IMG/VR virus record: IMGVR_UViG_3300002307_000027
Coordinates: 51,970 to 115,969 of that record
Length of the DNA: 64,000 bases
Source: a virus
Direction: 5' to 3' (one strand)
In this document: positions 1 through 64,000 of the stretch, in pieces
How the letters are laid out: every line of letters starts with the position of its first letter
Position numbering within the stretch: position 1 is the first letter of the stretch
Translations under genes and position numbers: made by a program
Notes under the pieces: generated by a model
Database searches by the model: none
What the model saw: only the letters and a program-made list of their open reading frames with translations
What the model was told of the DNA's origin: nothing

Positions 1-2
1 CT

Positions 3-158
3 TTGAGCCAAGCGTTTATTATCACAGCTATCGAATGGTATGCTAGAGAAGTAATCGCCGCAGGACTTGAAGGGGAAGAAAATAGCTTTATTAACCCAGA
101 AGCGTGGACCGCTACTGCTGAATACGTATTGGGCCAGCTTGACCAGCAGTATGCTTGA
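3..158 (+). CDS. Hypothetical early protein, 5'-truncated by the window edge
   Basis: Open frame LSQAFIITAIEW...QQYA* ending on the TGA of the -35 box at 155. Confidence 0.7.
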   Translation: MSQAFIITAIEWYAREVIAAGLEGEENSFINPEAWTATAEYVLGQLDQQYA

Positions 159-218
159 CAGGCCACTGTAATGTGCTATTATGTATTATAAACACTAGCA
201 GACGAAGGAGCATAGCAA

Positions 219-626
219 ATGGCTACACGTTCAACGATTGGTATCATTGATAATAAGACCGGTGTTGTTACTAGCATCTACTGCCATTGGGATGGCTATC
301 CTGAGAACAACGGACGCATCCTCGTAGAGCATTGGAGTGATGCTGCTAAGATCCACCAGCTTATGTCACTTGGTGCTCTGAGCAGCCTCGGTGAAGAGCT
401 TGGCGAGCAGCACGACTTTAACACTAACAGCCAGAGCTATTGCACCGCCTATGGTCGCGATCGTGGCGAGACACAGGTAGGCTCTATGACACACAATAGC
501 ATTGATGCATGGCTTGAGCATAGCGAGGAGTTTAACTACCTCTGGGATGGTCAGCGTTGGAATTGCTTCCGTGGTTCCAATATCAAAAAGACTGTAGACT
601 TGTATAACCTCAAACAGACTGCTTGA
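219..626 (+). CDS. Conserved phage hypothetical protein (TRSxIG...SIYCHWDGYP family)
   Basis: Promoter repeat plus AGGAG RBS; motif common in phage early proteins. Confidence 0.85.
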   Translation: MATRSTIGIIDNKTGVVTSIYCHWDGYPENNGRILVEHWSDAAKIHQLMSLGALSSLGEELGEQHDFNTNSQSYCTAYGRDRGETQVGSMTHNSIDAWLEHSEEFNYLWDGQRWNCFRGSNIKKTVDLYNLKQTA

Positions 627-708
627 AAGGACAAAGACCCCGCTGTAAGACCGCTTGACAGTCCGTGTAGATGTGCTATTATAAAGCATAAACACAAAGG
701 AGCCGACT

Positions 709-984
709 ATGAAGTTTACTCTTGAGATTTACAAAATGGATCGTCGTACCAAAGAAGGTCAACGCCTCGTTGGCAAGTATGATTACGATCGAGCAGATCG
801 TGCTGCAATGGAACGTGAGATTGCAGAACTGTTTCCTACTTATCGCAAGCGAGACGGATATCTCTTTGAAGTCCGCGAGACTTTTGTCAAGCGGCAGAAT
901 GCAATGACGGGTCAAGAGTTCGAAGAGCGTTATGATACGCCCTATTACGCATCAGCTAGTTCAGAAACCTATTGGAGCGCATAA
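709..984 (+). CDS. Hypothetical early protein (C-terminal TPYYxSxSSETYWS motif)
   Basis: Promoter 655 plus AGGAG RBS. Confidence 0.85.
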   Translation: MKFTLEIYKMDRRTKEGQRLVGKYDYDRADRAAMEREIAELFPTYRKRDGYLFEVRETFVKRQNAMTGQEFEERYDTPYYASASSETYWSA

Positions 985-985
985 A

Positions 986-1273
986 ATGAAGATTTTTTTC
1001 CTAAAAGGACCTAAGGTTACTATTTCCGCAGCTCCAGACGAATGGGAACTGTATAGTGCAGATACTCCAGAACAGGAGCAGGATCGCGACTTTGTCGCCG
1101 AAGCTTTGAATCGTGGTGTTGAAACACTTATTGCCCACGCACCTACTCGAAAAGATGTCAGCTACAAAGACATCGAACTATTGTTGAGTGGATATAGTGC
1201 TTGGGGAGCAGCCGATACAGAAGGGCATTCAATGGTTGATCGTATCTTAACAAAGGTATATGGCGATGAATGA
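986..1273 (+). CDS. Hypothetical protein
   Basis: ATG 986 directly after the upstream stop, with GGAG RBS. Confidence 0.75.
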   Translation: MKIFFLKGPKVTISAAPDEWELYSADTPEQEQDRDFVAEALNRGVETLIAHAPTRKDVSYKDIELLLSGYSAWGAADTEGHSMVDRILTKVYGDE

Positions 1274-1472
1274 TATTGCCATAATGGCTTCAAAACGTAT
1301 CGAACGGGCGATGGCCAACGATAATACCGGAATCTGGGAAACACCGGCTGATATCATTACAGATATCATGCATTGGGCAGATGAGAATGGTAAGATGTTT
1401 GCAGATCTGCTGAATACTGCCCAAAGCTATTACGATTCAGATAAGGTGGAAGAACTAGAAGAAAACCTTTGA
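1266..1472 (+). CDS. Hypothetical acidic protein
   Basis: Overlaps the previous ORF; stop is the TGA in the -35 box at 1469. Confidence 0.7.
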   Translation: MNDIAIMASKRIERAMANDNTGIWETPADIITDIMHWADENGKMFADLLNTAQSYYDSDKVEELEENL

Positions 1473-1526
1473 CAATCCAAAGGTCTGTGCTATACTTAAA
1501 TTATAAACAAAACAGGAGACTAACAG

Positions 1527-1823
1527 ATGGCAGCGAAAACAACGGCTAATTGGTCTCAAGGTAATGTTAAAAACGAGACGGTCCGTAGGGTCGTCCATAC
1601 TTGTGCAAACACACCACTTCCTGAATGGAAGGAAATGGTAAAAACAGAGCTCGAAGGTAGCGAAATTGTTTTTGAATCTATTAAGCCTTTGACACTGCTA
1701 CACGCCTGGGAAATGGGCGACACACCGTATAGCATTTCTTATACCTTAAAGCAAAAACTCAAGCGCCAAAAGAATCAAGCTAGTTTCGTTTCTACTCCAT
1801 ATCCTTCTAGCAATAACAAGTGA
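1527..1823 (+). CDS. Hypothetical protein
   Basis: Promoter 1469 plus AGGAG. Confidence 0.75.
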   Translation: MAAKTTANWSQGNVKNETVRRVVHTCANTPLPEWKEMVKTELEGSEIVFESIKPLTLLHAWEMGDTPYSISYTLKQKLKRQKNQASFVSTPYPSSNNK

Positions 1824-1829
1824 GGTCCT

Positions 1830-2036
1830 ATGGGCTATAAGGTTCTCGGTGAAGCAGACAAGAAGTGGCAACCTCGTAAGGATCTCGAGGGGCCATTCTA
1901 TTACGCCAATGGGCGTGTGCTCTACTACGATCCCAAAGCGGGTGACTATTGGGATCCTACTACAGACTTCTATGTACCGCGTGATGAGATTTGGGAACTG
2001 CAAAAGGACACTATTAAGGTCCTAAGAGGAGAGTGA
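1830..2036 (+). CDS. Conserved phage hypothetical protein (LEGPF...LYYDPKxGxYWD)
   Basis: GAGG RBS; recognisable phage motif. Confidence 0.8.
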   Translation: MGYKVLGEADKKWQPRKDLEGPFYYANGRVLYYDPKAGDYWDPTTDFYVPRDEIWELQKDTIKVLRGE

Positions 2037-2122
2037 TTTGAAAAACTTGCAAAGATAGCCGCTTGACAAGCCACGTAGATATGCTATTATACATTATAGA
2101 CAGTAACGCACAGGAGAACACT

Positions 2123-2356
2123 ATGTCGTTCAAGACCCGTGAATACACTAACAAGGTGCTCGAAGCAGTCAAAGAGGGCATCCTGGATCGTGATATGGTC
2201 ATCATGGCTTGTCTCAAGTATATGAGCGAGAAGGACGTTGAAGATATGTGCGACGTGAACTGCTTCTTCGAACACGAGGAAGAGGAAGAAGAGGATGAAG
2301 AGTGGACTCCGTATAATGCGGACTTCAACGACAAAGGTTCAATCCATCACTATTGA
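2123..2356 (+). CDS. Hypothetical acidic protein
   Basis: Promoter 2063 plus AGGAG; start is ATG 2123, not TTG 2063. Confidence 0.8.
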   Translation: MSFKTREYTNKVLEAVKEGILDRDMVIMACLKYMSEKDVEDMCDVNCFFEHEEEEEEDEEWTPYNADFNDKGSIHHY

Positions 2357-2364
2357 GGTGCATT

Positions 2365-2631
2365 ATGAGCAATGTTCGCTTAGGCAAAAGCACTAAAATC
2401 ACTGCCCTTATGAAGAACAAATACTTTGCCAAAGGGGTAAAGGATTTCCTCTGTGGAAAAGGATTTGATCGTGCTTACGATTTTGATCCTAACTTCCATC
2501 AGTGGAGCTACGAGCGTGGTAGGCAATTTGCCGCCGCTACCAATGGCATGGTCTACAAGTTAGGCACTACAGTTAGCAACCAAGCCGCTGATGAATTCTT
2601 TTCACTCTATGAGCAAAAGGTGATCCTATGA
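2365..2631 (+). CDS. Hypothetical protein (QWSYERGRQFA motif)
   Basis: GAGGT RBS. Confidence 0.75.
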   Translation: MSNVRLGKSTKITALMKNKYFAKGVKDFLCGKGFDRAYDFDPNFHQWSYERGRQFAAATNGMVYKLGTTVSNQAADEFFSLYEQKVIL

Positions 2632-2807
2632 AGTATGACACTTGGAAGTTCGCTGATTTTATCGAAGAAATCATCTATATCTGTGAGATTATCGAAATCC
2701 CAGGCATGAAAGCAAAGCGAGAGGTTATGCTCACAGAAGCTTGGAAGCGATTCCCAAAAGAGTCTGAGGAACTGGGCCTTACACGCCCAGAAGCTATGTG
2801 CTCCTAA
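2628..2807 (+). CDS. Hypothetical protein (59 aa)
   Basis: ATGA overlap, AAGGTG RBS. Confidence 0.65.
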   Translation: MKYDTWKFADFIEEIIYICEIIEIPGMKAKREVMLTEAWKRFPKESEELGLTRPEAMCS

Positions 2808-2987
2808 TGGACTTTTGGGAAGAAAGCCTGAGATATTTCTCTATCTTTGCTTTCTGCCTTGCCCTAGGAGCCACTTGTCCAAAACTTACAGTACGGACTG
2901 CCTGCTTAGAAAATATTGAGCAGTCCAGTTGACTGTCCACTAGTCTATGCTATTATTAACGTATAAGCTAACACAACGGAGAATGAT

Positions 2988-3332
2988 ATGACTGATATCG
3001 AAGCTATCCGCATTGAAATGCTCAACGAAGCTGCTACTGCTGCCAAAGAGCTCTTTAACATAAAAGGCACCGATCATTGGGGTGCTTGTGGGTTTGCTTG
3101 GACTACTATCTATCCCGAGCATAAAGGTAATACTAAAGCTGGTAAAGCTGAACGCAAGATTATTGAACAGCTGGGCTTCAGCAAGGACTGGACCGGAAAG
3201 GCTTACCAACTGTGGGATCCTAGCAACTACGGCGGACAGAATGTTGACATCAAAGAAGCCGGGGCTGTGGCTGCTGCTAACGTGCTCAAGCGTTATGGAT
3301 TTAAGGCCTACGCTGGATCAAGGCTTGATTAA
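2988..3332 (+). CDS. Conserved phage hypothetical protein (GACGFAW...SRLD)
   Basis: Promoter 2929 plus GGAG. Confidence 0.85.
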   Translation: MTDIEAIRIEMLNEAATAAKELFNIKGTDHWGACGFAWTTIYPEHKGNTKAGKAERKIIEQLGFSKDWTGKAYQLWDPSNYGGQNVDIKEAGAVAAANVLKRYGFKAYAGSRLD

Positions 3333-3553
3333 TGGATAAGGTTTATTTACTCGAAGGGCGTGGCTTTGGTGACGCCGATGATGACAACATCTACGGCACC
3401 ATTGAGGTTTATGCCAGCCTCAATGCCGCTATAGATGGGCAGAAGAGTTGGGAGAAACGTATGGGTCTCGCAGCTTGGGAACCCGAAGATGAAGACGAAG
3501 CTATGTCTATAGAGACTTGGTTCCGTATCCAAGAGATGGATCTACTTTATTAG
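3332..3553 (+). CDS. Hypothetical acidic protein
   Basis: TAATG coupling. Confidence 0.7.
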   Translation: MDKVYLLEGRGFGDADDDNIYGTIEVYASLNAAIDGQKSWEKRMGLAAWEPEDEDEAMSIETWFRIQEMDLLY

Positions 3554-3564
3554 GAGGTACTGCA

Positions 3565-3750
3565 ATGAAAGAACTGTTCATCCAACATCACGAGAATCTC
3601 ATAGCCCGTTATTTGGATCTCTATCCTGATAGGGATTATGCAGATGCCTATGAAGCCACTAGCCAAGAGGCATATGATACCCTTGCTGACTATGTAGCTG
3701 ATATGACTGACTATTACGAAGATGCTTACAAAGAAGCCCAATATTCCTAA
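3565..3750 (+). CDS. Hypothetical Asp/Tyr-rich protein
   Basis: AGGAGG RBS. Confidence 0.75.
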   Translation: MKELFIQHHENLIARYLDLYPDRDYADAYEATSQEAYDTLADYVADMTDYYEDAYKEAQYS

Positions 3751-3819
3751 GAACACCACTTGACAGTCCACTGTAATGTGCTATTATGTATTATAAACAC
3801 TAGCACACAGGAGAACGCA

Positions 3820-4002
3820 ATGACCCAGTTGGATCAGCGTATGAATCAAGAGATTGACGCTATGATTGCCAAGCTTGAGGCTATCAAAGCCCAAGAGGGC
3901 AAATACGCAACGAAGGCCCATGCGGTTGAGAAGATTGCCGAGGAAGCCAAGAACTACGCAGACTATTGGAACTACAAACTGGACGATTGGGCCACTGACT
4001 GA
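3820..4002 (+). CDS. Hypothetical protein
   Basis: Promoter 3760 plus AGGAG. Confidence 0.8.
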   Translation: MTQLDQRMNQEIDAMIAKLEAIKAQEGKYATKAHAVEKIAEEAKNYADYWNYKLDDWATD

Positions 4003-4012
4003 GGAGGCTGCT

Positions 4013-4153
4013 ATGGGTGTCAGCGCCAAGAGGGGTATGAGTAGGCATTACTTCGAGGTTGATCCCAAGGCATACGATTATGTGGGCATGGTCATCGAGA
4101 TCGTCTACGATGGCTACACTAGTTGGGTCACACAGGTCCTGATCATTCTGTAG
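4013..4153 (+). CDS. Hypothetical protein (46 aa)
   Basis: GAGGAGG RBS. Confidence 0.65.
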   Translation: MGVSAKRGMSRHYFEVDPKAYDYVGMVIEIVYDGYTSWVTQVLIIL

Positions 4154-4162
4154 GAGGTCAAA

Positions 4163-4375
4163 ATGGAATACGCTAAGACCGATATGTGTCGCACTATTGA
4201 AAAATATGCTAAGAAAGTAGGTTTCCCAGAGATCCGCTGCTATGTCGTTACCCTTGAGGATGGTGTTAAAGAGTATGCCATCTGTGATGATACAGAATGG
4301 CTTTTTGGAAGCCAGAGCGCAGAGGCTATCGCAGTCCATATCGATATGATGGAACTGGCTAAAAAGCAGACTTGA
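4163..4375 (+). CDS. Hypothetical protein
   Basis: AGGAGG RBS; stop inside the -35 box at 4372. Confidence 0.8.
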   Translation: MEYAKTDMCRTIEKYAKKVGFPEIRCYVVTLEDGVKEYAICDDTEWLFGSQSAEAIAVHIDMMELAKKQT

Positions 4376-4432
4376 CAATCCATCTAGATGTGCTATTATG
4401 TATTATAAACACTAGCAGAAGAGGCAAACACA

Positions 4433-4624
4433 ATGTCAAAAGTTGCTCAGTTTCTCTTTAAGCATCCCGCTGTTGATGGCTACACGCTCATCTGTGTATT
4501 GGACGAGATCAGCCGCAGAGTCAAGGTTAGCCCAGATACGCTGTTGAGTGTGGCGCTTGTTGACTCCAAGGCTGCTGACTTCCTCATCCGCACCGTTGCT
4601 AAACTCGAACCCAAGGCTAACTGA
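4433..4624 (+). CDS. Hypothetical protein
   Basis: Promoter 4372 plus GAGG. Confidence 0.75.
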   Translation: MSKVAQFLFKHPAVDGYTLICVLDEISRRVKVSPDTLLSVALVDSKAADFLIRTVAKLEPKAN

Positions 4625-4625
4625 T

Positions 4626-4826
4626 ATGTCTAAGCCACGCATCTTCCGTGCCTGGATCAATCAGCCCAGCACTCTACAGCCACTACATAAACTCCACGGC
4701 ACTAAATGTATCGCGGTGGAGGATCGTCCGGGCAATGTCCGCTTGTATTTCACCGAGGGTGCTGTCCACAGTATGGATGCGGATCCACTATGCGTCAGCG
4801 AAGTCAAACTCAGTTCCGCAGGTTAA
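4626..4826 (+). CDS. Hypothetical protein (WINQPSTLQPLH motif)
   Basis: Coupled start; motif seen in phage proteins. Confidence 0.7.
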   Translation: MSKPRIFRAWINQPSTLQPLHKLHGTKCIAVEDRPGNVRLYFTEGAVHSMDADPLCVSEVKLSSAG

Positions 4827-4831
4827 CTAAT

Positions 4832-5014
4832 ATGTCTAAGGCAAAGTGGAAGACGATCAAGCTGAAACTGGACGAAACAGAGTTGGACACTCTCTTCGTT
4901 GGACTCGAACAGGCCTGTGATGCTACCAGCGACGAGGTGGACTACATCTACTTCCGGAGACTGCTGGCTAAGATCGAGAAGGCCCAGAAGAAACTGATCA
5001 AGGAGGCTGCTTGA
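4832..5014 (+). CDS. Hypothetical protein
   Basis: Tightly packed in the operon. Confidence 0.7.
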   Translation: MSKAKWKTIKLKLDETELDTLFVGLEQACDATSDEVDYIYFRRLLAKIEKAQKKLIKEAA

Positions 5015-5250
5015 TGACTGACAAGACCTTTACCTTTACGATCGAACAGATCAAAGACATCTACCGTGCGGGTATCCGGCGTGGAGAGAATCAGCAATGT
5101 GCCTACGATTGGGGCACTCGTGTTAGTGGTGGCGAGTATGATGAATGTGTGGAGGCTATCCACGATATCGTCAACGAAGGCTTCAAGTGGGGCGATGTTG
5201 GTTATACCCACTACACTGACGTAGAAGATTGGTTCAAGGAGGCCAAGTGA
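5014..5250 (+). CDS. Hypothetical protein
   Basis: AGGAGG RBS, TGATG coupling. Confidence 0.75.
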   Translation: MTDKTFTFTIEQIKDIYRAGIRRGENQQCAYDWGTRVSGGEYDECVEAIHDIVNEGFKWGDVGYTHYTDVEDWFKEAK

Positions 5251-5402
5251 TGGACGAAGCAACCTATAGAGTCCTCGTAGAATGCGTGTATCTGATCTTT
5301 GATTCTACTGAAGGACCCGCCGCAACCGTCCTCACCAAACTGGTTGATCTAATCGTTGCGTATGAGGACGAACACTATCCTATGGATGAGGAGACTGCGT
5401 AA
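5250..5402 (+). CDS. HigA-type antitoxin N-terminal-domain-like mini protein (50 aa, no HTH)
   Basis: MDEATYRVLVECVYLIFDSTEGPAATVLTKLVDLIVAYEDEHYPM matches the HigA-family pattern ExxY...L..L..LIxAYExxHYP; AGGAGG RBS. Confidence 0.6.
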   Translation: MDEATYRVLVECVYLIFDSTEGPAATVLTKLVDLIVAYEDEHYPMDEETA

Positions 5403-5539
5403 TGTTCACTGTTACCTATTCCTATTATGGCACTTACCAGCACGAGAAGACATTCGCTAGTGAGACTGCCGCCAAGAAGTTCTTCTGGTTCATTCAGAAG
5501 AAAACAGGTGTGACTAAGGTGGAATACAGGGCTAGTTGA
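5402..5539 (+). CDS. Hypothetical protein (45 aa)
   Basis: GAGGAG RBS; stop inside the -35 box at 5536. Confidence 0.7.
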   Translation: MFTVTYSYYGTYQHEKTFASETAAKKFFWFIQKKTGVTKVEYRAS

Positions 5540-5593
5540 CAAGCCACGTAGATATGCTATTATAAAGCATAAGATGAGACGCAGGAGCAGGTG

Positions 5594-5773
5594 ATGATAC
5601 GTTTTGAACAAGACCCTCGTGCTGCTATAGAAGAGATCATCCGTGAAGAGGTGCGGGCAGATATACATGGCGATCTTTATAATGTGGATCGTGCTGTGGA
5701 TGCTATCATGTGTTATGTTGATCAGTTGAAGTATGAGATCGAACTCCTCAAGGCTAAGTTGGAGGCTAAGTGA
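5594..5773 (+). CDS. Hypothetical protein
   Basis: Promoter 5536 plus AGGAG. Confidence 0.75.
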   Translation: MIRFEQDPRAAIEEIIREEVRADIHGDLYNVDRAVDAIMCYVDQLKYEIELLKAKLEAK

Positions 5774-5937
5774 TGGATAAGAATAACGAATTCCTAAAGG
5801 CACTGGGTGCTATCGTATTGTCGCTGGGTAGCCTAGTCGCTGGCATTGTCTGTATTGGGTTGGGCACGAACTTGTATATCGCATTGGGCGTGTTCTTCCT
5901 CATCATGTATTACAACTCCACTGGGGGAGATGAGTGA
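5773..5937 (+). CDS. Small membrane protein
   Basis: GGAGG RBS; two hydrophobic stretches. Confidence 0.65.
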   Translation: MDKNNEFLKALGAIVLSLGSLVAGIVCIGLGTNLYIALGVFFLIMYYNSTGGDE

Positions 5938-6176
5938 TGGGCAACTGTAACGACTGTTTGTTTTGGGACAGGAAGTGGATTCATAAAGACGGTGCGGCTC
6001 GCTGTCAGTATGTGGAAGATTATCAATCCTTTGATGAAAATCGCGACTATACCATCGCTGAGGATGATGTCGCTATAGACTACGGTGTGTCCGATGATAG
6101 TGGGCTGTGGATCCATATGGTAACTGGTCCTCGGTTTGGTTGTGTAAAGTTCCGACCCTGTGAAGAGGCTAAGTGA
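5937..6176 (+). CDS. Hypothetical Cys-containing protein (CxxC...FGC)
   Basis: TGATG coupling. Confidence 0.7.
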   Translation: MGNCNDCLFWDRKWIHKDGAARCQYVEDYQSFDENRDYTIAEDDVAIDYGVSDDSGLWIHMVTGPRFGCVKFRPCEEAK

Positions 6177-6235
6177 CACTCTTGACAATCCACTAGGATA
6201 TGTTATTATAACACTATAAGCAATAGGAGATCACT

Positions 6236-6637
6236 ATGAGCGATATCAAGTTTCGATTCCTCTGCGTTGAGATAATCACAGGTGGACCTTGCTCTAAGGC
6301 CAAAGTGATTAGCCAGCGGGTCTACGATAGCAAGTTCTCAACCCTCATAAAGGCCCGTGATGAATTGATACGTGAAGCCCGGACCCAATACACCAAGGAC
6401 TTCTATACACCCGGCGATGATGGTTATGAGCCTGCGAGCGAGGCTATCTCTAAGTTTCCGTTCAAGTACCTCGTAGGCTATTATCACTTGGATGAAGGCC
6501 TTACCTTCCTGTTCCGTGAGGATAGTCCAGTCTTCAATCCTATCGTCGAGGGCAAGATCGCGGGCACCGAGTTGGCAGAACGACTCATTGATATCTTTGA
6601 TTATCATCATGATATGAGCGAAGCTGGGTATGCTTGA
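6236..6637 (+). CDS. Hypothetical protein
   Basis: Promoter 6182 plus AGGAG; stop inside the -35 box at 6634. Confidence 0.8.
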   Translation: MSDIKFRFLCVEIITGGPCSKAKVISQRVYDSKFSTLIKARDELIREARTQYTKDFYTPGDDGYEPASEAISKFPFKYLVGYYHLDEGLTFLFREDSPVFNPIVEGKIAGTELAERLIDIFDYHHDMSEAGYA

Positions 6638-6693
6638 CAAGCCACGTAGATATGCTATTATGTATTATAGACACTAGCACACAGGAGAACAGC

Positions 6694-6933
6694 ATGGTTG
6701 CCAAGCATTGGACTGAGGAAGGTCTCCGCTTTGCCCTCGATTGCCAAGAGCGTCGTTATGCCGCTGCTATGGACTGTAAGGACTACGAACTAGCTGAGCG
6801 GTTGTGGGCTGAACGTGAGAAGACCTGGGCTGAACTCCAAGAACTGGTTAAGGACAATCGTCGAGGATTTGAATGGCATCAAACAATCGACTGGAACAGT
6901 GCCTGGTATGATACGTCCGCTGAACTCAACTGA
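6694..6933 (+). CDS. Hypothetical protein
   Basis: Promoter 6634 plus AGGAG. Confidence 0.8.
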   Translation: MVAKHWTEEGLRFALDCQERRYAAAMDCKDYELAERLWAEREKTWAELQELVKDNRRGFEWHQTIDWNSAWYDTSAELN

Positions 6934-6943
6934 GGAGAATGCA

Positions 6944-7189
6944 ATGACTAAGTTTTATGTCTATGGCGACTATGGTTATACCACTGAACGAGAACTACAT
7001 AGCCAACCCAGCGCAGAATACGCCAAACAGTGGGCTGAAGGCTATACTCGTCATGGCGATATGGGCGGCTATGATGTTATTGAAGTGGGCCACTTCAACG
7101 CCGATGGAGAGTATGTAGTGATCTGGCGTATGGATGCTGAAGACCCTGAGTTTGAGCGTGAGATGCTCTACGAGGATGACGGGGCTTGA
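6944..7189 (+). CDS. Hypothetical protein
   Basis: GAGGAG RBS; stop inside the -35 box at 7186. Confidence 0.8.
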   Translation: MTKFYVYGDYGYTTERELHSQPSAEYAKQWAEGYTRHGDMGGYDVIEVGHFNADGEYVVIWRMDAEDPEFEREMLYEDDGA

Positions 7190-7244
7190 CAAGTCACGCA
7201 GGTGTGCTATTATATAAACATAAACAAACACACAGGAGCACAAT

Positions 7245-7481
7245 ATGGGCGAAGTTATTGCTATTGATTTCCGTCATCGTTGCAAGGTTCCACTAGAATA
7301 TCCTATTGAGGATACGTTTATGTCCAGATTCTGTGATATACTGCGTCAGCGCGGAATGGTTGAAGATGACATACTCGATGTTCTCGAAGCTATTGAGGAT
7401 GTCCGCAAGTATGAGCAATTAGATTCCGATCTCAAATATGTCGTAGATGTGTTCAATAACTGTACCGCAGGAGTATTTTAA
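7245..7481 (+). CDS. Hypothetical protein
   Basis: Promoter 7186 plus AGGAG. Confidence 0.8.
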   Translation: MGEVIAIDFRHRCKVPLEYPIEDTFMSRFCDILRQRGMVEDDILDVLEAIEDVRKYEQLDSDLKYVVDVFNNCTAGVF

Positions 7482-7741
7482 TGTCCAACTTTGATCGCTT
7501 TGAAGATGCTCTCCGTGTCCGTGCTGGCCTGCACTCACCGGAGTATGCAGCCGACTTTATGGTCGGCTATCTACTTTCTATGGTGCAGTCAAACTCAAAT
7601 TATGAGTATGCTACTAAGGAACTTGAACGAACTATTATGAACTTCGTTCCTTACGGCCGAGATGAGCAAACACTAGTGGATTTAATGTGGCAAAATGTTA
7701 AAACGCCCATTGACAATCCGCTGTTTAATGCTATTATATAA
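7481..7741 (+). CDS. Hypothetical protein
   Basis: AGGAG RBS, TAATG coupling. Confidence 0.75.
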   Translation: MSNFDRFEDALRVRAGLHSPEYAADFMVGYLLSMVQSNSNYEYATKELERTIMNFVPYGRDEQTLVDLMWQNVKTPIDNPLFNAII

Positions 7742-7768
7742 ACATAAACAAACGCAAGGAGATCGATT

Positions 7769-8158
7769 ATGGGACTCGATATGTATGCTTGGCAAGTGAA
7801 GCCAGAATATGCACTTGGGGATTTTGAAGTAGCCCGCGGTGAGGATGATGAGAACTGCCTCGATGAACTCCATTATTGGAGAAAGCATCACGACCTACAC
7901 GGTTGGATGGAGCAGCTCTATCGTGAGAAGGGCGGCGATAGTCCGGACTTTAACTGTGTAAAGGTGCGGCTCACCTTAGAAGATCTTGATCGTCTAGAGA
8001 AGACGGTATTAGCTAATCAGCTTCCCCAGACTACAGGATTCTTTTTTGGCAATAACCCTCCTGATGAAGATAGCATCCGCTATGATATGGAATTTATCGG
8101 TAAGGCCAAGGCAACTATTGCTGGCGGTATGGCTGTCTATTACGACAGCTGGTGGTGA
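7769..8158 (+). CDS. Conserved phage hypothetical protein (MGLDMY...YWRKHHDLHGWM...YYDSWW)
   Basis: Promoter 7710 plus AGGAG; widespread phage motif. Confidence 0.85.
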   Translation: MGLDMYAWQVKPEYALGDFEVARGEDDENCLDELHYWRKHHDLHGWMEQLYREKGGDSPDFNCVKVRLTLEDLDRLEKTVLANQLPQTTGFFFGNNPPDEDSIRYDMEFIGKAKATIAGGMAVYYDSWW

Positions 8159-8400
8159 TCGTGGAAACTGTAATGTGGGTATTCGTATGGTTATGCGGAG
8201 TTGGACTCTGCATAACCTCAGTTATCCTTTGGGGTAATCTTTTAGAATTAAATCAACAGGTAGAACGATTAGAAGCCGACGCTAGGAAAGATCTAGCTGA
8301 GATTAAAAGGCGAGAACATAGCGAAGCAGCACTAAGAGCGCAACAAGAAGCAAAACCAAAGATCGTTAAATCAATCTCTAAGAGAATGATGGTAAAATAA
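8152..8400 (+). CDS. Membrane-anchored coiled-coil protein
   Basis: Hydrophobic N-terminus; operon packing. Confidence 0.6.
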   Translation: MVIVETVMWVFVWLCGVGLCITSVILWGNLLELNQQVERLEADARKDLAEIKRREHSEAALRAQQEAKPKIVKSISKRMMVK

Positions 8401-8711
8401 TGGCAGAAGCTAGACAAGCTATCACAGCCGTAATCTATGATAGGCGTGGACGCAAGATCAGTGAAGGTCGCAATCACTATACCAAGAGTCACCCGTATCA
8501 AGCTCGCATGGCTAGAGAAGCGGGCCTACATCACAAGATCTACCTCCACGCTGAGATCGAAGCACTAGTCCGCCTGCGTGATTGGAGCCGGGCCTATAGG
8601 ATCGTAGTGGAGCGATATGCTAAGAGCGGGGAGCCTGCGCTGGCTAAACCCTGTCCTATCTGTCAACGGGCCCTCGGGCTCGCGGGCATTATTCACGTTG
8701 AGCATACTTGA
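8400..8711 (+). CDS. Zinc-dependent cytidine/dCMP deaminase-like protein
   Basis: HAE and PCPIC motifs; stop inside the -35 box at 8708. Confidence 0.8.
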   Translation: MAEARQAITAVIYDRRGRKISEGRNHYTKSHPYQARMAREAGLHHKIYLHAEIEALVRLRDWSRAYRIVVERYAKSGEPALAKPCPICQRALGLAGIIHVEHT

Positions 8712-8741
8712 CGTGCCAACTAGATATGCTATTATAGTAAT

Positions 8742-8996
8742 ATGAGAGCAAAAGTAATCCTACTAGCACTAAAATACATGGCCAAGTTCGTGTTGAGCAT
8801 TGCTGCAATGGCAACAGTTATTTTCACTACAGTATATGTAGTTAGAGAATTTACTGGAGATACAGAACTTGGATTCATCATCGTGTTTGGACTGATGGGG
8901 CTAGGTGGAGCTTTTGCTACATGCTATGATATGGCTAAATCTAAAGTAGATAATGAGAATCGTGACCTAATGGAACAACTGGCTAGGAAGCAGTAA
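8742..8996 (+). CDS. Membrane protein, probably leaderless
   Basis: ATG lies 6 nt after the -10 of promoter 8708; two TM segments. Confidence 0.7.
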   Translation: MRAKVILLALKYMAKFVLSIAAMATVIFTTVYVVREFTGDTELGFIIVFGLMGLGGAFATCYDMAKSKVDNENRDLMEQLARKQ

Positions 8997-9148
8997 TGAA
9001 ATACTATTACGAAATCAAGTTCAATGATGGTAAAGTAATCCGCCGCAATAACCTAACCAAGACACTTGCCGAGAGCATGTTCAGGGCTATGGAATTCGAG
9101 ATGCTCCTGTTCGAAGTCAAGGCTATCACTTGGGGAGTTATGAAGTGA
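8996..9148 (+). CDS. Hypothetical protein (50 aa)
   Basis: TAATG coupling. Confidence 0.6.
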   Translation: MKYYYEIKFNDGKVIRRNNLTKTLAESMFRAMEFEMLLFEVKAITWGVMK

Positions 9149-9301
9149 GACGCGAAAAACTAACTAAGGTATGGATATCAGCCTTCGTCAGCATCTCTAG
9201 TATCTTCCTAGGTAATGCTACTGAATGGCAGATTGGAGCAAGTCTCTTCTTTGCCCTGTGGGCTATCGCTGGAATGATCGAACTGGTTGAGGATAAGTTA
9301 A

Positions 9302-9889
9302 ATGCCAAGGATCAAAGCCTATAGAGGCAACGGTGCTATCATCCCTGTCGATGAGGCCAAGATCCGGACTGCCTTCCGCTGCCCATGGACTAAGAAAGTA
9401 TTCGGCAATAAGGGCGATTATGTGAAGCATCTCGCCAAAGTCCGTGAGAATCGGATGAGATCTAGGATCCGACACGAGAGATTTATGTCGTTAAAGCAAG
9501 ACCTACAGGATCAGCAATCCTTTAAAGATATCATCCACTGGCTCGAGATCCATCCAGAGTTCCTATGGCAGCACAATCCGTATAAAGAGTTAAAGATGCC
9601 CGAGGACTTCTGGTTCAAGATCACTTACCTAGATGTTATGTGGTATGAGAGGAATAGGTGGCGTGGTCGCATTGAAATCCAGACTAGCCATTCGTGTAAT
9701 ATCTCCAACATGATTGATGCTGTTGGTCTCCATACAGGATCTGGTGGTGCGAGTAAGAACTGTTATGGGTATGAGGTTACTCTGTATGAAGCCGAATGGC
9801 CCGGGCTAGAGAAGATGAGATCTTGGATGATCTTACAGGACAAGACTCCTTGGGCATTTACCGAGGGCAGGAGTTCTAGGTATCATTGA
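9302..9889 (+). CDS. Hypothetical protein
   Basis: 195-aa ORF, GAGG RBS. Confidence 0.75.
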   Translation: MPRIKAYRGNGAIIPVDEAKIRTAFRCPWTKKVFGNKGDYVKHLAKVRENRMRSRIRHERFMSLKQDLQDQQSFKDIIHWLEIHPEFLWQHNPYKELKMPEDFWFKITYLDVMWYERNRWRGRIEIQTSHSCNISNMIDAVGLHTGSGGASKNCYGYEVTLYEAEWPGLEKMRSWMILQDKTPWAFTEGRSSRYH

Positions 9890-9957
9890 GCGCATTTGAC
9901 AAGCCACTGTAATGTGCTATTATACATTATAGACACTAACACACAACGGAGCACAAG

Positions 9958-10302
9958 ATGATGAAAGTTTGGGATTTCCTCGATAGCATCGATGATCGTA
10001 TTACCTCTTATGTAGCCAAAATGGAAGAGGTACAGCCCGAGGATATTGGTCTGGACCGCCGTAGTGCTTACCGCTTGTATGTGGATAAGGATCGTACCTG
10101 TATCGCAGTGGGCGAGATCTATGATCGCACACTCCAATATTACGGTGGGTTTGAGTATGTGGACAGAGAGTATCGCCGTGTGGTAGGCAACTGGGTGTTC
10201 TACTTTGCTGATAGCGAGCGGGTGCAGGGTCATTTGGATCACCTCAATGAGCTTCCTGAGCCCGAGGTAGCTGACGACAATGCTCTTGCTGAGGATTTTT
10301 GA
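9958..10302 (+). CDS. Conserved phage hypothetical protein (LQYYGGFEYV)
   Basis: Promoter 9896 plus GGAG. Confidence 0.8.
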   Translation: MMKVWDFLDSIDDRITSYVAKMEEVQPEDIGLDRRSAYRLYVDKDRTCIAVGEIYDRTLQYYGGFEYVDREYRRVVGNWVFYFADSERVQGHLDHLNELPEPEVADDNALAEDF

Positions 10303-10357
10303 TATGACGGGTTTTGCGAGCAAGCGTCTCATGGTCCAAGATAAAATGGAGAGTGGT

Positions 10358-10564
10358 ATGTCTACCGATTCACGCAAGCAGCTTTTGGAACAGCTGGAAG
10401 AGCTACTAGGCCAGGCGCTCGAGCTTCTGGAAACCAGCGAGGATCTGCCCGATGAAGCTGACACTATTTGGAGCTCAATCAATGACGCTTGGCAAACCAT
10501 TGATGAAGAACTCTTTGACATAGAAACCCAAAAAACCACAACGATTGAACGTGCAACCCATTGA
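10358..10564 (+). CDS. Hypothetical acidic helical protein
   Basis: GGAG RBS; stop inside the -35 box at 10561. Confidence 0.7.
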   Translation: MSTDSRKQLLEQLEELLGQALELLETSEDLPDEADTIWSSINDAWQTIDEELFDIETQKTTTIERATH

Positions 10565-10619
10565 CAAACCGTGTGACTGTGCTATTATAAACAGTAAGCA
10601 CAAAACAGAGGAGAGCGCA

Positions 10620-10748
10620 ATGCAAAAACAACGTAGTCCATATGCTAAAGCATTAGCGGATCCACTGTTCCGCAAGCGCATAGTCGCGGCCCGTAAGGGC
10701 AAAGGTTCATATACTCGTAAGCAGAAAGGCAACAAATGTCAGGACTAA
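10620..10748 (+). CDS. arfA: Alternative ribosome-rescue factor A (ArfA)-like protein, 42 aa
   Basis: ALADPLFRKRIVAARKGKGSYTRK versus E. coli ArfA [25 protein letters not shown]; own promoter and GAGGAG RBS. Confidence 0.8.
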   Translation: MQKQRSPYAKALADPLFRKRIVAARKGKGSYTRKQKGNKCQD

Positions 10749-11755
10749 TTTTCTTCAAAGAAGGCACTTATAATCTGCAGGGCAAGCCTGCGAGCGTAGC
10801 CAATATGATTTTTCCTCTCGTCGAGGACTTCCGTGCAGACAGCGAGGGCGGCGGTTATGTTACCGTTGATGCTCGCAGTGTCAAACGGTTTCCGGACCGT
10901 AACATACGCATCCGCGTAGCTGGCAAGGACAGCTTCATTCCACACAAGGGTACCGTTGAGCAGCATCTCGCAGAAGCTACTAAGAATGAAACGGATCTAG
11001 AGATTAAGGAGCGTCTGCGTAAGCGGTTCAGCATCCTTAGCGATATGACCCGTGCAGCGAAGAGTGGCGATGTCCGAGCTGTTATCGTTAGCGGTCCTCC
11101 AGGTGTTGGCAAGAGCTACGGTGTTGAGCAAGAGCTTGCCAAAGGTGATCTGTTTAACACTATCGCTAACAAGAAGCCCAAGTATGAAGTTGTCAAAGGT
11201 GCGATGAGCGCATTGGGCTTGTATATCAAGCTGCACGAGTTTAAGGACAAGGGCAATGTCATCGTATTTGATGATTGTGATAGCGTTCTGTTTGATGATC
11301 TTAGCCTTAATATTCTAAAGGCTGCGTTGGACACTAGCAAGCGCCGCACTATCAGTTGGAACACTGACAGCCGCATCCTGCGCGAAGAGAACATCCCCAA
11401 CCGCTTTGACTTTGAAGCTAGTGCTATGTTCATCTCGAACATTAAGTTCGACAATGTCAAGAGCAAGAAGCTCAAGGATCATTTGGATGCGCTTGAGTCA
11501 CGCTGTCACTATGTGGATCTCACTATTAACAGTGAGCGTGATAAAATGCTGCGTATCCGACAGATTGTTGAGGACGGTATGCTGCGTGATTACGGACTTG
11601 AATATGAGGCTGTTGAAGAGATCCTCAACTTCATCGATGCCAACAAGAAGCGGCTGCGTGAACTCAGTCTCCGTACTGTGCTGAAGCTTGCGGATCTACG
11701 CAAGAGCTTTGGTGAACGCTATGAAGATTATGCGGCAGTGACACTGTTGAAATAA
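10736..11755 (+). CDS. AAA+/P-loop ATPase
   Basis: Walker A GPPGVGKS, Walker B IVFDD, ALESR arginine finger. Confidence 0.9.
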   Translation: MSGLIFFKEGTYNLQGKPASVANMIFPLVEDFRADSEGGGYVTVDARSVKRFPDRNIRIRVAGKDSFIPHKGTVEQHLAEATKNETDLEIKERLRKRFSILSDMTRAAKSGDVRAVIVSGPPGVGKSYGVEQELAKGDLFNTIANKKPKYEVVKGAMSALGLYIKLHEFKDKGNVIVFDDCDSVLFDDLSLNILKAALDTSKRRTISWNTDSRILREENIPNRFDFEASAMFISNIKFDNVKSKKLKDHLDALESRCHYVDLTINSERDKMLRIRQIVEDGMLRDYGLEYEAVEEILNFIDANKKRLRELSLRTVLKLADLRKSFGERYEDYAAVTLLK

Positions 11756-11768
11756 CTATATAGTCGGT

Positions 11769-11810
11769 GGTCTTTGTGCTATGTGCTGCGTATGCTGTAG
11801 CACAAGGACC
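11769..11810 (+). terminator. Hairpin after the ATPase (terminator or processing site)
   Basis: GGTCTTTGTGCTA...TAGCACAAGGACC inverted repeat; no U tract. Confidence 0.45.
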
Positions 11811-11892
11811 CAGCTGTAGCCGCGTTTATAGCGGTTCTAGACGGTGTTTATAATGGGCTAAACGTGCTGTAAATAGCACTATGGAGGACTAA

Positions 11893-12108
11893 ATGGCTAG
11901 AGATGTTGATCGTGAATTGAGTGCGAAGTTAACCGGTGCTGCTGTAGCAGAATGGTTAGCCAAAGGCAATGTTATTACCAAGATTGAAGAAGGTCGCAAG
12001 ACGGACCCTGCAGAGCTTAAGAACCAATGGGGTCGCCCCAGGGCCAAGAAACCTGTGGTAGAGCAGCCCGTTGACAAACCTAAAAAAGCTGCTAAAATTA
12101 AAAAGTAA
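11893..12108 (+). CDS. Hypothetical basic protein
   Basis: GGAGG RBS. Confidence 0.7.
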   Translation: MARDVDRELSAKLTGAAVAEWLAKGNVITKIEEGRKTDPAELKNQWGRPRAKKPVVEQPVDKPKKAAKIKK

Positions 12109-12134
12109 GCTAAACACTAACAGAGAGAACAGAA

Positions 12135-12743
12135 ATGCCAAATTGGTGCAATAACTCAGTTACATTCACACACGAAGATCCCACACAGATCGAACGTGTC
12201 GTTAAGGCATACAACGAAGAGCGATTGTTCGCTGAGTTTGTCACTTGTCCGCCCGAGCTGTGTGAAGAGACAGCTGGCGGTGAAGACTTCGTAAAGCGTG
12301 ATGAAGAGCGACAGGCTGCTAACCGTGAGAAGTATGGCTTTGGCAGCTGGTACGATTGGAACCTAGCGCATTGGGGTACCAAGTGGGACGCTAATCCTAT
12401 TGATACATTCAATGATCTCCCTAGTGGTGCTACTAGCGTTTGCCTGAGCTTTGATACTGCTTGGAGCCCTCCGATTGAGTTCTATCAGAATATTGAGGAG
12501 CAGGGCTTTGGAATTGAAGCATTCTACTACGAGCCCGGTATGGCGTTCTGTGGTGTCTATGAGGACGGTGGGGACGATCAGTTCGATATCGAAGGCGATA
12601 GCGATTGGGTAGAGAAGCATATCCCACGGCGCATTGATGAGGCTTTTGGTATTGCCGAGAGCATGGAGATGTGGGAAGAAGCTGCTGCTGAGGAAATCCT
12701 CGCACCCTTTATCAAAGAAAACTCAGATATGGAGACTGAATAA
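12135..12743 (+). CDS. DUF1281/YubB ferredoxin-like family protein
   Basis: MPNWCNN...WGTKWDA...FDTAWSPP...YYEPGMAFCG signature. Confidence 0.8.
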   Translation: MPNWCNNSVTFTHEDPTQIERVVKAYNEERLFAEFVTCPPELCEETAGGEDFVKRDEERQAANREKYGFGSWYDWNLAHWGTKWDANPIDTFNDLPSGATSVCLSFDTAWSPPIEFYQNIEEQGFGIEAFYYEPGMAFCGVYEDGGDDQFDIEGDSDWVEKHIPRRIDEAFGIAESMEMWEEAAAEEILAPFIKENSDMETE

Positions 12744-12887
12744 TGTATATGGTACTCTGCGCCCAGGATGTTGCTAACTTCGCTACACTGAATGAAGCTC
12801 GGGCCTATGCTGAAAAGATCAGCTGGATTGAAAACTTGGCTAGTGAGATCCGCTGCCCAGACGGCAAGCGCATCACAGTCAACGTGA

Positions 12888-13571
12888 ATGAACGTGCCTA
12901 AGAAGCTTGCTATCGCTCTGGGGCTGTTGTGTCTAAGCACTTCAGCCCTAGAGTACCAGAAGACTATCCCCACGATGGTCTCTAGCCTAGTGATAGCAGC
13001 TCCCCCAAAAAACCTGCGTCTAGCCAGAGAGCCCGAGCTTTCGATAGCTATAGACTATTTCGCAGAGCCCACTGTGCCTCCTGTCAGCTTCTTACCTAGG
13101 CCCGCACCAATGGTCCTACCACAGCTTAAAACGGCTGTGACCAAGCCCGTCACGCTCTATGATCGGGTTAGTAGAGCAGCGAAAGCCGCAGGTGTACCTA
13201 CCTTCTTAGCCCACGATATCATTAAACACGAGAGCCGTTATGACACTAAAGCGTTCAACGATGGTGCTTATGGGCTAGGGCAGATCAAATGCGGCACTGC
13301 CCGCGGTGTTGGCTTTAAGGGCAAATGCCGAGAGCTGTTCGATCCAGATATCAATCTAGAATATAGTATGCGATATCTGCGAAAGGCTATGGACAAGGCG
13401 AATGGTGATTTTTGCCACGCTGCCACGCTGTATAACAGAGGCTTTAACACCAAAGCCAAGCATAGCAACTACTGTAAAGCCCTCATAGAAACTATGGGGG
13501 TTTTACCTATCAGTCCTACGCTAGAAAAACAGTTGACAGATGACCTAAAACCTGCTAGAGTCAAGCGATGA
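12888..13571 (+). CDS. Secreted lytic transglycosylase (SLT domain)
   Basis: Signal peptide; HES-RY, GAYGLGQI, DPDINLEYSMRYL and YNRG motifs. Confidence 0.85.
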   Translation: MNVPKKLAIALGLLCLSTSALEYQKTIPTMVSSLVIAAPPKNLRLAREPELSIAIDYFAEPTVPPVSFLPRPAPMVLPQLKTAVTKPVTLYDRVSRAAKAAGVPTFLAHDIIKHESRYDTKAFNDGAYGLGQIKCGTARGVGFKGKCRELFDPDINLEYSMRYLRKAMDKANGDFCHAATLYNRGFNTKAKHSNYCKALIETMGVLPISPTLEKQLTDDLKPARVKR

Positions 13572-16005
13572 TATACACTAAGACCAAAATCATAGAAATG
13601 TATGAGATGGAGTCGTGGTTCATCAAACGTGGTTGGGCTGTGAAAGCCGTTCCCCTGTACACCTATCTAGACAATTTGACACTGGCCCAATGGTCTCTGA
13701 CTCCCAGGCAGGAACTGATATTCCGATTGATGTTCAGCCAAGCGATAGACGACGAGGTGCAGCACAATATCAAAAAGGCCGAGGGTGATCTAATAGCCAT
13801 CCAATTGATAAATTCGCATGGTGGATAAGTGGATGAGCACTAGTCTAGAAAAAGAAAACCTAATAAGGATACTACGCAACGAACGACCCCTGCAGAACTG
13901 GTTCTGTAGACTGGGCTTACATCGTTGGACCCGTTGGGTATATGAACCACGCTCACTAAATGCTGTGACCTTTGATTTAGAAGGTCGAGGAGTCCAATAC
14001 TGCGAATGTGCTCACTGTGGATTCACTCGCATGGAACAGCCCTATTCTAAAACACTATACAAGAAGAAGCGAGACAGTCAATGAAACTATGGAAATATGT
14101 TAAACACTCGGACCTAAGCATCAAGTTCTTCCTGAATCCATTCCATTGGTTCGTCAATCCCTGGGACTGGGACTGCACTACTGAAAGCGAAATGGATCCT
14201 GGACTCATACTATATGCTACCATCAGGTTCCTCTTTGTGCGTATCCACTTACACATAGATGATGGATCATGGTAGACAGACAGCCCACACTAGAGACTCT
14301 AATGGAGAGCCGTGTGGCTTATGAATGGCCCTACTCAGTGCCAGTTGGTCAACACGATGTCAAGAGCATAAGCCATTGGTGTGAAGCCAACTGCCAATTC
14401 CAATGGCGCAGAGACCCCTGGGAACAAACGTGGCTGTTCCAAGACGAGAAAGACGCGATGCTGTTCACACTCAAATGGGGCTATCGTGACCATAGATGAT
14501 CTCATCAAACAGGCAGAACAGTGGCTCGAGTACCACAGAGCCCACAACAACAGGATAGAAGCTGCTGCCACAGCCATACGCATCAGAGCACTGAGAGACT
14601 GCAAGGAGTTAACCAATGGAAGACATTAGATACACCGCCCTAACCCTACTGATAATATGCCTAGCGTTCTCCAGCTGTTCGATCAGCAGTGGCATAGACA
14701 AGCACGGACTGTGCGTGAGCCAATGTGTCACGACCTACAACCGCTAGAGTCCAAGAGAGTCACGTAGTGACTAGAGGTTTTTTAGAGATTTTTCCACCCT
14801 AGATAAGTAAAGTATGCGATGCGAAATAGGCGAAACGATAAAGCGAACAGTCGTGCTAGTGATGGCTTATCTAATGATCATATTAGTAGCAGGGCTCAAA
14901 TGTCTGTGATAGAAAGCCTAGACCGTGTGCTACTGGACATATGGGCAGTGATCGTTGCACTAGTGGCTGTGGCACTGTTATCAGCGTATCTAGCAGTGGT
15001 AGTGATGTTCTTCGCATATCTAATAGTCAAGAGAGCCATCCTAAGAGAACGTGTGACATTCAGGGTCTTAAAATGAAACAGCTATTGGCTTACTGTTGGA
15101 TAGTGTTAAGCATGGTGCTAATGATGCTAGTGAGCGTGAGTAGCCGAGTGCAGAGGATCATACACTAATGAGTAGCAGCCTAGCTTACCTACGACACTTA
15201 TATGCCATACTGGGCTTCGATGAGCTTAGGCAAGCGATAGATGATTATGAACGCTTGCTGCTAAAGGATATACCTGTACCCGATGTAGACTACCATCTAA
15301 GAGAATATGACAGAGGAGACGACGATGCCCAACACCCTACTAGCGATGATCTACCCCACAGTAATGATACAGAGCATATGGCTAATGAACCTAGCCCTAG
15401 TGACCCCGCTGTTGATAAGGACTAGAGATGACTCGCACGCCCACAACTAGACCACTAGCCGACAAGACGGCACCAGCCATACCCGAAGACACTTGCCCCT
15501 ACATAGATATGGTGCTAGAGACTGTAGAGAGGATAAGTGACTGTAGAGATGATCACTGGCGAGCACGACAGGTAGAGCTAGTAGAACACCTAATGGAACA
15601 CATACGAGCAGCCAATCTACAGTTGAGGAACAGCTCAAAGTATTGGCACGATAAGGCTAAACGAAATGCTTAATGAAGAGCAGCCATGCGATATGTGGAT
15701 GAGCCACACCGTGCTTTCAGCTAATCAAAAGGCTATGCTGCGTTCAGTTGGAGTGACAGTGGCTGCTATGGACTCAGTGAAGATCACTATAATGGAAACG
15801 TTCGATGATCGAGGTGAGGCACTGATGCGCTTGGTCACTGGGAATAACGTAGTGACCTTTATGGGACGCAAGAGGATGAGATCAGAATGATCAGAGAATG
15901 GATTGAAGCGTTGGCTATGCAAGTGACACAACTGAGCATATGGATCATCGGCTGCTTCGTAGCGTGGCCCTGCATAAAAGTTTTGATAGCTTGGAGCTTA
16001 GAGTG
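13568..16005 (+). CDS. Run of about 12 small overlapping hypothetical ORFs (e.g. 13568-13828, 13818-14084, 14081-14275, 14269-14499, 15168-15425, 15428-15673, 15666-15890)
   Basis: Head-to-tail overlapping ORFs on the + strand; individual starts are uncertain. Confidence 0.55.
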
Positions 16006-16040
16006 ATTGGTGTTTAGGCATTTGGGACAGGATGGGGAAT

Positions 16041-16071
16041 AATGATATAAACATATCTTTATATCATTTTT
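16041..16071 (+). terminator. AT-rich hairpin, probable (bidirectional) terminator
   Basis: AATGATATAAA-catatc-TTTATATCATT followed by TTT. Confidence 0.55.
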
Positions 16072-16208
16072 GCATAGCCTGTCGTCACCATCACCACTCC
16101 ATCCGCGTCAGCCTTCCTCCACCCTATATCCACCGTCCAAACGGTCCGTTTTCCACTCTCTAGCCCAAAGTCGCCACCTTCTGCCACTGTGGATCAGTTA
16201 TAAATTAC

Positions 16209-16236
16209 ACTATAGCACATCACAATGGCTAGTCAA
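16209..16236 (-). promoter_or_regulatory. Minus-strand copy of the early promoter
   Basis: TTGACT-N16-(tgc)TATAGT, divergent from promoter 16262. Confidence 0.7.
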
Positions 16237-16324
16237 TTGGGTATAGTGGCTAATCTATCCATTGACAACCCACTATAACGTGCTATTATACATTATAAAC
16301 ACTAGCAAACAACGGAGCGTCAAG

Positions 16325-16501
16325 ATGGACAGCCCAGCAAAGCAAGCTATTTTGGAACTGTTGCAGCAAGCGTTTGAGCAGATCAAAACTGTTACTATTG
16401 ATGGACTGACTGCTGAGGACGCGGATGCTGCTGCGGCTTTTGGTGAGATGACTAGCTCAATTGAGCACGCTATGGAAGTCGTTGGTTACTACGCGGACTA
16501 A
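16325..16501 (+). CDS. Hypothetical acidic protein
   Basis: Promoter 16262 plus GGAG. Confidence 0.8.
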   Translation: MDSPAKQAILELLQQAFEQIKTVTIDGLTAEDADAAAAFGEMTSSIEHAMEVVGYYAD

Positions 16502-16511
16502 GGAGCACACT

Positions 16512-16937
16512 ATGCTTAACATTACAAAAGTGACTGATGGCTTTACTGTTACGTTGACTGTTCCGGAAGGTGAACAGTTTATGGAATGTGCTATCGAAAG
16601 CATTGGTATGTTTGTTGCGGCTACAGAGGCGGATTGCCACGGTGATTTGGCTGTAACGTGGAGCACAACAGGACTTGAAAACACGGGTGGCAGTGATATG
16701 GGCTCGCTGCTTATGCGTAATTGGGACGATGCTGTTGGTGCTGTTATGGGTGAGTTTTATTGGAATCAAGGATATAGTGAGCGTTTGCAAGAGCTGCTAA
16801 TGGCTGCGGGCGTTCCGGAGGATGTGGCACTTAGCGTTGGTACTAGTGAGTGGGGTATGCAGGATGAAGGACGGGCAAGCTATGATGCGTTTGAGTTTGC
16901 GGATTGGATCCGAGAACGGGTAGCTGCGATGGCATAA
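16512..16937 (+). CDS. Hypothetical protein (SEWGMQ motif)
   Basis: AAGGAG RBS. Confidence 0.8.
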   Translation: MLNITKVTDGFTVTLTVPEGEQFMECAIESIGMFVAATEADCHGDLAVTWSTTGLENTGGSDMGSLLMRNWDDAVGAVMGEFYWNQGYSERLQELLMAAGVPEDVALSVGTSEWGMQDEGRASYDAFEFADWIRERVAAMA

Positions 16938-16989
16938 GACCCCGCTGTGCTTATACATATAAAGACCCCGCTGTGGCTAGGAGAGACCG

Positions 16990-17193
16990 ATGGCTAATAT
17001 GAGCTACTGCCGATTCGAAAACACCTTTAAGGACCTCTATGACTGCTACCAAGCTGCGCTCAATATGACTGAAGAGCGACTGGCTAATCTCAGTGACAGT
17101 GAGCGATCTTATCTCGAGAGTCTCCGTGAACTCTGTGGTCGCTTCCAAGAAGAAACGGAGTGGTTGGCTAAATTAGATAGAGAAACTGCTTGA
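16990..17193 (+). CDS. Conserved phage hypothetical protein (MxNMSYCRFENT)
   Basis: AGGAG RBS; stop inside the -35 box at 17190. Confidence 0.85.
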   Translation: MANMSYCRFENTFKDLYDCYQAALNMTEERLANLSDSERSYLESLRELCGRFQEETEWLAKLDRETA

Positions 17194-17248
17194 CGGTCCA
17201 GCTGTTAGCTGCTATTATACATTATAAGCTAAACAAACGAGGTACACT

Positions 17249-17473
17249 ATGTCAAACGCTGTTAAGATCGTCCGCGCTTTTGCTAATATCAATGGTGCAA
17301 AAACTGTGTTCAATGATCGGTTGGTCGATGGTACACGTAGCGTTAAAGTTTGGGGTTGGAAGCGTGAGGACTATTATGCAGCAATGGCTTTGCTGCACTC
17401 AGCGGGACTGGGTGGACGGGTCATCCGCGTTAACAACGGTTATAGCCGCGACCAGTACCGGTTGTGGGTCTAA
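17249..17473 (+). CDS. Hypothetical protein
   Basis: Promoter 17190 plus GAGG. Confidence 0.8.
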   Translation: MSNAVKIVRAFANINGAKTVFNDRLVDGTRSVKVWGWKREDYYAAMALLHSAGLGGRVIRVNNGYSRDQYRLWV

Positions 17474-17496
17474 ATATACAGGATAAGTAAAGTTAA

Positions 17497-17573
17497 GGAC
17501 TGGTAGCTCAATTGGTTAGAGCGTCGGACTCATAATCCGCAGGTTCACGGTTCAAGTCCGTGCCGGTCCACCA
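17497..17573 (+). tRNA. tRNA with CAT anticodon (Ile2-type or elongator Met)
   Basis: Cloverleaf with GGACTGG/CCGGTCC acceptor, CTCATAA loop, GTTCAAGTC T arm and encoded CCA; C4:G69 favours Ile2. Confidence 0.92.
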
Positions 17574-17584
17574 ACTACTGCTAT

Positions 17585-17667
17585 GCGGGCGTGGTGAAAT
17601 GGTAGACACAAGAGACTTAAAATCTCTCGCCCACGGCGTGCCGGTTCGAGTCCGGCCGCCCGCACCA
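17585..17667 (+). tRNA. tRNA-Leu(TAA)
   Basis: AGAGA-CTTAAAA-TCTCT anticodon arm, long variable arm, GTTCGAG, CCA end. Confidence 0.95.
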
Positions 17668-17778
17668 AAAGCAAGTTGGGCCCCCTGGAAAGGGTGGGTA
17701 ACGAGAATGTTACAAACGGTTGGTGTGGCGCAAATGCCACACCGTTGCTCAAATGCAACACTGCGCTTTCTGTTACGA
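17668..17778 (-). ncRNA. Candidate four-hairpin small RNA
   Basis: Four consecutive stem-loops with 6-nt loops downstream of a minus-strand promoter (-35 at 17806-17811). Confidence 0.5.
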
Positions 17779-17830
17779 TTTCCAGTATAGCATGCCTGCG
17801 TGGATTGTCAAGCGGATTTCAGGGTTTTTT

Positions 17831-17891
17831 TGGTCCGGACTGCCAGATAGGATTCGCCAACACTCCCGGCTCCCCAGTATCCCTGGACCTC
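17831..17891 (-). ncRNA. Candidate ~60-nt structured small RNA
   Basis: GGTCC...GGACC closing stem with internal hairpins, downstream of a minus-strand promoter (-35 at 17920-17925, -10 at 17898-17903). Confidence 0.4.
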
Positions 17892-18158
17892 AATTATAGT
17901 GTAGCACGCCTGTGCGCTGCGTCTACCTTTTGCCCCAAAAAAGAAGCCCAAAGAAAGTCCAAAAAAGATTGCTGAAACGCTAGACGTGCGCTCTAGAGGT
18001 GCTATTATACATTATAACGAGAGCACAGAGCACTAGCACAAAAACACTAAAAGCGCACAAAAAACACTAGCAAAAAAAAGCGCAAAAAAAGTTGACGTGT
18101 AGTGCAGAGGTGTTATTGTTATTATGTAGGCAACGAAACGCAAACAGGAGCTTTGCAC

Positions 18159-18404
18159 ATGGCTAAGAACTTCACTGTAGTTGGTACTTCCGTCCTCAAC
18201 GGCGCTCTCAAGATGCGCTTTGCAACGGATTTGGTAACCCGCATTAAGGTGCTGGGGCGTAACGGACACGACGCGATTAAGCTGGTTGAGTGCCCTGCGA
18301 TGGGCAAGGTTGATGCGGCTAAGTGGGTTGCGACGCAGGCGGGCTTTGAGGACGAGGCTACGCAGGCGGTGATTGCGGACTACATTAAGCGCAACGAGGC
18401 GTGA
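18159..18404 (+). CDS. Early protein, paralogue of 21580-21828
   Basis: Promoter 18092 plus AGGAG; KMRFAxDLVTRxKVL is shared with the paralogue. Confidence 0.85.
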   Translation: MAKNFTVVGTSVLNGALKMRFATDLVTRIKVLGRNGHDAIKLVECPAMGKVDAAKWVATQAGFEDEATQAVIADYIKRNEA

Positions 18405-18476
18405 GGAATTAAACAGGGCAGCGGTTGACGTGCTGCTGCCCTGTGCTACTATAAGGTATAAGGTAAGGAGCAGGCT

Positions 18477-18632
18477 ATGGTTTACATCGTAACAATCACA
18501 CTCGCAGACGGTCGCAGCCTCATCCAGGGCGTATACGGTAGCAAGGCCCGAGCTGATAAGGAAGCCTCCCGCATACAGGCGACGCTGCAGGACATGCTGG
18601 TCTCGGTTACAGAGACGCAGATCATAGACTAG
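18477..18632 (+). CDS. Hypothetical protein (51 aa)
   Basis: Promoter 18425 plus AAGGAG. Confidence 0.75.
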   Translation: MVYIVTITLADGRSLIQGVYGSKARADKEASRIQATLQDMLVSVTETQIID

Positions 18633-18810
18633 GAATTCGGTGTGGTTACTGGTGACTCCTTGTGGAACCTTCAGAGATTGTGGCAGAATGGCACTGCCGG
18701 TGCAGCACCTACGGAGATGGTAGGAAAGCAGATGAGCAATCATCCAACAGAACAAATGCCAGATATTGGAAGAGTGGTAGGAGTTTAACTCCTACCACGA
18801 CGGCCAATTC
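18633..18810 (+). ncRNA. Candidate ~180-nt multi-stem RNA
   Basis: At least four hairpins, one with a GCAA tetraloop; ends pair as GAATT/AATTC; no RBS-led ORF. Confidence 0.5.
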
Positions 18811-18881
18811 TCTAATGGAGTTAGTTGACAAGCCAACTAGATGTGCTATTATATAAACATAAGCAAACACAGGAGCGCAAG

Positions 18882-19064
18882 ATGCAGGTACAGGGAACAT
18901 TCTGCTTTATCGTTGGGCTGCTGCTCGCGATCGTGGGCGTGGCGGGTGTAGAGCAGAGCCTCACAGACGCGAGTCTGATCACAGGGTTCGTAGTCAGCTT
19001 GGTAGGCTGCGGCGTGCTGGGGTGCGGGGTGCTGATGCTGAATACAGAGACCACCTACGGTTGA
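18882..19064 (+). CDS. Small membrane protein
   Basis: Promoter 18825 plus AGGAG; stop inside the -35 box at 19061. Confidence 0.75.
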   Translation: MQVQGTFCFIVGLLLAIVGVAGVEQSLTDASLITGFVVSLVGCGVLGCGVLMLNTETTYG

Positions 19065-19115
19065 CAGCAGATACAGGCATGCTATTATACGAGTATAGGC
19101 AACGAGGAGCAGAAC

Positions 19116-19298
19116 ATGGGCATCGTAACGAACGCTAAGAAGCTGAACGCTAACATTGCCGCGATGATCGAGGACTACATTGCCGCGAAGGGTGTTACAC
19201 GGGCAGAAGACGTCGCGACTGCTAAAGGCACGAAGCTTCCTAAGACGAAACATGCGGGCAAGGCTTCTTACGGTATGAAGAATAGACGATATGCCTAG
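19116..19298 (+). CDS. Hypothetical basic protein
   Basis: Promoter 19061 plus GAGGAG. Confidence 0.8.
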   Translation: MGIVTNAKKLNANIAAMIEDYIAAKGVTRAEDVATAKGTKLPKTKHAGKASYGMKNRRYA

Positions 19299-19355
19299 GT
19301 TGACGTGCTAAGAGCAGATGCTATTATATACAAGTAGGCAATGAGGAGCAAGACA

Positions 19356-19517
19356 ATGACTGTAGCAGAGCTGATAGCGATACTGTCTCGTTTAGATCCT
19401 GAGCTGCCCGTAGAGATAGCGATGCGGATGGAGTATCAAGAGCCTGTGACTGAGCGTATGGTCACTGTCGAGGAGTATGACGGTAGGCGCTATGTCTGCA
19501 TCAACGACTGCCCTTGA
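19356..19517 (+). CDS. Hypothetical protein (MTVAELIxxL family)
   Basis: Promoter 19300 plus GAGGAG. Confidence 0.8.
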   Translation: MTVAELIAILSRLDPELPVEIAMRMEYQEPVTERMVTVEEYDGRRYVCINDCP

Positions 19518-19577
19518 CAGGTTGACGTGCTATGTAGCGATGCTATTATATACAAGTAGGCAATGAGGAGCACAAAG

Positions 19578-19778
19578 ATGTATAACGCGATGACAGACAC
19601 TGCGATCCGCAAGGCTCTTAAGATGCTCCGTGCAAACCGTGATGCAGCGTCTGCTACACGAGAAGACCGCTTCGAAGCGCAAGAGATGATCAACGGTATG
19701 ATCGATGAGCTGATCCGCAGGAACAACGATCCCTACACTACGGCAGCAGACATCCGCGCTTTTGAAGAGATGGAGTAA
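19578..19778 (+). CDS. Hypothetical protein
   Basis: Promoter 19522 plus GAGGAG. Confidence 0.8.
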   Translation: MYNAMTDTAIRKALKMLRANRDAASATREDRFEAQEMINGMIDELIRRNNDPYTTAADIRAFEEME

Positions 19779-19845
19779 GAGATGACCTTTGAACCCGAAG
19801 CAGTAGCAGAGTTCCTAGCACGTCTCGCAAAGAAAGGTATCGCAA

Positions 19846-20061
19846 ATGAAGGACTTGGGAACGGTAGTGACGGCAGCGATCGGGCTGTTGGTGATAGCGG
19901 TAGGTTTGAGCTTCTTGCTCAGCTGGCCTGTGATGCAGCTGTGGAACGGTTGCCTAGTCCCAGCGGTACACGGTGTGAATGAGATCGGTTGGCTGCAGGC
20001 TTGGGGCATCAGCTGCCTCTGCTCTATCTTGTTCAAGAGCACTATTTCTAACAGCAAGTGA
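19846..20061 (+). CDS. Small membrane protein (LWN...EIGWLQAWGI)
   Basis: Hydrophobic; common phage membrane-protein motif. Confidence 0.75.
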   Translation: MKDLGTVVTAAIGLLVIAVGLSFLLSWPVMQLWNGCLVPAVHGVNEIGWLQAWGISCLCSILFKSTISNSK

Positions 20062-20113
20062 TTGACAGGTAAATATCTTGTGCTATTATGAAGCATAAGA
20101 TGAGGAGCAGACG

Positions 20114-20416
20114 ATGAAGCGGATACTGACAGCGACACTGGCACTGAGTTTGATGAGTACAGCGGCCCTAGCTGATGGCTACTATCACAGGCAGGGTGGG
20201 GGCTACGGTGGCGGGCACTCGAGGGGCGGTGGCGGTAATTGGGTCGCTCCCCTAGTAGGTGGTCTGATCATAGGTGGTATGCTAGGCACGATGAACAACA
20301 GATACTACCAACCCTACCCTGCTTACCACACAGAGTGCGAGATGGTGCCCGTGTTTGATAGGTACAATCGCTATCTAGGCAGCGACGAACGCTGCTATGC
20401 AGTCCAAAACTATTGA
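20114..20416 (+). CDS. Secreted Gly-rich protein (alphaproteobacterial BA14K-like architecture)
   Basis: Signal peptide, Gly-rich linker, hydrophobic GGLIIGG segment, C-terminal Cys pair. Confidence 0.7.
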   Translation: MKRILTATLALSLMSTAALADGYYHRQGGGYGGGHSRGGGGNWVAPLVGGLIIGGMLGTMNNRYYQPYPAYHTECEMVPVFDRYNRYLGSDERCYAVQNY

Positions 20417-20637
20417 GGTGGGACTTGGACAAGAGCCTAGGTTGGTTAGGTTGTGCGCTGGTCTGCGCTGGTGCGGTCTGTACCAGCTTCCAGATCGATC
20501 CCCTCAATATCCTGTTCCTGAATGCAGGTGCTCTAGTCTACTTGGTATGGAGCATCAGGACTAAGACGTGGAACCAGGTAGTAGTCAACACGGTGCTCAT
20601 AGCGATCTATGCGGCCGGTGCTTTTATAAGGATGTGA
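20413..20637 (+). CDS. Membrane protein
   Basis: Three hydrophobic segments. Confidence 0.65.
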   Translation: MRWDLDKSLGWLGCALVCAGAVCTSFQIDPLNILFLNAGALVYLVWSIRTKTWNQVVVNTVLIAIYAAGAFIRM

Positions 20638-20773
20638 AGATGAAGCGATTCAAGTTCGTTATGGATGACGGTTGTAACATTGATATCATTGCGACAGACT
20701 TCCGATCAGCCTGCTTGGTGTTTGATCAGCTAGGAGAAGACCCTAGACAGATCACAGCGATCGAGGAGAGGTG

Positions 20774-21046
20774 ATGGGACTCATCGGTCTCCTAGTAGCC
20801 TTCTTCGCGTTCGCATTCCTAGCTGAATACTTCCCAGGCATATTCAAGCTGATAGTAATCATGTTCTGCACCTGCCTCGTGGTGCTCATAGTCAACCCAG
20901 CAGCAGGAGCAGGCCTAACACTGATCTGCTTAGCCGTCCTAGCTTCAATCCTGTTCCTAGCAGCCCTGCCCTTCATACTCAGCTATCTAGCAGGGCTAGC
21001 GTTCATCATCCTGCTTTGCATTGGGCTTGGGGAACTGGTCAAATAA
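20774..21046 (+). CDS. Membrane protein
   Basis: GAGGAG RBS; highly hydrophobic. Confidence 0.7.
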   Translation: MGLIGLLVAFFAFAFLAEYFPGIFKLIVIMFCTCLVVLIVNPAAGAGLTLICLAVLASILFLAALPFILSYLAGLAFIILLCIGLGELVK

Positions 21047-21072
21047 AAAAAAAGCAGCACCTAAGTGCTGCT
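21045..21072 (-). terminator. Rho-independent terminator between convergent early units
   Basis: AGCAGCAC-ctaa-GTGCTGCT with an A9 run on + (U tract on -). Confidence 0.85.
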
Positions 21073-21080
21073 CTATAGTG

Positions 21081-21209
21081 TTATGCAATGCTTTCTACGT
21101 CTTCTATAATAGCTGCTATGTTATCTATACAAACACCTATCTCAAACGTACCGTCTAGTGCTTCTAGTGCTGCTAGTGCAGCAGCCAAGTGTGCTAGTAT
21201 CTGTTCCAT
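21081..21209 (-). CDS. Small acidic protein (42 aa)
   Basis: GAGGAG RBS; MEQILAHLAAALAALEALDG... Confidence 0.7.
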   Translation of the reverse strand: MEQILAHLAAALAALEALDGTFEIGVCIDNIAAIIEDVESIA

Positions 21210-21226
21210 AGTACAGCTCCTCTATA

Positions 21227-21478
21227 TTAAGCAAAGCTCTTAACAGCCCGCTTGTTAATGTAACCCACAGCGTTCTCATAGTCATAAAAGCCAACGGGCT
21301 TGTGTCCCATATAGTATACGCAAACACCCGCTAAGTCATCGCACAGTACACCCTTAGGCATCATGTCTGTAAATCGATCCCACAACACGTTCTCCATAGC
21401 ATCGTGGTTTGCTTCTGTAAGCTCGTTGCTGTAGTCCACGTTCTTTTTACGTGAATTAACCCATGTGCATATGTTCAT
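21227..21478 (-). CDS. Hypothetical protein
   Basis: GGAG RBS at 21486-21489. Confidence 0.75.
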   Translation of the reverse strand: MNICTWVNSRKKNVDYSNELTEANHDAMENVLWDRFTDMMPKGVLCDDLAGVCVYYMGHKPVGFYDYENAVGYINKRAVKSFA

Positions 21479-21579
21479 TAGTATGCTCCACTGCTAGTGT
21501 TACTAAAAAGCACAATATAAACACTGCGCTTTTAAGTAACACTAGCGCAACAGTGTGCTGCGCTAGTGTATAGTGTGCG

Positions 21580-21828
21580 TTAAATAGTGTTTTTAGCAAT
21601 AAAAGCTTTAATAACAGCTTGCGCTTGCTCATCTGCAAATTCTGCTTGCGTTAACGCAAACTGTGCAGCAGCAAGCTTGTGCATAGCAGCACATTCCATA
21701 AGCTTTACATTAGTGTGCTTGTTACGTGCAAGCACTTTGTAACGTGTAACTAAATCATTTGCAAAGCGCATTTTAACAACGCTGTTAAGTGTGCTAATGC
21801 CAACTACAGTGTAAGTGTTGTTATGCAT
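21580..21828 (-). CDS. Early protein, YC/GR-purged paralogue of 18159-18404
   Basis: GGAG RBS; promoter at 21911-21916; colinear similarity to the paralogue. Confidence 0.85.
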   Translation of the reverse strand: MHNNTYTVVGISTLNSVVKMRFANDLVTRYKVLARNKHTNVKLMECAAMHKLAAAQFALTQAEFADEQAQAVIKAFIAKNTI

Positions 21829-21888
21829 AGTGTTGCTCCGTTTGTTACGCTGCGTTAGTGCAGCTTGCGTTGCGTTGCTTACTTGTAT

Positions 21889-22076
21889 ATAATAGCACAA
21901 GCTGCATGCTTGTCAACAAGCTTACAGCAGTTTTTTGCAGCAAGTGTGCTGTGCTGTAGCGCATAGCGCAGCGCATAGCTATTGCAGCTTGCGCAGTGTG
22001 CGCTTGCAGTGTGCTGTGCGTTATGTGCTTTGCTTAACAACATAACTAACAATAACACGTTATAGCATATTGTCAA
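21889..22076 (-). promoter_or_regulatory. Two tandem minus-strand early promoters (-35 boxes at 21911-21916 and 22071-22076)
   Basis: TTGACA-N16-TATTAT and TTGACA-N16-TATTGT. Confidence 0.85.
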
Positions 22077-22080
22077 TAAC

Positions 22081-22410
22081 ACGTAAAAAAATGTGAATTA
22101 AAAACGCTAACGATTACAAGCACTTAGGGGAGCATGCAAATTATTTTAAAAATAAATTCGTCAATGATATCAAGGGGATAGGCCAGGGGTGGCATGTCTT
22201 TGTTATTGCTAGCTTTTTTGTAGCTAGCGTAGCGTTTTTTCGCCACCCCATAGACTAGAAATCACCTGGTGGAAAGTAAAGTTTACTTATATTAAAAAAA
22301 CTGCGCAACAAGTTTTTGACTTTGCTCTACTAGGTCTCCCCCCGAAAACCCTGTAGCACCTTGGAACCACAGATCAAAAATTTTTGCGCGGCAATTTTTT
22401 TCTTGTGCTA
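22081..22410. other. Non-coding junction: candidate genome terminus, packaging signal or origin
   Basis: A-tracts, two IHF-like repeats and a GGGGTGGC/GCCACCCC inverted repeat at the boundary between early and core regions. Confidence 0.45.
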
Positions 22411-22673
22411 TTAGGCCTAGTCAGCTATACTATAGATATGTTACCAACAGTCATATGGAAACGACCTTCCGCACACGAGTTCTGGGCTATGTTAGCGGGG
22501 CTGGTGTTCACTATACTGTTAGTCTGGGGAGTATACACCTATGCGATGGGATGATTGGGATCATATGCTAGCACTAGAACGTGAGATAACCTATCTACGC
22601 TCACTCCTACAGCCAACAGATACGGGTCATATATACACTGCTATAGCTGTGTTAACCGAGCGTGTATCTCAGC

Positions 22674-22895
22674 TTAGGACTTACTTTGATTGCGAGTTTG
22701 AACATACTCACGTAGATCGATGATGTCTTCACGTTCTATGAGGTCTATTATAGTGTTAGTTACAGTCATCTCTACACGTAGCACACTCATTTTAAGCTGT
22801 ATCTTTTCCAGCTCTCTGTGATAGAACGCTAGTTCATCTTCTTTTCGTTTGCGCATATCGTAGAAGTCTTGTATGTCTAGTATTAGCTTGTCCAT
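22674..22895 (-). CDS. Hypothetical coiled-coil protein
   Basis: TTAAATA late-type motif just upstream. Confidence 0.7.
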   Translation of the reverse strand: MDKLILDIQDFYDMRKRKEDELAFYHRELEKIQLKMSVLRVEMTVTNTIIDLIEREDIIDLREYVQTRNQSKS

Positions 22896-22992
22896 ATGAT
22901 ATTTAATCGATGGATTAAAAAATCGCTAAAAAACCGCGCTACCGCTCGGCGGATTCGGGCTCTATCCACACGATGATCTTATAAATAATAAT

Positions 22993-23439
22993 ATGAGAGC
23001 ATATGAGATAACACCACGACATACACAACTAGTAATAAACGAGTCACTGCTTAATGAAGAAAGTTTTTGGGTTACTATATCCAGGCTAATATCCAAAGGT
23101 GGTCCGGAAGCTAAAGCTGCTATAAATGCTGGCGAAGATGTTCTTAAAAGTGCTAAGGCAGCTGAACAAGGTGCAAGTGGAGTTACACAGGGACTTAAGA
23201 ATGTTGGCTCGGCAGTTAAGGATTTTTCTATAGGTGGTGCTGTTGGTTGGACAGCTACACAGCTTAACGATCTAGTTAATTGGGTTAAAAAAATTGCTCC
23301 AGATATATGGAAACATGTAGAAGATGGTACTATACCATTAGCCCTTGTAATAGGAGCATTAGTGCTATACGGTGGAGTTAAACTCATCGACAAGTATACC
23401 GCTCCTGATGCGCAACACACTCCTGCTCCTAGTGCATAA
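22993..23439 (+). CDS. Putative internal virion protein
   Basis: TATAAATA late promoter at 22980-22987; MRAYEI...INE/LNE N-terminus. Confidence 0.75.
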   Translation: MRAYEITPRHTQLVINESLLNEESFWVTISRLISKGGPEAKAAINAGEDVLKSAKAAEQGASGVTQGLKNVGSAVKDFSIGGAVGWTATQLNDLVNWVKKIAPDIWKHVEDGTIPLALVIGALVLYGGVKLIDKYTAPDAQHTPAPSA

Positions 23440-23446
23440 ATAACTA

Positions 23447-23818
23447 ATGCGAGCAACTGAGTTCATTAACGAAAACTTCATACACGACAAGCAGAACGAG
23501 TTCCGTGCTGACACTAAAGCATCTATGCCCAACATGACTATGTTCAGTGATGCTGATAACAGCAGTCCCTACAACGGTTGGCGCTTTGGTATTGCTATGG
23601 CAGGTGCTCCTGATCACAAGATGCCCGCTAAGGGTGCTAGTGGACAGAAGATGGTAGTTGCCCCCTATGCTCCAGAAGAAGATGCTATCATTAAGAGTGC
23701 AGCTGGTATGATCGGTATCAATCCAACAGCTATCAGTGCTGCTGGTAGCCACGAGCTAGCCGATGCCGGCACAGTTAGTCCAGTAGCTAAACGCACTAAA
23801 AATAGGTACGGTGTATAA
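23447..23818 (+). CDS. Putative internal virion protein (paralogue A)
   Basis: ATAAATA upstream; MRATEFINE start. Confidence 0.85.
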   Translation: MRATEFINENFIHDKQNEFRADTKASMPNMTMFSDADNSSPYNGWRFGIAMAGAPDHKMPAKGASGQKMVVAPYAPEEDAIIKSAAGMIGINPTAISAAGSHELADAGTVSPVAKRTKNRYGV

Positions 23819-24174
23819 TGAGAGCTAGAGAGTTTGTTAGTGAAGCTGCAAAGAACACGATACATGACGATCATCTAGATGCTATGCACAACATATCACA
23901 CATACCCACTAAGAACAGTGATGGTTATGGTATGTATAGATTTGGTATAACTATGGCAGGGAGCCCCGGTGATCACGCTAGCCATCCAGATGGTGCCATA
24001 GGAGAAACTCCTATGCTAATGGCCTATAGCAAGGGCGAAGAAGAGATAATCAAACACAGTGCCAAGAGACACGGTGCAGCTGCTCCAAAAGTCACAGGCA
24101 AGAGCGTAGAATCTGGGGATGTACACAAGAACAGCCCAGTACCTAAACGCAAGACTAACCGCTACGGAGTCTAG
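23818..24174 (+). CDS. Putative internal virion protein (paralogue B)
   Basis: MRAREFVSE start; shares RFGIxMAGxP and SPVxKRxxNRYGV with paralogue A. Confidence 0.85.
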   Translation: MRAREFVSEAAKNTIHDDHLDAMHNISHIPTKNSDGYGMYRFGITMAGSPGDHASHPDGAIGETPMLMAYSKGEEEIIKHSAKRHGAAAPKVTGKSVESGDVHKNSPVPKRKTNRYGV

Positions 24175-24286
24175 AGCTATTACATACACGCATAGCAGCA
24201 ATGTGCTGCACTGCACAATATTTCCTTGTTTCCTGAGATAAATAGTTATATAATAAGCTATAACTTACACACACAGGAGAAATGTT

Positions 24287-24457
24287 ATGTTGCTTTCACT
24301 ATTCACTTCACTCAACACCAAGATCGATCAGTACCTACGCTATCGCCGTACTGTACGTGAGCTACAGTTGCTTACCGATCGTGATCTATTTGATCTAGGC
24401 ATCAGCCGTTGCGATATCGACTTTATCGCTAAAGACAGTGTTAAGTTCCGTCCATGA
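24287..24457 (+). CDS. DUF1127 (YjiS-like) small protein
   Basis: RYRRTVRELQLLTDRDLFDLGISRCDI signature; AGGAG RBS; ATAAATA at 24238. Confidence 0.85.
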   Translation: MLLSLFTSLNTKIDQYLRYRRTVRELQLLTDRDLFDLGISRCDIDFIAKDSVKFRP

Positions 24458-24581
24458 TCTACAGATTCTTCAACACCTTATGGAATGCACTGGCAGCAGC
24501 ACAAATGAAACGTGCTGCGAAGTATATGGAATCAAGAGGATTCTAATATGTGGCCTTACACTGAAGATGAGCTAGTCATTA

Positions 24582-24800
24582 TCAATAGCGGCTGCGCCGT
24601 ATTAGGTCGCTAAACTTTAAATCAAACAATAGAGCAACGTTAGCATCTGAGAATTTAACTTCAAAGATGCTAACGATATCTCCTGAGCCCGTGCGCTCGT
24701 ATTCATAAACAAATTCTGTCGTGGGTTGATCTGCTAACCATTCACTGATCTCGTGTTCCATAGCTATAGGAATATCAGTAAACTTATAGGTCCTCTTCAT
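24582..24800 (-). CDS. Hypothetical protein
   Basis: Overlaps the end of the helicase gene. Confidence 0.65.
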   Translation of the reverse strand: MKRTYKFTDIPIAMEHEISEWLADQPTTEFVYEYERTGSGDIVSIFEVKFSDANVALLFDLKFSDLIRRSRY

Positions 24801-26202
24801 TAGATCCCATATTGCCGAGCAGTTCTCTCAGCTTACTGCTCCCAACATTAGCTCTCACCTTGGCCATTTCTCTTATAGGATCAGCTTCTTGCTTCTGTGC
24901 AGGTGTTACAGTAGTCCTGTTCTTGATGCTTTCAGCGATGCGATTGCGACCACCTGTTGGATTGCTATCTTCTTCTGCTTCATCACAGTCTGTGATTCTC
25001 AGTGTATCTGGATCAAACGCTAGATCAACCTTCTGTCCAACACCACTGCTGCTTCGTGTCTTCATAAACTGTATCTGATAACGCCCACGCTCGCGCATGG
25101 CCCTACTAGTAAAGATACCGATCACGTTATCTGCTGTCTGGATCTTAGATAGTCCACCACTGATATGGCTGTGATCAAACTCTACTTCTTCCACTGCTGC
25201 TCTGTTCAGCTGGCTTGCTGTTACAGTGATAGCACCAATCTCCATAGCAAAGTTACGCAGTTCTTCACTTACGTACTTGTCCTTAATGAATAGATTCTCG
25301 GGACTGATCTTGATTGAGATTGGCATCAGTAGATCTAGATAATCAATTAGGATAACATCCGGAGTATGTCCCTTGCGTATGCTATACTCTTTAACATATG
25401 CGCGGAGATCATTAACGTTCTTACCGCTTGGCATATACTTGACCTGTATAGCACCACTGCGCTTACCTGCTACTCGGACCTTAAGCTCTACTTCGTCGAT
25501 GCTTTTAAAGATCTCTCGGGTAGTAATGCCTGTGATCATACTGTCAATACGCATACTAGTCAGTGCTTCACTAAGTTCTAGTGTCACGTATAGCACGTTA
25601 AGACCAACACTAGCAAAGTTAACAGCTAGATTCTGTAGGAATAGACTCTTACCTGCACCTGACCCGCCACAGAAGATGTTGAGTTCACCTCTATTGAATC
25701 CGCCATACAGCTTCTGATCAACTGCCTTCCATCCCGTGCTTAACTGTCCGTTATTGTCTTTGAGCATTAGCAGCCGCGCCCTAGGATCGGCAAAGTAGTC
25801 TGTGCCCATATCTTTAGCCAGGCTTATCTGTACAGCATCCTTGATCATCTTCTCTACTGGACCATATTCGCCCTTCTCAAGTAGATCAGCACTGGCTAGG
25901 ATAGCTCTCTCTAGAGCTTTATGCCTGCTAAAGCGTTCAAACTCGTCTAGCAACCATTCATAGTTCTCCTTCGGAACATCTGTAGCATCTGCTAGATCCA
26001 TACTGGTCTCGGCTTTGATAATGCGCAGCTCAGGCATTACCTTGTACTTGTCAACATAGGTCTTTAGATACTCTGCCGTAGGCTTCAGTCTGCGATCAAA
26101 ATTCTCACTGTCAAATATGTTCTGACAGCGCACAAACGTCTCTGCGTCTGCCAAGAACATTTCGAGATAAAGTTTCTGTATGTCGTAATTATAATCTGCC
26201 AT
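24784..26202 (-). CDS. Replicative DnaB-like helicase (T4 gp41-like)
   Basis: GGSGAGKS Walker A, IDYLDL, ASQLNR. Confidence 0.95.
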   Translation of the reverse strand: MADYNYDIQKLYLEMFLADAETFVRCQNIFDSENFDRRLKPTAEYLKTYVDKYKVMPELRIIKAETSMDLADATDVPKENYEWLLDEFERFSRHKALERAILASADLLEKGEYGPVEKMIKDAVQISLAKDMGTDYFADPRARLLMLKDNNGQLSTGWKAVDQKLYGGFNRGELNIFCGGSGAGKSLFLQNLAVNFASVGLNVLYVTLELSEALTSMRIDSMITGITTREIFKSIDEVELKVRVAGKRSGAIQVKYMPSGKNVNDLRAYVKEYSIRKGHTPDVILIDYLDLLMPISIKISPENLFIKDKYVSEELRNFAMEIGAITVTASQLNRAAVEEVEFDHSHISGGLSKIQTADNVIGIFTSRAMRERGRYQIQFMKTRSSSGVGQKVDLAFDPDTLRITDCDEAEEDSNPTGGRNRIAESIKNRTTVTPAQKQEADPIREMAKVRANVGSSKLRELLGNMGSNEEDL

Positions 26203-26238
26203 AGTTTATTATACTATCTCCCCTGTGGTATAGCAATC

Positions 26239-27696
26239 TTATTTTTCGTATGTGTGTACGTTAACACCGTAGTGCAGACTAAATCCCTTGGCACCAAACT
26301 GATCGTTAACAATAGGTTGTCCTTTGATATTGAGGCTAGTGTTTAACAGTACGGGACAACCTGTAAGTTCATACCATTCTTCTAGCAGTATGCGTAGCCC
26401 GTGATTGCTCATTGGCATAGTCTGAACCCTGCAGGTCCCGTCGATATGCATCGCAGCAGGGATAGCTTCTGGCTTCAAACACTTGGCTGCATACTGCATA
26501 TATCTAGAATTAACATTTAGATCAAAGTATTCGTCAGCAAACTCTTCTAGTATAACAGGAGCAAATGGTCGGAATGCTTGCCTCTGTTTGATAGCGTTGA
26601 CTTTGTCTTTCATATCTAGTGTTCGTGGATCTGCTAGTAGACTGCGATTTCCAAGTGCCCTAGGACCAAACTCTGCACGACCATTTGCGACACCAACTAT
26701 CCCCCCGTCTACTAGATCTGCTAGGCTTTTCTTTATCGGATAGTTTCCTCCGATAGGATATCCCCAGAAGCAGTCGTTCCACTTTATACGCTTCTTACGA
26801 TGTGCTAGTGCTGCACCCACTGCTGATCCGCTGTCTCCAGGATTAGGAAATATCCAAACATTCTTAAATTGCTTTAATGCTAGCGTATTAGCTACACAGT
26901 TTAGCACACATCCGCCTGCTAGAGCTAGGTTAGTATTGCTAGCATAGTGTCTAGCTATCATTAGTAGCTTTTTAAATTCTGTTTCATATATCCATTGTGT
27001 GGCGGCTGCTATATCAAATAGATCCTGTGCGGCAGTTAGTTCGGGCGCCCAGTTACGACAGCCTTTATGTAGATTTTTGTGTACTCCATTCTTATCGAAT
27101 AGGTCATTGTACATACGCTCACGTAGCCTATCTGGATCACCGTATGCTGCCATACCCATGAGTATGTATTCATCTTCTTGTGGCTTTAGTCCGATGCGCT
27201 GTGTCATAGCACTATAGAATAATCCAAGACTATTTGGATAGTTCCTAGTCCATACTTTCTTTAATCCTAATTCTTTGGCTTTCCATATGCTAACTGTATT
27301 CCATTCTCCGATACTGTCAACTACTAATATAGTGCCTTCATCAAACGGTGCAGTATAATAAGCAGCAGCAGCGTGTGATAGATGATGGTCAGTATAATTG
27401 ATCCTGCAAGTGATATCTCGATCACTTAGATACTTCTTGATATCGTTATCACGATACTTCCATCCTTGTCCTGCCCATAACTGCCTTAGTGTCTTGCTAA
27501 ATGGTCTCTCATACCAATAGACTTCTTTTGGATCACCGTATTTTTGTTTGAGATATTGTACCATTAATGATGGTATATGGGCATCGTTTTTTATCCCACT
27601 GAACCGTTCTGTCTGGCTAGCAAACAACAGACAGTCGTTATCAAATACTGCTATAGCAGCGTCGTGGCTATTAGCCGATATACCCCAGGTAATCAT
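26239..27696 (-). CDS. Carbamoyltransferase (NodU/CmcH/TobZ family)
   Basis: HDAAIA, ERFSGIKND, HHLSHAA, EFGPRALGNRS, RPFAP, LLNTSLN. Confidence 0.95.
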   Translation of the reverse strand: MITWGISANSHDAAIAVFDNDCLLFASQTERFSGIKNDAHIPSLMVQYLKQKYGDPKEVYWYERPFSKTLRQLWAGQGWKYRDNDIKKYLSDRDITCRINYTDHHLSHAAAAYYTAPFDEGTILVVDSIGEWNTVSIWKAKELGLKKVWTRNYPNSLGLFYSAMTQRIGLKPQEDEYILMGMAAYGDPDRLRERMYNDLFDKNGVHKNLHKGCRNWAPELTAAQDLFDIAAATQWIYETEFKKLLMIARHYASNTNLALAGGCVLNCVANTLALKQFKNVWIFPNPGDSGSAVGAALAHRKKRIKWNDCFWGYPIGGNYPIKKSLADLVDGGIVGVANGRAEFGPRALGNRSLLADPRTLDMKDKVNAIKQRQAFRPFAPVILEEFADEYFDLNVNSRYMQYAAKCLKPEAIPAAMHIDGTCRVQTMPMSNHGLRILLEEWYELTGCPVLLNTSLNIKGQPIVNDQFGAKGFSLHYGVNVHTYEK

Positions 27697-27818
27697 TTGT
27701 AAATGAAAGGGTCCCGGGCCCTGAGTTCTGCTAGCCTCTTCTTAAGCTTTCGTTTCTGTAGATAATCTTTAATAGGCCAAAATAACAGATCCCATAGATT
27801 TTTTAAGAAGGGTTTCAT
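27693..27818 (-). CDS. Small carbamoyltransferase-associated peptide (ends DPFIY; DUF5989/SxtK-like)
   Basis: MKPFLKNLW...RDPFIYK; ATGA-coupled on both sides. Confidence 0.65.
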   Translation of the reverse strand: MKPFLKNLWDLLFWPIKDYLQKRKLKKRLAELRARDPFIYK

Positions 27819-28777
27819 AGTTTCATCCTCAGTTTGATTTTTAAATCGCTAGACTCAACAGCGTTGACTATACTTATCATGGTGGCGAGCCTGCCGTATT
27901 TCAAAACGGCATCAGCAGCGTCCTTAACATCATCTGTCCACTCAGGAAAAGTTACACTCCAGCCTAGATCTATTGCCTGTCGAATCATTGACTCTCCGGC
28001 TTTATCTCTATCAGGTACTACGATAACTTGCCTACCTAAACTGTTAATCTGTTGTGCTTGCTCTGCTGATATCTCATTAGTAAGCACTGCTACTCCATCT
28101 AACAGTATAGCATCAATGCTGCCTTCAAACACTAGCACAAACTTTCGATCATATCCCTGCCTGTCTAGGTTAAAGACTATGTGTGCAGGATGTTCTGTTA
28201 GATACTTTGGATTACCGTTTCCGCATTTTCGGGCGATGTAGCCAACGGGTTTATGATCTACTGTTAATGGTATTATGAATCGATCTGCATAACGCTCACT
28301 CCAATAGAAATCTCTATCCTCTAGAGTTAATCCTCTAGAGTAGATATATTCAACTACAGGTAGTACACGGTCTTCACGAGTTATTAGATCAACATCTATC
28401 CTTTGGCTATTGGGAGGAAAATCACGCGGTACAAATACAGGTAGAGTTATAATGCCGTCAACTGTTTGTTTACCTGATTCTATCTTTAAACATTCAAACG
28501 CTATGCGATTGATCTGGTCATCCGATGCACCGTTCCAACGGAACAGATCTTTCATACGTGTTCCTAGATTCCTACCCGGTCTCCAACTGGCTTTCCATCC
28601 ACAGTTAAAGCAATGATAGCTTACACCGTTATCATCAGTGCGCTTTATTCCTCCGCGCTTCTTTGTATCTCGGCTCTCACCATTGTGTATACAACAAGGT
28701 GCGTTAAAGCTAGTCCACCCGTTAGGTGTAGACTTCTTGTTAGGCACGAGTGCTAAAAGTTCGTCATGGAGGTCCAT
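27815..28777 (-). CDS. DNA primase (zinc-binding plus TOPRIM)
   Basis: YHCFNCG, FEGSIDA, PDRDKAG. Confidence 0.92.
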   Translation of the reverse strand: MDLHDELLALVPNKKSTPNGWTSFNAPCCIHNGESRDTKKRGGIKRTDDNGVSYHCFNCGWKASWRPGRNLGTRMKDLFRWNGASDDQINRIAFECLKIESGKQTVDGIITLPVFVPRDFPPNSQRIDVDLITREDRVLPVVEYIYSRGLTLEDRDFYWSERYADRFIIPLTVDHKPVGYIARKCGNGNPKYLTEHPAHIVFNLDRQGYDRKFVLVFEGSIDAILLDGVAVLTNEISAEQAQQINSLGRQVIVVPDRDKAGESMIRQAIDLGWSVTFPEWTDDVKDAADAVLKYGRLATMISIVNAVESSDLKIKLRMKL

Positions 28778-28786
28778 GCTTTTATA

Positions 28787-29584
28787 TTAGCTTCTATATA
28801 AGATTTTGTCAACTGTTCCTGTGTTGTTATTATTAGGAATAATGCGGAATCTAACAAATCCAAACACACCGTTAAAATTATAGTAGCCAATAGACTGGCT
28901 ATCAGTTATTGATACAGTATCTAATGTACTCCAATTAACTATATCTCCGATAGCGTTCTCTAATGTTACTTCTATGTTGATAGAGCCATTAAATCCGCTA
29001 GCATAAAACACTGCGGTGTGAAGTGCATTGTTGGTACTGTTTTTTTCTGGATCAGCATATATGGCACTAGTGTATTTACTGTTATCCGGGTTTTGGTAGT
29101 TTAGTTGTTCGCTAGTAAAGAAATCGGTTATAGACACCGATGGTAACACTTGTGGAAAATGATTAGAGTATACTTCTACAGCTACGCTAGGCCCAAATTG
29201 ACTGTCTCCGTAAAGTATTGATCTAGATCCATCTGGAGCTACTAGATATGTGCTGTAGATATACTTTCCGCTTTTAATAACTTCTAAATCTGCCTCAGGC
29301 ATTGTTAACCTAACTAGGCTATTTTCACTACCATTGAGGGTATATTGCATTTCATAGATTAGTTCACTAGTATCTTGATCTAGTAACAACCAATAGAGGG
29401 TAGATCCAACAACGTTTAACAATTTCTGATCAGCATTTAATAGCCTCAGTTCAAAGGTATTATCAATACCCTTGTATAGTTTTAAAGTCCTTGAATACAT
29501 CTTTTTATACCCTGTTTGAACAGAATCCAAATTAGAGTAAAGGTCTTGGCGATTTGGGTATAAATACGCGGACTGTTTAATCAT
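28787..29584 (-). CDS. Virion structural protein
   Basis: Beta-rich; late promoter ATAAATA at 29604-29610. Confidence 0.65.
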   Translation of the reverse strand: MIKQSAYLYPNRQDLYSNLDSVQTGYKKMYSRTLKLYKGIDNTFELRLLNADQKLLNVVGSTLYWLLLDQDTSELIYEMQYTLNGSENSLVRLTMPEADLEVIKSGKYIYSTYLVAPDGSRSILYGDSQFGPSVAVEVYSNHFPQVLPSVSITDFFTSEQLNYQNPDNSKYTSAIYADPEKNSTNNALHTAVFYASGFNGSINIEVTLENAIGDIVNWSTLDTVSITDSQSIGYYNFNGVFGFVRFRIIPNNNNTGTVDKILYRS

Positions 29585-29608
29585 CAGTGAGGATCCTTTT
29601 TTATATTT

Positions 29609-29980
29609 ATGACTAATTTAGCTGAAAAGATACAAGATCAATTCCCATTTATAACTATTCTTACTTATGGCAATCAAGAGTACGTTTGTATAGTGATAAA
29701 CCAAGACAATAGCATCACCAGTATATATGACTACAACATATTAAAAACTGACGATGACAAAAGACTTTTCCTCGAAATGGGAGATACATGGTGGTGGGAA
29801 TCAAATAGATTAATTCCTATAAACATATATCTCCGCAAAGAGATGGAGTATTTTAAATACGCCATAAAGAATTTTAGTACCAAAGATGTAGCTGTTAGTT
29901 TTGGTCCTGTAGTTAACTTACACAATATAATGTTAAAACGTGTTAAGCGTAGACACGTACAATTAGTTAGGCGCCGTTAA
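29609..29980 (+). CDS. Conserved hypothetical protein
   Basis: 123-aa ORF divergent from the previous gene. Confidence 0.75.
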   Translation: MTNLAEKIQDQFPFITILTYGNQEYVCIVINQDNSITSIYDYNILKTDDDKRLFLEMGDTWWWESNRLIPINIYLRKEMEYFKYAIKNFSTKDVAVSFGPVVNLHNIMLKRVKRRHVQLVRRR

Positions 29981-30541
29981 CAACTGTTCACATATTAGAT
30001 TAAGTTGTACAACAATAGCACAGGCATATGCTACAGCGTGTGATTTTTTAAAAAAGTATTGATCGCCCTCGACGGGTTTATCCCAAACTGTATCCATTAT
30101 TTCATCCCAAGACTTATTAACTAGATTCCGTTTAGCTGGACGTATGATTGCCAATACTGCTGCTAGCTGTTCTATACTAGTTGGTTTTAGTTTACTCACT
30201 AGATCATAATGGGCATTAATGTGGAATAACTTTTCTACGATTTCTCTGTGTTCTAATAGACTCCACAGCGGAGTTACATTCAATAAACGCTTTAAATGAT
30301 CTTCATCCTCAACACCATCGTATATACTGACATTGAGAAAATCTATTTTAAAATAACCTCTATCCTCTGCTGTTTCATAATCTATCGTAGATATATTAGT
30401 AAAAGCATCGTGCGGGATCTCTTGCACGTAGACTCCGGTGTTATGTTTAATAGATTTTCCTTTATCTTTCCGCATAGCAACTCGATGATCGATGAGATCG
30501 AGTATCTTGTTCCTGTCGGAAAAATCAATGTCAATATCCAT
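29963..30541 (-). CDS. Miniature DNA polymerase III alpha (DnaE)-like protein
   Basis: DIDIDF, KHNTGV, GYFKIDFL, IIRP and FKKSHAVAY motifs within 192 aa. Confidence 0.8.
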   Translation of the reverse strand: MDIDIDFSDRNKILDLIDHRVAMRKDKGKSIKHNTGVYVQEIPHDAFTNISTIDYETAEDRGYFKIDFLNVSIYDGVEDEDHLKRLLNVTPLWSLLEHREIVEKLFHINAHYDLVSKLKPTSIEQLAAVLAIIRPAKRNLVNKSWDEIMDTVWDKPVEGDQYFFKKSHAVAYACAIVVQLNLICEQLLTAPN

Positions 30542-30735
30542 TAGTGATGTACTTCGCTATTGTAAAGTATTAAAGGTAAGTAGCTTTTCATATATTCCGC
30601 AAATTGTTTCATCTGCTCTGCATTATCAAAGCCAGTAAATTTTATATATAAGGCTTCTTCAGCTTCGCTAGTATAGAGATTGTATTTTAAATCAACTTCT
30701 TCGCAGGAACTTTTTTCCATAGTATCTATATACAT
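30541..30735 (-). CDS. Hypothetical protein
   Basis: TAATG coupling on both sides. Confidence 0.7.
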   Translation of the reverse strand: MYIDTMEKSSCEEVDLKYNLYTSEAEEALYIKFTGFDNAEQMKQFAEYMKSYLPLILYNSEVHH

Positions 30736-31469
30736 TAAATCCTCGCTTCCTTGATAAGGTTTTTTATAAATTCGAGGTCTAACAAGTGAGTCTTAAAACG
30801 TTCATTCCAAAAATTTAAATCTATCATCGGAGCAATAGTTTGAAGCTGATCGTCTGTCATCTTCTTAAGTGCTGCTATTCCATTATCTGAATTTAACATT
30901 ACCCAAGGACTAATCTTGCCATCCCGCACGTCATAAGTTATTCTATTAAGATTAGCATATAAAAAATAATGATTCCACTGTGCGTCGTTTTTCTCTCCCC
31001 AATCGCACATAGTATTTATCGTACGTTCGCTAGCTGACTCTACTTGCTCTGTCTTTATTAAGTCTAATACATATTTGTCATATAGTTCTTCTCTACACCA
31101 TTTGTCTAATGCTACTCCGCTCTTGACGATCCAATCGATATAACGATCCGGGTAAAGCGGATTAACATTACTCATAAAGCTCCCAAACTTTACGAATGCG
31201 TTGTAATACGGGCTCTTGCAGAAATCTTCATAAGTTTTTTCTTCTCGGCTGTTCTGTGTAGTTTTATAGAAACGGTTATACACATAGAATCCACTCTGGA
31301 CCCTGCGCTCATCCTTCTGCATATACCTACGCTTGGGCTCACACATATGTACCGCTAAGGTCTTTTCCTTAACGAATCCTTTTCCACAAAATCTACAACT
31401 ATGATCAGAGATCTTTAAGTTCCTTTTCTTCCCAGCCGAGTTCTCTAGCGATTGCTTTAATTTCATCAT
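30735..31469 (-). CDS. Zinc-finger-containing conserved phage protein
   Basis: CRFCGKGF...HMC; start uncertain. Confidence 0.75.
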   Translation of the reverse strand: MMKLKQSLENSAGKKRNLKISDHSCRFCGKGFVKEKTLAVHMCEPKRRYMQKDERRVQSGFYVYNRFYKTTQNSREEKTYEDFCKSPYYNAFVKFGSFMSNVNPLYPDRYIDWIVKSGVALDKWCREELYDKYVLDLIKTEQVESASERTINTMCDWGEKNDAQWNHYFLYANLNRITYDVRDGKISPWVMLNSDNGIAALKKMTDDQLQTIAPMIDLNFWNERFKTHLLDLEFIKNLIKEARI

Positions 31470-31878
31470 TTGTGTTTATTTCCGCCAATAGCTCTAGTTC
31501 GTCTTGTTTCATATTAGGGTATAATGATTCTAATATCTTTAGTTTTTTTCCTAAGCCTTTCTTCTTACCCGACGGCGCTCCCATCCATTCGTGGAAGAAA
31601 ACCGTCTTAGCATCATAGTTACACATACACAGCAGCTGCCATAGTAACTTAGGATGCTTGCTTAGTTCAAACCAATTTTTATTGTACAGTTGATTTACAG
31701 CAAGAACATAATGTTCTGCTTGTTCACGTTTGTTTGTCTTAACACTACTAGCATATCTATTTAATATCCATAGTTCGCTTTTTAGCGCCTTTTGTTGATC
31801 TTCATCGAGCTCGTCCCAAAGAGATTTGCTATCTAGATCAATCGCTGCTATTATTTCTTTAAGAGGAATCTTTGTCAT
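31405..31878 (-). CDS. Clamp-loader small subunit (T4 gp62-like), tentative
   Basis: LNRYASS...KHPKLLWQLL pattern; replication-operon context. Confidence 0.5.
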   Translation of the reverse strand: MTKIPLKEIIAAIDLDSKSLWDELDEDQQKALKSELWILNRYASSVKTNKREQAEHYVLAVNQLYNKNWFELSKHPKLLWQLLCMCNYDAKTVFFHEWMGAPSGKKKGLGKKLKILESLYPNMKQDELELLAEINTNDEIKAIARELGWEEKELKDL

Positions 31879-32098
31879 CTTTAATAGTATAGTATATTAA
31901 TAGCAAATGATCAAGAGCTATTTTGATAGATGTGTTCGTTTCTGATAATTTTTTAATTTCAAACCAAGCAGCATATGAGAACAAATCAGCCCCAGCTGTT
32001 GATATTAGTTCTCGTTCTATTGACCCGGAAGTTCTTTTAAAGACAGTTTTGCCACCATCGGGTGATTCAAAAATAAAACCATCTTTGTCTTCTTCCAT
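31859..32098 (-). CDS. Hypothetical protein (IFESPDGGKTV)
   Basis: Motif common in T4-like phages. Confidence 0.75.
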   Translation of the reverse strand: MEEDKDGFIFESPDGGKTVFKRTSGSIERELISTAGADLFSYAAWFEIKKLSETNTSIKIALDHLLLIYYTIKDDKDSS

Positions 32099-32605
32099 TT
32101 ACATCAACTTTGCGTACTGTATTATCTCGCTCTGTCTACTTATATCTTTTACAAAGAATACACAAGGTGGTGAGTCGCCTTCTCTCAAAGGAACTGCTAA
32201 TAGCTGTCCGTTCTTCATTTTAGGAAAATACCATTTGAAATCCATATAGACATTAGTAATTTCTAATTCTAAAAAGCTAAACTTAAAGTCACTAATAGGA
32301 TTAAACACAAACGCATCAAACCCTCTGTTGGTTAAGCTAGTGAGAGATATAACTTCTAGATCATTGCCGCTCTCATGACAGCCTACTACTATGCTCCAGT
32401 CTAGGGGCATCTGTACTTCATATTTTCCTATACGTAGTACTACTGCTGGTGCATTAAAACTTTCTAAAAATACTAAGGGTATAAAGAAGAAATCGGGTTC
32501 GTTAGGATTGCTATTATCTAGTACGCTAAATCTTAAGTCTTCGTCTATCTCATCCGGTAAGTTGTTTAAGTTGAAAGCTTTATTGTCTAATGTTAATATC
32601 TGCAT
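32099..32605 (-). CDS. Conserved hypothetical protein
   Basis: 168-aa ORF in the operon. Confidence 0.85.
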   Translation of the reverse strand: MQILTLDNKAFNLNNLPDEIDEDLRFSVLDNSNPNEPDFFFIPLVFLESFNAPAVVLRIGKYEVQMPLDWSIVVGCHESGNDLEVISLTSLTNRGFDAFVFNPISDFKFSFLELEITNVYMDFKWYFPKMKNGQLLAVPLREGDSPPCVFFVKDISRQSEIIQYAKLM

Positions 32606-32617
32606 TTTATTCTCACT

Positions 32618-34066
32618 TTAAATATCTGTCTTTATAACTACGAAAGGATATTTCGCGTCCTTATAAAATTTCTTACGTTCTGTAAGATGTCGTTTAGCAT
32701 ACTTGCAAGATGATGTTATGTCCCAGATCTGTACGAAGTCCTTGTCTTCTGCTTTTCTAATACCCCTTCCAATAGACTGGATAACTCGGACAAAGCTCTT
32801 TCCGGGTTCCAGCAGTACCAGATTAAAAATACGAGGAATATTAATGCCAACAGCAGCAACTCCATAGGTCGCAACAATAACCTTATCGTCGCTCGTTTTA
32901 ACCTCGTCATACTCATCTTTTCGATCTTTTGTTTTAACTTCTCCACTAACGAATACAGCATCTGGTATCCTTTCGATTAGCATTTTTCCAGTTTCAATTC
33001 TATTTACTAACACTAACGTATTACCAGTAGCTATTATATCTTTTATCTTTCCTGCCATCCAATCTAAACGATCTGGATCAGTGACTAGATATTTGTATTC
33101 ATCTGCGTAATTACGAAATTCTTTTATATCAGTTACTTGTAATACATTAACATGGCATTGGGCTAGAATACCCTTCTCTTGTAATTGATTGGCTGTTACT
33201 CTGTGTATAACTTCGCCGATTGAACAGCGTATAGATTCGTATTCAAACTTTTCTTTAGGAACAGTTCCAGTTAGCCCCCAGCGGATAGGAGCATTAGCAA
33301 AATTAACTGTTAGGAGTTTCTTTAACACATCTGCTTTTGCTTGATGGACTTCGTCGATGATAATAGCTGCTACACCTTCGGTAAATTCAGCTAGCGTTAG
33401 TGCTTCTGTATCGTGGCTCTTTTTATCTAGTATGTTTAGGCTTTGCCAAGTACAAATGGTGTGTGTCTTGTTAAGTTCTTTACGATCTCCGTAATAAACT
33501 CCAACATCTAATCCAACATTGCGATAATCTTCTTCTGTCTGTTCTACTAGGCTCTTGTTTGGAACGATAATCATCGTCCTGCCGTACTTCTCGCAAATCT
33601 TACTAAGTGTGGCAGTCATGATAGTTTTGCCAGCTCCAGTAGCAACTTCTTGCAATGCTTGAGAGTTTTCTAAAAAGTTATTAACTACTTCAACTTGATC
33701 GTCGCGCAATCTTATAAGTTCGCCTTCGAATCTATGACCTTTGGGCCAAACTTTATCTCCCCAAAAATCTTCAGCTATCTTTTCAAATTCAGTTGATTGA
33801 TGTGTTCTAAGATCTTCTACTTCTACTTCGTAGTCTAGATCTTCTAGTATAGGTAATATCTCATTTAGTTGATTGATATATCCTGTGCCGCCAACTCCAA
33901 AAAATGCGACACTACCATCCCATCTACCTAATCGATAGCTAGGTTGGTATCTTGCCCAAGGAACTTCAAATTTAAATTTATTTGCTAGCTTGCGTCTAGC
34001 TTCTAGACTGAGTCCTTCAAACTTAATGTTGACTTCATCTTTAATTACAAGTTTACAGGTTGACAA
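32618..34066 (-). CDS. uvsW: SF2 DNA helicase (UvsW-like)
   Basis: ATGAGKT, DEVH, LTGT, QSIGRGIR. Confidence 0.9.
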   Translation of the reverse strand: MSTCKLVIKDEVNIKFEGLSLEARRKLANKFKFEVPWARYQPSYRLGRWDGSVAFFGVGGTGYINQLNEILPILEDLDYEVEVEDLRTHQSTEFEKIAEDFWGDKVWPKGHRFEGELIRLRDDQVEVVNNFLENSQALQEVATGAGKTIMTATLSKICEKYGRTMIIVPNKSLVEQTEEDYRNVGLDVGVYYGDRKELNKTHTICTWQSLNILDKKSHDTEALTLAEFTEGVAAIIIDEVHQAKADVLKKLLTVNFANAPIRWGLTGTVPKEKFEYESIRCSIGEVIHRVTANQLQEKGILAQCHVNVLQVTDIKEFRNYADEYKYLVTDPDRLDWMAGKIKDIIATGNTLVLVNRIETGKMLIERIPDAVFVSGEVKTKDRKDEYDEVKTSDDKVIVATYGVAAVGINIPRIFNLVLLEPGKSFVRVIQSIGRGIRKAEDKDFVQIWDITSSCKYAKRHLTERKKFYKDAKYPFVVIKTDI

Positions 34067-34121
34067 TTATTTCTTCCAAACTAAATTAACTTCTATATAA
34101 TATATGTTACACTGCCAAAAG

Positions 34122-35285
34122 TCAACCACGATAATCGTCGGCGTTTTCAATATAAGTGATTGAAAGCGGATGATTCTTTACCATTTTCTGTATAGTAAAG
34201 TGTGCATAGTATTTGCATGATGATACTAAAACATTTGCTTCAAATTTTATCTTTGGTAGTATCTTAGGTAGTTTTGGTTTAATGAATACTACCTTTGTAT
34301 CATTGTTTATATTATTGTTTAGATTGCGAGACTTAATAAAGTCATTGAATTCTCTATCCTTGTCACTCCTAAATAATACAGACATCTGCTGATCTGTTAT
34401 TCCTAGATTTGATAAACTTATATACCAATTTTCTAAATCGTTAAACGTGGAAGGATTTTCTTCCATTATGATCATAACAGGCCAAGTTCCCATATGGAAC
34501 AGCATACTTGCTAGGTCGGCTATTGAATGTCTTTTAACATCTAAGAATATCCTGTTCTTATCTAATTCTAGATAAATTTTAATCATAGATGGTAGATCAT
34601 TGTCTGCATGGACTGCATTTAACAGTTCATTGGCTATTTTGATATTTAAGGATTTGGCTAAGAAAAGATTTGAAACAAGAGTATCTTTCTTGTTTTGATT
34701 AAAATACTTTTCTAGAGTTGGAGCACAATTCTTTAATGTTAAATCTTTATCCAACAACGGAAGATATAACTCAGGATTCTGTTTCACTGTCTTAATAGAT
34801 TCATACCATTCTAACAGTAATTCATCTATGATAAATCCCTCATCTTGGAAATTCGTTATCAGAGCATCTACGATATCTGGACGTATAGGAAATTCATATT
34901 GTTTGTTTTGTTTATCAAAAGACGAATGTGGTGATATCTTATACATAAGATTGTTTAGTTTATTGTTAAAGGGAAACTTAACAACGATCTTATCATTATT
35001 CTTTATAAAGATTTTCCTGGTATGATCAATTGATCTAAACTTATTTCGAAAAGTTGGGCTACCGATCGAATCTTTTATATCAATTAGAACAGCCAATTTA
35101 TCTTGATTTTCACGTAAAACTTTTAATAGAAGTTTAGATTGTCCTTCAGTCATTGACCCGCCATTACGTAGTTGCTTACCTATGTTATAGATGAGGCTAT
35201 AATCTCTAGGTGAAAGATCTGCGATGTCTATATTGTTTTTAGCATCAACTAGATATAAAACTAAATCTTCCATATAAAGCATCAT
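34122..35285 (-). CDS. Hypothetical protein
   Basis: 387-aa ORF in the operon. Confidence 0.8.
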   Translation of the reverse strand: MMLYMEDLVLYLVDAKNNIDIADLSPRDYSLIYNIGKQLRNGGSMTEGQSKLLLKVLRENQDKLAVLIDIKDSIGSPTFRNKFRSIDHTRKIFIKNNDKIVVKFPFNNKLNNLMYKISPHSSFDKQNKQYEFPIRPDIVDALITNFQDEGFIIDELLLEWYESIKTVKQNPELYLPLLDKDLTLKNCAPTLEKYFNQNKKDTLVSNLFLAKSLNIKIANELLNAVHADNDLPSMIKIYLELDKNRIFLDVKRHSIADLASMLFHMGTWPVMIIMEENPSTFNDLENWYISLSNLGITDQQMSVLFRSDKDREFNDFIKSRNLNNNINNDTKVVFIKPKLPKILPKIKFEANVLVSSCKYYAHFTIQKMVKNHPLSITYIENADDYRG

Positions 35286-35737
35286 AGACTTGCATCCTCC
35301 ATACCAGCTACACGCAACTTAATAACATTACTAAGTTGCCATTGTTTGATATCTAATCCTTTGATAATGCCTAACCATTTATTACGTAACAAAGCAAACT
35401 CGTTAATAATCTTCTCATAGTCAACTACGTCTGCTTCGCCATCTACGTATTTTTCAACGTCTCTACTTGATAAAGCACGTTGATAGTTTTCTAAATATTT
35501 TTTAAAAAGATGACTTCTCAATCTGCGTAATTCAATGTTGAGGTATTCTAAGATAGCTTCGATTTCTTGTAGCTGGTTATAGCGATGTTCAACTATGCCA
35601 GGCATACTGGCTGCTGCTTTCTCGATATTACCAACTATCTTAACTTCCTTTTTAGCATCAAGCAACTCTCTTTCGAAATGCTCTATAGCTAAAGGTATAT
35701 TAGATATGTCTTGGCTAACCTTAGAATACCATGTCAT
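35282..35737 (-). CDS. uvsY: Recombination mediator, UvsY-like
   Basis: Helical; YVDGEAD...IIKGLDIKQWQLSN; adjacent to UvsX. Confidence 0.75.
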   Translation of the reverse strand: MTWYSKVSQDISNIPLAIEHFERELLDAKKEVKIVGNIEKAAASMPGIVEHRYNQLQEIEAILEYLNIELRRLRSHLFKKYLENYQRALSSRDVEKYVDGEADVVDYEKIINEFALLRNKWLGIIKGLDIKQWQLSNVIKLRVAGMEDASL

Positions 35738-35740
35738 TGA

Positions 35741-35968
35741 TCACTCGTCATCATAGTCGTAAGAGTCTTCGTCAGCATCTGCATTAAGCATCTCTGCAAC
35801 TGCTTCGTCTAGATCGTCGTCGTGTCCGGACATATTTGCCAGAGTGCTATCTTTAATTCCACCTTCGTTTAATAGATCAACAAACTTAGTAGCAATAACA
35901 CTCATCTGTTTCTTGTCTCCATACTCACGTATCAGATCCCAGATTTCTAAAAACAATTCCGCATTCAT
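35741..35968 (-). CDS. Hypothetical acidic protein
   Basis: ATGA-coupled to uvsX. Confidence 0.75.
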   Translation of the reverse strand: MNAELFLEIWDLIREYGDKKQMSVIATKFVDLLNEGGIKDSTLANMSGHDDDLDEAVAEMLNADADEDSYDYDDE

Positions 35969-37032
35969 TCCAATATTTCTCCTGTTTCAGAATCAACCGA
36001 CAGTGTTTGTGTTTCAGTTGGCTTCTTATGTATATAGTCTTCCATTACCATATTCAATAATTCACCAGTCCATTGTTTGCGATATTCTAAAAATTCTTTG
36101 CCTTTAGAATCTGTATACTTTAGACGATTGCCTTGCTGTGTAATAACACCTTTCTTCTCAAAAAGTTCAAGCAAGCCACTATAGGGATTCATACCAGTCT
36201 CATAAGGAATCTTAATCTGTAGAGTTTCAAAAGGCTTGCTATAGCGAGTCTTCATAATCTTACAACTGGCGCGGATACCATTTACTTCTGATACCTTATT
36301 GCCATCTTCATCTTCCTTTAGCTTTAGCTTCTTCATAGCAACTACGATACTAGAAGCATATACGAAGCCCTGTCCGCCACTAATCTTATCGTCTGGATCA
36401 AACATATCTTGTGAAGCATAAGTGTGATTAGTACACACCATACCTACGTTATACGAACCAAACATATTGACACAGTTACGTACAAGTGCCGTTAGTGCCT
36501 TAGGCTTACGGCCCATATCACCCTTTAGATCACCTGCTTCAAACTGATTAATGTCAGTTGGGGTTAATAGCATACCTAAGCTATCAAGAACAAACAATAC
36601 CTTAGGACGCTCACCTTCGGCCATTCCCTTATATTCTTTCATAAACTCGTGGATAGTTCTAGCAACGTCGTCGATCATTGCCATATTAAGCTTTAATAAC
36701 TTTTCTGCACTCGTATCAACTCCTAGTGCGTGTAACCATTTTTCATCTAATGCGTTTTCACTATCAATAAGCACTACAAAGATATCTTGTTCCTGTGCAT
36801 ACTTAACAATGTTTCCTGAACAGATATAACTCTTACCTGCACCAGATTCTCCTGCAAATACAGTAACCTTACCTAGCGGAATTCCGCGTTGGAAATCTCC
36901 ACTGATGAGATAGTTTAATGCGTAGTTGCCTGTTGAGATCCAATCAGTTGGATCATTAAACCCAACTCCTAAGCCATCTATGCTTTTAGTTAAGGTCTTT
37001 CTAAATTTAGTAATATCAAATGTTTTAGCCAT
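35965..37032 (-). CDS. uvsX: RecA/UvsX recombinase
   Basis: GESGAGKS, IDSENALD, LDSLGML, SGG. Confidence 0.95.
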   Translation of the reverse strand: MAKTFDITKFRKTLTKSIDGLGVGFNDPTDWISTGNYALNYLISGDFQRGIPLGKVTVFAGESGAGKSYICSGNIVKYAQEQDIFVVLIDSENALDEKWLHALGVDTSAEKLLKLNMAMIDDVARTIHEFMKEYKGMAEGERPKVLFVLDSLGMLLTPTDINQFEAGDLKGDMGRKPKALTALVRNCVNMFGSYNVGMVCTNHTYASQDMFDPDDKISGGQGFVYASSIVVAMKKLKLKEDEDGNKVSEVNGIRASCKIMKTRYSKPFETLQIKIPYETGMNPYSGLLELFEKKGVITQQGNRLKYTDSKGKEFLEYRKQWTGELLNMVMEDYIHKKPTETQTLSVDSETGEILE

Positions 37033-37048
37033 AAGGATTCTCCATAAG

Positions 37049-37077
37049 AAAAAATAGTGGGAGTATTACCTCCCACT
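37049..37077 (-). terminator. Terminator after the SSB gene
   Basis: AGTGGGAG/CTCCCACT stem with a U tract on the minus strand. Confidence 0.75.
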
Positions 37078-37092
37078 TCTCTTCGTTTCTTT

Positions 37093-38058
37093 TTACTTAG
37101 ATTGACGTGCGCGGATCATGCTCAGGATATCTGAGGCTTTGCTGTCACCTGCGCTAGACTTTGGTGATTCAGCAGTTCGAGATGTAGTAGGTTCAAAAGG
37201 GATATCGTCGTCCTCCACAACCGCTGCTGCTGGAGCAGCAACCTTACGAGTATTCGGATCACCAGTTGCCTGACTCATACCAGCCGCACGGTAATACTGT
37301 CCCCAACGCTCTGCATCGTATGCTTCACCATCAACAGATGCTTCGAACATCTCCTTGATAACCTTAAGCTCTACATCAGTTGGCTTCTTAGGAAGATAGT
37401 CCTTAAGATTAAACAATCCAACCTTGTTAATTGCTTCAACATCACTGTTGTTGATAGCACGTTCACGACGACCCCACTTTGATGTAGAATAATCAGCATA
37501 ACCGCCCTTGCTAGTCTTAGCAATACGGAAATCTAGACCGTGTACATAATCAGTTGGGAGATCCTCAATCTCTGGATCAAGTAGTGCTGCACGAACAATC
37601 TGGAAGATCTGAGGACCAATAATAAACCTACGGATAGGATTTTCTGGTGTGTTCTCTTCCTTAATAGGATCTTCTACAACAAGACCTTGGAATAGATAGC
37701 TCTTCTTCTTCCAATACTTACGGCCCATATCTTCAAGACTCTTGTCCTTGAACCAGCCACGTACTTCGCTCAGTACTGGGCATGTTTCACCCCACATCTC
37801 AACACAAGGTACCTGTACCTGTGTAGGACGACTATCCGTCTCGCCCTTAACGCCATTGAACGGAAGCTTAATCATTGCTCGTTCAACCCAGAAAAATGTG
37901 TTGCTTGTGTCACCATCTGGAAGGAATCGTACTAGTGCTTCCTGGCCTTCCTTGAGATTCCAAAACGGATATATCCCGTTATCTCCGCCGCCTTGGTTAC
38001 CTGACGACCTTGTTTCTTGTTCTTTTAACTTTGCGCGAATTTCTGCTAGTGATGCCAT
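37093..38058 (-). CDS. Single-stranded DNA-binding protein (T4 gp32-like)
   Basis: VRFLPDG, CPV, acidic DDDIPF tail. Confidence 0.9.
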   Translation of the reverse strand: MASLAEIRAKLKEQETRSSGNQGGGDNGIYPFWNLKEGQEALVRFLPDGDTSNTFFWVERAMIKLPFNGVKGETDSRPTQVQVPCVEMWGETCPVLSEVRGWFKDKSLEDMGRKYWKKKSYLFQGLVVEDPIKEENTPENPIRRFIIGPQIFQIVRAALLDPEIEDLPTDYVHGLDFRIAKTSKGGYADYSTSKWGRRERAINNSDVEAINKVGLFNLKDYLPKKPTDVELKVIKEMFEASVDGEAYDAERWGQYYRAAGMSQATGDPNTRKVAAPAAAVVEDDDIPFEPTTSRTAESPKSSAGDSKASDILSMIRARQSK

Positions 38059-38107
38059 GTGCCTATCTCCTTGTTGTTGTGCCTTTGGCTAGTTCTGTTT
38101 GTGCCTA

Positions 38108-38156
38108 ATAAAAAACTGCACTATATTACTATAGCGCAGTTTTATTTATCTGTCAA
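38108..38156 (-). terminator. Terminator hairpin overlapping the sigma70 and late promoters of SSB
   Basis: 14-bp stem with GTAA loop and U tract; TTGACA at 38151-38156; ATAAATA at 38143-38149. Confidence 0.7.
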
Positions 38157-38166
38157 TGAATATTTT

Positions 38167-40764
38167 TTAGAAATTTTGGATTGGTGCTAAGCCTGCTAAC
38201 TGCTTCATCCTCATCATATCTTGTGCCGGATCAGCCATTGCCTGTGACGGATGTACAATGCCTTGTTCTTCACCTTGGCGTTTTAATGCTTCAATAACTT
38301 TTCTAGCTACAGGTTCTGCATCGTCTCCGAATTCCTTAACTGCGCTAATAACTACACCTTCTTCGCCTCTTGGGAAAGAATTTTCATCTGAATTATAAAG
38401 AGATTTTACAAATTCAACAACGTCCCTAGAGTCGCCTGTCTTTTCTGCTTTTTCTGGCCTTGGTTTTACCATATCCTCTTCGTCAGTCTCTTTATCGTCG
38501 TCCGAGTATCTGTCTTTTGAATCATCCGAATCGTCATCCGAATCGTCATCTGAATTGTCATCGTCTGAATCATCATCTTCATCTTCGCCTATAGCTCTCT
38601 TCAATCCCTTGATAAATTCAATCATTGGATCTACTGATTCTACATATCTATTGTTTTTGTTTGTTACAGTTTCGCCTAATGTGATTTCTAAATCTGCGAA
38701 AGCAATAGATTCATTAGTAAACAATCCTACATATTTCTGTTTAGAAACAATCGCCTTATAAATCTGTACCATTCTCTGCTTATCCGGAGAAGTCATACGA
38801 TTATACTCATCACTAGCCATTAGCATAAGATTACTTAATTCATCGTTATTCTTAATGTGTTTGCCTAGATGTTCTATAGCTATGCTATTTTTTCCCGTTC
38901 CTTGTGCATCTGCTGTTTCTAGACGTTTTTGTAGTATACCCATGCGAGCTGTTGCTTTTTCTAGTGCCCACTTAACTTGATTGTCTCTTGGATTTTCCTG
39001 TGCTTGTTGAGTAAGCTGATCCATTTGCCTCTGTGTAATAGCTATCGCTTTCATAATGAAATCTTTACCGTAAGGTTCAACTTCTATATAAGGTGCTGCC
39101 TGCACTGCCTGTTCTAGCTTTGATAACAATCCACCGTGTCTATTAGCTACATCGCCTCTAGTTGGAAAACTCTTAGCCTTTGCATCTTGTGCCACCCAAT
39201 CAGCTGACGGCGCATTTTTTGGATCCTTGAAGAACACTTCATCCGGAACATCATCCTTTGCTTCATCAACTTCGTTTGATTTTCTTTTTGCTCTCTTGTC
39301 CATTAGGTCTTTATTCTTGCCTAACTTGTGCCATGCCTTCTCTTCTTCTGGACTTCCGCCTCTTGGGTTATCATCAGCAGCAGCATAATTCTGCGCCCTC
39401 TTGAAACTAGTCTTCTTAGCTAGTTTGTCCGAAATCTCATCAATATGTTCTTCTTCCATACGATCTTTATCTAACATCTTTTCACGTCCGCGGATCTTAT
39501 CAGCAACACTGCCACGAATGCCTGTGCCTCTAGTAGTAAGATGCTTTTCATCTCGATTCTTTGAACCAATATCCATAGCAACAGAATTTTTCTTTGCTTT
39601 ATTAACAGGATTTCCTTCGCCTATTAGGCCTGAGATCTCATCAATTTCTTGTTCTTCTGGTAGATGTCCCTTTGGTCCATGCTTACCCATTGCGTCCTTT
39701 ATTGAATGCTTTAGTCCTAATTGTTTTCCAGTCTTCCTCGCCTTACTGTCTTTAGGATCGGATTTCATTCTTGTTGATAATCTATCCCAAGCATATCCAG
39801 TGTTATTTGGTCTCCATGTTTCTGGTCTCGAATCACGGGGATCAGTAGCTTCTCCCATTAGGTCTGAAATATATGGAAATAGTTCTACTAGTTCTTCGTT
39901 AAACTGTTGTGTAGTAAATGTGCTACGTAACTCGCTTAGAGTCTCTTCGTCCATTTCTTTCTTTTTGAAAGTAGTGAAGTTTTCTTTTACTAATAGATAT
40001 CCGTTCTGCCTCTGGATCCTCTCAAGGACCTTCTTAATGTCTTTAACTTTCTTCTTTGATTTTTCAGCTATTTCAAATATCTCGCTGTTCTCTGTAAATG
40101 CCTTACGTGCTAAGAGATTATTAACTCTCCTGTAATTATAAGCTTGTTCGCTGAGACTAATAATATAATGTCCAAAATGATCATATGGATTACCGTTATT
40201 AGCTACGTGGCGCTGCATAGCACGGGCGCCGCTTAAATGTGGGAAAGGATAACGGAATCTCTCACCACTTTCATTCTGGATATAGAGAGCTTCTATATTA
40301 CGGGTCCTACTATTAGGACTGCCTTCTTCTATCCTTTTAGAATGCCTGATGATCAGTTTCGTTGTTTCCATGTTTTGATAACTGGATTTGCTTGACCCGT
40401 ATAATGAAGATTCTTCCATATTATTATCCTTACTATCTCTTTTTTGTAATTGGTTTTTGCCCTGTATGCTAGGTTGCCATTGTAATCCATTTGTTTTAGC
40501 AAATGTATGTAATTCTCTTATAAGATCAAACCACCTGTCATCATTTAAATCATTGCTACCTAAAAGCTTTAAACTACCGTCGTCAGTTAAGCTTATAGAA
40601 ATATTAGAAGCCAACTGCCCGTTAATATCAACTGGAAATTCAAAAGTAACCGCTGTCTTAGGATCATCCGTAGGCTGTCCTTGTGCATCAGTTAGTGCTA
40701 TTCCAGGAAACTTCCTAGATAGTAAATGATAAAGATCTATACTTAGTACACTTGTGTTTGACAT
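38167..40764 (-). CDS. Large virion/prohead-core protein
   Basis: Late promoter at 40772; acidic tract; repeated IDE/VDE sites; next to the terminase. Confidence 0.75.
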   Translation of the reverse strand: MSNTSVLSIDLYHLLSRKFPGIALTDAQGQPTDDPKTAVTFEFPVDINGQLASNISISLTDDGSLKLLGSNDLNDDRWFDLIRELHTFAKTNGLQWQPSIQGKNQLQKRDSKDNNMEESSLYGSSKSSYQNMETTKLIIRHSKRIEEGSPNSRTRNIEALYIQNESGERFRYPFPHLSGARAMQRHVANNGNPYDHFGHYIISLSEQAYNYRRVNNLLARKAFTENSEIFEIAEKSKKKVKDIKKVLERIQRQNGYLLVKENFTTFKKKEMDEETLSELRSTFTTQQFNEELVELFPYISDLMGEATDPRDSRPETWRPNNTGYAWDRLSTRMKSDPKDSKARKTGKQLGLKHSIKDAMGKHGPKGHLPEEQEIDEISGLIGEGNPVNKAKKNSVAMDIGSKNRDEKHLTTRGTGIRGSVADKIRGREKMLDKDRMEEEHIDEISDKLAKKTSFKRAQNYAAADDNPRGGSPEEEKAWHKLGKNKDLMDKRAKRKSNEVDEAKDDVPDEVFFKDPKNAPSADWVAQDAKAKSFPTRGDVANRHGGLLSKLEQAVQAAPYIEVEPYGKDFIMKAIAITQRQMDQLTQQAQENPRDNQVKWALEKATARMGILQKRLETADAQGTGKNSIAIEHLGKHIKNNDELSNLMLMASDEYNRMTSPDKQRMVQIYKAIVSKQKYVGLFTNESIAFADLEITLGETVTNKNNRYVESVDPMIEFIKGLKRAIGEDEDDDSDDDNSDDDSDDDSDDSKDRYSDDDKETDEEDMVKPRPEKAEKTGDSRDVVEFVKSLYNSDENSFPRGEEGVVISAVKEFGDDAEPVARKVIEALKRQGEEQGIVHPSQAMADPAQDMMRMKQLAGLAPIQNF

Positions 40765-40774
40765 TGCTCATTAT

Positions 40775-42346
40775 TTATCCAATATAGTTGCTTACGAAGA
40801 TCGGCATTGGCAGTATCTCTTCTTCGCTGCGTTCGCTCAGGAACTGATATACTGTAGGATCCCAGTCTGCTAATACTGTACCCATCCTGCATATTAACAA
40901 TGCTGCTGAAACTAAGTCATCGCTTTCTTCATTTTTGCCCTTAAAACCAACACCGCTAGCTACGAAATTTTTAAGTTCTGAAATCAAAGGCTTGCTGAAT
41001 ATCTTCATCTTCCTGTTTTCTATTAGAGATTTTAATTTAACACAAGCTGTCATTTTAGCTTTGTGTGTAGTATTGAATCCTTTGCGGAATCGTCTAACGT
41101 GTCCTTTGCGTATAGGTTCGCTTAGGAATAATCCAGGTATGTTTTCTTCACCTATGTCTCGTATAGTTACTAATGCAGCTTCACCGATAGTATTGTTTTC
41201 TACGCTCCAATATATCTGTGGTTCACCATGTGACTTTATATAATTACAGATTTCTTTCATTATCCTAATCTGCGCACTCATAGGGGTATTATTGTGATAC
41301 CATTCGCCTACTTGATCAAATGAGGGCAATTCAAATATCTGCATAGCTGCATTATTACCACCTGTACCGAGTGCAGGATCTAATGCTACTAGATACGTGT
41401 TCTGTGGATTTATCTTCTTGTACCAACGAACTTGTCCTAGTTTTTCTTTTGGCTCAATGCCTTGTAGTTCTGAAAGCGTGATACTGTTTATAAGGGTCTC
41501 GTCATAGATCAAGAACTCGCAATTATATTCACGGCGGAAACGTTCTTCGCCAATGCGTCCCATTTCTTCTTGTTTCCATACATCATCTCTATCTGGATGC
41601 TCGTGCCAAAATGCTTGGAATGCACTAAATCCATTAATACCTAACGCAGTTTCATTTCCTTCATCGTCAAATCGTTTATTTGCTTCTGACCAAATTAATG
41701 CAAAGGTATCTTCGTCACTATTTGGTGTGCTAGTAATAATCGCCTTACCACCTGTTGCTAATGTAGGTGATATTGAAGTCCAGAACTCAGTAGCAACATT
41801 GGGAGGCACGAACGCAAACTCGTCGCAGTATAGCAGTGAGATCGCCATACCGCGTCCGGTATTTTCAGTAGTAGTTGAACTTACTATACGCGAACCGTTG
41901 TCAAATTCTATGCTACCTTTGTTGTAACTAGTAACACCGCAGCGTATATGGTTTGGACAAAGTTCGTACGCATATCGTATGCGCTGCATGATTTCTTGTG
42001 AGCCTGTATACTTGTGTGCTGCTATCAATATAGTTGAGTTAGGTATGAACATAGCATACCAGAGCAAGTATCCAGATGCGCAAGTTGTTTTACCGCTTTG
42101 ACGAGGTAGCATATTAACATTGAAACGGAAATTATGGTAACTGGCTACTAGTCTATCCTGATATTCGAAAGGTTCAAATAACAGCTTGCCTTTCACAGGA
42201 TGCTGTATATGAAAGAAATTTTTCATAAAATAGAATGGACCTGTTTCAGGGTCCATGCACTGTTGCAGATCATATATCTGTTGTTCTGTAAAACGTTCTT
42301 TTTTGTTGGCTTTCTTTATGAGAACGCCTTCTAGACTTCTAACCAT
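40775..42346 (-). CDS. terL: Terminase large subunit (T4 gp17-like)
   Basis: PRQSGKTT, YCDEFAF, TSTPN, DPALG, DDLV. Confidence 0.96.
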   Translation of the reverse strand: MVRSLEGVLIKKANKKERFTEQQIYDLQQCMDPETGPFYFMKNFFHIQHPVKGKLLFEPFEYQDRLVASYHNFRFNVNMLPRQSGKTTCASGYLLWYAMFIPNSTILIAAHKYTGSQEIMQRIRYAYELCPNHIRCGVTSYNKGSIEFDNGSRIVSSTTTENTGRGMAISLLYCDEFAFVPPNVATEFWTSISPTLATGGKAIITSTPNSDEDTFALIWSEANKRFDDEGNETALGINGFSAFQAFWHEHPDRDDVWKQEEMGRIGEERFRREYNCEFLIYDETLINSITLSELQGIEPKEKLGQVRWYKKINPQNTYLVALDPALGTGGNNAAMQIFELPSFDQVGEWYHNNTPMSAQIRIMKEICNYIKSHGEPQIYWSVENNTIGEAALVTIRDIGEENIPGLFLSEPIRKGHVRRFRKGFNTTHKAKMTACVKLKSLIENRKMKIFSKPLISELKNFVASGVGFKGKNEESDDLVSAALLICRMGTVLADWDPTVYQFLSERSEEEILPMPIFVSNYIG

Positions 42347-42363
42347 AATGATATTTATAGGTT

Positions 42364-45300
42364 CTAATAGATGAACTTAAATTCTTTATACTGTTCTAAC
42401 AGCTTACCTAATAATGCGCTTTCATCTGTCGGAGCACTCTTTTTATCTCCCGGATAGCCGTTTCCCGGCCCAAATTCATCATCGTCTGATTTCTTAGCTG
42501 GCGGCTCGTCTGGTTCTTTTGCTGGAGCCGTTGATGCTGGCGGTGCTGCGGTAGCTGGCGCTGGCGACGAATATGTATCAGCTTTAGGTGGTTCAGTCTT
42601 AGTTGGTTCAGTCTTAACTGGTTCAGCTTTAGGTGGTTCAGTCTTAGTCGGTTCAGTCTTAACTGGTTCAGCTTTAGGTGGTTCAGTCTTAGTTGGTTCA
42701 GTCTTAGTTGGTTCAGCTTTAGGTGGCTCAGCTTTAACTGGTTCAGCTTTAACTGGTTCAGTCTTAGTTGGTTCAGCTTTAGGTGGCTCAGCTTTAGGTG
42801 GCTCAGCTTTAACTGGTTCAGTCTTAGTTGGTTCAGCTTTAGGTGGCTCAGCTTTAGTTTGTGGGTTAATATCAGAATATGCAGTCTTTGGGTCTACTAC
42901 TTGTGCTGGAGTTATTGCAGCTGTAGGCTGTGTCTTTGCTCCTACATTTATCTGTATACCATTTTTTGCCATCTTAGCTTTTGCATCATCCGGTAATAAT
43001 CCAAAATGTGGTGTCATTACGTTTAAGTCTAAGTTGCCCTTACCTGTAGAAGCAGCATTAACGTGTGTCTGTATATCTGGTGGTAGATTTTTAAATTCAG
43101 GATGTGATTGAACTAATTTAGCTGCTTCTATAGAATGATTACCTAAGAAATTATTTTGTAATTTACCGTCAGGTGTAACAGCTTTTGCCATTGCAGCTAC
43201 GCCCTTAGGATCAACAGAGAAACTATTGCTTGGTAGAGGTGCTGGAGGTGTTGCTGCAGGTACTGCTGAATTTGATGTCGGTGTAGTCCTTGTCTGGGGT
43301 GTGTTGGCTTCTGGTTTTACTTGTTGTATTTTTGCAGCTATATTTGGATCTAAGAATTCTTTTCCATCAGCTACAGAATTGATGTGACCTTGTATCTCAA
43401 CTGGTAAGTTGGCAAATGTTTGCGTCTGTTGTATCTGTTTTGCAACTTGTGCAGATGCAGCTTGTGCAGATGTCTGTAGATTTTTTACAACAGGTTCTGC
43501 ATCCTTAACCCCTTGATCTATAACACCTTTAATTTTGTCGCCTACTGGTTTTAAATCTTTATTAGCCCAATCTCCGCCCGCCTTAGCTAACTTTTCAACA
43601 TCGGCCATACTAACATTATTGTTTTTTGCATTTTTAGTAATATTATCTAGAGAAGGTTGTACAGCAGCTATTCCCTTGTTTACTAATTCTTGTCCTTTAG
43701 ATTTTATATCATCTAATGAATAAGGGGTTGATTTAGGAGCGGGTGTTGCTACTGGAGGCGCCTTGTTTATCTGTACTCCTACACTTGCTAATTGTGATAC
43801 CTGAGCAGGTGTGAGTTTATCAAAATAAGGAGTTAGCGTCTTTAGATCTAAATTACCTTTATTGCTCGCTGCATCATTTATATGAGCTTGTATAGTTGGA
43901 GGTAATGTGGAAAAATCAGGATGCTTTAATAATTCATTTGCTGCATTTAGAGAATGTGATCCTTGGAATTTACCATCAGCTGTAATAGCACCCATTGATA
44001 CTCCCAATCCCTTTGGATCAATAGCGAAGCTATTAGTTGCAGGTGTGCTTGAGTTTGACGACGTTGGAGTATTATTGTTTGATGGTGCATTAACAACACT
44101 ACCCAACTTATCTGTAATAGTGTTTCCTATAGTAGCGGCGCCAGCAGCTCCTGCATTGGTTACATTATTAATTGTATTTGTTATAGCTTGATATCCGGGA
44201 TTGCTTGCTAATATGCTAGCAGCATTTGTTTTTTCATTTTGATCTTGTGGATTTATCTCCGCATACGCTTTTTTTGGATCAACTACTGTTTTTGCAAAAG
44301 AACTATTAGGATCTTGTTGTTTCCACCATTCATTCCATTCGTCATTACTTTTTGGTTCTAATCCAATACTGACCCTGTGTTTATTAGCTGCATCTATACT
44401 GCTTTGTGATAGCGGTTCGATTGTTTTAGCAACAGTGCCAACTCCACCGTTTGCTGCCATTGCTCCTGCAGCGGCACCTGCTACAGCTGTAGCTGGTAGA
44501 GCATAATCCCCAGCTGCTCCTCGAGCAGCATCTCTTTCATGTCGTCTACTGGCACCGCTTGACCAAGTTGTCCAATGTTGGTATCCGCCCCTTCCTCCTA
44601 ATTCCCCTCTTAATAGTTTAAGAGCTGCTTGAGCATTGGTCATTGGGTCTTGTAATTGGCGTGGGTCTGTTAGTCCTAATCTCTTCATCCTATCTGCATA
44701 CAATGGTCCGTGCAAATTTATTTGCCATAATCCCCAAGATTTATCTCTTCCTCTTGGATTGTATATTGTAGGGTCACCGCCTGATTCAGGTTGACTTATA
44801 GCACCTAATCGTATTGCCTCCTGTTCAGTTCCACCGGCCTGCCTAATTAATGCAGCTGCATCTGCTGCGCTATATCGCCTTAAATTACTAACATCACCTT
44901 GTGACTGCTGCCCTTGCGGTCGATAGTCGGAACCCGGAGGTGGTCCACCTAGTTGATTTAGCATCCAACTGCTATTTTTTCCACCACTGGCTATGTTAGG
45001 ATTGATCTTTGCACCTGCAGCTTGTCCCGCTCCGACTGCAATGCTATCTCCTGCATAGATAGCATTGTTAGCTTGTCCGTTAGTGTTTTGATTTATCTGG
45101 TTAACTATATCTCTATAAGCAGCGGTTGTTGGATGTACTCCGTCGTTACTTTGATTAAAATTATATGTCCTTAATCCGTATTTTTGTGCTAGGTTATTAG
45201 CTATCTGATTTGGAGCAGAATACTTTCCGTATATAGAAGCATTCGGAACTATTAGATGCACATCATGACCACGGGCTTTTAGATTAGCTATAACAGCATC

Positions 45301-45450
45301 CATTTGCGCTGCATAATTTTTAGGATCATTATTATAGTCATTGGTTCCTATACTTAACACAACAGGTGGTGTCGAAGCTTCAGAAAGATACTGCCTTTTA
45401 GTAGTTGAGGCAGTATCTATTAGATTTATTAACTTACGAAAGTCTGTCAT
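42364..45450 (-). CDS. Large internal/ejection protein: permuted SGNH-like domain, SLT domain and repeats
   Basis: IGTND, DGVHP, GDSIAVG; ESGG...GLWQIN...DPMTNA; PPKAE repeats. Confidence 0.8.
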   Translation of the reverse strand: MTDFRKLINLIDTASTTKRQYLSEASTPPVVLSIGTNDYNNDPKNYAAQMDAVIANLKARGHDVHLIVPNASIYGKYSAPNQIANNLAQKYGLRTYNFNQSNDGVHPTTAAYRDIVNQINQNTNGQANNAIYAGDSIAVGAGQAAGAKINPNIASGGKNSSWMLNQLGGPPPGSDYRPQGQQSQGDVSNLRRYSAADAAALIRQAGGTEQEAIRLGAISQPESGGDPTIYNPRGRDKSWGLWQINLHGPLYADRMKRLGLTDPRQLQDPMTNAQAALKLLRGELGGRGGYQHWTTWSSGASRRHERDAARGAAGDYALPATAVAGAAAGAMAANGGVGTVAKTIEPLSQSSIDAANKHRVSIGLEPKSNDEWNEWWKQQDPNSSFAKTVVDPKKAYAEINPQDQNEKTNAASILASNPGYQAITNTINNVTNAGAAGAATIGNTITDKLGSVVNAPSNNNTPTSSNSSTPATNSFAIDPKGLGVSMGAITADGKFQGSHSLNAANELLKHPDFSTLPPTIQAHINDAASNKGNLDLKTLTPYFDKLTPAQVSQLASVGVQINKAPPVATPAPKSTPYSLDDIKSKGQELVNKGIAAVQPSLDNITKNAKNNNVSMADVEKLAKAGGDWANKDLKPVGDKIKGVIDQGVKDAEPVVKNLQTSAQAASAQVAKQIQQTQTFANLPVEIQGHINSVADGKEFLDPNIAAKIQQVKPEANTPQTRTTPTSNSAVPAATPPAPLPSNSFSVDPKGVAAMAKAVTPDGKLQNNFLGNHSIEAAKLVQSHPEFKNLPPDIQTHVNAASTGKGNLDLNVMTPHFGLLPDDAKAKMAKNGIQINVGAKTQPTAAITPAQVVDPKTAYSDINPQTKAEPPKAEPTKTEPVKAEPPKAEPPKAEPTKTEPVKAEPVKAEPPKAEPTKTEPTKTEPPKAEPVKTEPTKTEPPKAEPVKTEPTKTEPPKADTYSSPAPATAAPPASTAPAKEPDEPPAKKSDDDEFGPGNGYPGDKKSAPTDESALLGKLLEQYKEFKFIY
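42580..42857 (-). repeat. 15-bp coding tandem repeat encoding P(P/T/V)K(A/T)E
   Basis: About 18 units such as GGTTCAGTCTTAGTT and GGCTCAGCTTTAGGT. Confidence 0.9.
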
Positions 45451-48301
45451 TTCTAAACTTCGCATACTCTGTACTTAGATCGCGAAGCACAAATTCACTA
45501 ACCGGTTGCATCGGATTATCGCCCTTGGCTACTTTTGGAAAAGTCTTCTTAGGTTTGTTTAACCCACCGGATAGCATCATGTTCATATAGTCTATGTTAC
45601 TATACTCTTGTTTTGGCTCATTGCCCCATGCTTCTTCTTCCATACTTCCGTCCGGACGACCATTCCCACCACTTTCGGGTTCGGCTGCCGGTATTGGAGG
45701 ATTTACTCCTGCTTTAGGAGGAGTTGCCGCTGGTGCAGGTGTTGCTGAAGCTCCTGGATTAGGTGTGCCGGAACCCGGGGTAGTTGTCGCTCCGGCTGGT
45801 GCAGGTGTTGCTGCTGGTGCAGATGTTGCTGCTGGTGCAGGTGTTGCTGCCGGTGGTGTATTTGGAAGTTGACCAGTTCTTCTCAACCAGTCGTCTCTAC
45901 TAGCTGGCGTTTGTTTTGTACTGTCAGGTTGTACAAGTGCCGGTTTTCCTGTTGAGGCTGCTGCATCTTTATCTCCTCGTAGTTCGCCTGAAGATGCATC
46001 TGAATTTCCTAGTTTTTTAGCTGCATCTTGATAATTTGCATTTGTCATTTTTGGATCTGGAGTGTTTGCAGCAGGTTTAGCAGGAGATGTGCCACTTATA
46101 TCTATTCCGGCGGCCTTTGCAGCAGCTCTAGTTTCTGGTCCCATTTTCCCATCAACACCAAATTTTGGAAGTGTGCCGCCTTTGTCTATTATAGACTGTT
46201 GTATTTTCTTTATTGAATCTGGATCATTTCCGGACCCTGCTGGTGGAGTTTTTGGTTCTGCGCCTTGTCCTTGGCCTGATATTGTTTTTCCAGGTTGTGA
46301 TTGTCCTTGACCTTGACTTTGTCCTTGACCACGATTTAACCCGCCCAATGCTCCACCAATTAATGGTAATAGGGATTGTATCATTCCAACACCGTTATCT
46401 GGACGACCATATCCGTAACCGCCATTGTATCCACCGCGTTGCCAATAAGGACGTGGTTGGTTTAGACTGGCCATTGGATTATTGCGGAAAGAAGGCTGTC
46501 CAAAGTTAGGTCCGCCTCCTCTGCCGCCGCCCATGTTATAACGTTCATCTAATCGATCAGGATTGCCTGCTAATTTTTTCATAGCCCTTAGCTCATTAAC
46601 TTCTGCCAATAGCTTGTCATATTCTGCTTTCTTGGCAGCATATCTTTCACCGACTGCTGTGCTGCTAGGTCCACTAGCATCATTATTCTTCTTAGTAACG
46701 GCAGCTGATGCAGCAGGTGCTGTTGGTTTAAAACCTGCTGGAGCAAAACTCATTGCTCCGCCAGTACCGCCCGGTGCTGCAGGTGCTGAAGGTAGAGCAA
46801 CCGAAGGTGCTGCTGTTTTAGCTGCTGGTGCCGCAGCTGGTGCCGCAGCTGGTGCTTTTGGCTGTGCTAGCTTACCTGGATCATAAACTGGTTGTGTTGG
46901 TCCTTGTGCACCTTTTAAATCTCTCGAAGCTGCAATTTTTGAAGGATCATTTGCACCACCTGCGATAGCAGTCTTACCTTGGATAGCGTTCATCGCCTGA
47001 CCAACAGTAGCCCCTTGATTTTGTGCTTGAAAACCTTTAATAGTAGTTGGCGCTGCTGGTGCTGCTCCTGGTGCTTTAGGTGCTCCTGCTGCTGGTGCTG
47101 GTGCTGCTCCTCCTAATCCTGCAGGACGAGGTGTAGGAGTTGGTACCGGACCCCCTTGTGAAACTGGCTTTGCTCCTGGTGCTGCTAGTGCTGCTCCTGG
47201 TGCTGCTCCTCCTTTAGGTACTACTGCTGGTGCTGCTCCTCCTATTGTAGCTGCTCCTTTAAATCCTTTTGAATTTGGATCATTTGCTCCGCCAGCGATA
47301 GCAGTCTTACCTTGGATAGCATTCATTGCCTGTCCAACACTTGCTCCAGGATTGGCTTTTTGAAAGTCCTTGATAGTTCCGCTAAATTTTTCTGGCTTAG
47401 GAGTACCACTGCTACCTGTATTTGCCGCTGCTGGCGTTGAAGGTTCTAATTTGTTACTAGCTGGGGGTTGACCTGCTTGGGCATTAGGTGCAGCTGAGCT
47501 AGGGCCACTTGGAATTGGTGATGATGGAGTCGCACTTCCTCTTGTATCTTGTCCTACTGGTCCACTATTTCCTGTGTTTGATCCTAGAGATGAAGAAGGA
47601 ACAGTTGAAGGCGGTGGAGCACCTCCCGGTGTCTGGTTAGCCGGATTTTCGAGTCCACCACTCGGAATTGATGATGACCCCCCCGGTGCTGTTGAGGGCG
47701 GTGGAGTTGGAGCTGCTGCTGGTGGTGTAGTATTTCCTCCTGCTGCCGGAGTTCCAGCTTGTGGATCAGGGCTACCGTCTCCTATCTCATCTACTATAGA
47801 ATCGTGCTTTAGCCCAGCTAACTTCTTCATATTATTCATTTCTTCGTCTGTACTCTTAATCATATCACCAATAGGATCTTTAGCATCTGCTGAAGGCAAT
47901 GTCATTGGCTTTGAAGTTTTTCCGAAACCTGGTGAACTGATTAGATCACCAATCGGATCAGGACGAGCTGGTGGAGTAGGAACAGATGCCTTAGGTTCTG
48001 AAGCTTGCATATGAGGATTGTTAGCTGTTACAGGATCCATGTAATCCTTACCGCCAACCGTTACAGTTCCCTTAGTACCTTCATGATCCATAGGACCTTC
48101 ATCTACATCAGCATTCTTTATAACATCAAGTGTCTTTACCATTGGCATAGAAGGACCAACTTTTGGCATCATATCCTGTGTAACTGGTTTCTGACCACCT
48201 ACAGTAAATATCCTATTCATCATTGTAATGATGTCATCTGGACTATCGCCACTGGCGCTCATGTTTACGCTGACAGTTTCTCTAATATGATTTGGCTTCA
48301 T
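45434..48301 (-). CDS. Pro/Ala/Gly-rich virion protein with a peptidoglycan-binding domain
   Basis: IKKIQQ...FGVDGKMGPETRAA (PG_binding_1-like); duplicated VGQAMNAIQGKTAIAGGANDP. Confidence 0.8.
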   Translation of the reverse strand: MKPNHIRETVSVNMSASGDSPDDIITMMNRIFTVGGQKPVTQDMMPKVGPSMPMVKTLDVIKNADVDEGPMDHEGTKGTVTVGGKDYMDPVTANNPHMQASEPKASVPTPPARPDPIGDLISSPGFGKTSKPMTLPSADAKDPIGDMIKSTDEEMNNMKKLAGLKHDSIVDEIGDGSPDPQAGTPAAGGNTTPPAAAPTPPPSTAPGGSSSIPSGGLENPANQTPGGAPPPSTVPSSSLGSNTGNSGPVGQDTRGSATPSSPIPSGPSSAAPNAQAGQPPASNKLEPSTPAAANTGSSGTPKPEKFSGTIKDFQKANPGASVGQAMNAIQGKTAIAGGANDPNSKGFKGAATIGGAAPAVVPKGGAAPGAALAAPGAKPVSQGGPVPTPTPRPAGLGGAAPAPAAGAPKAPGAAPAAPTTIKGFQAQNQGATVGQAMNAIQGKTAIAGGANDPSKIAASRDLKGAQGPTQPVYDPGKLAQPKAPAAAPAAAPAAKTAAPSVALPSAPAAPGGTGGAMSFAPAGFKPTAPAASAAVTKKNNDASGPSSTAVGERYAAKKAEYDKLLAEVNELRAMKKLAGNPDRLDERYNMGGGRGGGPNFGQPSFRNNPMASLNQPRPYWQRGGYNGGYGYGRPDNGVGMIQSLLPLIGGALGGLNRGQGQSQGQGQSQPGKTISGQGQGAEPKTPPAGSGNDPDSIKKIQQSIIDKGGTLPKFGVDGKMGPETRAAAKAAGIDISGTSPAKPAANTPDPKMTNANYQDAAKKLGNSDASSGELRGDKDAAASTGKPALVQPDSTKQTPASRDDWLRRTGQLPNTPPAATPAPAATSAPAATPAPAGATTTPGSGTPNPGASATPAPAATPPKAGVNPPIPAAEPESGGNGRPDGSMEEEAWGNEPKQEYSNIDYMNMMLSGGLNKPKKTFPKVAKGDNPMQPVSEFVLRDLSTEYAKFRNDRLS

Positions 48302-48951
48302 TATCTCATACCTTTAGGTTTAGGCATCTTCCTGTTAGCAAATGGGCTGTTAGAATCTGCGTCTTTATTTGATTGTTCTTTTATATTTGAATCGTTTGGA
48401 ACTGATTTAGCAAGCAGCTCGTCATTAACACCTTTCCATTGTGTCAATGAGTGCGTTTCTTTGTTTAGTTCTTTGAGGAAAGTCATTAGGTGCTTTTCAC
48501 CAACCATGTCAGTACCGCAACCGCAATCCTCTAGTTCTGGATCCATTAGCTTAATGTCGTACTTTCCGTTCTTAGGAAATGCTGCCGCATTGTCTCTATC
48601 ATCCATTAGCTTCTGATATTCTTCAGTTGGCTCATAAGCAGTGCGTACTACGATCCTAGAATCGTTTATACCTATCATTTCGCTTACATAATTTCTTAGT
48701 ACTGGACTAATGACTGGATATTCAAAGCTAACTTCGTATATATGAACAGTTGCGTTTTCGTGTCCTGGAAAATCTAATGGTAGCTTCTGTACGGGTGTGC
48801 TGGTCTTGTCCATGCTAAGACAGCTGTACTTCTCTAGGCTACTCCTCAACTTCTTATCAAATTGTTCGGGTAAATCTCCGACTACCTTGATCTTAAAGTC
48901 ATATGTTCTTGTTACTTTGGTCTCATAAAGATATTGACTAAAATTTTTCAT
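48301..48951 (-). CDS. Putative head/internal protein
   Basis: MKNFSQYLYE start resembling the T4 capsid-targeting sequence; late promoter at 48970. Confidence 0.75.
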   Translation of the reverse strand: MKNFSQYLYETKVTRTYDFKIKVVGDLPEQFDKKLRSSLEKYSCLSMDKTSTPVQKLPLDFPGHENATVHIYEVSFEYPVISPVLRNYVSEMIGINDSRIVVRTAYEPTEEYQKLMDDRDNAAAFPKNGKYDIKLMDPELEDCGCGTDMVGEKHLMTFLKELNKETHSLTQWKGVNDELLAKSVPNDSNIKEQSNKDADSNSPFANRKMPKPKGMR

Positions 48952-48968
48952 AATTCGTGATCCTTAAA

Positions 48969-49469
48969 CTATTTATCTATCTTTTTGAGTTTTTCTAACA
49001 AACTGTTGCGATCGCTGATCACGTAGTCAGTCATGTCTAGCGTGTTATCGTCTCCGCTCTTATTAGCGAGATCTTGATCTATTTTTTGTTTCTTTAGCTG
49101 TAGATCTACTATCCTCAGCTTCTTATCTATCTTAGCTGTTTTTGCATCGATCGCGTTTTTAAGCATATTAGCCGCAGTTTCAAATATCTTGCTGCTGTAG
49201 CGTACTTCAACATTCATACCTAGATCCATTAGATCTTCATATGCTTTAGTAGCTTTCTCAGCTAAGTCATCAAATTCCTTATCGCTAGTAGATCCTAGAC
49301 CTTCTACTGCGGGAAGCGCAAATGCGACTTTGTCAAACTGCTGTAATGCTAACTCGATCTCTTCTTGTTTAGCGAGTTCTCTGCTAGCAGATTTAATTTC
49401 TTTTTGTATATTTTTGATCTCTTCCTTATGTTCAGGAAGGTTTAGCAGATCCTCTAGTTTTTTCGTCAT
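48969..49469 (-). CDS. Terminase small subunit (gp16-like), tentative
   Basis: Helical; LMDLGMNVE...FETAANMLKNA pattern; gene context. Confidence 0.5.
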   Translation of the reverse strand: MTKKLEDLLNLPEHKEEIKNIQKEIKSASRELAKQEEIELALQQFDKVAFALPAVEGLGSTSDKEFDDLAEKATKAYEDLMDLGMNVEVRYSSKIFETAANMLKNAIDAKTAKIDKKLRIVDLQLKKQKIDQDLANKSGDDNTLDMTDYVISDRNSLLEKLKKIDK

Positions 49470-49472
49470 ACA

Positions 49473-49916
49473 TTACTTATTTTTTTTCTTGCCCTGATGG
49501 AATAAATCATTCTCATTTATCACACGGAACTTGATACCTTTTTGTTTAGCCCAAGCGTGTGCTGCTTCCCATTTGGCCATGTTCTTAACATACTGTGTTT
49601 GATTAACAACGTTGCTACCAACTTTTTCTATCAGCTGCTGGTTGCTAGGTTTTATTTCGATTAGTTCAGCGTGTTGCTTGCTATTCCTATCAGTATATAC
49701 GATCATAAAATCTGGAACATATACTGTATGCTTGTTTGTTACTGGACACTTGTAGGGTATCTTAACACTTTCGCTAGCCCAATGATGTATGTTTGGATGC
49801 TCGTCACAGGTTTTCATAAACATAAATTCCCAACTGCTCCTGTAGTGGGGATGATTAGTACCAACATATTTGTGTTGGTTTTTCATAGTGAACTTGCCTT
49901 GTGCGAACTTGCCCAT
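49473..49916 (-). CDS. Head completion nuclease (T4 gp4-like)
   Basis: YRSSWE, YVPDF, IEIKP, AKWEAA. Confidence 0.9.
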   Translation of the reverse strand: MGKFAQGKFTMKNQHKYVGTNHPHYRSSWEFMFMKTCDEHPNIHHWASESVKIPYKCPVTNKHTVYVPDFMIVYTDRNSKQHAELIEIKPSNQQLIEKVGSNVVNQTQYVKNMAKWEAAHAWAKQKGIKFRVINENDLFHQGKKKNK

Positions 49917-50302
49917 TAGACTAAAATATTCCTCAGTTCAAAATCGTGCTCATTGTCCTGATTAACTCTATTAGCTAATGCACTGATAGGCACTCTATTG
50001 TAGTTTAATATCTCTATTATTATCTGGCTTAACTGTAGAGAGTTAAGACCTTTAAGTTTGTCAAGCAACTGGAAAACACTAATTGGTGGGCTTTCTGCCC
50101 TAGCCTGTTTCTGTAGTGTAGCTGCTAGCGCACCGGCAGCACTTTTTTCATATCCTCGACTAGTAAAGAATCCTATAACAGCATCGCTCTCGTTTGCTGA
50201 AAATGTAAGAGGCTGTTGATAGTAAGTATCAAAAAATTGCTTCATCTTTGAGCTGCTATCTTTTGTATTATTAGCTGGTAAATTCGTGTTACTAGTGTTC
50301 AT
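49916..50302 (-). CDS. Hypothetical virion protein
   Basis: ORF in the structural operon. Confidence 0.7.
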   Translation of the reverse strand: MNTSNTNLPANNTKDSSSKMKQFFDTYYQQPLTFSANESDAVIGFFTSRGYEKSAAGALAATLQKQARAESPPISVFQLLDKLKGLNSLQLSQIIIEILNYNRVPISALANRVNQDNEHDFELRNILV

Positions 50303-50312
50303 ATGTTTGATC

Positions 50313-51596
50313 CTATGCGATTACTGTATCGGCACCTGCAGCATCAAAATCTAGAGATGCTGTAGAAGTATTAACGTCAGTTGGTTCTGGTGCTGGTGGT
50401 GCTGGTGGACCCTGTACTTCTCCTCCAGCATCTCCTGTATTATTATAAGCGTCTTTTGCAGGAGCTTTATCATTACTTGATCCACCTGGATCTGTTTCTG
50501 AAGCTACTCCACTCTCATTAGTAGTTTCTTGATTTTGATCGTTCCTTGATCCAGTAAATAGTCCGCCAATTAACCCGATACCAGCAGTAACTAATCCTTG
50601 TGCTGCTCCAGCTGCTAGGCCAAATTCTAAACCTCTTAGCCCACCCATTTGTCTGTTCTGTGGATATCCATAGAAAGACTGTGACCCATATCCAAACGGT
50701 ATCCTATTTCCTTGATTAATATCAAATGGTCTTTTACGCCTTGGATCAGATATCATTTTATCTATTGGATTAAGTGTATTGCTTAGACGACCTTCTCCGT
50801 AAATACCTTCTATCCCCTTCGTATGTACATTATCATTTACTAACGGACTAGGGATATTATCATAATGTAACACTGCCCATCCTGCAGGATCATCTACATC
50901 CATATAGCCATTGTTATATATAACAGAATCAAATACAACGCTGAGTTTGTGATTTATAGTGCTAGCAGGTTCGTCTTGATTTACACTGTCGTGGTCCCAT
51001 TGTGTTATCTTAGGTAAGCATAATAGATAGCTGTTAAATTGATGTCTGTTGATAGTAAACAGCTGTATGCTATGGAAGAAAGGTTCTTTGCTCCTAGAAT
51101 CGTTATCTAATCCATAACGGAAAGGCCATCTTCCTTTATTATGGTAGGTATGTGATTGATAAGCTGCTGGAAAAACATCATCATATGGTCCAGCGTTATT
51201 GTTCCTGTCAGCGAAATAATATCCGTAATAATTAGCCCATAATGAATTAACATTGCCATTGTTATCATCGTGCATAACCATGTTGATTGGCATGTATGTT
51301 ATCTTTTTATATACGTGTGTTTTTCGATTATATTGATTGAGAGATTCGGTATCGATCTGGAACTTTGGAAGATCTGTGCTACGTACTAGATAATTTAATT
51401 CTAGGCCTATCTTTGATTGTAAATTAGCAGCTACCCTAGGATTAATATTGAAAACAACATAATAGAGGAATTTAACTTTAGGTGATAGTCTAAAGTTGTC
51501 GTCTATATAGAGTCTAGCCGCGTGTTGATAGTCTCCTAGGTCGCCTTTGTTGCCTGTGAGCGTATTTCCAAGATAACCATCTAATTTATTTGCCAT
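50313..51596 (-). CDS. Tail-tube-related baseplate/initiator protein
   Basis: STDLPKF...NQYNRK...ITYMPINMVMHDD tube-fold pattern. Confidence 0.7.
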   Translation of the reverse strand: MANKLDGYLGNTLTGNKGDLGDYQHAARLYIDDNFRLSPKVKFLYYVVFNINPRVAANLQSKIGLELNYLVRSTDLPKFQIDTESLNQYNRKTHVYKKITYMPINMVMHDDNNGNVNSLWANYYGYYFADRNNNAGPYDDVFPAAYQSHTYHNKGRWPFRYGLDNDSRSKEPFFHSIQLFTINRHQFNSYLLCLPKITQWDHDSVNQDEPASTINHKLSVVFDSVIYNNGYMDVDDPAGWAVLHYDNIPSPLVNDNVHTKGIEGIYGEGRLSNTLNPIDKMISDPRRKRPFDINQGNRIPFGYGSQSFYGYPQNRQMGGLRGLEFGLAAGAAQGLVTAGIGLIGGLFTGSRNDQNQETTNESGVASETDPGGSSNDKAPAKDAYNNTGDAGGEVQGPPAPPAPEPTDVNTSTASLDFDAAGADTVIA

Positions 51597-51613
51597 GTAA
51601 TTATTTATGCCAC

Positions 51614-51642
51614 AAAAAAAGACCAGACAGTCTGGTCTTTTT
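51614..51642 (-). terminator. Bidirectional terminator after the tail tube gene
   Basis: A7-GACCAGA-cag-TCTGGTC-T5. Confidence 0.85.
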
Positions 51643-51662
51643 GAATATCAATTTAGTACCTA

Positions 51663-52286
51663 TTAACCAGCACCAGTTGAGATAGCACCAACAGTACGTC
51701 CAACATTAACACCAATACCACTTCCCTGTGGAACCTGTATAGCATTATCGTAACGTATGCTTAGTCCAATCTGTATAGCGTCGTTTGCACTGTAAGCAAG
51801 CTGTCCATAGTTAGCTGAAACTAGGAAGCAACCATATAGTTCCCAAGTTTCTAATACATTTGGTGTATAAGCGCCGTTACCGCCATCGAGTATTTCGATA
51901 CGTGTTAGGAACTTGTAATCAACACCACTTGCTGCCGATGACTGCTCATAGAAATCAAACTGCTTCTGCATCTGCTCTGCAACAAGCTTCTGTACAATGC
52001 CTGTAGCATCTTCACGTATGTTGACGCTAACTGGTTGCCAAGCGTGTCTACCAGCAAGATAAACTTGTGAATTGTATGAATTCATAGTTATTTCTTGAAA
52101 GCTTACATTTGGTTTTGTGCAATCAACTATCTGCCTTGATAGTTCGGTAGTTGGGTTAGTTACCCCGAAACCGTCAAAGGTAACCCTAAAGCGATAACTC
52201 AGCTTAGGCATCAACAGAGTCTGGTTGCTAGAGCTCTGGTCCGATGCTAGCGGAACGCTTAATTTTGTTAGTGTTGAAATCGCCAT
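51663..52286 (-). CDS. Tail tube protein (gp19-like)
   Basis: Follows the sheath; YLAGRHAW...WELYGCF...IRYDNA. Confidence 0.9.
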   Translation of the reverse strand: MAISTLTKLSVPLASDQSSSNQTLLMPKLSYRFRVTFDGFGVTNPTTELSRQIVDCTKPNVSFQEITMNSYNSQVYLAGRHAWQPVSVNIREDATGIVQKLVAEQMQKQFDFYEQSSAASGVDYKFLTRIEILDGGNGAYTPNVLETWELYGCFLVSANYGQLAYSANDAIQIGLSIRYDNAIQVPQGSGIGVNVGRTVGAISTGAG

Positions 52287-52343
52287 TCTAAACTCCTAGT
52301 TATACTTTATTTATTATCAAACCACCGTCAATTTTTGGCTGGG

Positions 52344-55300
52344 TTATTTACTTGATAACCCAGCTATAGCTCCAGTATTCTTAATCCTTATTGGAATATA
52401 GATAAACTCAATAGCCTTAACTGGTTCGATAGCTATGTCGATATACAATTCGTTAGCATCGATCCTGCTCGGTGTGTTGTTTGACGTGTCACAAACTACT
52501 AGGTAGTCGTAAAGCGCACGTTGTCCAACTAGTTCTAGCATTAAGCTTTCTACTGTTGCCTTGACTGAATCTCTTGTAGTCTTGTCGTTTGGTTCAAACA
52601 GATAAGGCTTAGCAAGTATTGAAAGCTGTGTGCGTAGATAAACGATAAGCCTTACTACGTTAATCCTATCCATTGCGCTAGCAAGTGGTGCCCTAGTCTT
52701 CTGTCCAAATACTGTTAGACCGCTTCCAACTAAGAATGTTATAGGATTAATAGCCTGTTGATAAAGTGTATCACGCTGACCATTATTAAGTGCTATACTC
52801 TTAAATTCGCCTGTAGCTGCTTCTACATACCCACTTGCTGTAGCATTGTGTACAATACCACGACGTAGTCCTGCTGGAGCAAACCAAGGATAGCTTACGC
52901 TGTCGCTTAGGCTAATAGTCCTTAGCGCCATATGGCTCGGAGGAACTACGATGCTATTACCAAAGTTATCAGTTGTGTAACCGCTTGGATAGTAAACACC
53001 TAGATAGTCATCAAATGATACTAGTCCTTTTTCGTTGTTATCAACTGCTACTTCTGCGTTTGAGAAGTAGTTAACAAGTGATGTAGCATCGCTTGGTAGA
53101 CGGAAAGGTGTATCACCAACTATGAAAGCAGTCTGCTTACGATCTAAGTTAAGTTCTATCATGTTTGCTATTAGTTCTACATAACCTGGTGTTGCGATTA
53201 GATTGAAGAGCCTTCTTTCGTCGTCACGTATATCCTGGTTAGTATCAACAAGTGCCTTAAGATGTTGTACTACTACTGCACGCTGAGCCTTGCGGCCAAA
53301 GTTTGCAACGAAGTGTTCATCTGATCCGCTTCCTGATATCCAACGATTTGGATAATAGCTTTCCATGCTCTCACTGTTGAATCTCAAGTTAATAGCACCG
53401 TTAGTTACGTTAATATAATTTTCTGCATATTTCTTTACAGTAAATCCGCTACGGCGTGTATTGAATAGTAACATACCACGTGGATAGAGGTCCGGATCTG
53501 GAGCATCCCAATCTATGAAGTTACTGGTTAATAGATCTGCAATATCCCCTGGCATATCGCTATTTGCGCCGTTAGTATTATAACGAGCATCTGCAAATAT
53601 GATACCACTTTCTGTTGTATGATCTGTATTATCAACTGGTACCCAAGATAGGCTATAATTGTCCCAAATATTTATTATTGGGTAGTTTTCGATATCACTA
53701 GTGTCAATCCATATATCACCAGTACGTAGATGTGTTCCATCGCTTTGGCTAGTTGGCTTAGATGCTTGTACTAGAGGACCTGCAGGATCAGTTAAGAAAT
53801 CTGCTCCGCTCACACTATAGTAAGGGCTAGTTGGGTCTCTATAACCTACCCAAGTGTGTCCATTGTGTACCATGATGTCTACTTGATCAAGTATGTTGTT
53901 GTACCACAGTGTTCCTGGCAATGGTTTGTTGTTTGGAGCAACATCACTTGCTGTATACATTAGTGGTTCCCAGTTTGTAGCTACAAAATTGTGTGCAGTA
54001 TCACCTGCAGGTGCTGCAAATAGACTATCTGTACCTGTTCCTAAATTCATATCGTATGCAGAATAGCCCAACTGGACTAGTGCATCGTCTGTTTCATTAG
54101 GGAATGTACCGCTCTGGAGACCTTGTCCGATGCGTATTTCTCCGCCTCTGTTGTGCTGTATGATAACTCTATTCATAGCATCAACTTTAGCTTCTATGTT
54201 AGTAAATCCTGCTGCATTAATAGTTTCTGCTAGTAATGCTGCGTCAGTTGTTGCAGCATCTGCTGTAAATTCTATCACTCTATCAACATCCAATGCTGCT
54301 TGGCCTACTAGAGTTTCTGCCATGCTAAACTGATAAGTTTTCCTAGCATATGCAGTTGCAGTAAGTTCAATTGGACTTCCTGAACTAGCAACTGTCTGTG
54401 ATACTGATACAGTGTATATGCCAACTCCACCATTTGATCCTGATACAAATGAAACGATTGTAGTTCCTGCTGTTACACCAAGTCCTGTGATTACTTGATT
54501 AGCTGCTACTGTTCCTAAAGTTATTGTAGTAACGTGTAGCTGTGCACCAACAATATATCCATTGAAAGTAAATCCTTCACTAGCTGTTGGGAATGTAGTA
54601 GCGTCTATTACTTTACTAGCAAAACTAGTTGGATCTGGACGCATCCTGCGGAAGATCTTATAGTCGCCATATGATGGACTACCGTCTACCTGTATTTCTT
54701 CGCTAACGTTAAACTGTGCGTATAGTGTACCAGCTGCTATATTCTTACCGCCGCCTGCTAGGTCGAGCTTATATGTAGCACTTTGATTGCTGTCATAAAC
54801 TGGGCAAGTGATCCTATTCCAACTAGTAGTTGATGAGCTCCAAGATTTAACATCTAAGTATGCTCCTAGATTTACATTAGTAGTCTTTAGCCATAAGCTG
54901 CCTGACGGACGGGGGAATAAATCCCTAGTCTTATAACGAGGAATCGCAGTATGTGATTGTATACTTAATTCTGGACCGTAATATGTTCCAGTTGCTATTC
55001 CAACTGCACTATCACCAACTGTTGATGCTACGATTGCTGTGTGACCGGCAGTAGTTGTTCCTGCTCTTAATTCAATAGCATTGGCAGCTGGATTTGAAAA
55101 CTCGACAGCTCCGTTAACTAATGCGCTATTGCTAGTATTCATATAAATGATGTTGTTTATTGGATCAATAGCAGTAACTTTAGAACCGTATGTGATGCCT
55201 GCACCAAATACATTGTTTCCTACTGTAACGCCTGTAATACTGTCAACAGTAATATAATCGTCGCCAATAAAACCAGTAGCAGTAGTTTCTACATAGTAAT

Positions 55301-56408
55301 CCTGGAAGATAACAGTAATGCTACTAATATTCTGGCTCAGTGGGTAACTTAGTGTAATCACGTTTGCGTTAATATCTACTACAGTACCTGGAACATTTTG
55401 GCTTAATCCATTATTAAACCAATGACCATTAGTATCGGTTACTGTCATTCCTATAACAATGCCAGTTGAACTACCTACTGTAATGTGTGTAGGATTAACT
55501 GTGTGGCTACCAGATGCTGTTGTTTCAACATTAGTAGATGTGTTACCATTAGTGAATAACTGTAGTCTAGCGTTTACTATGTCTGCTGTAACGCCGTGTG
55601 CGTCTGTGAGACTATTAATATTAGTCTTTAGGCTTGATAGACTAGTTCCACTTGTTGTAATGAGGATATCGTTAATGTAGAATGTATCACCAATACCAAT
55701 CGAAGGATTGCTCTTAGTTCCTTTTACTGCTGGCCAGCTCATATACCAATCACTGCTGCCAACTTCTACCCAGGCACCCATGTAATTCTTGAAGTAAACA
55801 GCTAGGCTAGTTGATACTGCCACTATAGCATATGCACCAATAACCCCAACAGCTCCACTTGGGAATCCTGTCATTGGATCTAGTTGTGTTTCATCGGTGA
55901 TTACAACAGGATGAACATTTGTAAATTGCTGTCCACCAGCAGTGTTGCTTGCTTCACCGTTCCACTGGAATATGCCCCAATGGCTATTAAGTGTGTCTAA
56001 CCAATATGTTCCATCTGCTGGATAGCTTGATGGTTCAGATGTGCTCGGTAGCAACTGTGTTGTATCAATATCTGCACGTATTACCCAAGCCGCATTGTTA
56101 ACAGCTAGATAGCTGTAAGCTGCTTGTAGTCCGTATTCATTAAGTTCGCCGCCGTGTACTGGATTCTGACTGTTATCTTTCTGGAAGAATGGGTCGCCGA
56201 ATGTGTTGCCTAAATCTCTCTGGCTAGTAAGCAGATATGCTTTTCCAGCATTTGCTTTTAGCGTACCAACTGCAATACCTGATCCAGCTGTGTTGGTCTT
56301 GTTCTCTTTAGAAACTACTACGATGAGTGGTACTGTACCTGGTCCAGCTGGTAAGTAAAAGCTCTCGTCAATTACCTGTACGTCAATGCCGGGCGAAACT
56401 AATGTCAT
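52344..56408 (-). CDS. Contractile tail sheath protein (gp18-like) with large inserted domains
   Basis: LVSPGIDVQVIDES start; PWFAPAGLRRG, INPI, DRINVVRL, EFIYIPI. Confidence 0.95.
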   Translation of the reverse strand: MTLVSPGIDVQVIDESFYLPAGPGTVPLIVVVSKENKTNTAGSGIAVGTLKANAGKAYLLTSQRDLGNTFGDPFFQKDNSQNPVHGGELNEYGLQAAYSYLAVNNAAWVIRADIDTTQLLPSTSEPSSYPADGTYWLDTLNSHWGIFQWNGEASNTAGGQQFTNVHPVVITDETQLDPMTGFPSGAVGVIGAYAIVAVSTSLAVYFKNYMGAWVEVGSSDWYMSWPAVKGTKSNPSIGIGDTFYINDILITTSGTSLSSLKTNINSLTDAHGVTADIVNARLQLFTNGNTSTNVETTASGSHTVNPTHITVGSSTGIVIGMTVTDTNGHWFNNGLSQNVPGTVVDINANVITLSYPLSQNISSITVIFQDYYVETTATGFIGDDYITVDSITGVTVGNNVFGAGITYGSKVTAIDPINNIIYMNTSNSALVNGAVEFSNPAANAIELRAGTTTAGHTAIVASTVGDSAVGIATGTYYGPELSIQSHTAIPRYKTRDLFPRPSGSLWLKTTNVNLGAYLDVKSWSSSTTSWNRITCPVYDSNQSATYKLDLAGGGKNIAAGTLYAQFNVSEEIQVDGSPSYGDYKIFRRMRPDPTSFASKVIDATTFPTASEGFTFNGYIVGAQLHVTTITLGTVAANQVITGLGVTAGTTIVSFVSGSNGGVGIYTVSVSQTVASSGSPIELTATAYARKTYQFSMAETLVGQAALDVDRVIEFTADAATTDAALLAETINAAGFTNIEAKVDAMNRVIIQHNRGGEIRIGQGLQSGTFPNETDDALVQLGYSAYDMNLGTGTDSLFAAPAGDTAHNFVATNWEPLMYTASDVAPNNKPLPGTLWYNNILDQVDIMVHNGHTWVGYRDPTSPYYSVSGADFLTDPAGPLVQASKPTSQSDGTHLRTGDIWIDTSDIENYPIINIWDNYSLSWVPVDNTDHTTESGIIFADARYNTNGANSDMPGDIADLLTSNFIDWDAPDPDLYPRGMLLFNTRRSGFTVKKYAENYINVTNGAINLRFNSESMESYYPNRWISGSGSDEHFVANFGRKAQRAVVVQHLKALVDTNQDIRDDERRLFNLIATPGYVELIANMIELNLDRKQTAFIVGDTPFRLPSDATSLVNYFSNAEVAVDNNEKGLVSFDDYLGVYYPSGYTTDNFGNSIVVPPSHMALRTISLSDSVSYPWFAPAGLRRGIVHNATASGYVEAATGEFKSIALNNGQRDTLYQQAINPITFLVGSGLTVFGQKTRAPLASAMDRINVVRLIVYLRTQLSILAKPYLFEPNDKTTRDSVKATVESLMLELVGQRALYDYLVVCDTSNNTPSRIDANELYIDIAIEPVKAIEFIYIPIRIKNTGAIAGLSSK

Positions 56409-56481
56409 ATTCTATCTCCTATTATCACCGATCCTAGTAATATTTAGTTACATTTACTAAAAAACGTCTCGTAGGATGTAT

Positions 56482-56531
56482 TAAAGGTGATAAAAGGTGA
56501 TAGCTAATAAATATAAAGGTGATAAAAGGTG
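56482..56531 (+). repeat. Four AAAGGTG direct repeats (two TAAAGGTGATAAAAGGTG blocks)
   Basis: Copies at 56483, 56493, 56515 and 56525. Confidence 0.8.
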
Positions 56532-56536
56532 GTAGT

Positions 56537-56842
56537 ATGACAGATAGACCCGTATGCATTAGATGCGAATCAAATCCTAGAGCAGTAAATTATAAGAAAA
56601 ACGACAAGGTCTATTTTAGGAGTATGTGCAATGCTTGCTTAGTTAAAGCAGCTAAACGCCACAGGAATGCGTGGATTAAAAAAGGTTATAAGAAAAAAAT
56701 GACTTGTGAAGCTTGCAAGTTTATACCTAAGCATCCTGATCAACTAACTGTCGTTAATTATAAAGAGAATTTTAAAACAGTGTGTTTAAACTGTGAATGC
56801 TTATCAGATATTGTTTTTTCTAATGTCACACCAGATTTTTAA
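56537..56842 (+). CDS. Zinc-binding (4x CxxC), degenerate HNH-like protein
   Basis: CIRC, CNAC, CEAC, CLNC. Confidence 0.7.
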   Translation: MTDRPVCIRCESNPRAVNYKKNDKVYFRSMCNACLVKAAKRHRNAWIKKGYKKKMTCEACKFIPKHPDQLTVVNYKENFKTVCLNCECLSDIVFSNVTPDF

Positions 56843-57407
56843 TTGTAGCTTGTAGTTCTTCTAGCGTTCCGTTGTTCTCGATTGTTTGGTTGAACTTGGC
56901 TCTAATCCATTGCCATTCGCTTGGATGTATGTCTGTAGGAGCCGAGCCGCCCAGCTTATACTGATCAAACCATTTAGGATTAGGGCCTCTCTTAACTTGC
57001 CAGACCTGTCCACCTAGCTTGTTAATCATATCTATTTCATTAGGAAATCTAGTATCAGGTACGACATAGTTAGTTCCTTTGTGTATCTTACGTTCTATGC
57101 TGGCTATCCATATGTCTTTATGGAAACCATCTCGGCATACTTCTGTTCCCCACTGCTGCAAGACCCAGCGAGGAGTTAAATTAGGTACACCTAGTCTATT
57201 TGCCCACCAAGTGTCCTTAGTTTCTCGCCACATCCTGCTAACATCTGTGTCACCCTCTAATAGTTCTCGGGGCCAACTGAAAACACTTGCTACAGTGTCT
57301 TTTAGGCTATCAGCGAAACTAATCTTCTGATAACCATAATCATTTTGTAAAATATCTGCTACGGTTCCTTTACCGGAACCTATAAATCCAACTACGCCAA
57401 TAATCAT
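56826..57407 (-). CDS. Deoxynucleoside monophosphate kinase (T4 gp1-like)
   Basis: GFIGSGKGT, SFADSLK, PRWVLQQWGTE, DTRFPNE, HPSE. Confidence 0.93.
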   Translation of the reverse strand: MIIGVVGFIGSGKGTVADILQNDYGYQKISFADSLKDTVASVFSWPRELLEGDTDVSRMWRETKDTWWANRLGVPNLTPRWVLQQWGTEVCRDGFHKDIWIASIERKIHKGTNYVVPDTRFPNEIDMINKLGGQVWQVKRGPNPKWFDQYKLGGSAPTDIHPSEWQWIRAKFNQTIENNGTLEELQATIKNLV

Positions 57408-57438
57408 AATTTAATATTAATATAGAAATAGATTTTTG

Positions 57439-58197
57439 TCAACCTATAATCAGTGTATAACCTTGACCGCCGGTTACTTGCTCCATTAATTCTTTTTCTA
57501 ACTTTTCAATATCCGCTTTTGCTTCGGCTTTTAGAGCAGTACCATTTAGTGAACTACCACCCTGTGGCCCAGCAATTTGGGTAAACTTTTCACGAGCTTC
57601 ACCTATCATTAACTTGCAATTAGCTAGTGTATAATCTTTAATCCACTGGTTAGCAAACACATCTTGTAGTATAACAAAGTCCGGACGATAGTTATAAGTC
57701 CATAGTAATATCTGTTCATTGCCCATAGGACGCTGCGTGATAGTTAATGTATGTGTGCTTTGATTGTAGTTGTAATTAATAAAACTACCAAACATACGTC
57801 CTACCATTTCTTGGTATTGGGCAAACATTTCGTATGTAGCTAAGCCTCCCATATTAGAACTAGATAATAAGTAGGTATTAGTATAGGCCATATTAAAAGG
57901 CTCAAATGTAGTTCCACCGTCGCCCATGCCCGATCTTGAACCTATGCTACGACGGAATAGTTGACGTACACTGATAATCTCTTTAGGTAATTTATAAGTG
58001 TTAGTGTTGACTTCTAGTGTGAGGAACATATAGCTTTCTTCAACTGAGCTGTCCCCACGCTGTCTATATTTGCTTAGAGCACGATCTAATGCGGTTTGAT
58101 AATGTAGAGGATCTAATTCTAGATCTATCATTCCGCCGCCGAGCATAGCAGTCGCGTAGTCATAAACTTGTTGTTTTAGATCGTCTAATTGGCTCAT
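57439..58197 (-). CDS. Neck protein (T4 gp13-like)
   Basis: LGGGMIDLEL...KFTQIAGPQGGSSLNG; start ATG 58197 follows ATAAATA. Confidence 0.85.
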   Translation of the reverse strand: MSQLDDLKQQVYDYATAMLGGGMIDLELDPLHYQTALDRALSKYRQRGDSSVEESYMFLTLEVNTNTYKLPKEIISVRQLFRRSIGSRSGMGDGGTTFEPFNMAYTNTYLLSSSNMGGLATYEMFAQYQEMVGRMFGSFINYNYNQSTHTLTITQRPMGNEQILLWTYNYRPDFVILQDVFANQWIKDYTLANCKLMIGEAREKFTQIAGPQGGSSLNGTALKAEAKADIEKLEKELMEQVTGGQGYTLIIG

Positions 58198-58643
58198 ATT
58201 GTATTTATCGGTTCGTCTTTTATTACCTTGCCCCAGGAGACAACATTCCATATACGTTCAGTTATAAAATACATACAAAGATTTAAAACAAATTGTGTTG
58301 TAGCCATTATGATAGCTTCTAAATCACTTGAGGCCCATATTGCTCTAGCAAACAGTGCTGATACCGATAATGCAATCAACCTATACAATACGGATTTTAT
58401 CATAGTCCGCCACTTAGCGTCTTTTCCTAAGATGTCTCTTTTCCAAGATATTCTTACCCATATCCTATCATAAACATAGAATATAACTATACCGCTTAGT
58501 AAACTAGCTATACCAAACTTAAACGCTTGTTCAGTAGTTCCACCAAACGCTAATGTAAGACTTATTGCTAGTGTGACAGAAAAAAATCTATAAAGTACAG
58601 ATTTAACTGTAGTCCTTAAATGTGTTTCGTTAAATGTTATCAT
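58194..58643 (-). CDS. Membrane protein with tandem DUF2061-like domains
   Basis: Two copies of RTxxKSVLYR...(D/E)RIW..(I/V)SW. Confidence 0.75.
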   Translation of the reverse strand: MITFNETHLRTTVKSVLYRFFSVTLAISLTLAFGGTTEQAFKFGIASLLSGIVIFYVYDRIWVRISWKRDILGKDAKWRTMIKSVLYRLIALSVSALFARAIWASSDLEAIIMATTQFVLNLCMYFITERIWNVVSWGKVIKDEPINTI

Positions 58644-58674
58644 TAATACTCCATAAAATAAAAATATAGAGTAT

Positions 58675-59388
58675 TTAAGCTAGGGTTGCTTTCCTTGCTT
58701 CTATTGCGGCGGATATACGTGCCTTTTCTGTAGCTCTGCGAGCATTACGTGTTTCTGCTGTTGCCTCACGATTTGCTGCTGAGTCTGCGATACGTGCTGC
58801 TTTTCTTTCAGCTTGGTAAGCTGCTGCTTCTTCAGGTGTACGTAGGCTAGCTGCTGCTAATGTTCTTGTTCCAGGTGCGCCTTCACGTACAGGTTGTGCC
58901 GCGCGGCGCCTTGCTTTTGATGCTGCGGTTTTTTCTGCTTTAATAGCTGCTCTTTGTGCTTTTTCTTCTGGAGTAGTTGCTTTAAACATCTTAATATTAT
59001 TTGGGTTAGTTGCCCAAGCTTCTTTACGTGCTGCTCTATCTGTTAGTTTTTCTTCTTTTTTAGCTGCACTAGCAGCCTTTTTAGTATCCCATCTTTCAGC
59101 TCTAGTTGCGTGTGGGGTACGTGCTGATGCCTTAGATGCTTTAGCTGCTCTAGCAGTTAGTGCTTCTGGTAGACTACTAATAGAAGCTAATCCACCAACA
59201 ACAGTTTCGTCAACTACTATTAATGGAACTGTCTTTATATTTGGATAAGCTGCCTTAAATGCATCTATATCTTCTTTGCTTTTTAGAGCCTTCTCTTCAA
59301 CTGTATACCCTAGAGATTTTAGAGCTTTTAAAGCAGCCAAACATTCTTGACTGCCTTTCTTTGTCCATACTGTGGCGTTCTTTGTCAT
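58675..59388 (-). CDS. Glutaredoxin-fold protein with a long Ala/Lys/Arg-rich tail
   Basis: VWTKKGSQEC...KTVPLI...VVGG; basic C-terminal half. Confidence 0.75.
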   Translation of the reverse strand: MTKNATVWTKKGSQECLAALKALKSLGYTVEEKALKSKEDIDAFKAAYPNIKTVPLIVVDETVVGGLASISSLPEALTARAAKASKASARTPHATRAERWDTKKAASAAKKEEKLTDRAARKEAWATNPNNIKMFKATTPEEKAQRAAIKAEKTAASKARRRAAQPVREGAPGTRTLAAASLRTPEEAAAYQAERKAARIADSAANREATAETRNARRATEKARISAAIEARKATLA

Positions 59389-59416
59389 TTTTTATTTCCT
59401 TGTCTATAAACAGCTA

Positions 59417-62400
59417 TTAGCTAGCTCTTTCAATGATCCATCTGTCAGTGTCGATTTTTAACACAGTACTATATGTATTAGCTGGGATTGGAACACTAGT
59501 ACTTGCGCCACTGTTGCTTACTATAATAGTAGTAGTACCGCTATATAATGGTTCTACAGTAAATGAGTTGTCTGCGCTAATAATAGTTATTACAGTTCCT
59601 ATTGGAAAAGCTACACCGGCGTTGGTTGGAATCTTAATCTTACCAGTTCCTGTGTTATAAATGTGCCCGCCGCGATCGTTATATACTAAAGTGTAATCTC
59701 CTGATGTAACTTTAGTTTGAGCCATTTCTTTACCGAGGACGCTAATATCGTTGTTGTCAACAATGTCGCCGCCTGGTGGTAATACAATCTTACCTTCGCG
59801 TGTGAAATAGAAATATGTGTCGTCTGCTGCTATTTCAATATCATAAGGATCGCCATCTACATAATCAGTTGCACCAATATAAGTGTAGCTGTCATATCCT
59901 TCGCCGTCACCCATTCTCCAGTAGCCTATGCTTTGGACATAGCCATCATAATCCATATCCAACTCACCATAACGTGTGAAGTAGAAGTTGTGGTAACCAT
60001 CACCCTGTCCGTAAGTATATAATCTAATATCACCCGGGCCACCGTAATAGTTGTAACCTTGGATAAATGATTGTTCTGTCCAATCGCCTTGATAATCGCC
60101 GATCTTCCAGTAGCCAGGTGTCTGTAATAATGCTGAATCTGGTTGATATACTACACCGTAGTCATCACCATTGCAATCATTGCTAAAGTTCCACTGATAA
60201 TCTTCAGTGTTGATGTGTGTACCAAAGTAGTCTACCTGGGTATAGTTTGTGCCGCCATCATAACTTAGACGAGTAAACCCTGCATCATTACCGGTTTGAT
60301 CAATAAACTGTATATTTTGTACAGTGCCGCCATTATTATAAATGGTGTAGCTAGTAATGTCCCCATTAACCTGCTGATATCGCTGTGAAAGGCCTTGATT
60401 GTTACTGAAAAATATTCTGTAATAGTTGACAGAGTTACCATATACGTATTGCAGTTGGTTTCCTGAATAACTATTCCAACTAAGCTCTATCCTTGAAGTT
60501 GCACCTGTAGTTGTTACAGTAACTGAATTGCTTGGATATGCCTGTCGACCTGAATCGTCAAATGCTACTATATAGATAGTATAAATTGCAGCTGGCAATG
60601 CGCCGCCAGTGGTAAAAGGAGTGGACCCGGAGAAGTTTGGTGTATTTGGTAGTCCTGTACCAGATGCACTATCGATGATAAATGTACCGTTGTTTACATA
60701 GATACCTCTATCGACAAACTGATCACTATTATTAGTATCATCACTGGCTTCGTCATATAAGTAAATACCGTGTATTACTGAGTCGCCATATATCTCATTG
60801 TCGTAGCCTTCACCTTGGCCTACTGCAATACGTTCGCTATAGAAATAACCGCCGGCGTTTTCAAAGTTCCAATAATAATCATATGACTTAATAACTACAC
60901 TGTTATGAGATTGATTATCGTCCCAGTATCCTTCGCCGTCGTTGTATGTAGCGATAGCGTTAGTATAGGTGCTGCCAAAGCCATAGAACCCTTCAGAACC
61001 AGTTACACTTGTACTAATAGCCCATTGACTGTTGCTTGGATCAATAGTTATACCACCGGTACCAAACGCTTGATCTTCACTTAGTCCACTTCTAGTCCAC
61101 TGTGGATCACCGTTTGCTATTTGAAGAGTGAAAATATCACTTACGCTTAGAAAGTTGGTATAACCTGGTACAGTGTTGCTGTGTGAACGTAGTAGAGCGC
61201 CGTGTGTAGTAACAGTTCCGTATGCTACGCTAAAGGTATTGTCTACGTTTTGTATCCAAGTATTCTGAGCTGCACGACCTAGTGTAGTTGACTGCCAAGT
61301 GTTTAGATCTGTAGTCCTATATGCTCTCTCTAGGTTGTCCCAGCTAAAGCCAATGAATGCTCCATCACCGTAGCAGATATTAGCAATACCATCTCCACGA
61401 CTGCGATACATTACTGGAGTAAATTCTATGTTTACTGTGTCACCATCATCACCGTTCCAAGGAAACTGCATAGTAACATTATTACCGTCAATACTTAGGA
61501 TTTTGTTTACTGCACCTGTAGTACTACTACCAGTATTATCAACTTCCCAATTAGTTAATCCGTTATAACCTTCTGCTACCATTCCTACTCTTAGATCGCT
61601 AGCATCGTCTACGATAACAGTATAATCACCAAATCTTCCAGTAACGTCTACGTCTGAATAAAGACCATTACTACCTACCGATACTACTGGATCTGTTAGA
61701 TCAGTGTCGTGATAGAGTTCAATATATCCACCGTTGTTATATTTTGTGTGGAATGTACCATTAAGTTCTGCTATTCTGCTACCTTCAATAGTTACTCTCT
61801 CACCATCGTAAGGTTGACTATTATTCCAGTTGCTAATTCTAACTGGAGTATTTGCTACTGTATTGAATATTTTTACATTGTTTGGTGTTGTCTGTAGTAT
61901 CTTCCAAGTTAGTCCTTGATCGCTAGTTGCATACACACCATATTGTCCGTCACTGAAAACTATCCAGTTAGTGTCGCCAAGTTGACCAGCAGCTACGTCT
62001 TGTATGCAGTCGTAGAAGTTATCGCCGTTTATAGCCCTAAACTTTTCACGTAGATCAACTGTACGCCAAGATCCAGTTCGCGGATCGCTGTTGCTGTTGA
62101 AGTAAGCAGCAGGCCCGCCAGTTACTGCATCGTAGTTTGCCCAGGCTACCCAACCATGTCCGTCAAATGCTGCAAAATATGAACCTGGGATCTGCGCGAT
62201 CCTTGAGCTTACATTGAGTGCTGCGGTTATACTAGTGATATAAAATGCGCCGGCTGGATTGCGTGAAATACCAGTTCCATCATAATCCCAATGCATTGCA
62301 AATAACCAACCATTAGTACCGTAAGCAACATCACCAATTGCTATACCACTAACATCGTTGCTGTGTGCTCCGCGTTCTGCTTCGATTAAAGTATTCATAT

Positions 62401-63043
62401 AAGATAGATCAATATTAATATTAGTCCAGTTATCTCCGTCTGTGCTGTATACAGCAACTGGATAACGATAATCATCGCGATCGTCATCATAATAACTACC
62501 AACTGCTATAAAATAACCATTAACATAGCGAACGTTCCACCAGTGAATTTCTTCGCCTAACGGGCCGCGACGTACATTATCACTAGTTGGCTTCTGTGGT
62601 TGCTCAAATGGGTTGTGTGCAAAACGTAGTTCATATCTACTAACATTTTGATCGCTGAATTCAGCATATTCGTAGGTCCTATAAACTATATAGCCGCCAC
62701 CAACTGCTAGTCCGTTAATATCCCATTTTTGGTAACTTGTAAACTGTTTATTTGGAAAAGATGGTGTCCAGTTAATTCCATCTGTACTAACTGATACAGT
62801 ACCAGCCCACGGTGGACCTATGTCGTTATCCATTCCGTTGAGCTTAACGAACATATTTTCTGTTAGTGTTTCAGTATCACCACTAGTCTGTACATATGCG
62901 AGATCATTCCAAGCAGTAACTCCGTTACCAACTTTCATTGCGTGTGTATCGAGCTCAACTCCGGGCTCACCAAGTGATAACACTGGGTTTGTAGCTTGCC
63001 AGTTAGCAGCATAATCTCTTCTGAGTTGAATTTTAGTTGCCAT
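59417..63043 (-). CDS. Tail fibre / receptor-binding protein
   Basis: IQLRRD...NPVLSLGEPGVELDT...KVGNGVTAWNDL N-terminal anchor; SxDGxxW repeats. Confidence 0.85.
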   Translation of the reverse strand: MATKIQLRRDYAANWQATNPVLSLGEPGVELDTHAMKVGNGVTAWNDLAYVQTSGDTETLTENMFVKLNGMDNDIGPPWAGTVSVSTDGINWTPSFPNKQFTSYQKWDINGLAVGGGYIVYRTYEYAEFSDQNVSRYELRFAHNPFEQPQKPTSDNVRRGPLGEEIHWWNVRYVNGYFIAVGSYYDDDRDDYRYPVAVYSTDGDNWTNINIDLSYMNTLIEAERGAHSNDVSGIAIGDVAYGTNGWLFAMHWDYDGTGISRNPAGAFYITSITAALNVSSRIAQIPGSYFAAFDGHGWVAWANYDAVTGGPAAYFNSNSDPRTGSWRTVDLREKFRAINGDNFYDCIQDVAAGQLGDTNWIVFSDGQYGVYATSDQGLTWKILQTTPNNVKIFNTVANTPVRISNWNNSQPYDGERVTIEGSRIAELNGTFHTKYNNGGYIELYHDTDLTDPVVSVGSNGLYSDVDVTGRFGDYTVIVDDASDLRVGMVAEGYNGLTNWEVDNTGSSTTGAVNKILSIDGNNVTMQFPWNGDDGDTVNIEFTPVMYRSRGDGIANICYGDGAFIGFSWDNLERAYRTTDLNTWQSTTLGRAAQNTWIQNVDNTFSVAYGTVTTHGALLRSHSNTVPGYTNFLSVSDIFTLQIANGDPQWTRSGLSEDQAFGTGGITIDPSNSQWAISTSVTGSEGFYGFGSTYTNAIATYNDGEGYWDDNQSHNSVVIKSYDYYWNFENAGGYFYSERIAVGQGEGYDNEIYGDSVIHGIYLYDEASDDTNNSDQFVDRGIYVNNGTFIIDSASGTGLPNTPNFSGSTPFTTGGALPAAIYTIYIVAFDDSGRQAYPSNSVTVTTTGATSRIELSWNSYSGNQLQYVYGNSVNYYRIFFSNNQGLSQRYQQVNGDITSYTIYNNGGTVQNIQFIDQTGNDAGFTRLSYDGGTNYTQVDYFGTHINTEDYQWNFSNDCNGDDYGVVYQPDSALLQTPGYWKIGDYQGDWTEQSFIQGYNYYGGPGDIRLYTYGQGDGYHNFYFTRYGELDMDYDGYVQSIGYWRMGDGEGYDSYTYIGATDYVDGDPYDIEIAADDTYFYFTREGKIVLPPGGDIVDNNDISVLGKEMAQTKVTSGDYTLVYNDRGGHIYNTGTGKIKIPTNAGVAFPIGTVITIISADNSFTVEPLYSGTTTIIVSNSGASTSVPIPANTYSTVLKIDTDRWIIERAS

Positions 63044-63133
63044 TATAATGATCTCCGCTTTATGTTATTTATCTTTGATTTATGTTTATGTTCGCCAGGT
63101 GAATGTTAAAGTCATTGTGTAACATAATTATTG

Positions 63134-64000
63134 TTAGGCTGTGTTTCTTGTACGTGTAGCAACGAACACATACTCACCTTGTGACGAACAAGTCCAAGTA
63201 TATCCGTTTATTCCTACATTATAATCAAGTTGACCTAAGGTATCTGGGGTTGAATTATTTTTACTTGTTCCTACTAGGAAAGTGTTACCTGATCCACCAC
63301 CACATAACCATAATTCAACTTGTCCTGTAATGTGGTCGTTTATTAATATCTGACCTGAGAATCCTGGAAACGAAACAACATCTCCAATATCAGCATTAAT
63401 AGTCAATGATGAAGCATCATAGTTATAACTGCTAATCGTTGAAATACCGTTGATAATAGGATTTACTAGCTTAGATGATATCTGCGCACCATTTGGTAGT
63501 GTTAGTAAGCCGTCTATTCCAAAGTTCCATTTTTGATCAACTTCTACTAACAAATATGTTCCGCTTGATTGAGGAATATCTACTATACCACCTGCGCTTG
63601 TATCACTGCCGGGAGTTAGAGCATAATGATATGGACTGCTATCAATATAAGCATTATCACCAGCATCTTGAACTCTTAGTAATAATCTTACTCCATTTTT
63701 TAATGGAGCAACGTATCTAGGAATTGGATAAGTTTCAACATCGACATTATATTCAGCAGTGTTAGTTATACGCAGCCCTGCTATTGAACCTACAAGATGC
63801 ATATTAGTAGCATCCCACATGCCAATTGAATTTGTAATTCCATCAAATACTGTTACATCATTAAAACTACCAACTCTAACACCGTCATACCACATGGCCA
63901 TAGCCCCAAGATTTCCAGGTCCTGGTGCTGCACCTTTTCTAACAAGTATAAGATGATGCCAGCTACTGTTTAATGTAGGAACAGTAAATTGAATATTACT
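63134..64000 (-). CDS. Tail fibre protein with a LamG-like domain (5'-truncated)
   Basis: Frame open to the window end; WHHLILVR...WYDG. Confidence 0.75.
   Translation of the reverse strand, partial: SNIQFTVPTLNSSWHHLILVRKGAAPGPGNLGAMAMWYDGVRVGSFNDVTVFDGITNSIGMWDATNMHLVGSIAGLRITNTAEYNVDVETYPIPRYVAPLKNGVRLLLRVQDAGDNAYIDSSPYHYALTPGSDTSAGGIVDIPQSSGTYLLVEVDQKWNFGIDGLLTLPNGAQISSKLVNPIINGISTISSYNYDASSLTINADIGDVVSFPGFSGQILINDHITGQVELWLCGGGSGNTFLVGTSKNNSTPDTLGQLDYNVGINGYTWTCSSQGEYVFVATRTRNTA

Follow-up and report, generated by a model that had tools for sequence, protein, structure and literature searches.

A family of promoter units, probably recombining, among the putative immediate-early genes of an uncultured freshwater jumbo myovirus

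The 64,000-nt stretch of viral DNA analysed here (the window) carries on its + strand, from 155 to 20113, an array of 26 promoter-leader-RBS units, which starts with a 27th unit 124 nt upstream of the window (position -124). We consider it probable that this is an immediate-early, hyperplastic region in which the promoter units form a recombining family, by a mechanism resembling that of the promoter-early stem-loops (PeSLs) but without the stem-loop, and as one route among several by which genes turn over. The source phage is an uncultured freshwater jumbo myovirus of the PA5oct/Rak2-like branch, outside the Tevenvirinae. Its 116-kb contig, 32% complete according to CheckV, encodes DnaB, UvsX, terminase and tail proteins, and by terminase (55% amino acid identity) the nearest cultured relative is Pseudomonas phage PA5oct. 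The comparisons below rely mainly on L004, a relative with ~80% DNA identity to the window and 65% identity at four-fold degenerate sites; as it is the single close relative, the events are few and cannot be polarised. Four other relatives (L005, L028, L087 and L088) share genes with the window in changed order and on unchanged strands, and each of the distant pairs L005/L088 and L024/L029 shows a unit consensus of its own.

The units are 52–67 nt long, constitute a dispersed repeat family and share the layout TTGACA-N14-TGCTATTAT, followed by a leader of 23–38 nt, GGAG and the ATG. A search for the strict core TTGAC-N15-GYTAYTAT gave 22 matches in the window against 0.01 expected from shuffled sequences; of these, 21 are + strand matches within 155-20089. 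The count of 26 takes in the weaker copies at 1469, 12071, 17190, 17981 and 18092, so that the total is ~27 and not the ~32 repeats of the initial annotation. With an agreement of 11/12 to the consensus and the TG motif, the units are, judging by their sequence, near-consensus host sigma-70 promoters of the extended -10 type; we infer promoter activity and early timing of the array from these features and by analogy. Conservation sets in sharply with the first T of TTGACA and stops at the ATG, the flanks holding 0.1–0.4 bits per position. The leaders are A/C-rich and unstructured (folding energy -2.0 vs -5.2 kcal/mol, p=1e-8). Upstream of the units, minimum free energies equalled those of controls and terminator-like sites were not in excess, indicating that there is no stem-loop terminator, and the window's units also lack an AT-rich upstream element. 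The array comprises ~80 small co-oriented ORFs of unknown function (median ~66 aa), each promoter preceding one to five genes with no terminators between such groups. No paralogy was found among these ~80 ORFs, so the units have spread without them.

The TGA inside the -35 box had been described as the stop codon of the preceding ORF at 11 units, and all of them were confirmed: 155..218 (ORF -66..158), 1469..1526 (ORF 1266-1472; -10 TATACT, with a hairpin across the -35), 2929..2987 (ORF 2807-2932; -35 TTGACT), 4372..4432 (ORF 4163-4375), 5536..5593 (ORF 5402-5539), 6634..6693 (ORF 6236-6637), 7186..7244 (ORF 6944-7189), 8708..8741 (ORF 8400-8711; atypical leader), 10561..10619 (ORF 10304-10564), 17190..17248 (ORF 16990-17193; spacer longer by one base) and 19061..19115 (ORF 18882-19064). 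The unit at 10561 precedes an ArfA-family ORF (10620-10748), its predicted downstream gene. The displaced copy was confirmed as well, an orphan TTGACA at 19514..19519 that ends ORF 19356-19517, with the working -35 following 8 nt later at 19522. At the last unit on the + strand, 20062..20113, the -35 TGA closes a 28-aa ORF that is itself doubtful. Nine of the upstream ORFs that stop on the -35 are conserved in L004 with 73–96% amino acid identity and are therefore genes. Other arrangements occur: at 655..708 the upstream stop lies 28 nt before the -35, the unit at 7710..7768 sits within the 3′ end of ORF 7481-7741, whose frame continues across the promoter, and that at 12071..12134 (-10 TAAAAT) within the 3′ end of ORF 11893-12108. 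The latter is the last before a 4.1-kb stretch without promoters. Among the weaker copies, the promoter-like core at 17981..18008 (TAGACG) has no RBS-led ORF directly after it, and the unit at 18092..18158 (TGTTATTGT) precedes ORF 18159-18404.

Clustering of spacers and leaders confirmed that the units are mosaics in which the two parts combine freely, with many four-gamete combinations. The spacer AGCCACGTAGATAT, found at 2063 (unit 2063..2122), 5536 and 6634, goes with a different leader each time, and the spacer CCACTGTAATGT, at 155, 3760 and 9896, with two leaders. The units 19300..19355 and 19522..19577 are indeed near-identical in tandem (91% over 54 nt). Orthologous spacers of the window and L004 are ~74% identical.

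The comparison with L004 yielded several gene-content differences at the units. Two are promoter-to-promoter gene replacements: in the block 8737-9875 the left breakpoint lies at the 8708 unit and L004 homology restarts at the -35 of unit 9896..9957, the right breakpoint, while the segment 19359-19538 ends at unit 19522, the gene after unit 19300 (19356-19517) being swapped for an unrelated one in L004. One deletion between two flanking units concerns L004 18375-18546; there, L004 has two units (18324 and 18529) around an extra 51-aa gene, and the single window unit at 18425..18476 looks, from its sequence, like their recombination product. Two indels involve a promoter only, namely L004 P16324, a second unit one gene on from the window's 16262..16324, and L004 P20140. 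A promoter-plus-gene cassette has moved, window 6631-6933 corresponding to L004 5539-5847 at another place, where the unit with its gene (5542-5847) follows an unrelated 109-aa ORF that ends on the -35 TGA. Furthermore, L004 has another gene and the 6634-type cassette in place of unit 3760..3819 and gene 3820-4002; unit 5536 with gene 5594-5773 is missing there, the same upstream gene ending at the same codon on TAATG; unit 6182..6235 (TGTTATTAT) is not in L004; and units 7186 and 18825..18881 are the right breakpoints of a 1.27-kb indel and of a replaced non-coding segment, respectively. Tandem or duplicated -35 scars are present, and we read the orphan TTGACA at 19514 as such a recombination scar.

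Other events needed no promoter. L004 lacks the segment 4630-5401, the junctions running from ATG to ATG, and it carries an insertion with a probable HNH gene and a further event at 1064-1590. The most variable cassette block in the comparison with L004 and with contigs from other lake samples is 4630..6176 (+ strand), for which the latter contigs showed variants and a two- to fivefold higher depth. Breakpoints fell at promoter-bearing gene boundaries in 11/25 cases, compared with 26/80 boundaries overall, which is not a significant enrichment (p=0.16), and in the promoter-free stretch at 12.9–16.0 kb three events made gene turnover as dense as elsewhere. Logan contigs gave no trustworthy promoter-to-promoter joint, most having sides of <30 nt and lying at repeats. 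Promoter-unit recombination would be one route among several to gene turnover in this region, and not the only one. As to the proposal that breakpoints in relatives would map to the repeats, some do (the replacements, the deletion and the moved cassette), but without significant enrichment; the units are supported as recombination substrates and portable expression signals, whereas the promoter as an integron-like crossover point is not.

In the reading that we favour, the units would together drive the ~80 small unrelated co-oriented ORFs of an immediate-early, hyperplastic region of the jumbo myovirus, and the repeat family would evolve in concert. Between units, unequal or inter-phage homologous recombination, together with short-patch gene conversion, may reshuffle spacers and leaders; such events may also delete or insert the genes that a pair of units encloses, bring in or lose a unit on its own and, now and then, relocate a promoter-plus-gene cassette. 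The phage's own UvsX-type machinery would be the enzyme; a UvsX-like recombinase gene at 35965..37032 (- strand) is the candidate for such short-repeat recombination.

It is unlikely that the units are plain strong early promoters with no role in recombination or shuffling, alike because they were inherited vertically and selected towards the best promoter and leader. The lack of breakpoint enrichment and the equally dense turnover without promoters would agree with this, as would the many orthologous units conserved like their flanks (1469, 10561, 12071 and 17190). Against it, in genomes whose neutral sites are 65% identical the three paralogous spacers at 2063, 5536 and 6634 match at 14/14 positions, yet the first matches its positional L004 orthologue at 8/14; for several units the leaders score 0.90–0.94 to same-genome paralogues vs 0.63–0.68 to positional orthologues; and plain promoters would not account for the four-gamete mosaics, the promoter-only indels, the tandem -35 scars or a deletion that runs exactly from one flanking unit to the other. 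That mosaics and rearrangements are metagenome assembly chimeras at short repeats is hardly credible. Logan contigs do break at units (3776-3797, ~4417, 19321-19346 and 19543-19568), and those covering 4417-6096 are all fragmentary and variant. However, independent samples reproduced the window without one difference over 171-3797, 6096-17665 and 17642-19346, exact repeats reach at most ~30–40 nt, and L004, an independent assembly, has the same architecture.

The stop codon in the -35 had been taken as the sign of an acquisition system, with compaction alone named as the finding that would speak against it; compaction is in fact a sufficient explanation, since its rate of 12/27 units (44%) is similar to that of stop/start overlaps at promoterless junctions (27/53, 51%), where the gap is ≤12 nt in 46/53. 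A stop inside the -35 is the tightest packing possible for a gene end and a promoter, the counterpart of the ATGA and TAATG overlaps that dominate promoterless junctions. As a side effect, a stop within the repeat would survive any crossover within it, and there is some chance, though we doubt it, that the stop was selected for this very reason, keeping the upstream protein intact beyond what packing requires. At 19/27 units the upstream gene shares the frame of the -35 TGA, more often than by chance (binomial p=9e-5), and clade-wide 31 long ORFs reaching the -35 are in the TGA frame vs 13 in the other two; the stop rate is about equally high at conserved junctions and at those differing between the window phage and L004, and the orphan TTGACA at 19514 is still used as a stop. 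This bias exceeds a naive random-frame model, and compaction then needs selection against the other frames; genes in these would need to encode through 30–60 nt of constrained promoter, which by itself biases the frames. Moreover, the rate is down to ~22% in relatives where an AT-rich spacer still precedes the -35, and to 0–1/16 in PA5oct, and so tracks packing density. A dedicated integron-like, site-specific cassette system, with a specialised recombinase, the unit as attachment site and inserted ORFs gaining promoter and stop, is very improbable. The sharp left edge of the unit at exactly TTGACA would fit, as would the unrelated upstream genes (one a probable HNH gene) that end on the -35 TGA at junctions differing between phages, and the changed gene order with kept orientation among relatives. 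But the Pfam integrase and resolvase models, for tyrosine and serine recombinases, matched nothing in the 116-kb contig, no upstream attC-like structure was found, half of the breakpoints lie away from units, and every cassette has its own promoter. Within units, breakpoints are scattered over the -35, spacer, -10 and leader, a pattern of homologous exchange and not of a fixed cleavage site. The integron-like system of the initial annotation is therefore not upheld.

The favoured reading, a recombining promoter-unit family, can be set beside several known systems. Host-takeover modules such as the pre-early and early regions of SPO1 and T5 place many strong host-RNAP promoters and strong RBSs before very small early genes, as the window array appears to do; they are not known to show repeat-mediated shuffling or stop codons within the -35. 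Integrons share with the array small co-oriented accessory ORFs and variable content, but they rely on IntI, attI/attC and one common promoter for promoterless cassettes, whereas here each unit is itself a promoter, no fixed breakpoint site exists and the 116-kb contig yielded no integrase. Transcription in PA5oct relies on the host RNAP, from 32 conserved promoters of the TTGAC/TATAATA type (Lood et al., 2020; PMC7318152). Its consensus-type promoters (16 strict matches) are scattered over 287 kb in AT-rich intergenic DNA, ≤1/16 of them supply the stop of an upstream ORF through the -35 TGA, and, unlike in the window, a dense array, mosaic repeats and cassette exchange are unreported.

The closest parallel is with the PeSLs of the T4-type phages RB49/phi1, T4/PST and KVP40/nt-1 (Arbiol et al., 2010, PMC2839356; Comeau et al., 2014, PMC4122927), for which the integron analogy was already drawn by their authors (PMC2839356). 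The window differs in its phage, a freshwater jumbo of the PA5oct/Rak2-like branch and not one of the Tevenvirinae; in the stem-loop that defines PeSLs, as its units lack an upstream stem-loop terminator; in the upstream gene running into the -35 at 12/27 units, with no AT-rich upstream element; and in a breakpoint enrichment that is not significant. What the two have in common is a set of strong, repeated early promoters of sigma-70-like type that lead into a Shine-Dalgarno sequence and start codon, clustered in hyperplastic regions rich in small ORFans, with ORF insertions, deletions, replacements and displacement between close relatives, with degraded or duplicated -35 scars, and with homologous recombination by the phage's own machinery as the proposed mechanism. 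We regard the array as a variation on a mechanism known from T4-type phages, and not as a new system.

The early-gene array on the + strand carries 26 promoter-leader-RBS units between 155 and 20113, with one more at window position -124; the initial annotation had the coordinates and motifs right, whereas its count of about 32 repeats was slightly high. Each unit (named below by P and the start of its -35 box) consists of TTGACA, 14 nt, the extended -10 TGCTATTAT, a leader of 23-38 nt, GGAG, about 6 nt and ATG. The strict core has 22 matches in the window, where shuffles give 0.01, and a consensus scan returned 11/12 matches with the TG in 18 units. Information content is about zero upstream, amounts to 2 bits from the first T of TTGACA and drops straight after the ATG; this confinement of conservation between -35 and ATG indicates that repeat and expression signal coincide exactly. 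The leaders are significantly unstructured (-2.0 versus -5.2 kcal/mol, p=1e-8). The array ORFs, about 80 as called with our own tiling script, are tiny, co-oriented and mutually unrelated, and the majority have no or an unknown PHROG/Pfam family; as they lack paralogy, tandem duplication of promoter plus gene was ruled out as the source of the repeats.

Further units with this type of promoter point leftwards on the - strand, at 16209-16236, 17784-17811 and 21889-21916. The one at 17811 faces a tRNA-Met/tRNA-Leu pair (17497-17667), and because of these leftward units the called + strand ORF 16032-16163 may be wrong. The motif AAAGACCCCGCTGT, which is not a hairpin, lies just past some gene ends (633-646, 16935-16948 and 16961-16974, the latter two forming a tandem pair at 16935-16974) and is also kept upstream of the orthologous unit in the only close relative, L004, at about 1590-1625. 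Behind P10561, a 42-aa ORF (10620-10748, +), 90% conserved in L004, matches Pfam ArfA, alternative ribosome-rescue factor A, with 42.7 bits (cut-off 25.5). ArfA acts via RF2, which reads UGA, and TGA is the commonest stop in the array (43/81); any tie between the phage ArfA and the TGA-rich stops is speculation.

The window corresponds to bases 51970-115969 of a 115,969-bp IMG/VR viral contig with an estimated completeness of 32% (CheckV). On its minus strand lie genes for helicases (DnaB-like and others), a UvsX-like recombinase (35965-37032), tail proteins and the large terminase. At 55% identity, the terminase is nearer to that of PA5oct, a Pseudomonas jumbo phage of 287 kb, than to those of Rak2/GAP32-type and T4-type phages. 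The G+C content is 45-51%, with positive GC skew, in the array (1-22000) and 33-44% in the replication/structural part (22000-64000). Near-identical DNA was found in freshwater and lake metagenomes. Megablast of 1-20100 and 40000-60000 against INPHARED found no cultured close relative, an IMG/VR scan with the unit pattern gave only 3 single matches, all unrelated, and no further close relative, and a metagenome scan with a 339-aa anchor protein retrieved a single relative at 77%, on a contig of 3 kb, the rest being at most 64% identical; the breakpoint statistics therefore come from one relative, L004. Logan contigs from independent samples match the window order without differences over 171-3797, 6096-17665 and 17642-19346, which argues against assembly chimeras, and show the block 4417-6096 to be heterogeneous in the population. 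Within it, 4670-6003 has a contig depth 2-5 times as high as elsewhere in the array in three lake samples, with variants about 90-95% identical, and is also the block absent from L004; its cassettes seem to be common to one or more abundant related phages.

L004, a 91-kb IMG/VR contig whose anchor protein is 91% identical and whose aligned DNA is about 80% identical, is syntenic with the window over -585..19966 and carries 24 units. Shared genes are 80% identical at the amino acid level, four-fold degenerate sites 65%, and each phage has about 18 genes of its own out of about 75. Several exchanges have their breaks in units. The block 8737-9875 is replaced, with homology breaking in the P8708 spacer and at the P9896 -35, and the gene 19356-19517 (replacement 19359-19538) is exchanged between P19300 and P19522. 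In L004, two units sharing about 25 of 28 nt flank an extra gene of 51 aa (18375-18546), and the window at this site looks like a recombinant of the two. The cassette made of P6634 and 6694-6933 lies in L004 at 5539-5847, in the place of P3760 and 3820-4002, and two units found only in L004 (16324 and 20140) each fit precisely between a stop codon and the next ATG. Tandem -35 hexamers were found in the window at 19514/19522, confirming the orphan TTGACA at 19514, and in L004 at 463/474.

Other exchanges have no unit at their breakpoints. Four genes (4630-5401) were lost or gained ATG-to-ATG with ATGT microhomology, L004 has two extra genes at 1064-1590, and the promoter-free stretch at 12.9-16.0 kb contains three replacements. 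At L004 3019-3519, with the homologue of 1830-2036 on one side and the promoter on the other, a probable HNH endonuclease gene absent from the window is inserted; it likewise ends on the -35 TGA, and its 166-aa product has a visible DHKNGNHLDN...N motif and weak Pfam matches below threshold (HNH/HNH_3, E about 0.006-0.01). Homing is another way in which genes move in this array. In the promoter-free part, an SLT-domain (lytic transglycosylase) protein (12888-13571, +) is 47% identical to its L004 counterpart, its neighbours being 70-90% identical. In place of the non-coding, hairpin-rich segment 18633-18823, L004 has a partly similar one (18745-19036) holding a putative tRNA, read by eye, with anticodon TGT and a CCA end.

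The initial annotation had proposed the promoter itself as the crossover point. Breaks do fall inside units in several of the events against L004, but enrichment is not significant: between the window and L004, 11/25 breakpoints lie at unit-bearing gene boundaries compared with 26/80 boundaries overall (p=0.16), and event density is about 0.75 per kb with or without promoters alike, so that the units are not shown to be preferred. Most Logan contig joints have sides only 23-28 nt long, inside promoter repeats, and are unreliable; the solid ones, 5013->5402 and the replacement 5162->5591, are at or near gene or start-codon edges, outside unit cores, and the joints were counted neither for nor against circles. 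By the comparison with L004, the units appear to serve as crossover points, yet are neither necessary for turnover nor demonstrably preferred.

Some units also resemble other units of their own genome more than their positional orthologues. Spacers of P2063, P5536 and P6634 are identical at 14/14 positions, whereas P2063 matches its orthologue at 8/14; the L004 leaders 753, 3516 and 4381 have mutual identities of 0.90-0.94 against 0.63-0.77 with their positional orthologues; and P19300 and P19522 are nearer to each other than to their orthologues. Orthologous spacers are about 74% identical, near the neutral 65%; as four-fold sites themselves reach only 65%, low orthologous spacer identity was dropped as proof of replacement, and the argument for concerted evolution uses only cases in which paralogues exceed orthologues. 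Many four-gamete combinations link the spacer types with the leader types across an invariant -10, which bears out the mosaics described initially. In the arrays of more distant relatives (L005 and L088, on 325-357-kb contigs, and L024 and L029) the unit consensus is specific to the lineage, and the genes shared with these relatives and with L087 differ in order and always keep the same strand. This is the pattern left when units of one lineage are copied onto one another again and again, and it offers a clean, quantifiable case of concerted evolution in regulatory cassettes, with neutral sites at 65% and paralogous spacers at 100%.

All eleven upstream ORFs initially described as ending on the TGA inside the TTGAC of the next unit do so, and a twelfth case, at 20062, is doubtful; 9 of the ORFs ending in a -35 are conserved in L004 at 73-96% amino acid identity. 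Upstream genes are in frame with the -35 TGA in 19/27 cases in the window (p=9e-5), 11/24 units of L004 have an ORF of at least 41 aa (own gene calls) ending on it, and clade-wide the -35 is reached by 31 long ORFs in the TGA frame and by 13 in the two remaining frames. The pattern therefore exists and is not random. It had been attributed to integron-like shuffling, with compaction alone as the competing explanation, and compaction is judged sufficient. At promoterless junctions, stop and start overlap (ATGA, TAATG, TGATG) in 27/53 and the gap is at most 12 nt in 46/53; TGA sharing, seen at 44% of promoter junctions, is the same phenomenon, as closer gene-promoter packing would require coding through 30-60 nt of constrained sequence, and only two genes (7481-7741 and 11893-12108) encode through a unit. 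The rate falls to about 22% in relatives keeping an AT-rich stretch ahead of the -35 and to 0-1 of 16 in PA5oct, where promoters lie in AT-rich intergenic DNA, and at P5536 the L004 orthologue of the upstream gene, without that promoter, stops at the identical codon on a TAATG overlap. A stop within the repeat survives any crossover in the repeat, which may raise its persistence. A full-text literature search returned nothing relevant on stops inside -35 boxes, which is not proof that the pattern is undescribed; the overlap is a compaction signature for which gene callers and promoter predictors should be prepared. A bolder reading takes the 52-67 nt promoter-leader unit as itself mobile, a minimal 'expression-signal transposon' with a built-in stop for the upstream gene. 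A dedicated mechanism would carry it to further gene boundaries and from one co-infecting jumbo phage to another, and it would not be a passive homologous-recombination substrate. The promoter-only indels at L004 16324 and 20140 hint at it, and we regard it as very improbable.

The promoter-early stem-loops (PeSLs) of T4-type phages combine a strong sigma-70-like promoter with a stem-loop terminator and end in a Shine-Dalgarno sequence and ATG (PMC2839356; PMC4122927). They occur in clusters in hyperplastic regions, are linked to ORF displacement as well as to replacements and indels, and form mini-circles; their authors made an explicit comparison with integrons (Arbiol et al. 2010, PMC2839356; Comeau et al. 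2014, PMC4122927). Mini-circles set aside, the array shares with PeSLs a predicted sigma-70-like promoter (TTGACA-16/17-TATTAT with TG), GGAG at -10 to -7 from the ATG, at which conservation stops, and clustering among non-conserved small ORFs. The stem-loop, in contrast, was not found: the 50 nt upstream of units have an MFE of -8.0 versus -8.4 kcal/mol in controls (p=0.56), terminator-like sites in the array are not in excess (16 against 13.8 expected) and none adjoins a unit, and in 12 units the upstream ORF ends inside the -35. In integrons, attC-type sites bound promoterless cassettes under one Pc promoter, whereas here each unit is itself a promoter. The integron-like system initially proposed is not borne out, as searches with PF00589 and PF00239 found no IntI-type tyrosine recombinase or other match in the 116-kb contig, only about 32% of the genome, and the gene ends of the array have no attC-type site or conserved structured element. 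Given the missing stem-loop and the lack of an integrase or resolvase in the contig, the array was classed as a PeSL-like variant, made of promoter-only cassettes in a new phage lineage, and neither as a PeSL member nor as an integron-like system. A stem-loop is, on this evidence, not needed for recombination and concerted evolution of such repeats, and the array flags about 80 candidate host-takeover or anti-defence ORFans, including the phage ArfA. These findings do not overturn current views; they add an uncultured lineage of freshwater jumbo phages to the T4-type phages, the only ones in which promoter-mediated modular shuffling had been described.

Follow-up and report, generated by a model that had tools for sequence, protein, structure and literature searches.

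A short phage-encoded member of the ArfA family, a candidate ribosome-rescue factor, in a fragment of a PA5oct-like jumbo phage

Introduction

A 42-residue open reading frame (P0001) at positions 10620–10748 (+ strand) of a 64,000-nucleotide stretch of viral DNA, here called the window, is a real gene and, as judged from its matches to Pfam family PF03889, to ArfA chains in the PDB and to a set of homologues, a true ArfA-family protein encoded by a phage, of a short type that we term mini-ArfA. ArfA (YhdL; PF03889) is known from Escherichia coli and other gamma- and betaproteobacteria, in which it is made from non-stop mRNA under the control of tmRNA. Here, we describe the homology of P0001, the integrity of the gene, the design of its promoter and stop codon and its conservation across phages, and consider how the protein may function.

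The source virus

The window is part of an IMG/VR record of 115,969 bases with an estimated completeness of 32%. Proteins encoded in the window include a large terminase, a tail tube protein, a DnaB-like helicase, a UvsX-like recombinase and parts of tail fibres. The terminase is 55–56% identical to that of the Pseudomonas jumbo phage PA5oct and its relatives, and the fragment to which the window belongs comes from a PA5oct-like jumbo phage. A megablast search of phage records with the P0001 region gave no match. Searches of the 116 kb record, itself about 32% complete, for an RF-1 domain, Pth or tmRNA found none; the sole match to the tmRNA model was a tRNA-Ala that scored under the cut-off. 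A tRNA with a CUA anticodon, resembling an amber suppressor and labelled Pyl by ARAGORN, lies about 42 kb upstream of the window start (G000:C1:9490–9561, − strand). The recoding of TAG or TGA that such a tRNA might suggest was rejected, since ORF statistics lend it no support and TAG ends several long genes.

The mini-ArfA gene and its surroundings

The reading frame of P0001 runs from an ATG at 10620 to a TAA at 10746–10748 (42 codons plus stop), and its product is very basic, with Lys or Arg at 13 of the 42 residues. A Shine–Dalgarno sequence, AGGAGAG (10609–10615, + strand), is placed 4–6 nt ahead of the ATG, its AGGAG core (10609–10613) being 6 nt 5′ of the start. The same leader, including the Shine–Dalgarno sequence, is present in the nearest relative (L002, 90% identical). 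Sense codons of the two genes differ by five synonymous and four non-synonymous changes: residues 1–31 carry four synonymous and zero non-synonymous changes, and all four of the non-synonymous changes (4/4) fall within residues 32–42, a pattern consistent with translation of the gene and selection on it. The public annotation (P0002; 10545–10748, + strand) is a 67-residue reading from a TTG at 10545. We rejected it in favour of the 42-residue frame; it is probably over-extended by 25 codons, as it begins 5′ of the promoter and the homologues begin at the ATG.

The promoter is of the σ70 type (10561–10588, + strand) and matches 11 of the 12 consensus positions, with a −35 box TTGACA (10561–10566), a 16-nt spacer that ends in TGC and so supplies the TG (10580–10581) of an extended −10 element, and a −10 box TATTAT (10583–10588). 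This near-consensus promoter ends 31 nt upstream of the P0001 ORF. The motif (TTGACA, N13, TG, N, TATTAT) has 26 copies in the window, where 0.18 would be expected by chance, and 24 of the 26 are on the + strand between 155 and 20089, approximately one per 0.9 kb; on the whole 116 kb record the copies are concentrated in one region of about 20 kb. We infer that this promoter-rich region is a typical early region read by the host polymerase, and call it early in that sense. The preliminary description had credited the 42-residue frame with a promoter of its own and a normal stop codon, and both are present, the promoter at 10561–10588 and the TAA at 10746–10748.

Upstream of P0001 lies an early gene of 94 residues (10280–10564, + strand) for which no Pfam family was found. 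Its TGA (10562–10564) sits within the −35 box of the P0001 promoter; as the gene ends inside that promoter, transcripts that read through from it probably include the ArfA gene too. No terminator was found between the two genes, nor on the + strand anywhere between 9000 and 13000. No stable hairpin was detected in or after the P0001 ORF (RNA fold z = −0.97).

Downstream, the ATG of an AAA+ ATPase gene (339 residues, phrog_1250; 10736–11755, + strand) lies inside the P0001 ORF, giving an overlap of 13 nt, and the two genes are probably co-transcribed and translationally coupled. The overlap is as the preliminary description had it. The link between the two genes is local: among 37 viral loci that encode relatives of P0001, the AAA+ gene is next to mini-ArfA only in L002, and with synteny so limited a functional link between mini-ArfA and the ATPase was rejected. 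The AAA+ protein shows 35–51% identity to proteins of PA5oct and of many T4-like Klebsiella phages that are labelled 'thioredoxin'; this label looks like a propagated misnomer, since Pfam sees AAA-type P-loop domains only.

P0001 is among just three family-matched early-region genes of approximately 24 tested, a gain in annotation for the window; for seventeen other ORFs of this region, no Pfam family reached significance. One ORF of 103 residues (8400–8711, + strand) has a weak, sub-threshold match to the zinc-binding region of cytidine/dCMP deaminases (E = 3.5e-4; 20.9 bits, where the cut-off is 25). Genes for tRNA-Met(CAT) and tRNA-Leu(TAA) are found at 17497–17667 (+ strand), inside the early region and 7 kb from the ArfA gene. 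A 50-residue ORF (5250–5402, + strand) was considered as a 'HigA-like' antitoxin partner against RNase toxins and rejected, as it has no Pfam match at E ≤ 0.1. A role in answering RNase-toxin defence, which the preliminary description proposed beside one after host mRNA decay, finds no support in the window. The neighbouring early genes are without recognisable families.

Family assignment

The preliminary description had recognised an ArfA core in P0001 from the sequence alone, and the profile search confirms it. PF03889 matches P0001 with E = 3.9e-11 and 42.7 bits, above the Pfam cut-off of 25.5 bits, over profile positions 18–43 of 44 only; a canonical bacterial ArfA (P0125) scores 89.6 bits over positions 1–44. 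ArfA is the only Pfam family matched. A phmmer search of the PDB gave E. coli ArfA chains only (PDB codes 5U4I, 5MDV, 5H5U, 5MGP and 7OJ0; E of about 2e-5), and in PHROGs the protein falls into phrog_20887 (function unknown; E = 6.8e-6). NCBIfam is uninformative here, as no ArfA model responds even to canonical ArfA. Close relatives of 40–43 residues are present in metagenomes, the 37 viral loci mentioned above are from IMG/VR, and a profile search of 1.84 billion representatives returned 392 clusters (at 50% identity) with E ≤ 0.001.

Comparison with E. coli ArfA

Residue n of the phage protein corresponds to residue n + 8 of E. coli ArfA, and the two are homologous over E. coli residues 19–48. 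In the E. coli protein, residues 2–16 form a minidomain by folding back onto the helix, which happens only when RF2 opens (PMC5378476; PMC8012679), folding of the minidomain being coupled to this opening (PMC5378476). Pro23 contacts A1492/A1493, while Leu19, Leu24 and Phe25 engage RF2 at Trp319 of its switch loop; residues 27–30 add a β-strand to RF2 and residues 31–48 fill the mRNA channel (PMC5378476; PMC8012679). Contact residues of E. coli ArfA that are kept in P0001 comprise Pro23, Leu24, Phe25, Arg26, Arg28, Val/Ile29, Lys34-Gly-Lys-Gly-Ser-Tyr39, Arg41, Lys42 and Lys44. The RF2-docking elements are retained at the sequence level (P0001 Pro15, Leu16, Phe17 and Lys19-Arg20-Ile21-Val22), and the basic tail of the phage protein, Lys26–Tyr31, Arg33, Lys34 and Lys36, equates to E. 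coli Lys34–Tyr39, Arg41, Lys42 and Lys44. The position of E. coli Glu30 is occupied by valine, and the histidine of the Lys-His pocket motif (His45) is absent.

The N-terminal minidomain, which in E. coli spans residues 2–18 and has Ile11 and Ala18 in its core, is incomplete in P0001: only six residues lie ahead of the helix, and positions 1–17 of the Pfam profile are unmatched. Lys10 of P0001 aligns with E. coli Ala18, a residue that packs against Ile11 and C1914 (PMC5378476; PMC8012679). Substitution of this alanine by threonine leaves E. coli ArfA able to bind the ribosome and to recruit RF2, with activation abolished (PMC8012679; PMC5378476). Because half of the minidomain is missing and a lysine stands at the Ala18 position, activation of RF2 cannot be carried over to P0001 by homology. 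ArfA and RF2 pairs also have low compatibility across species (PMC8012679).

At the other end, the C-terminus of P0001 corresponds to E. coli position 50–51. In E. coli ArfA, 46–48 residues are ordered in cryo-EM structures and a 1–40 truncation is inactive (PMC8012679), and removal of the last 17–18 residues leaves full activity (PMC5378476; PMC8012679). The tail of P0001 is long enough in these terms, since it ends past both the ordered residues and the inactive truncation. The description of the protein as 'pre-truncated' therefore holds for its C-terminus, which ends at about E. coli residue 50–51, but not in the sense of a shortened E. coli ArfA, since P0001 falls into a distinct subfamily and the first eight residues are missing as well. 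The design of the bacterial gene, in which a hairpin acting as RNase III site or terminator precedes the stop codon and the encoded protein has a hydrophobic tail, is not that of P0001; its tail has a strongly negative hydropathy and there is no hydrophobic C-terminal segment. With a true stop codon, P0001 cannot be controlled by tmRNA.

Taken as a whole, P0001 is like E. coli ArfA in its Pro-Leu-Phe-Arg patch, β-strand segment and KGKGSY-RK tail and in a length near that of the active truncated form. It is unlike E. coli ArfA in being eight residues shorter at the N-terminus, in having neither the hydrophobic tail nor the RNase III/terminator hairpin, and in being encoded by a virus and preceded by an early promoter.

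Two other bacterial rescue factors invite comparison. ArfT from Francisella tularensis is a basic protein of 40 residues whose gene has a normal stop codon and is not controlled by truncation; it recruits RF1 or RF2 to non-stop ribosomes and so shows that this size and stop design are enough for a rescue factor (PMC6299226). P0001 resembles it in size and gene design only: ArfT is bacterial, has the tail KKGGSTNKK and is undetectable as an ArfA homologue. BrfA from Bacillus subtilis likewise depends on RF2 and places a basic tail in the mRNA channel, but its sequence is unrelated to that of P0001 and, like ArfA, it is made from non-stop mRNA.

The mini-ArfA subfamily

Comparison of the homologues assigns P0001 to a large and distinct subfamily of mini-ArfAs (37–47 residues) that is found mostly in viromes and metagenomes. 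In an alignment of 55 short forms with nine canonical ArfAs, the short forms lack the first eight N-terminal residues and have Ala-Lys-Ala in place of the canonical Glu17-Ala18-Leu19. Numbered as in the phage protein, position 6 is Asn or Ser in 52/55 short forms (canonical Asn14), position 7 is Pro in 35/55 (canonical Ala15) and position 9 is Ala in 49/55 (canonical Glu17). Position 10 is Lys or Arg in 47/55, against Ala18 in 9/9 of the canonical proteins; position 12 is Leu in 49/55 (canonical Leu20) and position 22 is Val in 50/55 (canonical Glu30). Phe or Tyr at position 17 (54/55) and Arg at position 20 (45/55) are also kept, and over the whole set of 55, conservation of the N-terminal half matches that of the basic tail. 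P0001 has the hallmarks of the subfamily, namely an Arg-Asn/Ser-Pro-x-Ala-Lys-x-Leu start, a KGKGSY tail, a stop 9–16 residues past this motif and a viral context. When applied to short forms, PF03889 aligns from position 12 or 18 to position 43 only, with 27–46 bits.

Among the best 150 of the 392 cluster representatives, 71 are of 50 residues or fewer and 60 combine a short N-terminus with a short tail. All of the cluster members that were looked up come from metagenomes, and several had been named 'stalled ribosome alternative rescue factor ArfA' by JGI. The mini type is rarely found in the cellular genomes searched, with a pattern scan that was narrow. A scan of cellular genome contigs with the mini profile, likewise narrow in its pattern, gave three loci, all canonical long forms, and 401 sampled gammaproteobacterial genomes gave six matches, of which five were longer reading frames and one was a short form on a 1.7 kb contig. 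This last contig (L048; G063:C62:1–1753) carries a mini-ArfA-type ORF of about 39 residues with a normal stop and may be phage or prophage DNA.

Occurrence in other phages

Among the 37 related viral loci, 23 have a σ70-like promoter 47–71 nt upstream of mini-ArfA. Genes for tRNAs occur within the fetched stretch (up to 4 kb on each side of mini-ArfA) at 12 of the 37, a raw count without a baseline. In seven T4-like contigs (L019, L020, L021, L024, L030, L034 and L035) mini-ArfA directly follows clamp-loader genes (gp44/gp62-like) and regA (PF01818), the gene of the T4 translational repressor (e.g. L019:1661–3583). The next gene after mini-ArfA encodes a DUF932 protein in six of these seven; the contig of L019 ends first.

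Several cultured phages also carry the gene. Brevundimonas phage Bambus has an annotated mini-ArfA of 39 residues (BAMBUS_05560) and Citromicrobium phage vB_CbaS-RXM one of the mini-ArfA type with 60 residues (gp10); both pass the Pfam threshold, and gp10 has been noted as ArfA in the literature (PMC8953757). Caulobacter phage Cr30 contains an unannotated mini-ArfA ORF (L043:1456–1608, corresponding to about 11139–11291 of KF301602.1, − strand) that scores 27.2 bits, above the Pfam threshold. The stop of this ORF overlaps the start of the next gene, and two genes downstream is one for an RNA ligase. The hosts of Bambus, RXM and Cr30 are Alphaproteobacteria, a class in which none of 2,376 genomes was found to have arfA (PMC11633108); PF03889 gave no match in a Caulobacter control genome. 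The pelagiphage HTVC027P encodes a PF03889 protein, gp30, that is reported to be highly expressed both early and late in infection (PMC12753301).

These phage ArfAs (RXM gp10, the Bambus protein, HTVC027P gp30, the Cr30 ORF and phrog_20887) share with P0001 an Arg-Asn-Pro-x-Ala start, a KGKGSY tail, a length of 39–60 residues and a normal stop. P0001 differs from them in coming from a PA5oct-like jumbo phage lineage and in an identity of about 50–67% over the aligned stretch. Phage ArfA genes have thus already been named in GenBank and by JGI and are mentioned in two papers, and P0001 is a further member; no functional study or experiment on any phage ArfA was found in the literature searched.

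Proposed function

The reading that we favour, with moderate confidence, is that P0001 constitutively rescues ribosomes which have stalled on non-stop mRNA and does so by way of a release factor, the RF2 of the host. Its predicted steps, which include binding to the ribosome, recruitment and activation of RF2 and a benefit to the phage, would be as follows. The host RNA polymerase would transcribe mini-ArfA from the strong early promoter, and translation to an ordinary stop codon would free the protein from the tmRNA-dependent switch by which bacterial ArfA is kept off. The basic KGKGSY-RK tail would then enter the mRNA channel, left empty where a ribosome has stalled at the 3′ end of a broken message, with the Pro-Leu-Phe patch and the β-strand segment that follows it docking host RF2. 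RF2 would hydrolyse the peptidyl-tRNA, after which the ribosome, with no tagging involved, would rejoin the pool that translates phage messages.

The bulky Lys or Arg that is conserved at the Ala18 equivalent, together with the missing fold-back segment at the N-terminus, raises the alternative of a protein that plugs the channel or competes for it. By analogy with E. coli ArfA(A18T), which binds and recruits RF2 yet fails to activate it (PMC8012679; PMC5378476), such a protein would occupy the empty channel and perhaps hold RF2 closed without hydrolysis, thereby blocking tmRNA–SmpB tagging of phage proteins or disabling a tmRNA-dependent host response. We consider this unlikely. A simple plug has no need of the RF2-facing half of the molecule, and the conservation of that half, strong at those positions of the helix and hydrophobic patch which contact the switch loop of RF2, argues against one; trapped ribosomes would moreover cost the phage translation capacity too. 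Retention of Lys or Arg across hundreds of lineages looks like an adaptation rather than a defect, and ArfT demonstrates that 40 residues can activate a release factor (PMC6299226). That subfamily-specific residues sit exactly in the RF-activating region could instead reflect a different choice of partner, in which a simplified N-terminal module serves RF1 as well as RF2, as in ArfT, or the RF2 of hosts that have no ArfA. The threshold-passing mini-ArfAs in cultured phages of Caulobacter, Brevundimonas and Citromicrobium, the 0/2,376 alphaproteobacterial genomes with arfA (PMC11633108) and the lack of a PF03889 match in the Caulobacter control genome are in keeping with such a shift. It nevertheless appears distinctly improbable, as the Phe25 equivalent and the β-strand segment, the basis of RF2 specificity in E. 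coli, are retained.

So small and basic a protein, in an early region whose other genes are all of unknown function, might also be a ribosome- or RNA-binding peptide with a role other than rescue, for example in the shut-off of host translation, or else a decaying passenger without function. Either seems very improbable: the match to ArfA is specific beyond basic composition, extending to the DPLFR and KGKGSY blocks, the changes within the core are synonymous only, and a promoter of its own is kept with the gene in many unrelated phage contexts. RF2-dependent rescue is accordingly retained here as the preferred reading.

Conclusions

A broader proposal may be made for the mini-ArfAs, which we put forward tentatively, giving it only a modest chance of being correct. 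As a mainly virus-borne subfamily, they may activate release factors by means of a simplified N-terminal module, with Lys or Arg at the Ala18 site and no fold-back. This might provide constitutive, tmRNA-independent rescue even in hosts without ArfA (Alphaproteobacteria, for example), perhaps with a looser choice between RF1 and RF2, and might counter defences that cleave mRNA or tRNA.

The points most worth a bench test are the signature of the subfamily and its occurrence in phages of hosts without ArfA. How a peptide of about 40 residues works without half of the RF2-activating minidomain is testable in cultured phages, such as Cr30 and the Brevundimonas jumbo phages, whose hosts have no ArfA. 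If the protein is active, phages would carry an always-on ribosome-rescue factor that bypasses the tmRNA gate of bacteria, and mini-ArfA could define the minimal requirements for the activation of a release factor.

Follow-up and report, generated by a model that had tools for sequence, protein, structure and literature searches.

We analyzed a 64,000-nucleotide window of DNA (positions 51,970–115,969 of the IMG/VR record IMGVR_UViG_3300002307_000027, a contig of 116 kb from an uncultured giant phage), which carries two copies of a small gene. Copy A (18159–18404, plus strand) encodes 81 amino acids and copy B (21580–21828, minus strand) encodes 82. The proteins are 59% identical over 75 residues (BLASTP, 44/75 identities, E 8e-32). 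The inverted, colinear pair described in the earlier note is hence real, as is the dinucleotide rule that it had linked to copy B.

Tandem promoters precede both copies, as the earlier note had stated, and were confirmed by an independent scan. For copy A these are TAGACG-16-TATTAT at 17981–18008 and TTGACG-16-TATTGT at 18092–18119 (both plus strand), separated by an A/C-rich leader. For copy B they are TTGACA-16-TATTGT at 22049–22076 and TTGACA-16-TATTAT at 21889–21916 (both minus strand), with spacers that contain none of the dinucleotides TC, CC, GA and GG. All four promoters have a TG extended −10 element, and those of copy B are of the same class as about 30 other early promoters.

Copy B is the first gene of a 1058-nt leftward early unit, driven by its two consensus sigma70-type promoters, with two further genes of unknown function, at 21227–21478 (83 amino acids) and 21081–21209 (42 amino acids), both on the minus strand. 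The 83-residue protein gave no Pfam or PHROG match, but has a homologue at the same position (1747–1974) in L010, an unpurged family locus on another phage contig. An intrinsic terminator with a 10-bp stem followed by a T run closes the unit (21051–21074, minus strand). Two hairpins follow gene B (21490–21575, minus strand), the second with a TTTTT tail, and are conserved in a related locus, L018. From the sequence alone, they may form an attenuator separating gene B from the downstream genes.

Dinucleotide purge of the copy B unit

The plus strand has no GG or GA between 21453 and 22095, i.e., the sense strand of the unit lacks TC and CC (YC) for 642 nt. This is the longest such run in the contig; the next-longest are 259 nt (21037–21296, in the same unit) and 146 nt. 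About six YC remain in the whole unit, and the YC-free zone ends at the terminator. The purge has two tiers. In the first (21488–22095), about 600 bp comprising promoters, leaders, gene B and intergenic hairpins are almost free of all four dinucleotides on both strands. Observed/expected ratios were 0.00 for CC, 0.00 for TC, 0.21 for GA and 0.16 for GG, but 2.84 for GC. The surviving sites are the −35 boxes, the GGAG ribosome-binding site and Gly, Asp and Glu codons. In the second tier (21037–21487, minus strand), the two downstream genes are purged of TC and CC on the sense strand only. The gene at 21227–21478 has 6 YC (expected 11.3) and 36 GA or GG (GR; expected 32.9), and that at 21081–21209 has 0 YC (expected 7.0) and 14 GR (expected 14.8).

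We next asked whether the proteins themselves account for this pattern. Gene B contains 0 YC (expected 11) and 7 GR (expected 16), in both cases exactly the minimum that its protein allows. The codons of copy A in contrast show no YC avoidance (observed 12, expected 12.1). However, a 180-nt stretch covering the leader and ribosome-binding site of copy A (17992–18172, plus strand) has no TC or CC on the sense strand while GA and GG are still present, and is the longest CC/TC-free run on the plus strand of the contig.

Of 81 aligned positions, 35 differ between the two proteins. Eleven of these hold Gly, Pro, Trp, Asp or Glu in copy A and another residue in copy B: G15S, G33A, G36K, D38T, P46A, G49H, D52A, W56F, E64A, D74A and E80T. 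None goes the other way, and one further difference is Gly to Glu (sign test p=0.001). Nine of the 11 need at least one transversion, and Ser11 switched from TCC to AGC. The fraction of Gly, Pro, Trp, Asp and Glu is 0.21 in copy A, equal to the family median, but 0.075 in copy B; purged copies range from 0.01 to 0.075, the lowest of 173 domains.

The earlier note had read all such differences as losses from copy B, and this polarity holds only for about half of them. Compared with 166 unpurged family members, only positions 15, 36, 46, 52 and 74 normally hold Gly, Pro, Asp or Glu, and here copy B departed from the norm. The family-invariant Gly15 is replaced by three different residues in the purged copies. 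At positions 33, 38, 49, 56, 64 and 80, copy A holds a minority residue and copy B the common or a neutral one; Trp in particular was not given up by copy B. That homologues elsewhere might carry the same substitutions regardless of context had been named beforehand as a refuting condition, and it was partly fulfilled. The unpurged homologues L010 and L011 share 6 of the 11 substitutions (G33A, D38S, G49F, W56F, E64T and D74A). G33, D38, G49, W56 and E64, like E80, are minority residues of copy A, whereas position 74 normally holds Asp or Glu. About half of the listed differences hence do not depend on context.

As the earlier note had proposed, selection and not C-to-T decay maintains the rule. 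164 substitutions separate the unit from L018, yet YC stays at 1 in both and GR at 13 in both, whereas the same number of random substitutions gives 40 ± 6 and 45 ± 6.5, respectively. Among three phages, the rule survived 164–232 substitutions, and tier 1 is conserved in L010/L006 and L018/L007. Cytosine content is normal (0.22 against 0.21 elsewhere). Moreover, L006 is purged (YC 2, GR 10) but its sister copy L010, 1.7 kb away on the same contig, is not (YC 24, GR 23). Purged copies of this family also occur in two other freshwater phage contigs and in marine contigs.

Candidate readers of the purged dinucleotides

We regard the following as shown by the analysis. The two genes are old paralogues, and the copy B unit is under strong, continuing selection at the nucleotide level, such that its template strand avoids GA and GG throughout and both strands avoid all four dinucleotides over the first 600 bp. 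Gene B has been recoded to the theoretical minimum and has lost otherwise conserved Gly, Pro and Asp/Glu residues. As the coding region of copy A is unconstrained, the pair acts as an internal control, i.e., the constraint belongs to the place in the genome and not to the protein. What reads these dinucleotides is in contrast inferred, as are DNA modification, any effect on transcription or Rho, and the expression and function of protein B. The interpretation given in the earlier note is thus only partly supported: nucleotide-level selection on copy B holds, whereas its proposals that copy B makes the earliest protein and may lift the constraint, for example as an RNA polymerase modifier or anti-defence factor, remain inferences from sequence.

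As the best candidate we tentatively propose the phage's own guanine hypermodification, directed at GA and GG as inferred for its nearest cultured relative, PA5oct (50% identity in DnaB). In this view, the template strand of the unit carries no modifiable guanine, and near the promoters neither strand does. The unmodified host RNA polymerase could then transcribe it at once from freshly injected, decorated DNA, and the amino-acid changes in protein B would be the price. The avoided set is a single duplex step class, GA plus GG, which is symmetric in tier 1 and includes untranscribed promoter spacer and upstream DNA. For PA5oct, a modified G in GA and/or GG was inferred and QueE- and PTPS-like genes were reported (PMC12191111); we confirmed two PTPS genes. 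DpdA of phage CAjan modifies GA and GGC (PMC7544227). PA5oct itself has stretches of 141–217 nt free of all four dinucleotides, one of which lies on tandem promoters ahead of tRNA-Met/Leu in its early region, with the same TAACAAACGGAG ribosome-binding site context.

Several results speak against this reading. We found no TGT/DpdA, QueC or PTPS gene on the 116-kb contig. TGT (PF01702) was also absent from five related fragments and PTPS from three of them, with PA5oct as positive control for PTPS; of the preQ0 pathway genes (QueC, QueD/PTPS, QueE, FolE), QueC was searched on this contig only. These contigs are, however, only 8–32% complete, and phage DpdAs may escape the Pfam model, which gave no TGT match in PA5oct either. 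Furthermore, about 30 other early promoters and their genes carry GA and GG freely on the template strand, including a conserved CC in the promoter spacer, and modification therefore cannot block host transcription in general. The −35 box TTGACA keeps its GA. We found no published evidence that 7-deazaguanines hinder bacterial RNA polymerase, and neither the two modification papers nor our literature searches describe modification-free islands or proteins recoded to create them. One reader does not by itself explain why tier 2 is purged on one strand only, with no synonymous GR avoidance at all.

The main rival is avoidance of Rho at the RNA level, which we consider possible but doubtful. Each of the six clefts of Rho's primary binding site holds one 5′-YC dinucleotide (PMC5314796). 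A transcript without UC or CC, including its long untranslated leaders, could not load Rho and would be made full length before translation coupling or any phage anti-terminator is in place. The strict, unit-wide rule is exactly YC on the sense strand only, from the promoters to the intrinsic terminator. C is kept at normal frequency but only as AC or GC, and the untranslated leader of copy A is likewise YC-free while keeping GA and GG. Rho avoidance shapes sense-strand composition in Bacillus (PMC13323073), but the known cases are genome-wide statistical biases, i.e., purine richness, and not total removal of YC from one unit. It does not explain the GA/GG purge of tier 1, which cost Gly, Asp and Glu in protein B, nor the symmetric 1.6-kb purge in the marine relative, nor the purged spacer of the upstream promoter and the DNA before it. 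Moreover, translated genes are normally shielded from Rho.

Escape from a host or phage enzyme attacking single-stranded RNA or DNA at dinucleotides is unlikely. The ADP-ribosyltransferase CmdT modifies GA in single-stranded mRNA and blocks translation (PMC11618068), and GA is nearly absent from the gene B mRNA and its leaders. The strand specificity of tier 2 would fit an RNA target, or the exposed non-template strand if a YC-specific deaminase or nuclease acted there. However, the two downstream genes have GA and GG at expectation, and hence GA is not avoided throughout the unit. No single known enzyme covers all four dinucleotides, CmdT acts only faintly on other purine pairs and is triggered late, by capsid protein, and the GGAG ribosome-binding site is kept. 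Nothing in the window identifies such an enzyme.

Still less likely is a stealth leading end, in which the unit would lie at the physical end of the virion DNA, at the boundary of a terminal repeat as in PA5oct-like phages, enter the cell first and avoid short host nuclease or CRISPR PAM motifs (CC/GG, TTC) until its products act. The unit sits at the edge of the roughly 25-kb early array, at a composition and gene-orientation boundary near 22.1 kb, and points inward; without sequencing reads, a terminal position is conjecture. PA5oct's early genes lie in its 39-kb terminal repeat (PMC7318152). At the T7 left end, the tandem host-polymerase promoters A1–A3 are likewise strong, of sigma70 type and followed by a small first gene, 0.3 (Ocr). 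But AAGCTT (several copies), GCATGC, TGCGCA and GCTAGC occur inside the zone, and the zone therefore does not show general restriction-site avoidance. A local purge cannot protect the rest of the genome, in L010 the unit is internal and runs the same way as its neighbors, and the one-strand tier 2 is unexplained. A relic of C-to-T hypermutation at YC, or a by-product of odd amino-acid usage, would fit a few transitions (GGC>AGC, GGA>AAG) but is for practical purposes refuted by the cytosine content, GC enrichment, transversions, purged non-coding leaders, conservation of the rule and exact synonymous minimum.

Selection against short words, sometimes at a cost to coding, is known in phages for restriction sites and PAMs. 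Here, the words are two letters long and the purge is local (1 kb), partly strand specific, and leaves many 6-bp palindromes in place. It strips conserved Gly, Pro and Asp/Glu from a protein while the predicted fold is kept, which implies a reader with dinucleotide specificity acting in the first minutes of infection. The pair provides a same-genome control and identifies one protein family as the recurrent resident of such zones. If the reader is the phage's own modification, purged zones would reveal modification motifs from sequence alone and show that hypermodified DNA has a transcriptional cost. If it is Rho or a defence enzyme, these units are natural designs for transcripts invisible to it.

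The protein family and possible roles of protein B

Both copies belong to a large, uncharacterized family of small phage proteins without a Pfam or PHROG model. They align with 8 database proteins and 11 loci across the 80-residue domain, with invariant T6, V7, G9, S11, L13, R20, F21, A22, R28, V31, L32 and H37, and the family profile finds 1287 cluster representatives at E≤1e-3. AF2 models of copies A and B (pLDDT 94.8 and 94.3) have the same β-β-α-β-α-α order of elements, from which, without superposition of the models, we conclude that both are predicted to share one fold. Model A matches BFVD models of uncharacterized phage proteins at TM 0.83–0.89, but no informative solved-structure match was found. 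The purged proteins also show that a stable, here predicted, fold can be written with about 15 amino acids.

A more speculative and unlikely, though not excluded, possibility is that the B-lineage protein itself lifts the constraint. It would neutralize or redirect whatever reads GR/YC steps, e.g., a modification-dependent nuclease, Rho, or the host polymerase's difficulty with decorated templates, and would hence have to be made from a gene that the reader cannot see. This would explain why this one family has stayed in purged zones from lake to marine phages while a second, unconstrained copy is kept elsewhere. The recurrence of a purged member in freshwater and marine phages fits a special role for this lineage without showing it.

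Protein B is not an acidic DNA mimic of the Ocr/ArdA type, as it is basic, with 5 Asp and Glu against 12 Lys and Arg, and has no fold match. No OB-fold chain appeared among the structural matches of the model (best VIA Z 3.4), although 40 of 172 family members end in an SSB-like acidic ...EDAPF tip.

A phage early region with a pair of small paralogues

The 115,969-bp IMG/VR virus contig, of which the window forms the last 64 kb, was rated 32% complete by CheckV. It belongs to a large myovirus with a 1354-aa tail sheath, a DnaB-like helicase, a Toprim primase and a RecA/UvsX-like protein. Its nearest cultured relative by DnaB is Pseudomonas phage PA5oct, at 50% identity. A NodU/Nol-like carbamoyltransferase (26239–27696, minus strand) sits between the primase and the DnaB helicase, its nearest cultured-phage homologue is found in Ralstonia jumbo phage RsoM2USA (45% identity), and otherwise it occurs mostly in cyanophages. 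Window positions 0–21 kb hold about 30 cassettes, each made up of a near-identical sigma70-type promoter (TTGACA-N16-TATTAT with an extended -10) followed by a small gene. Between 155 and 20089 these early promoters fall into two sub-types, i.e., one with a conserved CC in the spacer (TTGACAnnCCAC...) and one without (TTGACGTGCT... or TTGACAGCAG...; at 18092, 19061, 19300 and 19522). The genes after the second type are nevertheless not purged. At 22100–22400 a divergent intergenic region marks a sharp boundary in composition (GC 0.47–0.51 to the left, 0.40–0.44 to the right) and in gene orientation, which may be the edge of a terminal repeat or of a module. An Rfam search of 15.5–23.5 kb returned only the two tRNAs.

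The two paralogues, copy A at 18159–18404 on the plus strand (81 aa) and copy B at 21580–21828 on the minus strand (82 aa), align without gaps over 75 residues with 59% identity (E 8e-32). Searches with Pfam and PHROGs gave nothing informative for both copies and their neighbours, and neither copy has a match. AlphaFold models of both are confident (pLDDT 94.8 for copy A and 94.3 for copy B) and show the same predicted order of secondary-structure elements, beta-beta-alpha-beta-alpha-alpha, as compared without superposition. No solved structure resembles model A: Foldseek against the PDB gave a best E of 0.55, and a wide VIA-align search gave a best Z of 3.4, with T7 Gp2 at Z 3.0 being at chance level, so no fold could be assigned. 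In BFVD only uncharacterised phage proteins matched, and the ESM Atlas gave no usable hit. The family is large, as a profile search found 1287 cluster representatives at E<=1e-3. Some members of about 190–230 aa contain two tandem copies of the domain (P0009, P0010, P0011, P0012, P0014, P0016 and P0028 among the proteins found in this search). In contrast, tblastn of copy A against 50,697 cultured-phage records returned no match, and the family profile found no match in PA5oct, Atu_ph07 or RsoM2USA.

Each copy is preceded by two promoter-like sites about 110 and 160 nt apart, found both with our own pattern and with an independent scan. A consensus fold of the three B leaders gave no convincing covariation with only three sequences.

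Dinucleotide usage and the composition of protein B

On the plus strand there is no GG or GA from 21453 to 22095 (642 nt), and from 21037 to 22095 there are only about six. The next-longest such run elsewhere in the 116-kb contig is 146 nt. This stretch is exactly the leftward transcription unit, i.e., promoters at 22076 and 21916, gene B, two further small genes (21227–21478 and 21081–21209) and an intrinsic terminator at 21074–21051. The sense strand of the whole unit therefore almost lacks TC and CC (YC). In the first 600 bp (21488–22095, tier 1) the sense strand also nearly lacks GA and GG (GR), the survivors being the two TTGACA boxes, the GGAG ribosome site and the Gly/Asp/Glu codons of gene B. 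Observed/expected ratios there are CC 0.00, TC 0.00, GA 0.21, GG 0.16 and GC 2.84, while cytosine frequency is normal with 0.22 against 0.21 in the early array.

To assess how far the genes obey this rule, we compared each gene with the minimum count possible for its protein and with codon-shuffled versions using the phage's own codon usage. Gene B sits at the absolute minimum for both step classes, with YC 0 (minimum 0, expected 11.0) and GR 7 (minimum 7, expected 16.0). The two downstream genes avoid YC, with 6 (minimum 3, expected 11.3) for 21227–21478 and 0 (minimum 0, expected 7.0) for 21081–21209, but they show no synonymous avoidance of GR, with 36 (minimum 24, expected 32.9) and 14 (minimum 11, expected 14.8), respectively. 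We therefore reject the idea that the strand asymmetry is merely the cheaper half of a symmetric rule, the unit-wide rule is truly strand specific. The coding region of copy A is not purged at all, with YC 12 (minimum 2, expected 12.1) and GR 42 (minimum 19, expected 31.8). However, the 180-nt promoter-and-leader stretch of copy A (17992–18172) is the longest TC/CC-free run on the plus strand of the contig. One other early gene, at 16461–16937 on the plus strand, is significantly YC-poor on its sense strand (11 observed against 23.8 expected, minimum 4) but has normal GA/GG.

Of 35 positions that differ between the two proteins, 11 are G/P/W/D/E in copy A against another residue in copy B, and none goes the other way (sign test p=0.001). 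Nine of the 11 need a transversion, and the conserved Ser11 switched from TCC to AGC. The earlier note had described an inverted paralogue pair in which one copy gave up Gly, Pro, Trp, Asp and Glu to obey the dinucleotide rule, and this observation stands, although its polarity is only half right. We aligned 172 family sequences to the family profile and compared the six purged copies with 166 unpurged ones. At position 15 the norm is Gly (155 of 166), whereas all six purged copies have N, A or S instead. G/P/W/D/E are present in 96% of unpurged members at position 36, in 86% at position 46, in 70% at position 52 and in 54% at position 74. In contrast, at positions 33, 38, 49, 56, 64 and 80 copy A carries a minority residue, and B has the common or a neutral one. 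Trp56, for example, is rare in the family, where Phe or Tyr is usual. In line with this, the unpurged relatives L010 and L011 share six of the eleven substitutions, including D74A.

At the level of the whole domain the effect is clear. Over 173 domains the G/P/W/D/E fraction has a median of 0.21 and a 5th percentile of 0.15, and copy A is at 0.21. The purged copies are the lowest of all, with 0.075 for copy B, 0.075 and 0.062 for the purged copies L006 and L007 from two other IMG/VR contigs, and 0.075 and 0.011 for the database family members P0091 and P0106. B-lineage copies that lie outside a purged zone (L010:3346–3597, L011:763–1014 and P0039) use TC/CC/GA/GG freely in their DNA, but their proteins have an intermediate G/P/W/D/E fraction (0.11 and 0.14 for L011 and L010), as if they had left a purged zone and only partly recovered.

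Conservation and distribution of the purged state

Two other IMG/VR contigs carry the same unit with the same two-tier pattern, L010 with the purged copy L006 and L018 with the purged copy L007. The window and L018 differ by 164 substitutions over 613 aligned bases, yet both have YC = 1 and GR = 13. The same number of random substitutions gives 40±6 and 45±6.5, with simulation minima of 19 and 22. On the L010 contig, the purged copy (YC 2, GR 10) and an unpurged sister copy (YC 24, GR 23; 75% identical) lie 1.7 kb apart on the same strand, and this pair shows five losses and no gains of G/P/W/D/E. The two promoter types of the B unit appear in swapped order in the window (22049–22076 and 21889–21916) compared with the two relatives (L010:1170 and 1321; L018:4730 and about 4880). 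Moreover, the whole unit is inverted and moved relative to the L010 contig, where it sits after the homologue of 17249–17473, which is where the window has its tRNAs and copy A.

Marine TARA contigs carry a family member with a single Gly and no Pro, Trp, Asp or Glu in 118 residues. It lies inside a 1.6-kb zone almost free of all four dinucleotides on both strands (L041:3180–4800, also on L042 and L043), next to a 130-aa protein with none of the five residues, and the ribosome sites of this zone are reduced to AAGG.

An independent origin of the purged state was not established. A 21-row tree needs two changes, but in a 40-row tree all six purged copies fall, together with three unpurged ones, in one weakly supported clade. 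A single ancient purged lineage is not rejected (AU test, p 0.28), and shared composition may also pull the purged copies together, we therefore do not claim independent origins. Either way, the state follows the place in the genome. Literature searches found nothing describing locally purged early units or paralogues recoded in this way.

Candidate readers of the dinucleotide step

Our analysis shows the pair, the purge and the selection that maintains it, whereas what reads the step, and any early role or function of protein B, is only inferred. Mutational decay is effectively excluded by the synonymous minimum of gene B, the conservation against L018 and the normal cytosine content.

We tentatively favor the phage's own guanine modification as the reader. 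The avoided set is one duplex step class (GA+GG and their complements), it is symmetric in tier 1, and it extends into the untranscribed spacer of the upstream promoter and 20–60 nt beyond it. PA5oct DNA resists enzymes whose sites contain GA/GG, from which its authors infer a modified G at GA and/or GG, and they report QueE- and PTPS-like genes (PMC12191111). We found two PTPS genes in PA5oct. DpdA of phage CAjan targets GA and GGC (PMC7544227). Moreover, PA5oct depends on the host polymerase and transcribes its terminal-repeat region early (PMC7318152). In its 33% GC genome (NC_071039.1) it has stretches of 141–217 nt free of TC, CC, GA and GG (264997–265138, 267340–267557, 277084–277227 and 239310–239459). 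The one at 267.3 kb holds two repeated TTGCAA-17-TATAAT promoters just before tRNA-Met/Leu, with the same TAACAAACGGAG ribosome-site context as here, and the annotated gp099 overlapping 264997–265138 may be a leader RNA rather than a gene. However, searches for TGT, QueC and PTPS genes on the contig, and for TGT and PTPS on related fragments, were negative, with only fragmentary genomes covered, and RsoM2USA, the nearest holder of the carbamoyltransferase, has no PTPS. About 30 other early units carry GA/GG on the template strand, and TTGACA keeps its GA.

Rho avoidance appears less likely. The YC specificity and the sense-strand restriction fit Rho's primary binding clefts exactly (PMC5314796), and Rho avoidance is known to shape coding-strand composition (PMC13323073). 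Yet it does not explain the GA/GG purge that cost the protein its Gly, Asp and Glu, and the primary binding function is reported to be largely dispensable in vivo (PMC5314796). A dinucleotide-specific enzyme acting on RNA or single-stranded DNA, such as CmdT on GA (PMC11618068), is an unlikely reader, and a first-entering stealth end is the least likely of the four candidates.

The interpretation in the earlier note is partly supported: selection rather than C>T mutation pressure explains the purged copy, while its proposal that B is the earliest protein and lifts the constraint remains a hypothesis, as the promoters of the B unit are of the common early class and the predicted fold is uninformative. 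The recurrence of this family in purged zones would fit a special early role. Moreover, 40 of 172 family members (among L012, L014, L015, L016 and P0013–P0087, but not the two copies of the window) carry a Lys/Ala/Pro-rich tail ending in an acidic ...EDAPF tip, which hints at a link to DNA-metabolism hubs, although neither point shows function. This tip resembles the C-terminal tip of bacterial SSB (DDDIPF). In the purged marine member, the tail contains no Pro, Asp or Glu and ends in AQFVV.
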